Below, one piece after another: positions 1 through 13,530 of a stretch of 13,530 nucleotides of DNA. A program made the translations under genes and the position numbers. The notes under the pieces were generated by a model. It was given only the letters and a program-made list of their open reading frames with translations, did not search any database and was not told the origin of the DNA. How positions within the stretch are numbered: position 1 is the first letter of the stretch; every line of letters begins with the position of its first letter. Origin of the DNA: Candidatus Iainarchaeum sp. (GTDB lineage: Archaea > Iainarchaeota > Iainarchaeia > Iainarchaeales > DTGL01); contig JAVYME010000001.1 in the NCBI GenBank assembly GCA_038736825.1, positions 1 to 13,530 of the forward strand, given 5' to 3'.

Positions 1-1199
1 TGCATGTTGAAGGCTTTCCCCCAAAAACAATATTAAAGGCTTTGAGCACCACAGACCTTGAATTGAAGCCATTGCTGCCCCCTGACAAGGATCCATGCGA
101 AAGAATAATAGACTATTATGGTGGAAAAAAAGACGATCCAACCACTTGCCTTTACTTTGAGGGACCCCCAAACGAGGGACAAATGTACAAGGACCTGCAA
201 AGAATGTATCCCAATAAAAGCAAGGAATTCTTGATGACAGAGCTTGCAATCCAAAAAGCTCGCTTTTTCACAATGCCAGGCAACGATATAACCCAGTACA
301 ATATTGTTTTCGGCATAATGCTCACAGCAGCCGCTTGCTTTTTCACATGGTTCTATTTTAGGAACATTTACAAGCGCAGAATCCAGGAAAAAATAATGAC
401 AATAGAAACAGAATTCAAGGACTCTTTATACATAATTGCTTCAAGGCTTGGGGAAAACAAGCCCTTAGAGGAAGCAATAAGGCATGCAAAAGAATTCCTG
501 CCAAACTACATTATTTCAGACAGAATTTTTGGCAGAACCCTGGACAACATTCACTTGCTTGGCATGCCCATAGACTCAGCAGTGTTTGACCCACGCTTTG
601 GCTCGCTAGTGAACATTCCATCAAACACAATCCATGTTGGAATGCGCTTGGTGATAGATGCAACAAGGCTTGGAGTCAACATTGCAGCAAGAACACTGGT
701 GTCATTGTCACTCCAGCTTGACAATCAGGAAAAGGTTGCAAAAATGCTCAAAAACCTGGTTGTAGACTTAACCCAGATGATGAGAACAATGGCAATAATA
801 ATAACCCCCATAGTGCTAGGCATAACCACAGCGCTTTACACAGTGGTATTGCGCACTCTCTTAAGAATCGCCACTTCCGAAACAATGTCAGGAATAGAGG
901 AATCAAGCAAGGCAGCACGGGAAGCCGGAGCCTTTGGAGGCTTCACTTCAGGCAGTTTTGCAAAAGCAGAAGCAGTAATCAACATGGTAACCCCGGAATG
1001 GTTCATAATAATCATTGCAGTTTACGTGATTGAAATAGTGTTCATTGTAATCTATTTCACCACAAAAATAGAGGAAGACAACGACTTGCTCATGAAAATA
1101 TACCTTGCAAAATACCTTCCAATTGCACTAATAATGTTCGCAATATCCGTAACCCTTTCCAATCTTCTCCTCAACTCCTTTGGAGTGGTTGGAGGATGA
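1..1199 (+). CDS. Polytopic membrane platform protein of a type IV filament system (T2SS-F domain; FlaJ/TadC/PilC-like), 5'-partial
   Basis: The track ORF 42..1199 starts at a TTG. The same frame (codons from nt 3: H V E G F P P K T I L K A ...) has no stop back to the window edge, so the gene is probably truncated by the window. The translation has a soluble helical block (ETEFKDSLYIIASRLGENKPLEEAIRHAKEFLP...GMPIDSAVF...LVIDATRLGVNIAARTLVSLSLQL). Hydrophobic helices flank it (IVFGIMLTAAACFFTWFYF; AIIITPIVLGITTALYTVVL; WFIIIIAVYVIEIVFIVIYF; LPIALIMFAISVTLSNLLL). This is the layout of a T2SSF-type domain. It sits directly upstream of pilin-like genes, and its stop overlaps the next start (ATGA at 1196-1199). 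Confidence 0.6.
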   Translation, partial: HVEGFPPKTILKALSTTDLELKPLLPPDKDPCERIIDYYGGKKDDPTTCLYFEGPPNEGQMYKDLQRMYPNKSKEFLMTELAIQKARFFTMPGNDITQYNIVFGIMLTAAACFFTWFYFRNIYKRRIQEKIMTIETEFKDSLYIIASRLGENKPLEEAIRHAKEFLPNYIISDRIFGRTLDNIHLLGMPIDSAVFDPRFGSLVNIPSNTIHVGMRLVIDATRLGVNIAARTLVSLSLQLDNQEKVAKMLKNLVVDLTQMMRTMAIIITPIVLGITTALYTVVLRTLLRIATSETMSGIEESSKAAREAGAFGGFTSGSFAKAEAVINMVTPEWFIIIIAVYVIEIVFIVIYFTTKIEEDNDLLMKIYLAKYLPIALIMFAISVTLSNLLLNSFGVVGG

Positions 1200-1666
1200 A
1201 AACAAAAAAAAGCGAAAAAGGCATGTTTTGGCCCTTCAGGCTGCTCATTGCAGTAATCATTGCATTTGCAACCCTAATCATAATTCTTAGCACAATAAAC
1301 TATTTCCACCAGTACAGGCTCAAAGTCAGCTGGCAAAGGTTTTTGAACGCTTTTGAAGATGCCTACAATGCCCCAAGCACTCCAAGCCAGCCGGACAAAG
1401 GCATAAAAATAGAAAAAGACCTCGTGTTTGGCACAACCACAATTTCCTCAATAACCCTGGCACAACAATTCAACATGCCAGAGGAATGCATTACCTTTCA
1501 AGCACCAGGCTATTCGCAAATTGAAATCTTAAACTCTGGAAAAACCGCAAAAATCTCAAGGGAAATCAATTCAGCAGTATACTTTCAATGCATTGTTGAC
1601 GAAACAGACACTGCCTGCAAAACACGCTGCTATATTTCCTTCAGCCTTCCGCCGGAAATCCCCTAA
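1196..1666 (+). CDS. Small pilin-like protein with class III (type IV prepilin-like) signal peptide
   Basis: The 156-aa ORF is translationally coupled to the upstream gene (ATGA overlap, with GGAG/GGAGG just upstream). The N-terminus is MKTKKSEKG|MFWPFRLLIAVIIAFATLIIILS: a short basic leader ending in KG, then a ~22-residue hydrophobic helix. The helix and the C-terminal Cys pattern (..VYFQC..TAC..TRCYISFS) parallel the ORF at 7575 and the N-terminus of the ORF at 1704. Confidence 0.6.
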   Translation: MKTKKSEKGMFWPFRLLIAVIIAFATLIIILSTINYFHQYRLKVSWQRFLNAFEDAYNAPSTPSQPDKGIKIEKDLVFGTTTISSITLAQQFNMPEECITFQAPGYSQIEILNSGKTAKISREINSAVYFQCIVDETDTACKTRCYISFSLPPEIP

Positions 1667-1670
1667 GGAC

Positions 1671-1682
1671 AAAATATTTTAA
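1671..1682 (+). promoter_or_regulatory. Archaeal TATA-box-like element upstream of the giant vWA gene (implies a leaderless or near-leaderless mRNA)
   Basis: aaaatattttaa is centred about 27-28 nt upstream of ATG 1704. There is no SD-like motif between it and the ATG. The intergenic gap is only 37 nt. Confidence 0.4.
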
Positions 1683-1703
1683 CAAGTAACACATAATCTT
1701 AGC

Positions 1704-4700
1704 ATGGAACAAAACACTTTCAGGCTGGCAGCATACGCTATAATTGCAGCAGTCCTGCTCTACATTTTCTTCTTCCACTTCGGCCCGCAATACATCTGGA
1801 AGGAAAAACCAGAACAAGTAATCCAAAACCAGCTCAAAACAGCGGAAACACAGATAGGGCATTACTCGCACCAAAAAGGAGAATTCCCAAAAGGCTTCAC
1901 AGTAATGGCAGACGGCTATGAATCCCAGTCAAGAAACGTAAACTTTGAATGCAATTACGATGTTTTCTGTTGCCCGAAAGGCGAGCCCTGCAATAAAGCA
2001 ATAGAATGGGACAACAACATGGAACGCCGCTATTTTTCCTTCAAACAACAAAAGCCAGTGGATGTATCAGCAAGATGCAGATACGAAGAAATATACATTT
2101 GCAAAGTATACCTTGGAAAAGAACCCGCACAAGTAAAAATAACAGAAACCGCACTATCAGAAAAAACCCTGGACTTGTCCCAAAAAAGAACCACCACAAT
2201 AAACTACAGCATAAAAAACACTGGCCAAAAAGAAATGGTTGCAGTGCAAGCAAAAGCCAAACTCTACAAAATCAAAAGGCTTCCATACGGGCTTGAACCG
2301 GAAAAAACACTCGTACGCGAATTCAAAGGAGAAGAATTCGCGCTCGGCATCGGACAAGAAAAAAGCCAAGAAATAAGCATAGCAATAGAGGAAAACGGCG
2401 ATTACCAGATAGAATTAACAGTGGAAGAAAAAACCGATCGCACAAACTATGAAACAAAAAAACTGGACTTGAACGCCACAGGACTGGTGGAAATCGGGGC
2501 ATGCATTCCAGGCCCAATGGAAAAAGAATATTTTTCAGAAAAAGAATGCCGTTACTATTTGCCCTGCGAAGACTGCAAAAGCATCCTGGAATGCGAAAGA
2601 AAATGGCGGGAAAAATTCTCAAACCTGCAAGGCTTTGAATTCGAATTAAAAAAATACGATGACATAAAAGGCAAAATAATAATGCAAGTGCCAGGCGAAC
2701 ACAGAAGGGAATGCACGCGCAACTGTTACCCAGAATACCAAGTGCTGCAACAACTAGCAAGATCAAGAAAACCCATAGACTTGGTTTTCGTAATAGACGC
2801 TTCAGGCTCCATGAGCGACGACATAGATGAAGTGCGCGGCGTAATAGAAAAAATACAGCAAGAAATAAGCACTGGCTGCAAAATAGGCGAAGACCAAGTG
2901 GGAGTGACACCAGAAGAATGCCTGCAAATAGGCTTGTATGTTTTTGAAGGCTCTTTCAAGGACTGCTGGGAAAACCCGCAAAACCCGTTCTTTGCAAACT
3001 GCTTGAAACAAATGCGAAGCACCCCCCTGGTCACACAATACGATTCCTATGCATATGTTGCATGCTTGAACGCTGAAGCAAACTTAGTCGACTTCTATAA
3101 AAAAAAATGCCCAAATTATTCAAGCCCACAGACACAGGCAATGTGCCAGAAAATTTTAACAGAAGTTGGAAGCGACACCCTGAAAAAAAACATTGATTCA
3201 AGGATACCGCAATCATGCAGGGAAACAACCTATTTCCAAAACCCCTTGAATGCAACCCCATCACTTAACGGCGTACAGTCAGACATAGGATATATTCCAA
3301 TAACAACAGAATTTGAAAAAATAAACGAATCCCTTGGAAGGATTATTGCCTCACAGGGCGTCGAGGCATGGAGTGACGCACTATACTTTGTAATGGCTTC
3401 ACCTCAAATGAACTGGAGACCCAACTCTGAAAAAGCAATAATCCTGATAACCGACACTGCAGACAACCCCAACGGAATCACCTATCTCACTCCAGAAGGG
3501 CCTTACACTGAAACAGAAGGCTCAGAGAAAAGCTTGCAGGAAACAGCGCTTCTCGCACAAGAGAAAAAAATAAGGGTTTTTTCGCTGGAAGGAAAAGGCT
3601 GTGATGCTTTTTCAAACGAAATCAAAACAGCACTCAATAATTACCTTTCAAGCTTTGGTTTAGAGTCAGCAGGAGGGTACCCTGAAGTCTGCCCTGGAAC
3701 AGACCTTGCAGCAATAAGCAATTGGACCAATGGCAGCCACATGCAATACAATCAAGCAAGCGATCTCCCGCAAAAAATACTGGACATTGTAAAGGACGAA
3801 GTGAGAAGAGCAAGCGAAAACCATGTCTTGAAAATCTGTGGAGAAAACGAAGCACCGGAAACCTGCAAGGAATACTGTGCACTGCCATGGGAAAGCAAGT
3901 GCCAGGACTGCTCTTGCTTTAAAGAATTTGATGGAAAAATTGAAGGTTACAGGCTGCTTGACCTAGCACTAATAATTGATGCCACTGGAAGCATGCAAAA
4001 AGAACTCCAGACAATGAAGGAAAAAATCGGAGAAATACTAGATGCCGCGCAAGCAGAATGCAAAAAAATCGGTGTAAAAAACTGCCTTAGTGTTTCCACA
4101 AGGTATGTGTTCGGCGGGCCAACCACAAAAAACCAGCCTTTTTCAAGCAACATGCAAGCAATAAAAAACAATATTGCAAGCGCCACCGCACTTGGAGGCG
4201 GAGACCTTCCAGACCCATGGGCGGGAGAAGCCCTGATTTCACTCAAAGGAATAATAAGGGAAAACAAAACAGAGCAATGGAGCCCGCACTCCAAAAAAAT
4301 AATGGTGATAATCACTGACGCTCCAAACAATCCCGACGAAATAGTCTTTGAAGACTATAGAAGAACAGTAAAAGCCACTCCAGCCACAACAGGAATAGAC
4401 AGCGTGATAACAGAATTAAGAGACACCGCAAAAAGAAACGGAATAAAAATTTTAGGACTTTACAGCGAAGACAATCCAGCCATTTCACCAAAAACACAGC
4501 TTGAATGGCTTGCAAGGGAAACCGGTGGAAAAGCAGTCAATTACACAAAAGGACAGGATTTTTCAAGCGAAATCACTTCACTGATAGTGCAAGAAATAAA
4601 AAGCGAAAGCGAAAAATCATGGTGCACTCCAGACCAGTGCAAGGTTTGCGCGGAAAGAACAGAGGATGCAGCCACAGTGCCACTTGAATGGGAATACAAG

Positions 4701-6008
4701 CTGAGCTGCACTGAAGACACAGAAAAATGCATGACTGTAATGACCTGCTATCCAGCCGAACTTTCCTTCACTGAATGCATTAAAAAATGGACTGAAACAG
4801 TTGTTGACAAAAGCACTCCATTATTGCAAGACCAGGAAAAAAAATGGCTTTACGCTGAAGGCATAAAGAAAAAAAACGGCGTGAAAACAAGCGAAGAAGA
4901 CTGGACTGAATGCGATCTGCCAAAAATAACAGAAACCTGTGGGGGCAGCACAGTGAAAAGAGGCGAATACAGGCCAGTGCAAATAGGTCCGTATGTGAGC
5001 CCAAGGGAAAACTGCACGAGCAATGAAGACTGCGAAACAATGGATTGCAGCACAAAACAATGCCCTGAAGGCCAAACTGCAAAAGGCGAATGCAGTGCCA
5101 GTGGAAAATGCGAGTGCACTTGCAGTGAAGAAATCGGAAAATTGCCTTCTACAGCCAGTGAAATTGAATGCGTTGAAAAACTTGCTGAAACCGATAACTG
5201 TTATTGTGAAACAGGCAATGAAGCACTGGAATACGCTGACAGGGTGCGAGAAGGCGGAAAGCCAGTGGACTTGCTATTGGTTGTTGACGCCACTTACAGC
5301 ATGCAACTTGAAGGAAAAGCTCTCGTGGAAGCATTCAGTGCACTAAACGAAAAAATGAAAGAACCCTGTGTTTTGGAAGACGGAAAAGCCTGCCTTGCTG
5401 TCGGCATAATAACAGTTGGAGGTTATGCAGCCCAGCGTGAAAAAAACCATTTCGTGAAAATTTCCGGTTCAGGCTTTCCCGTCCTTGAAAAAGGCTTGGG
5501 AGCAATAAGCATTTCCCATCGCTCGGAAGACATTGAAAAAATGCTTTCCTCTCTTGAAACCATTGGCTTTGTTGAAGAAGAAGAACCCTGGGCTGACGCC
5601 ATAGCATATGCTTTGAAATCGCCGGCAATGGGTTGGAGAGAAAACGCAAAAAAAGCATTACTGCTTATTGCAGGTGAACCAAATAATGCTTCAAAAACAG
5701 CGCTGGCTGAAGCAAAAAACATTATTGCCTCCAGCAATGCATCAGTTTATGCGGCTGTCAAAAACATGTCAACTGGCGGAATGTCGCCAGAAAAAGACGC
5801 ACAGGCAATAAGTGCAAAAAAAATATCCCCTTATTCCATTCAATTAGCACTAGACTATTCAAAAATCCAGTTCGATGATTCAGGCAAACCCTTTACAGAC
5901 ATACTCAAAATATTCTTGAAAGACATTGCAGAAGAACAAATATTGTTTGCAAAGAAAACCCCAAAATGCGCTCCAGAAAAATGCACTGAATGCAAAACCG
6001 CCGGATAA
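1704..6008 (+). CDS. Giant (1434 aa) cysteine-rich surface protein: pilin-like N-terminal module, CARDB-like Ig domain and three vWA/MIDAS modules (candidate modular pilin or pilus-associated adhesin)
   Basis: Uninterrupted 4.3-kb ORF. The N-terminus MEQNTFRLAAYAIIAAVLLYIFFF aligns with the hydrophobic helices of the two small pilin-like ORFs (PFRLLIAVIIAF / TFKLLIAAIVAV). The following ~110 aa share RNV.F.C and C.V.L-type motifs with them. Three vWA beta1/MIDAS signatures are present: DLVFVIDASGSM (nt 2778), DLALIIDATGSM (nt 3960) and DLLLVVDATYSM (nt 5268). Each is followed by a (P)W(A/S)(D/G) helix and a hydrophobic beta4 strand (ILITDTADN / VIITDAPNN / LLIAGEPNN). Confidence 0.75.
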   Translation: MEQNTFRLAAYAIIAAVLLYIFFFHFGPQYIWKEKPEQVIQNQLKTAETQIGHYSHQKGEFPKGFTVMADGYESQSRNVNFECNYDVFCCPKGEPCNKAIEWDNNMERRYFSFKQQKPVDVSARCRYEEIYICKVYLGKEPAQVKITETALSEKTLDLSQKRTTTINYSIKNTGQKEMVAVQAKAKLYKIKRLPYGLEPEKTLVREFKGEEFALGIGQEKSQEISIAIEENGDYQIELTVEEKTDRTNYETKKLDLNATGLVEIGACIPGPMEKEYFSEKECRYYLPCEDCKSILECERKWREKFSNLQGFEFELKKYDDIKGKIIMQVPGEHRRECTRNCYPEYQVLQQLARSRKPIDLVFVIDASGSMSDDIDEVRGVIEKIQQEISTGCKIGEDQVGVTPEECLQIGLYVFEGSFKDCWENPQNPFFANCLKQMRSTPLVTQYDSYAYVACLNAEANLVDFYKKKCPNYSSPQTQAMCQKILTEVGSDTLKKNIDSRIPQSCRETTYFQNPLNATPSLNGVQSDIGYIPITTEFEKINESLGRIIASQGVEAWSDALYFVMASPQMNWRPNSEKAIILITDTADNPNGITYLTPEGPYTETEGSEKSLQETALLAQEKKIRVFSLEGKGCDAFSNEIKTALNNYLSSFGLESAGGYPEVCPGTDLAAISNWTNGSHMQYNQASDLPQKILDIVKDEVRRASENHVLKICGENEAPETCKEYCALPWESKCQDCSCFKEFDGKIEGYRLLDLALIIDATGSMQKELQTMKEKIGEILDAAQAECKKIGVKNCLSVSTRYVFGGPTTKNQPFSSNMQAIKNNIASATALGGGDLPDPWAGEALISLKGIIRENKTEQWSPHSKKIMVIITDAPNNPDEIVFEDYRRTVKATPATTGIDSVITELRDTAKRNGIKILGLYSEDNPAISPKTQLEWLARETGGKAVNYTKGQDFSSEITSLIVQEIKSESEKSWCTPDQCKVCAERTEDAATVPLEWEYKLSCTEDTEKCMTVMTCYPAELSFTECIKKWTETVVDKSTPLLQDQEKKWLYAEGIKKKNGVKTSEEDWTECDLPKITETCGGSTVKRGEYRPVQIGPYVSPRENCTSNEDCETMDCSTKQCPEGQTAKGECSASGKCECTCSEEIGKLPSTASEIECVEKLAETDNCYCETGNEALEYADRVREGGKPVDLLLVVDATYSMQLEGKALVEAFSALNEKMKEPCVLEDGKACLAVGIITVGGYAAQREKNHFVKISGSGFPVLEKGLGAISISHRSEDIEKMLSSLETIGFVEEEEPWADAIAYALKSPAMGWRENAKKALLLIAGEPNNASKTALAEAKNIIASSNASVYAAVKNMSTGGMSPEKDAQAISAKKISPYSIQLALDYSKIQFDDSGKPFTDILKIFLKDIAEEQILFAKKTPKCAPEKCTECKTAG
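2133..2430 (+). other. CARDB-like / Ig-like beta-sandwich domain inside the giant ORF
   Basis: Segment KITETALSEKTLDLSQKRTTTINYSIKNTGQKEMVAVQAKAKLYK...EISIAIEENGDYQIELTVEE. The ..v.v.NtG....v.v.l. pattern is typical of CARDB-type domains. Recognised by eye only. Confidence 0.4.
2778..3600 (+). other. vWA module 1 (complete DxSxS MIDAS motif; contains a long insertion)
   Basis: DLVFVIDASGSMSDDIDEV ... GLYVFEGS ... VEAWSDALYFVMASP..NSEKAIILITDTADNPNG ... KKIRVFSLEG. The C-terminal boundary is approximate. Confidence 0.6.
3960..4600 (+). other. vWA module 2 (DxTxS MIDAS variant)
   Basis: DLALIIDATGSMQKELQTMKEKIGEIL ... RYVFGG ... DPWAGEALISL ... SKKIMVIITDAPNNPDE ... NGIKILGLYSED. Boundaries are approximate. 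Confidence 0.6.
5268..5940 (+). other. vWA module 3 (degenerate MIDAS: DxTxS, with the beta4 Asp position replaced)
   Basis: DLLLVVDATYSMQLEGKALVEAF ... GIITVGG ... EPWADAIAYALKSP..NAKKALLLIAGEPNN ... ASVYAAVKN. The residue equivalent to the TD of modules 1 and 2 is AG. Boundaries are approximate. Confidence 0.5.
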
Positions 6009-6015
6009 AAAAATT

Positions 6016-6021
6016 GGAGGG
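6016..6021 (+). promoter_or_regulatory. Shine-Dalgarno-like GGAGGG serving ATG 6030
   Basis: GGAGGG is followed by an 8-nt spacer (ATAAAAAA) and then ATG. No comparable motif precedes the TTG at 6065. Confidence 0.55.
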
Positions 6022-6029
6022 ATAAAAAA

Positions 6030-7429
6030 ATGTTGAAAAAAAACTGTTTTCTTTTGTTTTAGCCTTGCTTTTTACTGCTGTCACAGTAAATGCAATTTAC
6101 ACTGAATTTTTGCTTGCATTTTATCTACAAAACCAGACAGCATTTATAAAAACTGCAATTTTTGAAAACCAAATGGAAGAAATTGATAGGGCTTTCAGCC
6201 TTGGAACCGATCTTTCCACACTAAGAAGAAACGCTCAAAGCCCGGAATGGATTAAAGGAGAAAACGCGCTTGTCACGCGAATTAAAACCGAAATGCCTGC
6301 AACAGGAATAGGGTACTCCATTCTAAGAGACGGAATTGAATTAGACGGCGTGAGCACCACTTTACGCTTAGGTGACACCATTTCATTCAAGCCAAAAGTG
6401 GAAATTCCCTCTGATTGGACACAAGTCGGCGGAGTCATAGGCACTCCACCAATACAATTCCTAGCAGACCAAGAAAGAGACTCACTATACCTGAAACTCT
6501 TGCAAAAATTCAAGCAAAACTATCCCACTGGGCACCACTTCAACCATGTCTACAACTATATAGCCTTGGGAGCACAAGAAAAGTTTTCAACAAACCGCAC
6601 AACCTTCAAAACCACAGAAGACAATTACCTTGCAAGCAACGGATTTCCAGCATACATTACCCCAATAGCGGATGGAAGAAAAGCCGGAATCCAGATATTT
6701 TGCTCAAACAATTTGCGAAGCGAAACCCTTGAATGCATTGGCAAAGGAGAAACACTGGAATGCACAGTAAAAAAAAGCGGTTTGGCAGAAATAAGCTTGG
6801 AAAAAAACTGCTTTGTGCATGTTGACAAAATAATTTATGGAAACGAGGCAATAGACGCTGGATGGGTTTCACAGTTAGGCAGTCTTTCAGACAACACAAC
6901 ATACTATCCGCTCATGGTTTGGGGCAGCTATAAACTGGAATTGCAAGTAATTCCAAAAGGAAAAATTCCACCAGTAGCGGAATTAGAATGCACGGTTTTA
7001 AGCAAACCGCAACCACAAAACCCTTTGGGAGAAATAGAATGCAATGCATCACAATCCTATGACCCTGATGGAAAAATAGAAAGATTTGAATGGGATAAAG
7101 ACAAAACCGCTCCACCATTGCAAGTAAAATACAGAAGAAAGACTGCTTCAGAAGCTGCCGTAACACTGCGAGTCTATGACAATGACGGACTCTATGGAGA
7201 AAAAACCAAAATAGTTTATTGGGAAGGCGAACCAAAAAAACTGGAATTGTCAGCAGAATACAATGCTCCTACAAAAAAAGCAATGATTTCACTCAAAAAC
7301 TGCCCGCAAGGCACCACCCAAGCATTCATAGACATAGACTTATTGCAAGAAACAGATGCAAAAAAAACCCTTTCAGTTCTAGAAAAGCAACAATTCCATG
7401 CGAGCAAACCACTGCAGTTGGACCCATAA
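6030..7429 (+). CDS. Secreted PKD-domain protein; the reading frame is interrupted at an A8 tract right after the probable ATG start
   Basis: The track ORF is 6065..7429 with a TTG start. GGAGGG at 6016-6021 lies 8 nt before ATG 6030. From that ATG the frame gives MLKKNCFLLF then a stop at 6060-6062. One extra A in the A8 run (6036-6043) would give MLKKKLFSFVLALLFTAVTVNA|IYTEF, a textbook Sec signal peptide fused to the long ORF. A PKD-like signature lies downstream (see the separate feature). Confidence 0.6.
6036..6043 (+). repeat. A8 homopolymer at the frame break between ATG 6030 and the 6065..7429 ORF
   Basis: Counted directly: ...atgttg aaaaaaaa ctgtttt... A +1 (or -2) change in length restores a single ORF with a signal peptide. 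Confidence 0.8.
6980..7225 (+). other. PKD-like domain
   Basis: ELECTVLSKPQPQNPLGEIECNASQSYDPDGKIERFEWDKDK...AAVTLRVYDNDGLYGEKTKIVYW. This matches the S.DPDG.I..Y.WD ... v.D..G pattern characteristic of PKD domains. Confidence 0.6.
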
Positions 7430-7538
7430 CCGCAAAAGGAGCATGCCTGGTAACAGCAAAAACCACTGAAACCACAAAACAAGCAGTTTTCACTGCAAAC
7501 TAACAACAAAAAATACTGCAAAAAAAAAACAGTTAGCC

Positions 7539-7548
7539 TTAAATATAA
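7539..7548 (+). promoter_or_regulatory. Archaeal TATA-box-like element upstream of the second pilin-like gene
   Basis: ttaaatataa is centred about 31-32 nt upstream of ATG 7575, in the largest intergenic gap of the window. This fits a transcript with a very short leader. Confidence 0.4.
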
Positions 7549-7574
7549 CCTGAGCAGTCATTATCATTGGTTAA

Positions 7575-8183
7575 ATGAATTTTTTAGGGGTGAAGAAAGT
7601 GTTTTTTTTGGGACAAAAAGGACAAGCCTTTTCTACATTCAAATTGTTGATTGCTGCAATTGTGGCAGTAGTGATACTGGTTATTTTGCTTTCAATTTTG
7701 GGCATAATAAATTTTTCGCCCAGAAACCAGCCGATTGTGGGTGCAACTGATGCTTTAAAGGAAGCATACCAGACAAAGACTCTTCTTTACACTAGCCGAG
7801 AGCCAGTGACTTTCACAAGGGATAACAGTATTATTACCAGCATGGCAATAGTGGAAAGAGCAAATGTTGGGTTGGCTGAAGACCAAGTGTGCTTGAGTTT
7901 GGGAGAATTGACAGATGCTGCCTCATTAGCTGGGTTTAAAGGAAATGATGAAGGCGCTTGGAAAAAAATAGAATACACTGCTGGCGGTCAAAGGAACGTA
8001 AAGTTTGCAGTTCTATGCATGGAGGGAAAGAGCATTCCAGACCAGGTTGGAAGCGACCAGGTTGGAAGCGGCAACACCTATCAAGATATAGACGAGGCTT
8101 GGGTTGAAAACTGCCCTTGCGTGAAGGATAAAACCATTAACAAAGACATTTGCTGCGTTATAATGCTAAAGTATGCAAGGTAA
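7575..8183 (+). CDS. Pilin-like protein with class III signal peptide (KGQ|AFS type)
   Basis: 202-aa ORF. The N-terminus is MNFLGVKKVFFLGQKG|QAFSTFKLLIAAIVAVVILVILLSILGIINF. The KGQ-x-S context followed by a ~25-residue hydrophobic helix resembles archaeal type IV pilin/Epd-type prepilins. The C-terminal half is Cys-containing (VCLSLG, AVLCMEG, NCPCVKD, DICCVIMLKY). A GTG at 7590 (giving MKKVFFLGQKG|Q) is an alternative start. Confidence 0.65.
   Translation: MNFLGVKKVFFLGQKGQAFSTFKLLIAAIVAVVILVILLSILGIINFSPRNQPIVGATDALKEAYQTKTLLYTSREPVTFTRDNSIITSMAIVERANVGLAEDQVCLSLGELTDAASLAGFKGNDEGAWKKIEYTAGGQRNVKFAVLCMEGKSIPDQVGSDQVGSGNTYQDIDEAWVENCPCVKDKTINKDICCVIMLKYAR
8040..8069 (+). repeat. Perfect 15-bp tandem duplication (gaccaggttggaagc x2), in frame inside the pilin-like gene (DQVGS-DQVGS)
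   Basis: Unit 1 is 8040-8054 and unit 2 is 8055-8069. They are identical when read directly from the sequence. Confidence 0.9.
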
Positions 8184-8206
8184 AAAAAAAAACAGAATGG
8201 AACAAA

Positions 8207-8845
8207 ATGGTTTCAAAAAAACCCGCGGGCTTTTTTCAAAAAGCCCGTTCTTTTTTTTATCGCGGCCTTGAAGGAATTGCAGTTGAAGAGTTCAGGGAGA
8301 AGGCTGGCGAAGAGGCAAAAAAATCTGCAAAATTTTTGTTTTTAGCCTTTTTCTTTATTTTTGCCCTTTTTGTGCTTTCAAGCCTTGTGCCATTGGAGTG
8401 GAGTGAAAGGCTTGTGGCAAACACTGTGCTTTACGGCTTGAACTCGCAAGGCTTGAAGGGCAGAATTGAAGCCTCTCCCACTGGAGATGCTGTCCTGATA
8501 TTATTGGAAAACGGTCCAAGAATAGAAATATCGTATCTTTGCACTGGGCTTTTGGAAACAATATTGCTTGCTGGAGTTATTTTAGCCTCTGCAGGCATTC
8601 CAATATATAAAAGAATAATTGGTGTGATTGTTGGAGGGATTGCTGCAATGGTTTTAAACCTTGCAAGGATTTTCATCACTATTTTTTTCATTTACAATTC
8701 TGGCATTGAAACAGTGGAATTCATTCACGATTTTTTTTTCCGTGCCTTCCTGTTTGTTTCGGTTTTCTGCATTTATGCTTTTTGGTTTAAGTGGGCGACA
8801 GGCGGTTTCAGTGAAAGGCAGTCTGTAAAAAAAAAAACAGGTTGA
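8207..8845 (+). CDS. Exosortase/archaeosortase-family integral membrane protein (short form, ~212 aa)
   Basis: The track gives a TTG at 8150, which overlaps the previous gene. The first in-frame ATG after that gene's stop is 8207 (MVSKKPAGFF...). The protein is multi-pass hydrophobic. It has the family-like signature order Cys in EISYLCTGLLETILLAG (codon 8540-8542), Arg in AMVLNLARIFITIFF (8666-8668), then IHDFFFRAF (His 8726-8728, Arg 8741-8743). This resembles the CSG ... N..RI ... H/R motifs of exosortase/archaeosortase enzymes. Recognised by eye only. Confidence 0.65.
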   Translation: MVSKKPAGFFQKARSFFYRGLEGIAVEEFREKAGEEAKKSAKFLFLAFFFIFALFVLSSLVPLEWSERLVANTVLYGLNSQGLKGRIEASPTGDAVLILLENGPRIEISYLCTGLLETILLAGVILASAGIPIYKRIIGVIVGGIAAMVLNLARIFITIFFIYNSGIETVEFIHDFFFRAFLFVSVFCIYAFWFKWATGGFSERQSVKKKTG

Positions 8846-8859
8846 AGCCGGGATTAATG

Positions 8860-8896
8860 AAAAAGTATAATAATAACTATTGAGCATTAATTAACT
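8860..8896 (+). promoter_or_regulatory. AT-rich candidate promoter region for the untracked giant ORF
   Basis: Two TATA-like strings are present: agtataataata (about 8864-8875) and ttaattaa (8887-8894). A weak SD-like aaggga (8914-8919) precedes ATG 8927. I cannot tell which element, if either, is used. Confidence 0.25.
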
Positions 8897-8926
8897 GGCT
8901 CTTCATTGCAATCAAGGGATTCAAAT

Positions 8927-11900
8927 ATGGGTGTTTCTGACTCTTTGAGCGGTATTTACATTAAGGCAGAGGATGCCTGGTACAAGCTGGTGGACTCGCT
9001 TTCAGAAAAAGGCATTCCATTATATGCTTACACTGATTTTTTGGACAAGCGCGGCATTCCAAGTTTTCCTTTCACAATTGCCCTCATATTCATTTTGTTG
9101 GCGCTTGCAATTTTTTTCCTTGCAGGAAACAATGTAGAAGTGAACCTCAGACTGCGCTTTTCCGACGAAGAAGGAAATCCAGTAAACGATGTTTCAGTGT
9201 CTGTTTCATATGATAGTGGCACAGCAATAGGGAGCCAGAAAATGGCAAGCAATTCCACTTGGACTATTAAAAACGTGCCAATGAACTCTAAAATTGTTGT
9301 TTCTCCGAGAAAAGAGGGCTTTGAACCTCCAAAAGAGCAAACCATTGTTGCTGACGGGCGAAAAGAACACCCTCTTTCTTTTTCCTTTAAAAAACCGCGC
9401 ACTTACATTACCGGCTTACTGCAAGTGAAATCTTCCACTGGCACAACAATAAAGAACGCTGAATGCCTTGTTTTGACTGATGAAAAACGCCAAATAAAAG
9501 GCTTGCAGGTTGAAGACAAGATTTCTTTTGCCAACGTGCCAGCCGGCATTCCGGTTGTTTTGACTTGCAGTGCAAGTGGGTATGAAAGCATAGATGAAGA
9601 GGAAGTCATATTCAAAAAAGACACTGTTTACTTTGTTTCAATGAATCCCAAAACCGCAGGTCTTGAAGGAAAAGAGCGCGTGAACGTGCTTTTCAGGTTG
9701 CTTGACAAGGAATCAAAAGAACCAGTGGGAATTGCCAAAATCAGGATTTTCAAAGAAGGCGATGAAAAGCCATTGTTTGAGGATGAAACAGATGAAACAG
9801 GAGAGTATGTTGCAGAGATTTTAGCTGGAACCATAATAAGGGCTTCAATTGAAGCCCAAGGCTATATTTCAAAAAACACTGATCCTGTCACTGTTGTCAA
9901 AGAAATGCCTCCAATAATTGTATTAATGGAATTGGGTGGCAGGACTGTTTCTGTCACAGTTGTTTCAAAAACCGGACTGCCAGTGAATGACGTGATTGTT
10001 TCATTGTACACTGAGGACGGCGTTCTAATTGAATCCAAAAAAACCACTAGCGGGCCTTTTGGCGGAAACGCTGTTTTTGCAAACTTGGATCCAAACAAAA
10101 CCTATTACCTTACTGCATACAAGCAGGGTTTTTTGCCAAAGCGCGTCAAATTCTCTCCATCAGAAGAACCTGACTTGAAAATAGAGCTTGAAAACGCAAG
10201 CCCGAGCAATTCTGCAAGGCTTACTCTCACGGTTTTGGATTCAGAGGGCTTGCCTGCAAAAAATGCAAAAATAAGGTTTTATGCATTAGAGGGTGACAAA
10301 AAGGTTCCGCTTGGCATTCCACAAATGGAAACAGACATGCAGGGAAAAGTCAGCGTTATAGTGCCAGAAGGCAAACTGTTAGTGGAGGCAGAAACAGACA
10401 CTGAAATCCAGAGAAAAGAGTTTGACATCAAGGCGGGCAATGATGTCACTGACACGATTTCAATGGAGCGCAAACCCAACCTTGTGGAATTAAAGTTTTT
10501 GGATGACGAGGGAAACCCGATAAAGGGCGACATCATAATTCGCTCTAAAAGCGGGGAAATTCTTTTCAAGGGGCGTCCCTCCAAGGACGGAACAGTGGTT
10601 TTTGACGCAAAGGGCAATGAAACCTTTGACGTGGAAGTCACAACTGATAACGGCAAAAAGTTCACTGAAGAGGTTAGGATTGGGGGAGAAAAAAAAGCCA
10701 CTGTCACAATTACAACAACTGAAGCAAAGCTTTTCCCAAAAATAGAGTTTGCTGGAGTGTTTGACGGAAAAGGGCAAAAAGTGGAAGGCATTTCAAGAGG
10801 AGAATTTTACTGGCTCAAGTTTGTTGTTTCCTGGCAGAGCAATGAACAGGCAGGCGTTCACATAAGGCTTGGCGAAGACGAAAAACCCTTTGCTGAATCC
10901 ATGGAATTCGGTGTTTACGGGTTTGATGCTGTTGCCAGAAGGTTTTTTTACGGGAAAAGCTATCAGCCTCCCTTGGGCACAAGGGAAGACAAAGCCAATT
11001 CTGGAACCGCGGGAGAAAAAAACAAGTTTGTTGAATTGTATTTTGACCAGCCAGCGGACCAGCAAGTGATAAAGGTTAAAGTGAAAGCCAACGAAATTGG
11101 CACTGCAACAAAAATGCCTGTTTATTTCAGGGCTTGGGTGAAAGCAGGCACTCAATATTACAGGGATCCCGAAGACAGCGAGCTTGAAAAGGCATTGAGC
11201 ACAAACACCAAGGCATCCCTTTACGCTGCCACCAAAAAAGAAGAAGTCAAAATCTTTTCCTCAAAGCCAAAGTGCGCTGAAGGAATATGCATTGAAGCCT
11301 CCTTCTTTGATGATGAAAGCAGAGAGCAAAAAAGCCAGGATTTCAGGGCAGTGATTGGAAGAAGGTATGCAATAGAGGCAAGGGTTAGCGCTGACGCTGT
11401 AAAAACCGTGGAATTGACTGCAGAAACAACAGAACAGGAAAAAATAAGGTTTTCAGAATTCAGGGAGGGCACAAGCACTCTCTGGCCTGATTCAGGCTAT
11501 GACAAGCAAAGCGTTTCAATAAGCGGATTGCGGGTTTCAGAGTCAACCACTGCAAGAGCAAGAGCCTATTTTGAGGCAAAAGCCCAAGGCACTGGATATA
11601 TTAAAATAACAGCAAGAGAAGGCGAAAAACAGGCAGAGCAAAAGTTTTATTTCAAGATAACAGGCATAAGGGAAATGGATTTAGTGCTTGCAGGCAATGG
11701 TTCCATAAAACCGGGTGAAAAGCTCTCACTAACCTTAAAAGAAAAAGAAACCGGTTATGCATTGACAGACGCACAATTCACTGTTCTTTCCGGTGAAAGG
11801 CCTGTTCTTTTCTTTAAGGGAACAGGTGAGGAAGGCAATGGCCTTGACGGCAAATATCTTTTGGGAACCGAAACACTTGGCCCTGGCGCTTACAAGTTGA

Positions 11901-13530
11901 TTGCTTCAAAGCGCGATTACCAGGACAAGCAGGCACAGTTCACTGTATCAATTGAAAACATTTTGACACTGGAAGGCGAGCCAGAGTTCTTCCTTGACAA
12001 AGCCAAAACACAGGCAACCTTTCCACTTACAATAAAAAACAATGTGGCAACAGCAAAAGTGGAATCCCTTTCATACGAATTTTATCCTCAAAAAGGCTGG
12101 CTTGAAAACTTTTCGCTTGAAGTGCCGCTTCCAAGCGGTGGAATAAGAGGCGGAGGCTCAGTCTTTCCAGTGCTAAAAGCAGCATACATTGGAAGCGAGC
12201 CAAATGCAAGCGTTCACGCTGAAGGCGAACTCTTAATCAGGGGAGTTTTAGACACTGGCTTGGTTGCAGAGGCAAAAACCCAAGTGAAGGCAAACTACAA
12301 CAAGCCAGTGCCAAGCGAATGCCTTGAAATAAAGCCTTCAACAGTTGAAGCCTCCATTCTGGGAACAGCGAATTCAACCACAACAGTTGAAATTACAATA
12401 GAATACAAAGCCTCGGAAAAATGCAGGGACGCTTTATTGCTTAAAACCAGTGCAGAGCCAAAGCGAAAAACCGAACAACCACTGAAAATAACAGCGCCGG
12501 ACATAAAAATTTCCCCAGGGGAATCAAAAACAGTGGCAATCACTATAACAAATCCAATTGAAAGGCAAACAGAAGGAATGCAGTCAGCGGATTACACTTT
12601 AACAATTGAATCCGAAAAAGTAACCAAGAGCGCTTTGCTGAAAGTCTACTTTGTAAACCCGTATTTTTCGCTTCAAACAAACGACAACATTCCCATTTTT
12701 GCAACCTTGGGCGAAGACGGCAAAGTAAGAGGGCTTGCCCCATTATACATAAGCAATGTTGGCAGGAAAACAATTGAAAACATAAAAGCAAAAGAAAGCG
12801 GACTCATCACAAAAAAACATCCCTTCAATGTAAGAATCAGGCCTTCAGAGATTGCACTTGCGCCGCAAGCGGAAGCAATTGCAACCCTGAAAAGCGGGGA
12901 ACAAATAACACCTCCATGGATTATAGAAGTAACATCCGATGCAGCAACCTATGAAAGCGAATACGAAATATACATTGACATTAGCGGCACAATTGACGGC
13001 AAAAACTATAATCCAATGAAAACCATAAAAGCAATAGTAAAAGTCTCCATTTCGCAATGCTTAAAACTGATTTCAGCCGCAGGCGGCTTGGAATTCTCAA
13101 GCCCGGACAGCTCGCAAGGAGTAATATCAAAAAAAGTAACATTGAAAAACCAGTGCGGGGAAGGACTCAGAAACATAGAAATCCTGCCAGCAAGATTTGG
13201 ACAAAACGAGATATCATTATACAGAGCCAATGCACTCAACAGCCTTGGCATTGGCGAAGAAGCAGAATTCCAGGTAAGGCTTACAAAAAGAAGCGATTAC
13301 TTCAACCAGTCAAACCCTGAAACAATAATTGCAAGAGGCTTGCTTGAAAACAGCCAGGAATTCATAGAATCAAACCCGTTATCCATAATAATAATGATAG
13401 GACAGGTTCCGGAAACAGCGCCAGGCCCATCATTTGACGAAGTACAAATACCTGTCTGCGAATCCGACACCAAAGAAATCAAAGCCGTAAGGTTCCCTCA
13501 AACTGCAAGAGAAGCAGAATGCGAAAGAGC
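8927..13530 (+). CDS. Giant surface protein, 3'-partial (>1534 aa): N-terminal cytoplasmic segment, one signal-anchor helix, six tandem Ig-like repeats and further Ig/CARDB-like domains. Not present in the supplied ORF track.
   Basis: I translated the frame starting at ATG 8927 codon by codon to 13528 and found no stop. An in-frame stop lies upstream at 8888-8890, and a TTG at 8906 is an alternative start. The N-terminus is MGVSDSLSGIYIKAEDAWYKLVDSLSEKGIPLYAYTDFLDKRGIPSFPFTIALIFILLALAIFFLAG (helix about 9065-9127). The rest is beta-rich and shows RNY-type codon periodicity. All track ORFs in 9028-13482 are on the opposite strand, are 60-170 aa long and are rich in Phe, Ser, Leu and Cys, as expected for antisense shadows. 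Confidence 0.85.
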   Translation, partial: MGVSDSLSGIYIKAEDAWYKLVDSLSEKGIPLYAYTDFLDKRGIPSFPFTIALIFILLALAIFFLAGNNVEVNLRLRFSDEEGNPVNDVSVSVSYDSGTAIGSQKMASNSTWTIKNVPMNSKIVVSPRKEGFEPPKEQTIVADGRKEHPLSFSFKKPRTYITGLLQVKSSTGTTIKNAECLVLTDEKRQIKGLQVEDKISFANVPAGIPVVLTCSASGYESIDEEEVIFKKDTVYFVSMNPKTAGLEGKERVNVLFRLLDKESKEPVGIAKIRIFKEGDEKPLFEDETDETGEYVAEILAGTIIRASIEAQGYISKNTDPVTVVKEMPPIIVLMELGGRTVSVTVVSKTGLPVNDVIVSLYTEDGVLIESKKTTSGPFGGNAVFANLDPNKTYYLTAYKQGFLPKRVKFSPSEEPDLKIELENASPSNSARLTLTVLDSEGLPAKNAKIRFYALEGDKKVPLGIPQMETDMQGKVSVIVPEGKLLVEAETDTEIQRKEFDIKAGNDVTDTISMERKPNLVELKFLDDEGNPIKGDIIIRSKSGEILFKGRPSKDGTVVFDAKGNETFDVEVTTDNGKKFTEEVRIGGEKKATVTITTTEAKLFPKIEFAGVFDGKGQKVEGISRGEFYWLKFVVSWQSNEQAGVHIRLGEDEKPFAESMEFGVYGFDAVARRFFYGKSYQPPLGTREDKANSGTAGEKNKFVELYFDQPADQQVIKVKVKANEIGTATKMPVYFRAWVKAGTQYYRDPEDSELEKALSTNTKASLYAATKKEEVKIFSSKPKCAEGICIEASFFDDESREQKSQDFRAVIGRRYAIEARVSADAVKTVELTAETTEQEKIRFSEFREGTSTLWPDSGYDKQSVSISGLRVSESTTARARAYFEAKAQGTGYIKITAREGEKQAEQKFYFKITGIREMDLVLAGNGSIKPGEKLSLTLKEKETGYALTDAQFTVLSGERPVLFFKGTGEEGNGLDGKYLLGTETLGPGAYKLIASKRDYQDKQAQFTVSIENILTLEGEPEFFLDKAKTQATFPLTIKNNVATAKVESLSYEFYPQKGWLENFSLEVPLPSGGIRGGGSVFPVLKAAYIGSEPNASVHAEGELLIRGVLDTGLVAEAKTQVKANYNKPVPSECLEIKPSTVEASILGTANSTTTVEITIEYKASEKCRDALLLKTSAEPKRKTEQPLKITAPDIKISPGESKTVAITITNPIERQTEGMQSADYTLTIESEKVTKSALLKVYFVNPYFSLQTNDNIPIFATLGEDGKVRGLAPLYISNVGRKTIENIKAKESGLITKKHPFNVRIRPSEIALAPQAEAIATLKSGEQITPPWIIEVTSDAATYESEYEIYIDISGTIDGKNYNPMKTIKAIVKVSISQCLKLISAAGGLEFSSPDSSQGVISKKVTLKNQCGEGLRNIEILPARFGQNEISLYRANALNSLGIGEEAEFQVRLTKRSDYFNQSNPETIIARGLLENSQEFIESNPLSIIIMIGQVPETAPGPSFDEVQIPVCESDTKEIKAVRFPQTAREAECER
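9134..10720 (+). repeat. Six divergent tandem ~85-90-aa Ig-like repeats (CarboxypepD_reg / Cna-B-like pattern) at the protein level
   Basis: Units start near 9134, 9404, 9674, 9941, 10211 and 10478. Each has the pattern hydrophobic strand + D/S-x-x-G-x-P-(V/I)-x-x-A/V-x-(V/I) ... G ... hydrophobic strands ...G(Y/F)... Examples: LRFSDEEGNPVNDVSVSV, RLLDKESKEPVGIAKIRIF, VVSKTGLPVNDVIVSLY, TVLDSEGLPAKNAKIRFY, KFLDDEGNPIKGDIIIRS. The DNA-level identity between units is low. Confidence 0.6.

What the first reader, a model, noticed from the sequence alone, without database searches (positions are those of the whole stretch)
1..13530. Locus-level hypothesis: pilus machinery, a vWA giant, an archaeosortase and a giant adhesin form one co-directional attachment module
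Seven tightly packed + strand genes have overlaps or gaps of 0-145 nt. They combine two surface-display systems that are normally discussed separately:
- A type IV pilus-like system: platform protein, two small pilin-like proteins and one giant pilin-like vWA protein.
- An exosortase/archaeosortase-family enzyme next to a >1534-aa multi-Ig surface protein.

A secreted PKD protein lies between them. vWA, PKD, CARDB and Ig-like repeats are all adhesion or ligand-binding folds. A compact A-rich genome segment that spends more than 10 kb on such proteins is what one would expect of an attachment apparatus in a surface-dependent, possibly episymbiotic, archaeon. The functional coupling and the lifestyle are inference. 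Only the gene content and order are observed.
Basis: inference. Interest (0 to 1): 0.8.

Follow-up and report, generated by a model that had tools for sequence, protein, structure and literature searches.

The report
Archaeal pilus, sortase, giant-adhesin gene module
This stretch from a tiny uncultured DPANN archaeon encodes a type IV pilus-like machine next to a small sortase-like enzyme and very large sticky surface proteins; the grouping recurs in about twenty related genomes, so it is probably one cell-surface apparatus, but nobody has yet tested what it does.

Summary
Seven + strand genes fill about 97% of the window, with a 4-nt overlap and gaps of 23-169 nt. The window is the first 13.5 kb of a 157-kb contig from a 'Candidatus Diapherotrites' (Iainarchaeota, DPANN) genome bin.

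- **Assignments that hold:** the exosortase/archaeosortase-family enzyme (signature model above cut-off; Cys/Arg/His invariant), three vWA domains with MIDAS motifs, Ig-like arrays in the giant, and two paralogous pilin-like proteins. The platform holds through full-length orthologues that match T2SSF.
- **Weak assignments:** the PKD and CARDB calls are below cut-off.
- **Synteny:** in every related locus with downstream DNA, the sortase gene is followed by the giant gene. In 15 of 17 loci with enough flank, a FlaI/TadA-type ATPase, the platform and pilin genes lie alongside.
co-directionality is not conserved, since about half the loci are divergent. The vWA giant and the 'PKD' protein are clade-specific inserts.
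- **Sortase target:** full-length giants (about 2,000-2,950 aa) have no C-terminal sorting signal. They carry a conserved leader and a pilin-like N-terminal anchor, so the giant is not a classical sortase substrate.
- **Still untested:** adhesion and an episymbiotic lifestyle remain inference.

I found no published description of this pilus-sortase-giant linkage.

The parts
3..1199 (+). g1: C-terminal half (398 aa) of a ~780-aa FlaJ/TadC/GspF-type membrane platform protein. The gene is cut by the contig end.
   Evidence: The reading frame is open from base 3. NCBI holds an identical protein, 'QXK06_00005, partial'. It is 70% identical to the C-terminal half of the 781-aa L002 orthologue. Nine of 10 orthologues match Pfam T2SSF, best E 3e-07, in their N-terminal half; the window fragment alone gives no hit. 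The AF2 model (pLDDT 84) is all-helical. Its only sensible Foldseek match is the cytoplasmic domain of GspF/OutF, 5nbg_A (prob 0.94, TM 0.68, rmsd 3.1 A over 110 columns, but E 3.2).
1196..1666 (+). g2: 156-aa type IV pilin-like protein. It has a 9-aa basic leader ending in KG, then one hydrophobic helix.
   Evidence: The N-terminus is MKTKKSEKG|MFWPFRLLIAVIIAF, with a single N-terminal hydrophobic segment. Its family is homologous to the g5 family over the whole length (hhalign prob 99%, E 6e-18). An orthologue follows the platform gene in L002, L009, L010, L012, L014, L015, L018, L019, L024, L025, L027 and L035. There is no Pfam or NCBIfam hit.
1704..6008 (+). g3: 1434-aa, Cys-rich (56 Cys) protein with one N-terminal membrane helix and three vWA domains.
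   Evidence: VWA_4 E 1.4e-14 and VWA E 4e-13, both above cut-off. It has a single hydrophobic segment at residues 4-31. There is no KG cleavage motif, and similarity to the g2 N-terminus is weak (E 0.11). Orthologues occur only in L001 and L002. L007 has a free-standing 88-aa ORF equal to its first 82 aa.
2796..2810 (+). MIDAS motif DASGS of vWA domain 1 (g3 residues 365-369).
   Evidence: Regex D.[ST].S on the translation.
3978..3992 (+). MIDAS motif DATGS of vWA domain 2 (g3 residues 759-763).
   Evidence: The best VWA_4 stretch covers residues 754-948.
5286..5300 (+). MIDAS-like motif DATYS of vWA domain 3 (g3 residues 1195-1199).
6030..7429 (+). g4: ~465-aa beta-rich protein, probably secreted. 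The mechanical ORF is 6065..7429. The likely real start, ATG 6030, is out of frame because of the A8 run at 6036-6043.
   Evidence: ATG 6030 follows a GGAGGG ribosome-binding site (6017-6021). One extra A in the run would give MLKKKLFSFVLALLFTAVTVNA|IYTEF, a canonical signal peptide. The two L001 paralogues have signal peptides. PKD_4 reaches only E 0.015-0.045, below cut-off. L002 has an unrelated protein in this slot.
7599..8183 (+). g5: 194-aa type IV pilin-like protein. The ORF is open from 7575; the likely start is GTG 7599.
   Evidence: P0049 (NCBI QXK06_00025) starts MFFLGQKG|QAFSTFKLLIAAIVAVVIL. In 34 homologues the motif [KR]G-QAFSTFKLLIAAIVA is nearly invariant and 4 Cys are invariant. 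The AF2 model (pLDDT 88.7) has an N-terminal helix (residues 11-34), a second helix and a beta-sheet head, but Foldseek finds no PDB match. It immediately precedes the sortase gene in the co-directional loci where that DNA is available (window, L001, L002, L007, L015, L018, L021, L025; in L005 about 670 nt lie between).
8207..8845 (+). g6: 212-aa, four-helix membrane protein of the exosortase/archaeosortase family. The ORF is open from 8150.
   Evidence: TIGR04178 scores 42.8 bits (cut-off 23) and PF09721 26.4 bits (cut-off 25.7). The best named subfamily, XrtX, scores 52 bits against a cut-off of 170; ArtD and pacearchaeosortase score about 17 bits. P0001 is an identical NCBI protein annotated 'exosortase/archaeosortase family protein [Candidatus Diapherotrites archaeon]'. 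It has four hydrophobic segments.
8540..8542 (+). Codon of Cys112, the putative catalytic cysteine, in the invariant motif ISYLCTGLLE.
   Evidence: Invariant in 12 homologues. Position confirmed.
8666..8668 (+). Codon of invariant Arg154.
8726..8728 (+). Codon of invariant His174.
8927..13528 (+). g7: first 1534 aa of a giant surface protein. Orthologues are 1,980-2,949 aa. The gene runs off the window's 3' end.
   Evidence: CarboxypepD_reg E 7.9e-20 and Big_1 E 3e-10, both above cut-off. It has a single hydrophobic segment at residues 42-74. Orthologues follow the sortase gene in every locus with downstream DNA.
8927..9124 (+). Conserved ~42-aa N-terminal leader of g7 (..AEDAWYKLVDSLSEKGIPLYAYTDFLDKRG|IPSFPFT..) plus the membrane helix.
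   Evidence: This is the best-conserved part between distant giants: 49% identity over 55 aa in L030, where the rest barely aligns; alignment. The [KR]G + F-x-F + hydrophobic pattern lines up with the pilin N-termini, but not significantly.
8225..8258 (+). Terminator-like hairpin (10-bp stem) plus T8 run, inside the first 20 codons of g6 and 42 nt after the g5 stop.
   Evidence: Found by the scan. RNA fold gives -17 kcal/mol, z -2.47. The stem is partly kept in L001. Its function is untested.

Best explanation
**What it is.** The window is the start of a conserved cell-surface gene module of DPANN archaea. It is found mainly in Iainarchaeota ('Diapherotrites'), with sortase-giant loci also in two MAGs labelled Micrarchaeota (L020, L034) and in MAGs labelled only 'archaeon'.

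**Core genes (shown by synteny).**
- A FlaI/TadA-type secretion ATPase. It lies beyond this contig's end but is present in orthologous loci.
- A ~780-aa FlaJ/TadC/GspF-type platform (g1).
- Two paralogous type IV pilin-like proteins (g2, g5).
- A small exosortase/archaeosortase-family enzyme (g6).
- A ~2,000-2,950-aa surface protein with Ig-like arrays (g7).
- A ~550-600-aa protein with a pilin-type N-terminus, just after the giant and outside the window.

In the window's own sub-clade the module has also gained a 1,434-aa protein with three vWA/MIDAS domains (g3) and a secreted beta-rich protein (g4).

**Most likely mechanism (inferred).**
1. The ATPase and platform assemble g2/g5 into a type IV pilus-like filament.
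2. The large proteins carry the same kind of N-terminal anchor: a basic stretch ending in Gly, an aromatic-rich stretch and one hydrophobic helix. This applies to g7, to the downstream large pilin and, less clearly, to g3. The same machine handles them as minor or tip subunits, or as base-anchored partners.
3. In this way vWA and Ig-like binding domains are displayed for adhesion to a surface or another cell.
4. The sortase-family enzyme has its Cys/Arg/His placed by hydropathy at the outer face of the membrane. It cleaves and re-anchors companion surface proteins that have a C-terminal helix and basic tail. Such proteins are encoded beside it in several related loci, though not in this window.
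5. Its invariable pairing with the giant means the two act in one pathway, but the giant is not a classical C-terminal substrate.
For: **Source and core linkage**
- Twelve close sortase homologues were found. These, two collection scans and three further look-ups gave about 20 distinct loci.
- The giant gene follows the sortase gene in every locus that has downstream DNA.

**Pilus genes alongside**
- The T2SSE ATPase, platform and pilin genes lie within 10 kb in L002, L009, L010, L012, L013, L014, L015, L018, L019, L024, L025, L027, L029, L030 and L035.
- They are absent only in L017 and L034 among loci with at least 8 kb upstream.
- The linkage survives a change of orientation (co-directional or divergent) and insertions (a TnpB gene in L009, ABC transporter genes in L035). 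That argues for selection rather than inheritance of a single operon.

**Component identities**
- ATPase: T2SSE E 5e-20. Its nearest NCBIfam models are FlaI (E 2e-43) and TadA (E 6e-36).
- Platform: T2SSF in 9 of 10 orthologues, and a GspF-domain structural match.
- Pilins: a conserved [KR]G|Q/M..F..F-hydrophobic N-terminus. The g2 and g5 families are homologous. The model has a helix-plus-head shape.
- Downstream protein: it starts MDKKG|FTLFTALVSFVLILL.
- Giant: its leader and anchor are its most conserved part.
- Sortase: signature above cut-off, C112/R154/H174 invariant, four helices.

**Candidate classical substrates near the sortase**
Proteins with a signal peptide, a C-terminal helix and a Lys/Arg tail are encoded near the sortase in L001, L002, L008/L022, L017, L030 and L034.

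**Adhesion domains**
The vWA domains have intact DxS/TxS motifs. Big_1 and CarboxypepD_reg are above cut-off.
Against: - No experiment or expression data exists. Adhesion is inferred from domain types only.
- The window's own part of the platform has no significant profile hit. Its N- and C-terminal halves show no detectable repeat relation.
- The pilin-like proteins match no pilin profile and no solved pilin structure.
- g3 lacks the Gly cleavage motif.
- No prepilin peptidase gene was seen in any locus.
- The window holds no protein with a C-terminal sorting signal.
- The C-terminal tails of candidate substrates in related loci share no common motif.
- Two loci (L017, L034) keep the sortase and giant genes without adjacent pilus genes.
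- The placement of the sortase active site rests on hydropathy and the positive-inside rule, not on a structure.
Confidence: 0.6

Rival explanations
1. The sortase acts directly on the pilin-anchored giants. It cuts g7 and/or the large downstream pilin at the outer end of their N-terminal helix, or at the conserved Gly/Ala/Cys-rich hydrophobic block near residue 2,050. It then releases them or couples them to lipid or to the filament. This would make the module a sortase-assisted type IV filament.
For: The sortase and giant genes are adjacent in every locus, even where no classical C-terminal substrate lies nearby. In L030 and L034 the sortase gene is followed directly by the large pilin-like gene. 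One database protein, P0159, reads as a sortase joined to a pilin-like protein. An internal hydrophobic block in the giant is conserved across clades, and the ~600 aa after it are variable. ArtA is reported to process a tripartite signal that is not at the C-terminus (review PMC6098224).
Against: The internal block is only weakly hydrophobic (score 1.6-1.7) and has no basic cluster after it. No exosortase-family enzyme is known to act on N-terminal anchors (own knowledge). P0159 contains duplicated linker sequence and an internal Met-start, so it may be a gene-calling or assembly artefact. Classical-looking substrates do occur near the sortase in six loci.
Confidence: 0.2
2. The sortase and giant form a general envelope system, with an S-layer-like giant protein and its anchoring enzyme as in ArtA with the S-layer glycoprotein. 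It merely sits next to the organism's main pilus locus and is not mechanistically coupled to it.
For: In Haloferax the archaeosortase's main substrate is the S-layer glycoprotein (PMC6098224). L017 and L034 keep the sortase and giant genes without adjacent pilus genes. In about half of the loci the two units are divergently transcribed.
Against: Adjacency to the ATPase, platform and pilin genes holds in 15 of 17 informative loci, down to a sortase that aligns only over its core at 31% identity (L030), despite rearrangements. The giant has no C-terminal sorting signal. The giant and the following protein have pilin-style N-termini.
Confidence: 0.15
3. The machine is not primarily an adhesin display device. 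It is instead a type IV filament used for something else, such as DNA uptake, secretion (a T2SS-like piston) or twitching, and the large proteins are its secreted cargo.
For: Type IV filament systems have all of these roles (own knowledge; the archaeal survey PMC4858521 was read). There are up to 6-7 small pilin-like genes per locus, as in pseudopilus systems. In Vibrio a C-terminal sorting enzyme (rhombosortase) works together with a T2SS (own knowledge).
Against: The vWA/MIDAS and Ig-like arrays and the single N-terminal anchors are typical of displayed adhesins. No nuclease, ComEC-like or retraction ATPase gene was seen in the loci.
Confidence: 0.05

Closest known systems
Archaeal adhesive type IV pili (Sulfolobus Aap/Ups, Methanococcus Epd, Haloferax PilA/PilB3C3), as surveyed in Makarova, Koonin & Albers 2016 (PMC4858521)
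   Same: A FlaI/TadA-clade ATPase, a FlaJ/TadC-type platform and several small proteins with a short basic leader ending in Gly and a hydrophobic N-terminal helix are clustered together.
   Different: The platform is a ~780-aa protein with only a weak T2SSF signal. The pilins match no pilin profile or solved structure. No prepilin peptidase lies in the locus. The cluster also holds an exosortase-family enzyme and 550- to 2,950-aa proteins with pilin-style N-termini. The survey does not contain the word 'sortase'.
Archaeosortase A / PGF-CTERM system of Haloferax volcanii, and the ArtB-E, exosortase/PEP-CTERM families (Haft 2012; review PMC6098224)
   Same: It belongs to the same superfamily by the signature model. 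Cys, Arg and His are invariant. It is a polytopic membrane protein. Proteins with a signal peptide, a C-terminal helix and a basic tail are encoded nearby in several related loci.
   Different: It is much smaller (160-220 aa, four helices). It scores below the cut-off of every named subfamily. It comes from DPANN rather than Euryarchaeota. No shared motif was recognised before the C-terminal helices. Its constant neighbour, the giant, lacks any C-terminal signal.
Modular or vWA-bearing pilus proteins of bacteria: TadG of Tad pili (mentioned in PMC4858521), PilY1/PilC tip adhesins, Streptococcus sanguinis PilB/PilC (own knowledge)
   Same: A pilin-like N-terminal helix is fused to vWA/MIDAS adhesion modules and encoded inside a pilus gene cluster.
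   Different: g3 has three vWA domains, 56 Cys and 1,434 aa, and lacks a Gly cleavage motif. It shows no sequence relation to those proteins (one search found no PDB relatives). It is present only in the window's sub-clade.
Rhombosortase / GlyGly-CTERM with the type II secretion system in Vibrio and Shewanella (own knowledge)
   Same: It is conceptually similar: a membrane sorting protease cooperates with a type IV filament-class machine to keep proteins on the cell surface.
   Different: The enzyme family is unrelated (rhomboid rather than exosortase). The system is bacterial, its substrates are defined, and it has no giant pilin-anchored proteins.
Type IV pili plus giant surface proteins of episymbiotic CPR bacteria (Saccharibacteria TM7i, PMC9894109; Vampirococcus, PMC8080830)
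   Same: These are ultra-small, host-dependent cells that invest in pili and in membrane proteins of more than 1,300 aa with PKD, integrin or fibronectin-type domains, thought to mediate host attachment.
   Different: They are bacterial, the giant-protein genes are not described as one conserved operon with the pilus genes, and the Vampirococcus paper does not contain the word 'sortase'.

Membership tests
Exosortase/archaeosortase superfamily | Match to the family signature model above the curated cut-off | tested here: met
   TIGR04178 exo_archaeo scores 42.8 bits against 23. PF09721 scores 26.4 against 25.7.
Exosortase/archaeosortase superfamily | Conserved Cys, Arg and His (putative catalytic residues) in a polytopic membrane protein | tested here: met
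   C112, R154 and H174 are invariant in 12 homologues. There are four hydrophobic segments.
Exosortase/archaeosortase superfamily | Cognate substrates in the same genome with a C-terminal motif, membrane helix and basic cluster | tested here: inconclusive
   None is present in the window. Candidates lie next to the sortase gene in L001, L002, L008/L022, L017, L030 and L034, but without a shared motif. The rest of the 157-kb contig could not be read.
Named subfamilies (ArtA-ArtF, pacearchaeosortase, XrtX and other Xrt types) | Score above the subfamily's curated cut-off | tested here: not met
   The best is XrtX at 52.3 bits against 170. ArtD scores 17.2 against 125, and pacearchaeosortase 17.2 against 80.
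Type IV filament (type IV pilus-like) system | PilB/FlaI/TadA-type secretion ATPase | tested here: met
   It is not in the window, because the contig ends there. It is present next to the platform gene in 15 related loci. T2SSE scores E 5e-20, FlaI model E 2e-43 and TadA E 6e-36.
Type IV filament (type IV pilus-like) system | PilC/GspF/FlaJ/TadC-type polytopic platform protein | tested here: inconclusive
   T2SSF is matched in 9 of 10 full-length orthologues (best E 3e-07), in the half that is missing from the window. The window fragment has no profile hit and no PDB sequence hit. Its model matches a GspF cytoplasmic domain locally (prob 0.94, TM 0.68) but with E 3.2.
Type IV filament (type IV pilus-like) system | Pilins with a class III signal peptide (short basic leader, Gly at -1, hydrophobic helix) and a globular head | tested here: inconclusive
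   The motif and single N-terminal helix are present and conserved in g2 and g5. The model shows a helix plus an alpha/beta head. There is no pilin profile hit and no structural match. Cleavage is untested.
Type IV filament (type IV pilus-like) system | Prepilin peptidase (PibD/FlaK/EppA, Peptidase_A24) | tested here: not met
   None was found within the roughly 10-kb flanks of any locus. Whole genomes could not be searched, so it may be encoded elsewhere.
von Willebrand factor A domain proteins | vWA profile above cut-off and a MIDAS DxSxS motif | tested here: met
   VWA_4 scores 54.4 bits against 27, and VWA 50.4 against 23.8. The motifs are DASGS, DATGS and DATYS at residues 365, 759 and 1195.
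PKD-domain and CARDB-domain proteins | Profile match above cut-off | tested here: not met
   PKD_4 scores 15.8 bits against 27 in g4, and the L001 paralogues do no better. CARDB scores 14-17 bits against 22.7 in g3.
Ig-like / prealbumin-like repeat surface proteins | Big_1 or CarboxypepD_reg profile above cut-off and extracellular placement | tested here: met
   CarboxypepD_reg scores 71.4 bits against 32.3, and Big_1 40.5 against 34.9. A single N-terminal helix places the rest outside the cell (inference).

The most novel reading that the evidence does not exclude
The exosortase-family enzyme is a dedicated part of a type IV filament system. It processes the giant and large pilin-anchored proteins themselves at the outer face of the membrane, cutting them from their pilin-like anchor or coupling them to lipid or to the filament. 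A DPANN cell would thereby display ~2,700-aa adhesins by a sortase-assisted pilus. This would be a mode of surface display not described in any domain, and the first function for an exosortase relative in DPANN.
Probability: 0.2. Interest if true: 0.85.

Novelty: new variant of a known kind. Interest (0 to 1): 0.6.

Why it matters
How DPANN archaea attach to other cells or surfaces is largely unknown, and Iainarchaeota have no cultured member that I know of. This module gives a concrete, conserved set of candidate genes: a pilus machine, a dedicated sortase-like enzyme and giant binding proteins. These could be targeted by metatranscriptomics, by proteomics of enrichments, by cryo-ET or by heterologous expression.

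It also extends the exosortase/archaeosortase family into a new setting. The enzymes are small four-helix forms in DPANN, always paired with a giant protein that lacks the classical C-terminal signal. That raises the question of what the enzyme recognises.

If the sortase acts on pilin-anchored proteins, it would link two surface-display systems that have always been treated separately.

Tried and rejected
1. **Extending the source contig.** Exact look-ups of window proteins (g2, g5, P0001) found nothing. The source genome is not among the GTDB species representatives scanned. The contig could therefore not be extended, and orthologous loci were used instead.
2. **Platform repeat structure.** A profile of the platform family against PDB sequences gave 0 hits. 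hhalign of its N- and C-terminal halves gave probability 1%. The expected internal T2SSF duplication could not be shown.
3. **Pilin fold.** A Foldseek search of the g5 model against the PDB gave only meaningless hits, so pilin-fold membership is not demonstrated.
4. **Solved relatives.** phmmer of g3 and of a full-length giant against PDB sequences found nothing.
5. **A hidden C-terminal anchor on g4.** I looked for a frameshifted membrane anchor after the g4 stop. The overlapping ORF 7219-7503 has no hydrophobic segment, so this was rejected.
6. **A prepilin peptidase candidate.** I considered the conserved 310-396-aa membrane protein of the divergent loci. It has no Pfam or NCBIfam hit and its alignment shows no GxGD-type motif, so this was rejected.
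7. **A Rosetta-stone fusion.** I considered P0159, which reads as a sortase joined to a pilin-like protein. It has a duplicated linker and an internal Met start, so it may be an artefact. It is not used as evidence.
8. **The giant as a polymorphic toxin.** The giant has a variable C-terminal region of about 600 aa. However, no toxin or immunity domains were found, so this was not pursued.
9. **Literature.** Searches for archaeosortase with DPANN or type IV pili, for XrtX/pacearchaeosortase, and for Iainarchaeota pili found no description of this linkage. General remarks on DPANN pilus loci with unrecognisable pilins do exist (PMC6393860).

Full report
**1. What is in the window**

Seven genes on the + strand occupy about 97% of the 13,530 bases.
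- g1: <3..1199. The frame is open to the first base.
- g2: 1196..1666.
- g3: 1704..6008.
- g4: 6065..7429.
- g5: 7575 or 7599..8183.
- g6: 8150 or 8207..8845.
- g7: 8927..>13528.

There is no credible - strand gene, no tRNA and no Rfam family. The coding strand is A-rich.

Proteins identical or near-identical to g1, g5 and g6 are in NCBI. They are QXK06_00005 ('partial'), QXK06_00025 and an 'exosortase/archaeosortase family protein', all from a 'Candidatus Diapherotrites archaeon' MAG, on a contig of 157,382 bp. The window is therefore the first 13.5 kb of that contig.

**2. Gene by gene**

*g6, the sortase.* It is a 212-aa protein with four hydrophobic segments.
- It passes the exosortase/archaeosortase signature model (TIGR04178, 42.8 against 23 bits) and Pfam PF09721 (26.4 against 25.7).
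- It falls far below every named subfamily: XrtX 52 against 170, ArtD and pacearchaeosortase about 17 bits.
- Cys112 (in ISYLCTGLLE), Arg154 and His174 are invariant in 12 homologues.
- By hydropathy and the positive-inside rule these three residues lie at the outer face of the membrane. This is inference.
- An exhaustive profile search of 1.84 billion representatives finds 47 clusters at E <= 1e-30, 175 at E <= 1e-10 and 613 at E <= 1e-3. Nearly all are 160-220 aa. This is a small, distinct subfamily.

*g3, the vWA giant.* It has three vWA domains above the Pfam cut-offs. Their MIDAS motifs are DASGS, DATGS and DATYS. It has 56 Cys and one N-terminal helix. It lacks the Gly motif of the pilins and resembles them only weakly.

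*g7, the giant.* It has CarboxypepD_reg and Big_1 domains above cut-off and one helix at residues 42-74.

*g2 and g5, the pilin-like proteins.* Each has a short basic leader ending in KG, followed by an aromatic-rich stretch and a hydrophobic helix.
- In 34 g5 homologues the motif [KR]G-QAFSTFKLLIAAIVA is almost invariant.
- The two families are homologous over their whole length (hhalign 99%, E 6e-18).
- The g5 model (pLDDT 88.7) is a long N-terminal helix plus an alpha/beta head.
- No pilin profile and no solved structure matches, so 'pilin' rests on the N-terminal signature and on genomic context.

*g1, the platform.* The window holds only its C-terminal half.
- Full-length orthologues are about 780 aa, and 9 of 10 match T2SSF (best E 3e-07) in the half missing here.
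- The window fragment has no profile hit.
- Its model (pLDDT 84) gives one sensible local match, to the cytoplasmic domain of the T2SS platform OutF/GspF (prob 0.94, TM 0.68), at a non-significant E-value.

*g4.* The 'PKD' call is below cut-off. Its mechanical start lies inside what looks like a signal peptide. ATG 6030, behind a GGAGGG site, is out of frame by one base at the A8 run 6036-6043. One extra A gives MLKKKLFSFVLALLFTAVTVNA.

**3. Related loci**

Loci were obtained from three sources:
- look-ups of sortase and platform homologues;
- a scan of GTDB species representatives;
- a scan of JGI metagenomes.

This gave about 20 distinct loci. Those that carry a taxonomic label are DPANN, mostly Iainarchaeota, with two labelled Micrarchaeota. 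ORFs were compared by BLASTP with the window's proteins.

- **(a) The sortase and giant genes are always adjacent.** The sortase gene is followed by a giant-family gene in every locus with downstream DNA. Sometimes the large pilin-like gene comes first (L030, L034) or an ABC transporter is inserted (L035).
- **(b) A large pilin-like gene is part of the set.** A ~550-600-aa protein starting MDKKG|FTLFTALV... follows the giant in most loci.
- **(c) Pilus genes are usually alongside.** A 760-aa T2SSE ATPase lies within 10 kb in 15 of 17 loci with enough flank, and the ~780-aa platform and g2-/g5-type pilin genes accompany it wherever the contig reaches that far. The ATPase is closest to FlaI and TadA. 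Only L017 and L034 lack these genes.
- **(d) Orientation varies.**
  - Co-directional: window, L001, L002, L015, L018, L025.
  - Divergent: L009, L010, L012, L013, L014, L019, L024, L027, L029, L030, L035.
- **(e) g3 and g4 are accessory.** The vWA giant occurs only in the window, L001 and L002, and g4 only in the window and L001. L002 has a different protein in the g4 slot, and L001 has both kinds.
- **(f) No prepilin peptidase is seen in any locus.**

**4. The giant is not a classical sortase substrate**

Full-length giants of 1,980-2,949 aa end without a membrane helix or a basic tail. Their most conserved feature is the N-terminus: a ~42-aa leader (..E[DE]KW[YF].L.D.L..KGIP.Y.Y..FL..[KR]G|IPSFPFT) followed by one helix. 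The last ~600 aa, after a weakly hydrophobic Gly/Ala/Cys-rich block, are the least conserved part.

Proteins that do look like classical substrates occur next to the sortase in L001, L002, L008/L022, L017, L030 and L034. They have a signal peptide, a Pro/Thr-rich linker, a C-terminal helix and a Lys/Arg tail. None is in the window, and they share no obvious motif.

**5. Interpretation**

*Shown:*
- the gene content;
- the family assignments listed above;
- the conserved linkage of the pilus genes, the sortase, the giant and the large pilin.

*Inferred:*
- that g2/g5 form a filament;
- that the proteins with pilin-style N-termini are handled by the same machine and display vWA and Ig-like modules for adhesion;
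- that the sortase trims and re-anchors C-terminally anchored companions, while being functionally tied to the giant.

The main rival readings are that the sortase acts directly on the pilin-anchored giants (the novel reading), or that the sortase and giant form an envelope system merely adjacent to the pilus locus. An episymbiotic lifestyle is not testable here.

**6. Comparison with what is known**

The closest systems are:
- archaeal adhesive type IV pili (PMC4858521);
- the ArtA/PGF-CTERM archaeosortase system (PMC6098224);
- bacterial vWA-bearing pilus proteins such as TadG;
- the general theme of pili plus giant surface proteins in ultra-small episymbionts (PMC8080830, PMC9894109).

DPANN pilus loci with unrecognisable pilins and 'specific surface proteins' have been noted in general terms (PMC6393860). 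I found no paper linking an exosortase-family gene to such loci.

I rate this a new variant of a known kind. It is of real interest to people working on archaeal cell surfaces and DPANN biology, but it rests wholly on sequence inference.

Noticed in passing
window 6017-6065: The likely true start of g4 (ATG 6030, behind a GGAGGG ribosome-binding site) is out of frame with the gene body. One extra A in the A8 run at 6036-6043 would restore a canonical signal peptide. This is either a homopolymer assembly error or slippage/phase variation at the 5' end of a surface-protein gene.
   Followed up: partly
window 8225-8258: A 10-bp GC-rich hairpin followed by T8 lies inside the first 20 codons of the sortase gene, 42 nt after the pilin g5 stop. 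The fold is -17 kcal/mol (z -2.47), and the stem is partly conserved in L001. It may attenuate transcription after the pilin gene.
   Followed up: partly
L014 4141-7959 (-); L024 4912-8730 (-); L027 3417-7196 (-): The pilus ATPase gene carries an intein in three loci, giving products of 1,259-1,272 aa instead of 760. In L014 it matches Intein_splicing (E 5e-23) and LAGLIDADG_3.
   Followed up: partly
L010 8962-9894 (-); L012, L014, L016, L019, L020, L023, L024, L026, L029 (alignment A5): A conserved 310-396-aa multi-pass membrane protein (M.GVIDSF.F.LKKSF..KLWLY) sits between the ATPase and the sortase in the divergent loci. It has no Pfam or NCBIfam hit, and its function is unknown.
   Followed up: partly
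L009 3867-5108 (-): An IS200/605-type TnpB gene (Cas12f1-like_TNB E 1e-24) is inserted between the platform and pilin genes.
   Followed up: no
L001 10752-15044: In this close relative the giant gene stops at 1,350 aa and is followed by an N6_N4 DNA methyltransferase gene. The giant is therefore truncated or disrupted there.
   Followed up: no
L007 215-481: An 88-aa ORF equal to the first 82 aa of the vWA giant g3 (55% identity) stands alone before the pilin gene. It is either a remnant of g3 or its stand-alone N-terminal module.
   Followed up: no
P0159 (ENA contig of 19 kb, not fetched): A 1,102-aa predicted protein reads as a sortase domain (residues 10-188) joined through a duplicated linker to a pilin-like N-terminus (MNSKG|FYAVTPFLGVIIIL) and an ~870-aa body. 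It could be a real fusion or a gene-calling or assembly artefact.
   Followed up: partly
L034 1618-7897: In a Micrarchaeota locus, two large secreted proteins (750 and 1,218 aa) directly upstream of the sortase share a C-terminal ..D[FA]TTV.. + helix + YWNF..[RK]KKK tail. This is the clearest candidate sorting signal seen for this sortase subfamily.
   Followed up: no
L002 10709-18892 and orthologues (giant residues ~2,100-2,727): The last ~600 aa of the giant, after a conserved Gly/Ala/Cys-rich hydrophobic block, are far less conserved than the rest and differ between clades. No domain is recognised there.
   Followed up: partly

What the first reader, a model, noticed from the sequence alone, without database searches (positions are those of the whole stretch)
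1704..6008. Candidate giant modular pilin: a pilin-like N-terminal module fused to a CARDB-like domain and three vWA adhesion modules
The first ~140 aa of this 1434-aa protein look paralogous to the two small pilin-like ORFs in the locus.
- The hydrophobic N-terminal helices align: TFRLAAYAIIAAVLLYIFFF vs PFRLLIAVIIAFATLIIIL and TFKLLIAAIVAVVILVILL.
- Later motifs also align: SRNVNFEC vs QRNVKFAVLC and NSAVYFQC; IYICKVYLGK vs DICCVIMLKY and TRCYISFS.

The remaining ~1300 aa carry three vWA modules separated by Cys-rich linkers. Known parallels exist in bacteria. TadG-type pseudopilins of Tad pili and PilY1 carry vWA domains, and Streptococcus sanguinis PilB is a pilin with a grafted vWA module. 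An archaeal pilin-like protein carrying three vWA modules in one 1434-aa chain would be an extreme form of that design, and I do not recognise it as a described family. Unlike the small paralogs, it lacks a basic leader ending in Gly before the helix (it begins MEQN-TFRL). It may therefore be an uncleaved membrane-anchored version rather than a filament subunit.
Basis: partly seen in the sequence, partly recalled or inferred. Interest (0 to 1): 0.85.

Follow-up and report, generated by a model that had tools for sequence, protein, structure and literature searches.

The report
Leaderless pilin-like triple-vWA archaeal adhesin
A 1,434-residue surface protein of a tiny DPANN archaeon (Candidatus Diapherotrites/Iainarchaeum) has a pilin-derived N-terminal module without the usual cleavable leader, followed by three vWA adhesion domains, and it is encoded inside a type IV pilus gene cluster, so it is a good candidate for the adhesin this cell uses to hold on to other cells or surfaces.

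Summary
ORF 1704-6008 is a real, conserved 1434-aa gene with one N-terminal TM helix and 56 cysteines.

- **vWA modules:** there are three paralogous modules. Two pass Pfam cut-offs. The third is tied to them by hhalign at 98-99.8%.
- **Pilin-like N-terminus:** residues 1-145 are homologous at profile level to the two small pilin-like ORFs (hhalign 97.9% and 96.8%). This still beats column shuffles once the helix is removed. Other TM proteins of the same loci score 0.1-11% (56-aa pilin: 64%, helix only).
- **No leader:** a stop lies 7 codons upstream with no alternative start. The same holds in six related genes.
- **Family:** residues 1-~340 match a family of at least 191 clusters; named members are all Diapherotrites. 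Most members are about 320 aa and 83% are leaderless. Three keep a KGQ/RGQ leader. Some long members carry peptidoglycan hydrolases instead of vWA.
- **Context:** vWA-bearing orthologues sit beside the pilus ATPase, platform and pilin genes in 7 of 7 loci with enough flank. The short base family does not.

Not shown: a pilin fold, or incorporation into a filament. I rate it a new variant of a known kind (modular pilin / TadG-like). Interest 0.6.

The parts
1704..6008 (+). Whole gene: 1434-aa leaderless pilin-like triple-vWA protein
   Evidence: ORF list and translation. Full-length homologues at 33-48% identity and 98-99% coverage. Single TM, 56 Cys, 13 sequons.
1704..2138 (+). N-terminal pilin-derived carrier module (residues 1-145): Met1, F6-R7-L8 motif, TM helix about residues 5-27 (nt 1716-1784), short helix, then a Cys-stabilised beta domain ending C133-x-V-Y-L-G-x-x-P-A-Q
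   Evidence: hhalign to both small pilin-like families, 97.9% and 96.8%, with shuffle and specificity controls. 191 cluster representatives in the exhaustive search. Residues 5-14 are the most conserved stretch.
2151..2489 (+). Ig-like beta-sandwich, CARDB-like (residues about 150-262)
   Evidence: PF07705 at 17.4-19 bits, below the 22.7 cut-off. 5 of 42 family members hit CARDB, best E 7e-5. PDB profile hits to beta-sandwich domains are weak. UniRef names relatives 'CARDB domain-containing protein'.
2502..2726 (+). Cys knot closing the base architecture (residues 267-341; C267, C288, C291 and C297 invariant in the family)
   Evidence: Alignments A6 and A7.
2766..3818 (+). vWA module 1 (residues about 355-705) with a ~145-residue Cys-containing insertion. 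MIDAS D365-x-S367-x-S369, T534, D584 invariant in 7 homologues
   Evidence: PF00092 31.6 bits, above cut-off. Invariant columns. hhalign to modules 2 and 3.
3837..3938 (+). Cys-rich linker 1 (residues 712-745)
   Evidence: Cys positions. C712, C721, C725, C733 and C736 invariant.
3951..4589 (+). vWA module 2 (residues about 750-962); D759-x-T-x-S763; ITD at residues 873-875
   Evidence: PF25106 VWA_4, 37 bits over the full-length profile. Absent from homologue P0003.
4623..5207 (+). Cys-rich linker region 2 (residues 974-1168, 21 Cys)
   Evidence: Variable length among homologues.
5256..5948 (+). vWA module 3 (residues about 1185-1415); D1195-x-T-x-S1199. The MIDAS Asp position is Gly in the window protein (LLIAGEPNN)
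   Evidence: Pfam only 16.6 bits. hhalign 99.8% to module 1 and 98.1% to module 2. Alignment.
1196..1666 (+). 156-aa pilin-like gene with a class-III-type leader (MKTKKSEKG|MFWPFRLLIAV). Closest leader-bearing relative of the giant's N-module, immediately upstream
   Evidence: Family alignment A4. hhalign over 127 columns including the shared terminal motif C-x-[VI]-x-F-G-x-x-P-[AE].
7575..8183 (+). 202-aa (or 194-aa) pilin-like gene with a ..GQKG|QAFSTFKLLIAAIVA leader
   Evidence: 34 homologues with near-invariant G16, Q17 and FKLLIAAIVA. AF2 pLDDT 87, long N-terminal helix plus alpha/beta domain.
3..1199 (+). C-terminal half of the pilus platform protein (TadC/PilC/FlaJ type), cut by the window edge
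   Evidence: 76% identical to residues 390-785 of the 785-aa protein that follows the T2SSE ATPase in L005. That protein hits T2SSF weakly, E 6e-4.
8150..8845 (+). Exosortase/archaeosortase-family gene (locus context, not part of the giant)
   Evidence: TIGR04178 42.8 bits (cut-off 23); PF09721 26.4 bits.

Best explanation
The gene encodes a pilus-associated surface adhesin built on a pilin-derived carrier.

**Shown**
- Residues 1-145 are a homologue of the locus's own pilin-like proteins.
- This module has lost the cleavable class III leader. Met1 sits where residue +1 of the processed neighbour would sit (M1-E-Q-N-T-F6-R7-L8 against Q+1-A-F-S-T-F+6-K+7-L+8).
- Residues 1-~340 (pilin-like module, Ig-like sandwich, Cys knot) are the complete architecture of a Diapherotrites family.
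- Three paralogous vWA modules with Cys-rich linkers have been added after residue ~340.

**Inferred**
- The protein inserts N-in/C-out and needs no prepilin peptidase.
- The ATPase/platform machine encoded beside it takes up its helix as a priming, low-copy subunit. The ~1,300-residue disulfide-rich ectodomain then ends up at the distal tip of the filament.
- vWA modules 1 and 2, whose MIDAS residues are intact, bind ligands on a partner cell or surface through a bound metal ion. Module 3 has a degenerate MIDAS in this protein.
For: **Architecture**
-.

**Pilin ancestry**
- hhalign 97.9% and 96.8% over 123-127 columns.
- The signal persists without the helix, 6-12 SD above column shuffles.
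- Other TM proteins of the same loci score 0.1-11%; the 56-aa pilin scores 64%, helix only.
- Three family members keep MKGQ-, NQKGQ- or SRGQ- leaders directly before the same F-R-L motif.
- The first ten helix residues are the most conserved part of the module, 2.52 bits, as in type IV pilins.

**Leaderless state**
- It is genuine in 7 genes.

**Context**
- ATPase (T2SSE, E 7.7e-17), platform protein and pilin-like genes flank the vWA-bearing orthologues in the window and in L001, L002, L005, L017, L018 and L019.
- The closest leader-bearing relative (ORF 1196 type) lies immediately upstream in the window, L005 and L017.

**Modularity**
- The same base carries 0, 1, 2 or 3 vWA modules, or peptidoglycan hydrolases.

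**Precedent**
- S. sanguinis PilB is a pilin with a grafted vWA module. Its authors consider modular pilins likely to be tip-exposed (PMC8179133).
Against: - No fold evidence. AF2 of the N-module gave pLDDT 56. Foldseek and PDB searches found no pilin for it or for the well-modelled ORF 7575.
- No Pfam pilin model matches either protein, so even the 'pilins' used as reference are inferred.
- No direct evidence that a leaderless subunit can be assembled.
- The known leaderless archaellin-like proteins ArlF and ArlG are not filament subunits of the archaellum (PMC10117864).
- The ~320-aa base family is encoded next to DNA ligase and an ~80-aa membrane protein, with no pilus genes within 10 kb, in 5 of 5 loci examined.
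- P0006 and its 564-aa paralogue in L004 are also outside a pilus locus.
Confidence: 0.45

Rival explanations
1. Same pilin-derived architecture, but the protein is never polymerised. Without a leader it simply stays in the membrane as a type II anchored adhesin, or as a base or anchor element of the pilus. This would resemble ArlF/ArlG in the archaellum, or the role proposed for TadG in Tad pili.
For: - The leaderless N-terminus is conserved in 83% of the family.
[quoted passage not shown] - Base-family genes lie outside pilus loci, and some carry murein hydrolases that could act from the cell surface.
Against: - A plain anchor would not need to keep the whole pilin globular domain, nor the strongly conserved F-[KR]-L-L-V-x-A-I motif shared with the leader-bearing pilins.
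- The vWA-bearing clade has specifically moved into the pilus operon.
Confidence: 0.35
2. The hydrophobic N-terminus is an ordinary Sec signal peptide that is cleaved, releasing a soluble or S-layer-associated secreted adhesin. The likeness to pilins carries no function.
For: - The short polar n-region plus hydrophobic core resembles a signal peptide.
- Neighbouring ~500-aa proteins use classical Sec signals.
Against: - The hydrophobic stretch is long, about 20 residues, and highly conserved in sequence.
- I saw no conserved small-x-small cleavage motif after it by eye; no signal-peptide predictor was run. The helix instead continues into a conserved P28 / helix / G52 pattern.
- Homology extends through the globular part to leader-bearing pilins.
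Confidence: 0.08
3. The similarity of residues 1-145 to the small ORFs is convergent or compositional (TM helix plus Cys-rich beta domain). The gene is an unrelated adhesin that merely sits in the pilus locus.
For: - Pairwise BLASTP aligns only the helix.
- Helix-free hhalign probabilities are only 71% and 46%.
- No structural confirmation.
Against: - Column-shuffle controls that preserve composition reach at most 15.0-16.6, against 32.3 and 27.3 observed.
- Seven other TM-bearing families of the same loci score 0.1-11%.
- Family members carry KGQ leaders in the same register.
- The C-terminal motif C-x-[VI]-x-F-G-x-x-P-[AE] is shared with the ORF 1196 family.
Confidence: 0.1
4. An intracellular vWA regulator of pilus expression, like ArnB or the vWA-MoxR pairs linked to archaeal T4P loci.
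For: vWA proteins with regulatory roles are associated with archaeal T4P loci (PMC4858521).
Against: - N-terminal TM helix, 56 cysteines (an even number), Cys-rich linkers and 13 N-glycosylation sequons point to an extracellular protein.
- No MoxR/GvpN ATPase or FHA partner in any locus.
Confidence: 0.02

Closest known systems
[quoted passage not shown]
   Same: An N-terminal pilin module is followed by a vWA module with a MIDAS. It is encoded in the pilus locus and has an adhesion role. The same 'carrier plus passenger' logic applies: a bacterial InterPro survey found over 1,200 modular pilins in 264 architectures.
   Different: - PilB has a canonical cleaved class III signal peptide with the bacterial IPR012902 motif, one vWA module and about 460 residues.
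- The protein here is archaeal and has no leader.
- It has an Ig-like sandwich and Cys knot between carrier and passengers, three vWA modules and 1434 residues.
- No sequence relationship between the pilin modules was detected.
TadG-type proteins of bacterial Tad/Flp pili (PF13400 N-terminal segment plus vWA)
   Same: A hydrophobic pilin-like N-terminus is followed by a vWA domain, encoded with a TadA/TadC-type machine. It is proposed to anchor or decorate the pilus (PMC4858521). From my own knowledge, Tad systems are thought to descend from archaeal pili.
   Different: - PF13400 is not detected in the giant or in 40 family N-domains, both at E<=1.
- Bacterial TadG proteins have a single vWA.
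- Here the N-module includes a complete globular pilin-like domain.
PilY1/PilC tip adhesins (P. aeruginosa PilY1 carries an N-terminal vWA domain)
   Same: A large, non-major, pilus-associated adhesin using vWA, thought to be presented at the tip through minor pilins (PMC8179133 discussion).
   Different: PilY1 is not a pilin. It has a Sec signal and a C-terminal beta-propeller (IPR008707). No such propeller domain was reported for the giant.
ArlF/ArlG (FlaF/FlaG) of the archaellum
   Same: Archaeal proteins with a pilin/archaellin-type domain and an N-terminal hydrophobic helix but no class III signal peptide. They are encoded in the filament locus (PMC10117864).
   Different: They are small stator or S-layer-binding proteins without passenger domains. 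No sequence similarity to them was detected here.
[quoted passage not shown]
   Same: The locus type matches: a single platform gene, an ATPase of about 760 aa with a long N-terminal extension, several pilins and large adhesin-like genes.
   Different: In the preprint these are two separate categories. A term search of its main text found no 'vWA', 'von Willebrand' or 'Diapherotrites'. Here one protein is both.

Membership tests
Archaeal type IV pilins (class III signal peptide proteins) | Short, basic leader ending [KR]-[G/A/S] immediately before the hydrophobic helix, cleaved by a PibD/FlaK/EppA-type peptidase | tested here: not met
   The protein starts MEQNTFRL with a stop 7 codons upstream and no alternative start. 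The same holds in six related genes. Three family members do have it: MKGQ-, MNQKGQ- and ..SRGQ-.
Archaeal type IV pilins (class III signal peptide proteins) | N-terminal ~20-residue hydrophobic helix that is the most conserved part of the protein | tested here: met
   The only hydrophobic segment is at residues 5-27. Residues 5-14 carry the highest information content of the module, 2.52 bits.
Archaeal type IV pilins (class III signal peptide proteins) | Sequence homology to recognised pilins | tested here: inconclusive
   Specific profile homology to the two leader-bearing pilin-like families of the locus. Neither they nor the giant hit any Pfam or NCBIfam pilin model. The best PDB pilin hit is E 0.67.
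Archaeal type IV pilins (class III signal peptide proteins) | Pilin fold (long N-terminal helix packed on a beta-sheet or beta-sandwich head) | tested here: inconclusive
   AF2 gave helices at 2-30 and 36-48 followed by eight strands, but pLDDT was 56. Foldseek found nothing significant. The ORF 7575 model (pLDDT 87) also has no PDB match.
Archaeal type IV pilins (class III signal peptide proteins) | Encoded with a type IV filament ATPase and platform protein | tested here: met
   Window 3-1199 is the platform C-terminus. Collinear loci carry T2SSE and platform genes. Not met for the short base family.
Archaeal type IV pilins (class III signal peptide proteins) | Polymerisation into a filament | not testable with these tools
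   Needs microscopy or biochemistry.
von Willebrand factor A domain (PF00092 / PF25106 / PF13519) | Profile match above the curated cut-off | tested here: met
   Module 1: PF00092, 31.6 bits against 23.8. Module 2: PF25106, 37 bits against 27. Module 3 is below cut-off at 16.6 bits, but hhalign gives 99.8% and 98.1% to modules 1 and 2.
von Willebrand factor A domain (PF00092 / PF25106 / PF13519) | MIDAS motif DxSxS...T...D | tested here: met
   Module 1: D365, S367, S369, T534 and D584, invariant in 7 sequences. Module 2: DxTxS plus ITD. Module 3: DxTxS, but the Asp position is Gly in the window. Metal binding itself was not tested.
Modular pilins sensu Raynaud et al. 2021 | N-terminal IPR012902 class III motif plus an extra, non-pilus-specific domain | tested here: not met
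   The extra domains are present (vWA x3). The bacterial N-terminal motif and leader are absent. The design principle is shared, but formal membership is not.
TadG | PF13400 (Tad N-terminal pilin-like segment) followed by vWA | tested here: not met
   No PF13400 hit at E<=1 for residues 1-150 or for 40 family N-domains. vWA is present.
CARDB (PF07705) | Profile match above the gathering score of 22.7 bits | tested here: not met
   17.4-19 bits. 5 of 42 relatives hit with best E 7e-5. Best described as a CARDB-like Ig-fold sandwich.
PilY1/PilC | C-terminal beta-propeller (IPR008707) | tested here: not met
   No such family appears among the Pfam hits for the whole protein or its segments.

The most novel reading that the evidence does not exclude
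Diapherotrites archaea possess a lineage-specific class of 'pre-matured' type IV pilins. Their translation start replaces prepilin-peptidase cleavage. They serve as general carriers that the pilus machine loads first, placing interchangeable passengers at the filament tip. Here the passenger is a triple vWA array. In relatives it is amidase, M23, NlpC/P60 or lytic transglycosylase cell-wall hydrolases. The pilus would then be both the grappling hook and the cell-wall-opening tool these ultra-small archaea use on bacterial partners.
Probability: 0.25. Interest if true: 0.8.

Novelty: new variant of a known kind. Interest (0 to 1): 0.6.

Why it matters
How DPANN archaea attach to and exploit other cells is largely unknown at the molecular level, and Diapherotrites have no cultivated host system. 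This gene gives a concrete, testable adhesin candidate that is physically linked to a pilus machine.

It also extends the 'modular pilin' principle, so far surveyed in bacteria (PMC8179133), to archaea. The extension has two twists:
- Loss of the class III leader, so no peptidase step would be needed.
- An unusually large passenger load of three vWA modules.

The family-level finding may be more informative than the giant itself. The same carrier bears peptidoglycan hydrolases in organisms that have no peptidoglycan. That points to bacteria as the interaction partners.

Tried and rejected
- **Pairwise BLASTP** of residues 1-162 against the small ORFs aligned only the helix, so it was too weak on its own.
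- **hhalign with the 7-sequence profile** gave 89.9% and 42%. It was superseded by the 142-sequence profile.
- **AF2 of the N-module** with the 7 sequences the tool allowed gave pLDDT 56, which is unusable. Foldseek on it returned antibody and Ig noise.
- **AF2 of ORF 7575** was good (pLDDT 87), but Foldseek against the PDB found nothing, best E 0.9.
- **PDB sequence searches** with the giant, A1, A3, A5 and A6 gave no significant pilin or vWA structure. PilA 6xxd scored E 0.67.
- **Pfam scans** of 40 N-domains and 33 ORF 7575 relatives at E<=1 hit no pilin, TadE/TadG or Class_IIIsignal family.
- **The search for related loci** with the broad alignment A5 failed for lack of a conserved stretch. 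A2 was used instead.
- **Archaeosortase substrate:** rejected for the giant. It has no C-terminal TM or sorting signal; it ends ...CTECKTAG.
- **ArnB-like cytoplasmic regulator:** rejected because of the TM helix, 56 Cys and the lack of a MoxR partner.
- **Annotation artefact for the missing leader:** rejected by the upstream stop codons. In L017 an upstream in-frame ATG could add MGKHLVYS, but that is not class-III-like, and the homology starts at a GTG.
Full report
**What is in the window**

All large ORFs are on the + strand.
- 3-1199: the C-terminal half of a polytopic membrane protein.
- 1196-1666: a 156-aa protein beginning MKTKKSEKG|MFWPFRLLIAV.
- 1704-6008: the 1434-aa ORF of the finding.
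- 6065-7429: a 454-aa ORF.
- 7575-8183: a 202-aa protein with ..GQKG|QAFSTFKLLIAAIVA.
- 8150-8845: an exosortase/archaeosortase-family gene (TIGR04178 42.8 bits, cut-off 23).
- 8891 onward: an ORF of more than 1546 aa that runs off the end.

The two small proteins are 100% and 99% identical to hypothetical proteins QXK06_00010 and QXK06_00025 of a Candidatus Diapherotrites MAG.

**The giant is a real, conserved gene**

The word-indexed search found six homologues. Four align over 98-99% of the query at 33-48% identity (P0001 1437 aa, P0002 1394 aa, P0004 1370 aa, P0005 1394 aa). One hit is annotated Candidatus Diapherotrites.

The protein has a single hydrophobic segment at residues 5-27. It has 56 cysteines, 13 N-x-S/T sequons and no C-terminal anchor. 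That is the profile of an N-in/C-out, disulfide-rich surface protein.

**vWA modules**

- Pfam passes its own cut-offs for module 1 (PF00092, 31.6 bits) and module 2 (PF25106, 37 bits, full-length profile).
- Module 3 reaches only 16.6 bits against Integrin_beta.
- Sub-alignments of the three modules match each other by hhalign at 99.8% (3 v 1), 99.7% (2 v 1) and 98.1% (3 v 2). Three paralogous vWA modules are therefore confirmed.
- Module 1 has a complete MIDAS (D365, S367, S369, T534, D584), invariant in all seven sequences, and carries a ~145-residue insertion.
- Module 2 has DxTxS and ITD.
- Module 3 has DxTxS, but the Asp position is Gly in this protein.
- Module number varies among relatives. 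P0003 lacks module 2. P0006 keeps one module. A 564-aa paralogue has none.

**The N-terminal module**

Pairwise BLASTP aligns only the helix.

An exhaustive profile search with residues 1-148 of seven homologues found 191 cluster representatives at E<=1e-3, of which 129 are at E<=1e-10. Almost all match from their own residues 1-5.

With a 142-sequence profile, hhalign aligns:
- residues 3-128 to residues 19-151 of the ORF 7575 family (97.9%, E 5.9e-13);
- residues 3-142 to residues 11-154 of the ORF 1196 family (96.8%, E 2.8e-10). This alignment includes a shared terminal motif, C-x-[VI]-x-F-G-x-x-P-[AE].

Controls:
- With the helix removed, the alignments keep the same register and score 32.3 and 27.3. 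Column-shuffled controls give 11.4+-1.7 and 11.7+-2.4, with maxima 15.0 and 16.6.
- Seven other families with TM segments from the same loci score 0.1-11% against the same profile. The 56-aa pilin scores 64%, over the helix only.
- The similarity is therefore specific and not a hydrophobicity artefact.

The SRNVNFEC pairing does not. The QRNVKFAVLC and NSAVYFQC strands align to giant residues 117-126 instead.

**The missing leader**

In the window a stop codon lies seven codons upstream of the ATG, and no start codon intervenes. In six related genes the stop is 0-8 codons upstream.

Across the family, 118 of 142 members have only 3-5 residues before the conserved Phe. The consensus is M-x(2-4)-F-[KR]-[LI]-L-V-[YF]-A-I-x-A, and these first helix residues are the most conserved part of the module.

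Three members retain a leader of exactly the type seen in ORF 7575:
- MKGQALGVFRL, whose 90% cluster includes the AR10 / Iainarchaeum protein AJF59588.1;
- MNQKGQAGSAFRLL;
- ..SRGQQGSVFRLL.

If cleavage follows the Gly, Met1 of the giant occupies position +1 of a processed pilin. T5-F6-R7-L8 of the giant then lines up with T+5-F+6-K+7-L+8 of ORF 7575. I read this as a pilin lineage in which the start codon has replaced the peptidase cut.

**Base architecture and passengers**

- The modal family member is 315-330 aa. It equals giant residues 1-~340: pilin-like module, an Ig-like sandwich and a Cys knot with invariant C267, C288, C291 and C297.
- The sandwich is CARDB-like but below threshold. 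The giant scores 17.4-19 bits against a cut-off of 22.7. Five of 42 members hit, best E 7e-5. UniRef calls relatives 'CARDB domain-containing protein'.
- Of 34 long members (431-1401 aa), four carry Peptidase_M23, four NlpC/P60, three Amidase_3, three SLT, one glucosaminidase and one vWA.
- The carrier-plus-passenger design is thus a property of the family, and the triple vWA array is one passenger set.

**Genomic context**

L005 (Candidatus Iainarchaeum MAG GCA_026396995.1) is collinear with the window. Its gene order is:
1. T2SSE ATPase, 758 aa (E 7.7e-17).
2. A 785-aa platform protein (weak T2SSF, E 6e-4). Window 3-1196 is 76% identical to its C-terminal half.
3. A 160-aa ORF 1196-type pilin.
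4. The giant.
5. Secreted ~510-aa proteins.
6. Two ORF 7575-type pilins.
7. An archaeosortase.
8. A giant of more than 1350 aa.

ATPase, platform and pilin genes also flank the vWA giants in L001, L002, L017, L018 and L019. Most of these loci add a divergent operon of five more pilin-like genes.

By contrast, the short base family lies after DNA ligase and an ~80-aa two-TM protein, with no pilus genes within 10 kb, in 5 of 5 loci. The vWA-less 562-564-aa paralogues and P0006 are in housekeeping contexts. The association with the pilus machine is therefore firm for the vWA clade but not for the family as a whole.

**What could not be shown**

It predicted helices at 2-30 and 36-48 and then eight strands. 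Foldseek on this model was noise.
- The ORF 7575 model was confident (pLDDT 87; long N-terminal helix, second helix, alpha/beta head). It has no significant PDB neighbour.
- PDB sequence searches and Pfam pilin, TadE/TadG and Class_IIIsignal models gave nothing for either protein.
- The 'pilin' label for the small ORFs rests on leader motif, architecture and context. The 'pilin fold' of the giant's module is an inference from profile homology.

**Mechanism**

Most likely (0.45): the protein inserts N-in/C-out and needs no peptidase. The adjacent ATPase/platform machine takes it up as a priming, low-copy subunit. Its ectodomain then caps the filament, and MIDAS-competent vWA modules 1 and 2 bind ligands on a partner. 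This is the logic demonstrated for S. sanguinis PilB (PMC8179133).

Main rival (0.35): it stays in the membrane as an anchored adhesin or pilus base element. ArlF and ArlG likewise have archaellin domains without class III signals (PMC10117864), and TadG is thought to anchor Tad pili (PMC4858521).

Minor rivals: a cleaved Sec signal (0.08), convergent similarity (0.10) and a cytoplasmic regulator (0.02).

**Comparison with the literature**

- The 2016 census of archaeal T4P loci mentions vWA only as cytoplasmic regulators (ArnB, MoxR-linked), and mentions TadG as a bacterial parallel (PMC4858521).
[quoted passage not shown] A term search of its main text found no vWA and no Diapherotrites (10.64898/2026.04.22.720090).
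- The survey of modular pilins searched InterPro for the IPR012902 pilin motif and describes its results for bacteria only (PMC8179133).

**Verdict**

I found no description of this family. I rate it a new variant of a known kind, with interest 0.6.

Noticed in passing
window 6030-6065: An ATG at 6030 is followed by an A8 run (6036-6043) and a stop at 6060. One extra A would read MLKKKLFSFVLALLFTAVTVNA|IYTEF, a classical Sec signal peptide joined in frame to the 454-aa ORF 6065-7429. Its homologues elsewhere start with such signals. This is either a homopolymer assembly error or a phase-variable frameshift.
   Followed up: partly
relatives of the giant's N-module: P0091, P0082, P0134 and others (L009:2285-4450): About a third of the long members of the same leaderless pilin-like family carry peptidoglycan hydrolase domains (Amidase_3, Peptidase_M23, NlpC/P60, SLT, glucosaminidase). 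The named family members are all archaea (Diapherotrites), which have no murein. This suggests bacterial cell walls as targets.
   Followed up: partly
window 8150-8845; also L005:19575-20234, L018:19882-20391, L020:1059-1751: An exosortase/archaeosortase-family gene overlaps the end of the pilin gene and is conserved at this position. No protein in the window has a C-terminal sorting signal. In related loci, ~490-520-aa proteins end in a TM segment plus basic tail and are candidate substrates: L002:15973-17433, L005:15107-16660, L019:5998-7494.
   Followed up: partly
window 8891-13528 (runs off the end); L020:2044-10236: A second giant ORF follows the archaeosortase. The complete homologue is 2730 aa, with about 55 cytoplasmic residues, one TM helix and a very long ectodomain without a C-terminal anchor. 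In L005 it has faint CarboxypepD_reg/bMG3-type hits.
   Followed up: no
L008, L009, L010, L011, L012: The ~315-330-aa base family is always preceded by DNA ligase. In four of the five loci (L008, L009, L011, L012) a 77-92-aa protein lies between them, read as two-TM in L008 and L009 and overlapping the family gene's start in L008 and L012. L010 has larger genes there instead. This is a conserved mini-operon of unknown meaning, with no pilus genes nearby.
   Followed up: partly
L001:9696-9866(-), L002:8106-8276(-), L005:4345-4518(-), L006:9179-9349(-): A 56-57-aa protein (..R[AS]Q[GS]|EWSxxYMLLxLxI..), similar in size to Flp pilins, heads a five-gene operon of pilin-like proteins divergent from the ATPase or giant. 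One of the five (224-236 aa, M..F.LSK.NLLIL) is also leaderless. The corresponding region lies outside the window.
   Followed up: no
P0166 (4344 aa): A 4344-aa protein with an acidic, low-complexity N-terminus matches the Cys-rich part of the N-module profile in 12 separate stretches. Its origin and meaning are unknown.
   Followed up: no
L013/L014, L016/L017, L015/L020: Single MAGs carry two close paralogues. One is the vWA giant in the pilus locus. The other, in L014 and L016, is a 562-563-aa vWA-less form in a housekeeping context; in L004 a similar 564-aa form sits next to mevalonate-pathway genes. This suggests duplication followed by recruitment into the pilus operon.
   Followed up: partly

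What the first reader, a model, noticed from the sequence alone, without database searches (positions are those of the whole stretch)
8207..8845. Short archaeosortase/exosortase-family gene wedged between a pilin gene and a giant surface protein, with no sorting-signal substrate visible in the window
The 212-aa membrane protein carries the ordered Cys / N..R / H..R motifs (YLCTGLLE, LNLARIF, IHDFFFRAF) expected of exosortase/archaeosortase transpeptidases. These enzymes normally act on proteins with a C-terminal tripartite signal: a short motif, a TM helix and a basic tail. None of the complete proteins here ends that way. The vWA giant ends ...KCAPEKCTECKTAG, and the pilin-like proteins end ...SLPPEIP and ...IMLKYAR. 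The obvious candidate substrate is therefore the adjacent giant ORF, whose C-terminus lies beyond the window. If it has such a signal, it would have an anchor helix at both ends before processing. The enzyme is also much shorter than ArtA-type archaeosortases, which suggests a dedicated single-substrate subfamily.
Basis: partly seen in the sequence, partly recalled or inferred. Interest (0 to 1): 0.7.

Follow-up and report, generated by a model that had tools for sequence, protein, structure and literature searches.

The report
Exosortase-family enzyme inside archaeal pilus cluster
The small gene is a genuine exosortase/archaeosortase-type membrane enzyme that belongs to a type IV pilus-like gene cluster of tiny DPANN archaea, and its likely target is not the giant neighbour but a ~1,550-residue cluster protein, encoded outside this window, that ends in a previously uncatalogued 'FNLPSLP' sorting signal.

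Summary
Observation confirmed. ORF 8207-8845 (212 aa) passes the exosortase/archaeosortase signature model and Pfam EpsH. Its Cys112, Arg154 and His174 are invariant in 63 relatives. It reaches no named subfamily cut-off.

The context is a conserved type IV pilus-like cluster of Iainarchaeia (Diapherotrites). It holds a secretion ATPase, a platform protein, about seven pilin-like proteins, the sortase, a 2,400-2,950-aa giant and a 536-aa pilin-like protein.

About 20 full-length orthologues of the downstream giant have no C-terminal helix plus basic tail. The giant instead has a conserved 45-aa N-terminal domain followed by a prepilin-like 'RG|IPSFPF' helix.

At the far end of the same cluster lies an unannotated ~1,550-aa secreted protein, which I call F1163. 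All 31 complete members retrieved by protein search end in [FL]N[LI]P[SG][LIM]P, a roughly 20-residue hydrophobic stretch and a basic tail. That is a classic tripartite sortase signal, and no NCBIfam model matches it.

This protein is seen with the sortase in about 12 clusters, including the window's own clade. In this genome it should lie about 8-12 kb upstream of the window; that is unverified.

Best reading (confidence about 0.6): a dedicated one-enzyme, one-target system built into a pilus machine. It is a new variant of a known kind.

The parts
1..1199 (+). C-terminal half of the ~775-aa pilus platform protein (TadC/FlaJ/T2SSF-like). The gene runs off the 5' end of the window.
   Evidence: The frame is open from base 3. 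It is 70% identical to residues 408-781 of the L003 platform protein. The orthologue in L065 has a weak PF00482 T2SSF match and sits next to a PF00437 T2SSE ATPase.
1196..1666 (+). Pilin-like protein, my family 'PIL_B' (156 aa), with N-terminal KGMFWPFRLLIAVIIAF helix.
   Evidence: the family is found in 26 related loci, always next to the platform gene.
1704..6008 (+). 1434-aa VWA-domain surface protein with a pilin-like N-terminal helix (MEQNTFRLAAYAIIAAVLL). It is an accessory member found only in the window's clade.
   Evidence: Pfam VWA_4 and VWA hits. Orthologues are in L001, L003 and, shorter, L066. It has no C-terminal helix.
6065..7429 (+). 454-aa accessory protein. It is the TM-less paralogue of the L001 503/522-aa proteins.
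   Evidence: it ends ...KPLQLDP with no helix. L001 and L003 additionally carry a 509-517-aa neighbour with a Pro/Thr linker, a TM helix and a Lys tail, which the window lacks.
7575..8183 (+). Pilin, my family 'PIL_A' (202 aa), with a class III (prepilin) signal ...GQKG|QAFSTFKLLIAAIVAVVIL.
   Evidence: the family is in 31 related loci and lies directly upstream of the sortase in the co-linear clade.
8207..8845 (+). Exosortase/archaeosortase-family membrane cysteine transpeptidase (212 aa). It has a Lys-rich cytoplasmic N-tail, about 4 TM helices and a small extracytoplasmic beta-sheet. Cys112 is at 8540-8542, Arg154 at 8666-8668 and His174 at 8726-8728.
   Evidence: TIGR04178 43.1 bits (cut-off 23) and PF09721 26.8 (gathering score 25.7). 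Cys, Asn, Arg and His are invariant in 23 database homologues and in 63 locus homologues. The AlphaFold2 model has pLDDT 83.7.
8927..13530 (+). First 1534 aa of the giant surface protein (orthologues are 2,400-2,950 aa). It has a conserved 45-aa N-terminal domain (8927-9061), then a prepilin-like 'KRG|IPSFPF' site and TM helix (about 9050-9130), then Ig-like/CarboxypepD_reg repeats.
   Evidence: The N-terminal domain HMM finds one copy in 49 loci, usually immediately downstream of the sortase. Complete orthologues have no C-terminal sorting signal.

Best explanation
ORF 8207-8845 is a catalytically intact, short exosortase/archaeosortase-family transpeptidase. It is a fixed component of an Iainarchaeia-specific type IV pilus-like gene cluster.

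The cluster contains an ATPase, a platform protein, about seven pilin-like proteins, a giant pilin-like adhesin and a 536-aa pilin-like protein.

Its most likely substrate is not the adjacent giant. It is a single cluster-encoded ~1,550-aa secreted protein (my label F1163). That protein carries a Sec signal peptide and a conserved C-terminal tripartite signal: F-N-L-P-S-L-P, a roughly 20-residue helix, and a Lys/Arg tail.

Inferred mechanism, by analogy with ArtA/PGF-CTERM and XrtA/PEP-CTERM:
- F1163 is exported and held in the membrane by its C-terminal helix.
- The Cys/Arg/His site of the enzyme, predicted to face the outer side of the membrane, cuts at or just after the FNLPSLP motif.
- The enzyme then transfers the protein to a new anchor, probably a lipid, leaving F1163 attached at the base or surface of the pilus apparatus.

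Shown: family membership, conserved catalytic residues, cluster membership, absence of a signal on the giant, and presence and conservation of the signal on F1163.

Inferred: the enzyme-substrate pairing, the cleavage chemistry, and that this genome has F1163 roughly 8-12 kb upstream of the window.
For: - Family: TIGR04178 and PF09721 both score above their cut-offs.
- Catalytic residues: Cys112, Asn151 and Arg154 are in 63/63 relatives and His174 in 62/62.
- Topology: the Lys-rich N- and C-tails and the K135/R136 loop place Cys, Arg and His at the outer face. This rests on the sequence plus the secondary structure.
- Cluster: the sortase lies in 59 Iainarchaeia loci next to the T2SSE ATPase, platform and pilins.
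- F1163 signal: the 33 homologues show 29-100% identity to the query. All 31 complete ones end in [FL]N[LI]P[SG][LIM]P, 34-47 residues from the end, followed by a hydrophobic stretch (peak hydropathy 2.4-3.1) and 2-6 Lys/Arg.
- Motif conservation: the motif window is the 8th most conserved of 1,471 seven-column windows, and Asn and both Pro are invariant.
- Same cluster or contig as the sortase: L017, L052, L054, L025, L044, L064; the L012 contig (L070) and the L021 genome (L069); the L022 contig, inferred from its identical length; L085 and L088.
- The window's own clade: L065 holds the start of the gene, and L071 holds the full protein ending ...GGIFNLPSLPENPVEIVLYFLALVIASYALVYRKKFCLKQ.
- No rival enzyme: the only other cluster membrane protein next to F1163 (F180) has no conserved catalytic-type residues.
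Against: - The pairing is by gene-cluster association only.
- F1163 sits 12-14 kb from the sortase, at the opposite end of the cluster, whereas the giant is the immediate neighbour in most loci.
- Two loci of a distant F1163 clade (L067, L068) show no sortase within 10 kb.
- The window's own contig could not be retrieved. F1163 is therefore not demonstrated in this genome.
- Gene calls in the loci are my own crude calls.
- Other C-terminally anchored proteins, without the motif, lie next to the sortase in some loci: L011, L014, L015, L022, L030, L044.
Confidence: 0.6

Rival explanations
1. The adjacent giant protein is the substrate after all, through a non-canonical signal. The enzyme would act at the outer end of the giant's N-terminal anchor helix, or on another conserved segment. 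It would release the giant or transfer it, for example onto the pilus.
For: This is the tightest gene linkage. The giant's N-terminal domain is found in 49 loci, usually starting 35-900 nt downstream of the sortase. The N-terminus is extremely conserved: a 45-aa domain followed by [KR]G[IL]PxFP and a helix.
Against: - There is no C-terminal signal in about 20 complete orthologues.
- The stretch just outside the N-terminal helix is not conserved.
- The conserved 'RG|IPSFPF' lies on the cytoplasmic side. It resembles the class III prepilin signal of pilin family PIL_C, which is a prepilin-peptidase site and not a sortase site.
- The predicted active site of exosortases faces outward. This is inference from charge distribution.
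Confidence: 0.12
2. The enzyme serves a dispersed or variable set of C-terminally anchored surface proteins, not one dedicated target. These would include accessory cluster proteins with a Sec signal, a TM helix and a basic tail, and proteins elsewhere in the genome.
For: Such proteins sit directly beside the sortase in several loci: a ~205-aa protein overlapping the sortase start in L011 and L044, 257 aa in L014 and L015, 1119 aa in L022, 1680 aa in L030, and 509-517 aa in L001 and L003. Three of them share a loose 'QPL[DE]' before the helix (my reading).
Against: - They are sporadic, present in about 14 of 57 loci, and absent from the window and from L065 and L066.
- They belong to unrelated families and share no strongly conserved motif.
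- No NCBIfam CTERM model matches them.
- C-terminal anchors are common on archaeal surface proteins, so the enrichment is weak: about 3% of the locus proteins.
Confidence: 0.15
3. The protein has lost transpeptidase function. It would serve as a structural or scaffolding membrane subunit of the pilus machine.
For: No canonical substrate is adjacent. Other mini-exosortases (XrtF, XrtG) have no recognised targets; this is from my own knowledge of the NCBIfam descriptions and was not tested here.
Against: Cys, Arg, His, the Asn of the N..R motif and Glu117 are invariant across 63 homologues that are otherwise only 30-76% identical. That pattern argues for retained catalysis.
Confidence: 0.05

Closest known systems
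Archaeosortase A (ArtA) with PGF-CTERM substrates (Haloferax volcanii S-layer glycoprotein)
   Same: Same superfamily signature (TIGR04178) and the same Cys/Arg/His catalytic set. It is an archaeal host. The proposed substrate has the same tripartite C-terminal layout: a short Pro-containing motif, a TM helix and a basic tail.
   Different: The window protein has 212 aa and about 4 helices, against a larger multi-helix ArtA. No ArtA model hit was listed. The motif is FNLPSLP and not PGF. There appears to be one target per cluster, not many dispersed targets. The gene sits inside a type IV pilus-like cluster.
Exosortase X (NCBIfam NF046081) and other mini-exosortases (XrtH, XrtF, XrtG, XrtM, ArtD, pacearchaeosortase NF033505)
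   Same: Similar length and near full-length alignment. XrtX is the best-scoring subfamily model: 52.6 bits, E 4.7e-14, covering model positions 11-162 of 168.
   Different: All scores are far below the curated cut-offs: 52.6 against 170 for XrtX, 17.2 against 80 for pacearchaeosortase, and 16.9 against 125 for ArtD. It is therefore a member of none. I found no literature on XrtX.
XrtA/EpsH with PEP-CTERM proteins (bacterial exopolysaccharide loci)
   Same: Pfam PF09721 match to the C-terminal catalytic half. The signal logic is the same. Several F1163 tails read ...LPSLPE[ND]P..., which resembles PEP.
   Different: The window protein lacks the N-terminal half of the 8-TM EpsH (TIGR02602 scores only 7.9 bits). 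The host is an archaeon. The genomic partner is a pilus machine and not an EPS operon.
Rhombosortase with GlyGly-CTERM substrates of the Vibrio type II secretion system (PMC6219818)
   Same: Functional analogy: a C-terminal tripartite signal is processed by a dedicated membrane enzyme on cargo handled by a type IV pilus-related machine.
   Different: The enzyme family is unrelated (a rhomboid serine protease). The system is bacterial. The analogy rests on the literature and was not tested here.

Membership tests
Exosortase/archaeosortase superfamily (TIGR04178 / PF09721) | Signature HMM score above the curated cut-off | tested here: met
   TIGR04178 scores 43.1 bits against 23. PF09721 scores 26.8 against 25.7, which is marginal.
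Exosortase/archaeosortase superfamily (TIGR04178 / PF09721) | Ordered, conserved Cys, Arg (N..R) and His residues | tested here: met
   C112, N151 and R154 are in 63/63 relatives and H174 in 62/62. They are also invariant in the 23 database homologues.
Exosortase/archaeosortase superfamily (TIGR04178 / PF09721) | Polytopic membrane protein with the catalytic residues at the extracytoplasmic face | tested here: inconclusive
   The AlphaFold2 model (pLDDT 83.7) gives helices 26-58, 115-127, 133-164 and 167-211, plus a three-stranded sheet at 85-108. The outward orientation is inferred from the positive-inside rule only. No solved homologue exists.
Exosortase/archaeosortase superfamily (TIGR04178 / PF09721) | Cognate C-terminal tripartite sorting signal (motif, TM helix, basic tail) in the same genome | not testable with these tools
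   There is none in the window, and the window's contig could not be fetched. In related clusters, F1163 carries an FNLPSLP signal in 31/31 complete members, including the window's clade (L071).
Exosortase X (NF046081) | Score at or above the curated cut-off of 170 bits | tested here: not met
   52.6 bits.
Pacearchaeosortase (NF033505) / archaeosortase D (TIGR04175) | Score at or above the curated cut-off (80 / 125 bits) | tested here: not met
   17.2 and 16.9 bits.
Archaeosortase A (ArtA) | Match to the ArtA equivalog model and PGF-CTERM substrates | tested here: not met
   No ArtA model appears among the 11 NCBIfam hits at E<=10. No PGF-CTERM hit was found on any neighbour or tail tested.
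Archaeal type IV pilus-like system (context of the gene) | T2SSE-type ATPase, T2SSF/TadC-type platform protein and proteins with class III (prepilin) signals in one cluster | tested here: met
   PF00437 scores 62 bits on the 773-aa ATPase. PF00482 on the platform protein is weak: 21.1 bits against 25.2. The window's platform fragment is 70% identical to the L003 platform. KGQ|AFSTF-type N-termini occur on PIL_A to PIL_F. No prepilin peptidase gene was seen in the clusters.

The most novel reading that the evidence does not exclude
The sortase does more than anchor one protein to lipid. As a transpeptidase built into a type IV pilus machine, it would covalently join F1163 to the giant pilin-like adhesin or to a pilin subunit, or would process the giant's unusual N-terminal anchor. 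That would be an archaeal counterpart of sortase-assembled pili, grafted onto an otherwise non-covalent type IV pilus. It would also explain why the enzyme is always co-transcribed with the giant while its canonical-looking substrate lies at the other end of the cluster.
Probability: 0.1. Interest if true: 0.85.

Novelty: new variant of a known kind. Interest (0 to 1): 0.55.

Why it matters
Exosortase and archaeosortase systems are known as partners of exopolysaccharide loci (PEP-CTERM) or of S-layer biogenesis (ArtA/PGF-CTERM). Here an uncatalogued subfamily is a fixed part of a type IV pilus-like machine in DPANN archaea. These organisms are thought to live attached to hosts and rely on surface appendages and giant adhesins.

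The work gives a concrete, testable enzyme-substrate pair: the sortase and a ~1,550-aa protein with a new 'FNLPSLP' C-terminal signal. It also defines the full parts list of the apparatus, including a 2,700-aa pilin-like giant with a 45-aa leader domain.

It would allow two new annotation models (enzyme subfamily and CTERM domain). It also shows that 'no substrate next door' does not mean 'no substrate'.

Tried and rejected
- **Recovering the window's own contig to read the giant's C-terminus.** The exact-protein look-up failed for the sortase, for the identical P0001 and for the pilin. An exact 67-nt search of JGI metagenomes found nothing. The genome is not among the GTDB representatives. 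I therefore used orthologues.
- **Giant as canonical substrate.** Rejected, because complete orthologues lack a C-terminal helix and tail. The weakly hydrophobic, Cys-containing segments about 700 aa from the C-terminus are conserved, but they are not followed by a basic cluster or by the protein end.
- **Known CTERM models on all candidate tails.** PGF, PEF, PEP, Heimdall, GGIII and LPXTG gave nothing significant.
- **Sortase as a replacement for the missing prepilin peptidase.** Considered and rejected, because the predicted active site faces outward while class III signals are cut on the cytoplasmic side.
- **F180, the 180-aa membrane protein beside F1163, as an alternative processing enzyme.** Rejected, because only W, P, K, F and Y are invariant.
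- **Pilin C-termini (CC-hydrophobic-K/R, and PMLLVVVAW) as mini-signals.** They are too short to span a membrane and are more likely terminal beta-strands or disulphides. I did not pursue them.
- **Protein search with the giant's 86-aa N-terminus.** It returned nothing, which I attribute to the word index.
- **Structure and sequence searches of the PDB.** No solved relative was found.
- **Literature.** I found no paper linking archaeosortases with DPANN pili, and nothing on XrtX or pacearchaeosortase.

Full report
**1. The observation**

ORF 8207-8845 (+) encodes 212 aa. Profile searches place the protein in the exosortase/archaeosortase superfamily:
- NCBIfam TIGR04178 scores 43.1 bits (cut-off 23, E 3.9e-11).
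- Pfam PF09721 scores 26.8 bits (gathering score 25.7).

The best subfamily model is exosortase X at 52.6 bits, far below its cut-off of 170. Pacearchaeosortase (17.2 against 80), ArtD, XrtH, XrtF, XrtG, XrtM, XrtR and XrtS are also below their cut-offs. It is a genuine family member but belongs to no named subfamily.

A 100% identical protein (P0001) from a 'Candidatus Diapherotrites archaeon' MAG (157-kb contig) is generically annotated by NCBI as 'exosortase/archaeosortase family protein'.

**2. Is it likely to be active?**

In 23 database homologues, Cys112, Asn151, Arg154, His174 and Arg179 are invariant. In 63 homologues recovered from related loci, Cys112, Gly114, Glu117, Asn151 and Arg154 are 63/63 and His174 is 62/62.

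An AlphaFold2 model (pLDDT 83.7, pTM 0.72) shows four long helices and a three-stranded sheet at 85-108, just before the Cys. With the Lys-rich N- and C-tails and the K135/R136 loop placed inside, Cys, Arg and His fall at the outer membrane face. This is inference.

No solved structure resembles it by sequence or by fold. A full HMMER scan of 1.84 billion representatives finds 65 clusters at E<=1e-30 and 251 at E<=1e-10.

**3. Context**

Homologues 52-76% identical show the same gene order as the window:
- T2SSE ATPase (~760 aa)
- platform protein (~775 aa)
- pilin PIL_B
- optionally a VWA giant and ~500-aa proteins
- pilin PIL_A
- sortase
- giant (2,449-2,727 aa)
- a ~560-aa pilin-like protein

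A scan of one genome per GTDB species returned 59 loci. Almost all are Iainarchaeia/Diapherotrites MAGs. Using my own crude gene calls and BLAST clustering, the commonest layout is:

[PIL_F PIL_E PIL_D PIL_C PIL_A PIL_B platform ATPase]< >[sortase giant P536]

The ATPase matches PF00437 and the platform weakly matches PF00482. The window's first ORF is the C-terminal half of the platform gene, 70% identical to that of L003, and it runs off the window. The PIL families have class III signal-type N-termini such as KGQ|AFSTFKLLIAA. The sortase is therefore a core gene of a type IV pilus-like system.

**4. The giant is not a canonical substrate**

The giant family occurs in 45 of 61 loci by clustering and in 49 by an HMM of its N-terminus. 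It usually starts 35-900 nt after the sortase.

About 20 complete members (2,404-2,949 aa) end in ordinary soluble sequence. Their homologous C-terminal ~1,000 residues contain only weakly hydrophobic, Cys-bearing segments, with no terminal helix plus basic tail.

What is conserved is the N-terminus: a ~45-aa domain, then [KR]G[IL]Px[FL]P and a helix. That site aligns with the class III signal of pilin family PIL_C. Compare KRG-IPSFPFTIAL with SKG-QESAPFELLI. The giant therefore looks like a pilin-like protein with an unusually long leader.

**5. A canonical signal elsewhere in the cluster**

I screened all locus proteins for a C-terminal helix plus short tail. This gave sporadic accessory proteins and a family (F1163) ending 'PFNLPSLPE', helix, basic tail.

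A database search with an F1163 alignment gave 33 homologues, with 29-100% identity to the query.
- All 31 complete ones carry [FL]N[LI]P[SG][LIM]P 34-47 residues from the end, then a strongly hydrophobic stretch and 2-6 Lys/Arg.
- The two exceptions are truncated records.
- In a 30-sequence alignment (pairwise identity 26-83%), the seven motif columns average 0.91 conservation against 0.59 overall. That ranks 8th of 1,471 windows.
- F1163 has an N-terminal Sec-type signal peptide and no Pfam or NCBIfam family.
- No NCBIfam CTERM model matches its tail.

**6. Linkage of F1163 to the sortase**

F1163, usually preceded by a 180-aa membrane protein (F180) and a Zn-ribbon protein, lies just beyond PIL_F. 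That is the end of the cluster opposite the sortase.

Both genes are seen together in:
- L017, L052, L054, L025, L044 and L064;
- the L012 contig, about 13.6 kb apart (L070);
- the L021 genome (L069);
- two PIL_E-centred metagenome loci of a distant clade, whose F1163-like proteins end LAALPW[MT]P, helix, basic tail (L085, L088).

For the window's own co-linear clade:
- L065 (sortase 58% identical) shows the start of a 1,549-aa gene in the expected place.
- L071 (PIL_E 73% identical to that of L065) shows the complete 1,591-aa protein ending ...GGIFNLPSLPENPVEIVLYFLALVIASYALVYRKKFCLKQ.

F180 has no conserved catalytic-type residues. The sortase is thus the only candidate processing enzyme in the cluster.

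Two loci of the most distant F1163 clade have pilins, F180 and F1163 but no sortase within 10 kb.

**7. Interpretation**

The most economical reading is a dedicated exosortase-type pair, sortase plus F1163, embedded in a pilus machine. The giant would be a pilus-associated, prepilin-like adhesin and not a sortase substrate.

The cleavage and transfer chemistry is inferred from ArtA and XrtA. The presence of F1163 in this particular genome, expected about 8-12 kb upstream of the window, could not be checked.

The rivals are: a non-canonical action on the giant; a broader set of C-terminally anchored accessory proteins; and a non-catalytic role. None is excluded, but each has weaker support.

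**8. Novelty**

The generic annotation already exists. The subfamily, its fixed place in a type IV pilus-like cluster, the FNLPSLP signal and the F1163 family are absent from NCBIfam release 20 and Pfam. They are also absent from the papers I could search, including the survey of archaeal type IV pili (PMC4858521) and reviews of archaeal surface biogenesis.

I rate it a new variant of a known kind, of moderate interest.

Noticed in passing
window 8927-9130; L065 19831-20585: The giant's N-terminus contains an internal repeat (EKGIPLYAY ... KRGIPSFPF). A second giant-like gene in L065 has only the first half (DEKGIP followed directly by the helix). The 45-aa leader domain matches no Pfam or NCBIfam family.
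   Followed up: partly
window 6065-7429; L001 3941-8651; L003 7751-9280: The window's 454-aa ORF is the helix-less paralogue of a small family and ends about 25 residues earlier than its L001 relatives. L001 and L003 also carry a 509-517-aa protein in the same position, with a Pro/Thr-rich linker, a TM helix and a Lys tail. The window lacks that protein.
   Followed up: partly
L001 10752-15044: The giant orthologue is cut short at 1,350 aa. It is followed immediately by an N6/N4 DNA methylase gene, which suggests disruption or an assembly break.
   Followed up: no
L070 1296-2489: A TnpB/Cas12f-like (PF07282) gene is inserted between the platform gene and PIL_B of the pilus cluster.
   Followed up: no
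protein P0137: In this 1,102-aa database protein, a sortase domain (residues 10-188) continues into a large pilin-like protein with a duplicated 'KREQGSGMERKG' linker. It is either a real fusion or a read-through gene call.
   Followed up: no
L017 13983-14522, L065 108-644, L067 9446-9988, L070 9450-9983: A ~180-aa polytopic membrane protein (F180) almost always sits directly upstream of F1163, and a Zn-ribbon protein (F257) lies nearby. Their functions are unknown, and only W, P, K, F and Y are invariant in F180.
   Followed up: partly
related loci (PIL_E family), e.g. L065 2176-2682: Pilin-like family PIL_E has an invariant N-terminal GPIGDDLPSLIP before its helix and a conserved hydrophobic C-terminus (...PMLLVVVAW). 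The 'LPSL' resembles the F1163 motif and the giant's 'IPSFP', which may be coincidence.
   Followed up: no
window 8183-8193, 8732-8740, 8828-8837: Homopolymer runs (A10-11, T9, A10) flank the sortase gene or lie inside it. One lies in the codons of the HDFFFR motif. These are potential slippage or sequencing-error sites in an AT-rich genome.
   Followed up: no
L067 14672-24598; L069 15947-20001; L070 17436-21775: A second, ordinary-sized T2SSE/T2SSF pilus locus, together with a PAC2 gene, lies just beyond F1163 in several genomes. These archaea therefore carry at least two type IV pilus-like systems side by side.
   Followed up: no

Follow-up and report, generated by a model that had tools for sequence, protein, structure and literature searches.

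A pilus-type gene cluster with an exosortase-family gene and a giant gene

We analysed a stretch of 13,530 nucleotides from a contig of an Iainarchaeota genome, referred to below as the window, in which the following genes and gene fragments matter for the interpretation.

1..1199, + strand: pilus platform gene (TadC/FlaJ-like), 3' half, running off the 5' end of the window
1196..1666, + strand: second pilin-like protein (..KG/MFWPFRLLIAVII..), recognised from sequence, with orthologues in L001, L007 and L020
7575..8183, + strand: pilin-like protein with a class III-type signal (..GQKGQ/AFSTFKLLIAAIVA..)
8207..8845, + strand: exosortase/archaeosortase-family membrane protein (TIGR04178, PF09721)
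8927..13530, + strand: 5' part of a giant gene, aa 1-1534 of about 2722, truncated at a contig end or scaffold gap

The fragment at the 5' edge is stop-free in frame from base 3, and its product is 73% identical to the C-terminal half of a 770-aa protein in the related locus L001, which gives a weak T2SSF match and whose gene comes after that of a T2SSE ATPase. Orthologues of the pilin-like protein at 7575..8183 occupy the same position in L001-L004 and L020. The product of 8207..8845 scores 42.8 bits against TIGR04178 (cut-off 23), which places it in the exosortase family; no named subfamily reaches its cut-off, the best being XrtX with 52 bits against a cut-off of 170, and residues C112, R154 and H174 are invariant across seven homologues. 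No Rfam family was found in the window.

The giant gene begins 81 nt downstream of the exosortase-family gene, and this direct adjacency, already remarked on when the sequence was first read without database searches (hereafter the sequence-only reading), is kept in relatives. Gene order is the same in L001, L002, L003, L004, L007 and L020, with all genes on one strand: T2SSE ATPase, TadC-like platform, pilin-like genes, exosortase-family gene, giant. After this giant come a pilin-like protein of 540-590 aa and then one or two more giants with the same N-terminal module. Among 27 metagenome loci found via the exosortase-like protein, 15 have such a giant downstream, and 7 of the 12 that lack one have at most 700 nt of downstream sequence. 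A search of the loci for a protein with a classical sorting signal yielded one candidate in one locus only (L003 4764-6326), which is not conserved. This candidate consists of a signal peptide, a Pro/Thr/Gln-rich linker, a transmembrane helix and KKKKK.

The giant frame is a real gene that continues beyond the window

Re-translation from ATG 8927 on the + strand gave 1534 consecutive codons to the window's end with no in-frame stop, as the sequence-only reading had described for this 4.6-kb frame, and the gene is indeed the largest in the window. Its absence from the list of open reading frames follows from its having no stop in the window, since the lister leaves out frames that run off an end of the sequence, an explanation that had also been anticipated. 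Given the base composition of the region, the probability of 1534 codons without a stop is 3e-43; each of the other five frames of 8927-13530 contains 35-97 stops, with no open stretch longer than 175 codons. Purines make up 70% of codon position 1 in the giant frame. Against orthologues with 49-65% amino-acid identity, third codon positions differ most, and dN/dS is 0.09-0.14, with dS near saturation; the protein is conserved at 26-65% identity across many metagenomes. The giant frame is a real gene under purifying selection. Conservation had been named beforehand as a means of deciding between the strands, and it backs the + frame, not the minus-strand ORFs. That these ORFs are real, or that the region is non-coding and the long frame not a gene, has nothing in its favour beyond their presence in the ORF list, and we give this reading practically no credence: besides the statistics above, parts of the protein give confident AF2 folds, and similar antisense ‘shadow’ ORFs also lie opposite the L002 orthologue. 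No DNA tandem repeats were found inside the giant gene.

A GenBank protein, P0001, is 100% identical to this product (1542 aa, ‘partial’, Candidatus Diapherotrites archaeon, QXK06_00035). The metagenome-assembled genome (MAG) that carries the gene is likewise recorded as Candidatus Diapherotrites, and the product is annotated as a hypothetical protein. P0001 ends at the window's last base and starts at TTG 8906, seven codons upstream of ATG 8927; we prefer 8927 because orthologues start at that position. The 3' part, whose recovery the sequence-only reading had proposed, was retrieved by a profile search built on the C-termini of orthologues and is deposited under the locus tag that follows in this MAG, QXK06_00040 (P0016, partial, 1185 aa). 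It resumes the giant sequence with exactly two residues missing, at a junction (...EAECE(R/Q)A-YC-DAVQFS...) that is collinear with orthologues, and the joined protein is collinear at 59% identity with the closest complete orthologue, that of L002 (2719 aa; complete orthologues span 2449-2820 aa). Judged by this collinearity, P0001 and P0016 are one gene of about 2722 aa whose frame is broken solely by the assembly gap, and the window encodes its first 56%, residues 1-1534; the source is a tiny DPANN archaeon of the Iainarchaeota. Giant genes of this kind break MAG assemblies and come to be deposited as separate partial proteins, and ORF tracks that drop frames running off an edge hide the largest genes.

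Domain architecture of the giant protein

Within the window, the encoded part of the giant divides as follows (all on the + strand).

8927..9064, +, aa 1-46: predicted N-terminal cytoplasmic module with a conserved motif and no Pfam family
9065..9127, +, aa 47-67: predicted signal-anchor transmembrane helix, FPFTIALIFILLALAIFFLAG (Kyte-Doolittle)
9128..10726, +, aa 68-600: six tandem prealbumin-like (CarboxypepD_reg-like) repeats, R1 to R6, of about 90 aa each
10727..11668, +, aa 601-914: family-specific, highly conserved beta-rich region with many invariant columns
11669..11953, +, aa 915-1009: seventh prealbumin-like repeat (hhalign against R4, 94.9%)
11954..13396, +, aa 1010-1490: four Ig-like sandwiches in the order A-B-A'-B', earlier described as ‘CARDB-like’ segments
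13397..13530, +, aa 1491-1534: start of a distal Cys-containing region (Cys1511, Cys1532) that continues in P0016

The N-terminal module has the motif Y..-E-D-x-Y/W-Y...D...K-G-I-P...D-F-L-D-K-x-G-I-P-S-F-P, in which Y11, E15, Y19, D23, K28 and P45 are invariant among paralogues and orthologues. The helix that follows, FPFTIALIFILLALAIFFLAG, is strongly hydrophobic (Kyte-Doolittle 19-residue mean 2.86) and is present in all homologues, so that the soluble N-terminus of about 46 aa and single hydrophobic helix of the sequence-only reading stand. Because Lys and Arg residues sit N-terminal to the helix, the sequence suggests that aa 47-67 form a signal anchor that stays uncleaved and leaves the N-terminus inside.

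The ectodomain is predicted to span about 2000 aa and to start with Ig-like sandwiches, seven of them prealbumin-like and at least six of other kinds. On the whole protein, PF13620 scores 71.4 bits (E 7.9e-20; gathering cut-off 32.3 bits), which identifies CarboxypepD_reg. When the six tandem repeats were scanned singly, R1, R3, R4 and R5 matched PF13620 below the cut-off (the best, R4, at 30.8 bits) and the remaining two gave no match to it; profile-profile comparison with hhalign linked R1-R4 and R6 at 82-96%, with R5 weak. The claim of six tandem CarboxypepD_reg-like repeats thus holds for the protein as a whole and for the mutual likeness of five units, is weaker for R5 and for single units set against Pfam, and gains a seventh copy at aa 915-1009, whose equivalent matches CarboxypepD_reg in three distant orthologues (E 8e-7 to 3e-5).

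Between the sixth and seventh repeats, aa 601-914 contain a Cys783/Cys788 pair and the stretch formerly labelled ‘Big_2-like’; a Pfam scan of this region gave no match, and its AF2 model is all-beta with pLDDT mostly 75-89. The A and B modules are also modelled as all-beta (pLDDT about 80-90), with hhalign linking A to A' at 60% and B to B' at 63%, a conserved Cys pair in B (1132/1166) and another in B' (1378/1410), and only weak fn3_5, FixG_C, PapD_N and WxLIP matches in Pfam. We dropped the Big_2 and CARDB labels on per-segment and orthologue-wide Pfam scans: Big_2 had no match at E<=1 in the AKAQGTGYIKITAREGEKQAEQKFYFKI segment and none at E<=0.05 in five orthologues, CARDB (PF07705) had none in the giant or in the same number of orthologues, and generic Ig-like sandwiches describe these segments better. 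The sole weak CARDB match in the window (E 0.046) is to a neighbouring VWA protein. The broader description of a long, beta-rich, multi-module region is borne out by an all-beta AF2 model (overall pLDDT 76) and by paired cysteines, of which the giant has five conserved, closely spaced pairs. For aa 590-1534, all Foldseek matches were of a generic multi-Ig kind, namely titin, alpha-2-macroglobulins and hydin-like axoneme proteins, at TM ~0.2, and we drew no function from them. The giant is acidic (pI 5.3), N-glycosylation sequons are not enriched (9 observed, 8.2 expected), and lectin, VWA and laminin-G domains, taken as adhesin-specific, were not found in the giant itself.

Beyond the window the giant runs on for about 1190 aa (P0016), in which Cys-containing mixed alpha/beta domains come after the Ig-like sandwiches. 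Cysteines number 8 in aa 1-520 of P0016, 0 in aa 580-925 and 8 in aa 960-1185; AF2 gives a confident helical bundle at 660-890, and the final Cys-rich domain measures about 220 aa. The cysteine-free helical module of about 350 aa, at aa ~2120-2460 of the full protein, is probably cytoplasmic. Hydrophobic helices in P0016 are moderate (1.4-1.5, compared with 2.9 for the N-terminal one) and have low pLDDT; they are possible membrane segments, and for both these reasons a multi-pass topology is uncertain. The description of the protein as N-terminally anchored accordingly holds as regards the helix at aa 47-67 and is incomplete as regards these further helices. The C-terminal half gave no Pfam, PDB-sequence or Foldseek match and hence no functional pointer. 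A lysozyme-like C-terminal domain, considered for a stretch (LDEALLMAVL..EP) faintly resembling lytic transglycosylases, was rejected: neither a profile run against PDB sequences nor a Foldseek search with the AF2 model (E<=1e-3) gave a match.

A large family of giants shares the N-terminal module

We defined a family by an N-terminal E-[DE]-x-[YWF]-[YF] ... [ILVF]-P-[SAP]-[FL] module followed by a transmembrane helix and prealbumin-like repeats. The window giant belongs to it, scoring 115 bits against the alignment-A2 HMM, which includes the window's own N-terminus. Searching for the N-terminal module by indexed words recovered no more than 8 short fragments; an exhaustive profile search was needed, and at E<=1e-10 it found the module in at least 846 protein clusters, almost invariably at residue 1. 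Among the matches listed, 51 of 144 representatives exceed 2000 aa, and the four representatives with an organism name are all Iainarchaeota or Micrarchaeota. Some members are named ‘carboxypeptidase regulatory-like domain-containing protein’ in GenBank. The giant thus belongs to a large, unnamed and uncharacterised family of envelope proteins of 2,000-3,000 residues.

Proposed role and alternative readings

The transmembrane helix, the Cys pairs, the all-beta AF2 model, the multi-Ig matches and the prealbumin-like repeats together suggest a location at the cell surface, and gene order suggests a link to the pilus machinery. On balance, we think it rather probable that the giant is a component of a cell-surface apparatus in DPANN archaea and is made and used with pilus-like machinery. 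It would be tethered in the membrane and project outward, with a structural or adhesive function; the shared cytoplasmic N-terminal module would be the likely handle by which giants are recruited to that machinery, and the most plausible use would be attachment to a host cell or surface.

Three other readings of the giant's function were considered. Its size, acidity, beta-rich fold, membrane anchor and disulfide-type Cys pairs would also suit an S-layer-type protein, the giants forming a regular outer coat held by their membrane helices with the pilus genes as mere neighbours; S-layer-like proteins occur in several archaeal type IV pilus loci (PMC4858521), and DPANN S-layers had not yet been analysed as of a 2018 review (PMC6098224). 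We regard this as unlikely, however, as no S-layer family in the curated models of Pfam or NCBIfam matches the giant, a tandem of two or three divergent proteins, each of 2500-2800 aa, would be unusual for lattice subunits, the conserved cytoplasmic N-terminal module and the Cys-free helical module speak against it, and pilin-like genes are interleaved with the giants. The N-terminus of the giant has prepilin-like topology, with a charged segment, K(R/K)G and a hydrophobic helix; its Gly is kept in orthologues of the window giant, and ATPase, platform and pilin genes are adjacent. The giant might on these grounds be a pilin-like subunit or pilus-tip adhesin: a prepilin peptidase would cut its long class III signal after K-R-G, and the ATPase and platform would extract the helix so that the protein is mounted on a filament. 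Across the family, however, there is no conserved Gly or Ala at the cleavage position (the residue preceding the [ILVF]P[SAP][FL] motif is V in 38, G in 21, I in 10 and N in 5 of 83), and on this variation at -1 we rejected a class III signal at KRG/IPSF and do not class the giant as an archaeal type IV pilin. The would-be leader is moreover a conserved module of 43 aa and not a short basic peptide, and further C-terminal hydrophobic helices, if spanning, would hold the protein in the membrane, all of which makes this reading quite unlikely.

The neighbouring enzyme, whose Cys, Arg and His are invariant and whose gene is tightly linked to the giants, could instead act on the giant as ArtA acts on PGF-CTERM proteins, cutting a sorting signal and joining the protein to a lipid by a covalent bond; according to work cited in PMC6098224, ArtA can process a tripartite signal located away from the C-terminus. 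Against this, the true C-terminus of the giant (..VWRKFDICSDGS) and those of four complete orthologues are hydrophilic, 0 of 95 long family members have a C-terminal motif/TM/basic signal, the internal hydrophobic region does not take the motif/TM/basic-cluster form, and IPSFP would lie on the cytoplasmic side of its helix while the enzyme's Cys, judging from sequence, would be at the outer face. The giant is not a canonical archaeosortase substrate because it has no C-terminal tripartite sorting signal, and we hold the reading as a whole to be improbable. Returning to the surface apparatus that we favour, a more specific and speculative version, to which we give only a small chance, is that the N-terminal module (EDxYY...IPSFP plus helix) is an unrecognised sorting or assembly signal that marks more than 800 clusters of giants for a dedicated machine composed of the pilus-type ATPase and platform plus a non-canonical member of the exosortase family, the two forming a lineage-specific organelle at the surface for host contact. 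If this were true, the exosortase family would act on proteins without a C-terminal signal; to date, the giants with this module that carry an organism name all come from DPANN.

A lifestyle of attachment to other cells is assumed for DPANN archaea, and to our knowledge the contact molecules are known for very few lineages. The giant family offers a specific candidate, open to experiment, for a surface or attachment apparatus in these archaea, and its linkage to pilus and sortase-like genes without the usual C-terminal signal points to a possible unconventional role of exosortase-family enzymes. Our literature searches found nothing linking DPANN, exosortase and pili, and nothing on XrtX.

Comparison with known systems

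The Archaeosortase A/PGF-CTERM system (Haft 2012; Abdul Halim 2013-2018; review: PMC6098224) resembles this locus in placing beside large surface proteins an exosortase-family enzyme whose Cys, Arg and His are conserved. The present case differs in that the giant and its family have no C-terminal tripartite signal and the enzyme falls below every named-subfamily cut-off. With surface proteins built on CarboxypepD_reg and prealbumin-like repeats (PF13620, PF17802) the giant shares seven repeats of that fold, but these make up only about 25% of the full protein, and the rest (the N-terminal module, aa 601-914, the A/B modules and the C-terminal 1190 aa) has no family assigned.

Archaeal type IV pilus loci, as described in PMC4858521 and PMC6393860 (Makarova et al. 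2016; 2019), include large proteins with a signal peptide or membrane anchor alongside FlaI/TadC-type ATPase and platform and diverse pilins; these large proteins are read there as adhesins, minor pilins or S-layer-like, and ‘specific surface proteins’ are noted for DPANN loci. The giant is likewise big, membrane-anchored and encoded with ATPase, platform and pilins. A text search of PMC4858521 found no mention of a sortase, the giant gave no match to the DUF2341/PilY-type domain that is cited for methanococcal loci, and a shared N-terminal cytoplasmic module is not mentioned in the passages of either paper used here.

Within DPANN, Nanohaloarchaeota have giant membrane proteins known as SPEARE (PMC6642349; Hamm et al. 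2019). These measure 3,000-8,500 aa, comprise mostly extracytoplasmic adhesion-type domains, a transmembrane segment and a cytoplasmic part, and are proposed to mediate host contact in organisms which also have FlaI/FlaJ pilus-type genes. No sequence similarity to SPEARE was detected, and no serine-protease, laminin-G, toxin or (type III) restriction-endonuclease domains were found in the window protein, P0016 or P0003. The two have in common that they are DPANN giants, predicted to be mostly extracytoplasmic, with transmembrane and cytoplasmic parts; unlike SPEARE, the giants of the present family have an N-terminal module peculiar to them, and their genes lie within a cluster of pilus and exosortase genes.

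Open reading frame and coding evidence

As the sequence-only reading had held, the plus strand is open from ATG 8927: translation of 8927-13530 gives 1534 codons with zero stops, where the region's base composition predicts a stop about every 16 codons (probability of none in 1534 codons about 3e-43), and the remaining five frames contain 35-97 stops apiece. Codon position 1 is 70% purine in this frame, whose composition is that of coding sequence. Against orthologues at 49-65% amino-acid identity, differences are concentrated at third codon positions and dN/dS is 0.09-0.14, with dS near saturation. Only short minus-strand ORFs appear in the ORF track because the lister omits ORFs running off a sequence end, the cause that had been proposed for the apparently empty region; these short frames are shadows, and the strand opposite the orthologue in L002, a locus from an Iainarchaeum MAG, has similar ones. 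A TATA-like AT-rich stretch is visible at about 8860-8876, near the gene start.

The product is 100% identical to P0001, deposited as 'hypothetical protein QXK06_00035, partial' from a Candidatus Diapherotrites archaeon MAG. As first stated, the finding was largely an annotation artefact, the sequence being already deposited as a hypothetical protein, and its basic reading as a giant surface protein holds. What is new here is the recovered full length, the corrected domain calls, the exclusion of a canonical sortase signal, and the recognition of a large family, defined by its N-terminal module, in a conserved pilus/exosortase cluster.

Full length and assembly break

P0001 extends from TTG 8906, which adds seven codons before ATG 8927, to the final base of the window; ATG 8927 is the better start, because orthologues begin at its position. 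The window holds seven genes, of which the first runs off the 5' end; the giant comes seventh, in agreement with locus tag 00035. Using a profile of orthologue C-terminal parts, we retrieved P0016 ('QXK06_00040, partial', 1185 aa), a protein from the same MAG with the next locus tag. The window product ends ...EAECER(A), P0016 begins DAVQFSAF..., and orthologues read EAECEQA-YC-DAVQFSEF, a comparison by which exactly two residues are absent between them. The joined giant has 2722 aa and is collinear with the 2719-aa L002 orthologue (59% identity); other complete relatives have 2449, 2723, 2820 and 2740 aa. The window therefore contains 56% of the gene, and the break at its end is an assembly or scaffold gap rather than a biological end.

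A second MAG (NT067) is also broken in the orthologue: P0002 (L003 9992-14044) has a divergent tail and stops at aa 1350, and another partial protein, P0017, overlaps this end point and then continues. Assemblies break repeatedly in giant genes of this family, perhaps because of strain heterogeneity.

Domain architecture

The C-terminal half is described from P0016 and orthologues.

Domains of the giant protein, in order
aa 1-46: conserved soluble segment; Y11, E15, Y19, D23, K28 and P45 invariant across orthologues and paralogues
aa 47-67: only strongly hydrophobic helix of the window part
aa 68-600: six CarboxypepD_reg-like units of about 90 aa
aa 601-914: most conserved, family-specific stretch
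aa 915-1009: seventh repeat copy, from profile-profile comparison, with a CarboxypepD_reg match in three distant orthologues
aa 1010-1490: four sandwiches in an A-B-A'-B' pattern
first part beyond the window: mixed alpha/beta, about 500 aa, 8 Cys
next: moderately hydrophobic helices, about 1.4-1.5 (TM1 2.9 on the same scale)
next: Cys-free helical module, about 350 aa, confidently predicted
next: further hydrophobic helix
C-terminus: conserved end domain, about 220 aa, 8 Cys, ending W..F

Lys and Arg ahead of the aa 47-67 helix suggest an N-in signal anchor. The six CarboxypepD_reg-like repeats described earlier stand in the main: the whole protein scores 71 bits (Pfam cut-off 32), units 1, 3, 4 and 5 match singly (E 0.008, 0.0014, 4e-7 and 0.04), and units 2 and 6 give no match when scanned singly. 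When orthologue alignments are compared profile against profile, units 1-4 and 6 are linked at 82-96% and unit 5 weakly; the seventh copy has to be added. The Big_2 and CARDB labels given to later segments are withdrawn, as Pfam scans find neither in the giant or five orthologues. No Pfam match was found for aa 601-914. AF2 models aa 590-1534 as all-beta (mean pLDDT 76), and Foldseek with this model retrieves nothing beyond generic multi-Ig chains (TM about 0.2). Ten cysteines in the window part form five closely spaced pairs, with all four residues of 783/788 and 1132/1166 invariant across aligned homologues. The C-terminal half has no match in Pfam or PDB sequences, and none among PDB folds at E<=1e-3; its cysteine pattern suggests an outside/membrane/inside/membrane/outside topology.

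A family defined by the N-terminal module

Pfam has no model for the N-terminal module. Run against 1.84 billion cluster representatives, our profile matched 1148 proteins at E<=1e-3, of which 846 pass E<=1e-10; in nearly all listed proteins the match is at residue 1. Among the 144 new representatives listed, 95 are 1000 aa or longer and 51 of them reach 2000 aa or more, the longest having 4511 aa; short entries may be fragments. The 95 long members listed keep E-[DE]-x-[YWF]-[YF] in 88 cases and [ILVF]-P-[SAP]-[FL] ahead of the helix in 83, and none has a C-terminal TM tail. We considered a prepilin cleavage site before [ILVF]-P-[SAP]-[FL] and rejected it because the preceding residue varies (V, G, I or N) across these long members. 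Named members come from Iainarchaeota/Diapherotrites and Micrarchaeota, under the database names 'hypothetical' or 'carboxypeptidase regulatory-like domain-containing'.

A conserved pilus/exosortase neighbourhood

Genes upstream of the giant gene in the window
1-1199 (+): 3' (C-terminal) half of a TadC/FlaJ-like pilus platform gene, full protein about 770 aa; 73% identity to L001 5905-8214
second in order, after the platform gene: first pilin-like gene
1704-6008 (+): 1434-aa Cys-rich protein, VWA-family (Pfam) matches in at least two regions, N-terminal hydrophobic helix
6065-7429 (+): 454-aa protein, weak PKD-like match
between the 454-aa protein gene and the exosortase-like gene: second pilin-like gene
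last before the giant: exosortase/archaeosortase-family gene

Since 1-1199 encodes the C-terminal half of the platform protein, the window begins inside a pilus-assembly operon; in the related locus L001 the platform gene stands after one for a T2SSE ATPase, and its product matches T2SSF weakly. The 1434-aa protein, which lies between two pilin-like genes, seems to be variable cargo in this cluster and may be a VWA adhesin: a homologue is present in L003 but missing at this position in L001 and L020. For the 454-aa protein the called TTG start is doubtful; ORFs at L003 3082-4692 and 6116-7891 are visibly similar to it and have Sec-type signal peptides. Inside a pilin-like gene, a perfect 15-nt tandem duplication (GACCAGGTTGGAAGC x2.1; 8040-8070, +) encodes DQVGS-DQVGS, apparently the result of a recent in-frame event. 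At 8225-8248 (+), 42 nt past the pilin-like stop, a G+C-rich hairpin of 10 bp with a T-run behind it lies within the exosortase-like gene, at its 5' end. It could reduce read-through from a pilin gene that is expressed abundantly; such sites are no more numerous than in shuffled sequence.

Five loci (L001, L002, L004, L007, L020) share the order pilin-like, exosortase-like, giant, 540-590-aa pilin-like, and one or two further giants, which carry the same N-terminal module.

Recurrent proteins of the cluster
L001 17350-19020, L002 10616-12232, L004 10389-11996, L007 16734-18518: conserved 535-594-aa protein between giants 1 and 2
L006 75-677, L010 7560-8132, L014 1276-1854, L025 684-1265: conserved membrane protein, about 190 aa, N-terminus MEIMKD..VK.PI..L

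With its Cys-rich C-terminus and, where complete (L001, L005, L007), a pilin-like N-terminus (..FNLFTALV..), the 535-594-aa protein is a candidate large minor pilin. The membrane protein belongs to one sub-lineage; its gene comes after the exosortase-like one and, on contigs long enough to show it, before the giant. A metagenome scan seeded with the exosortase-like protein gave 27 loci, 15 with a same-strand giant of this family downstream. Seven of the 12 without one have at most 700 nt of downstream sequence, and in two of these seven the next gene after the enzyme encodes a small membrane protein, an arrangement also present ahead of the L010 giant. L023, without a giant, has only 142 nt of downstream sequence. 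Real exceptions to the linkage number 4 of 27 (L016, L018, L021, L033). The exosortase-like proteins keep the invariant Cys, Arg and His, and G+C of the examined loci spans 31-55%.

L007 (JAFCBY010000012.1), deposited as Candidatus Falkowbacteria (a CPR bacterium), contains the whole cluster with the 2740-aa orthologue, and its pilin-like genes resemble those of archaeal loci. It is probably a mis-binned DPANN contig, lateral transfer being a possible alternative. The only classical sortase-substrate-like tail among the loci is at L003 4764-6326 (520 aa; Sec signal peptide, Pro/Thr/Gln-rich linker, C-terminal TM helix, KKKKK) and is not conserved elsewhere.

Interpretation and known systems

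The gene, its extent, surface-type architecture, family and conserved neighbourhood are established by these results, and from them we infer a function. Most economically, the giant would be tethered to the membrane as a structural or adhesive part of a DPANN surface apparatus acting together with the pilus-like system, and its shared cytoplasmic module would be the handle for recruitment. Less well supported are an S-layer-type coat protein and a pilin-type reading, in which a long class III signal would head a giant pilin or pilus-tip adhesin. So is a non-canonical archaeosortase substrate: the exosortase-like gene directly precedes the giant, whose C-terminus is hydrophilic and which therefore carries no PGF-CTERM- or PEP-CTERM-type signal.

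Our literature search found no paper linking DPANN, exosortase and pili, and by text search the 2016 survey of archaeal type IV pilus loci (PMC4858521) does not mention a sortase. Passages of that survey and its 2019 successor (PMC6393860) treat large proteins as putative adhesins or as S-layer-like, and mention that DPANN loci have 'specific surface proteins'; no N-terminal module like that of the giant is described in these passages. The SPEARE proteins of Nanohaloarchaeota have no domains in common with the giant, but like it they are huge and mostly extracellular, with TM and cytoplasmic parts (PMC6642349).
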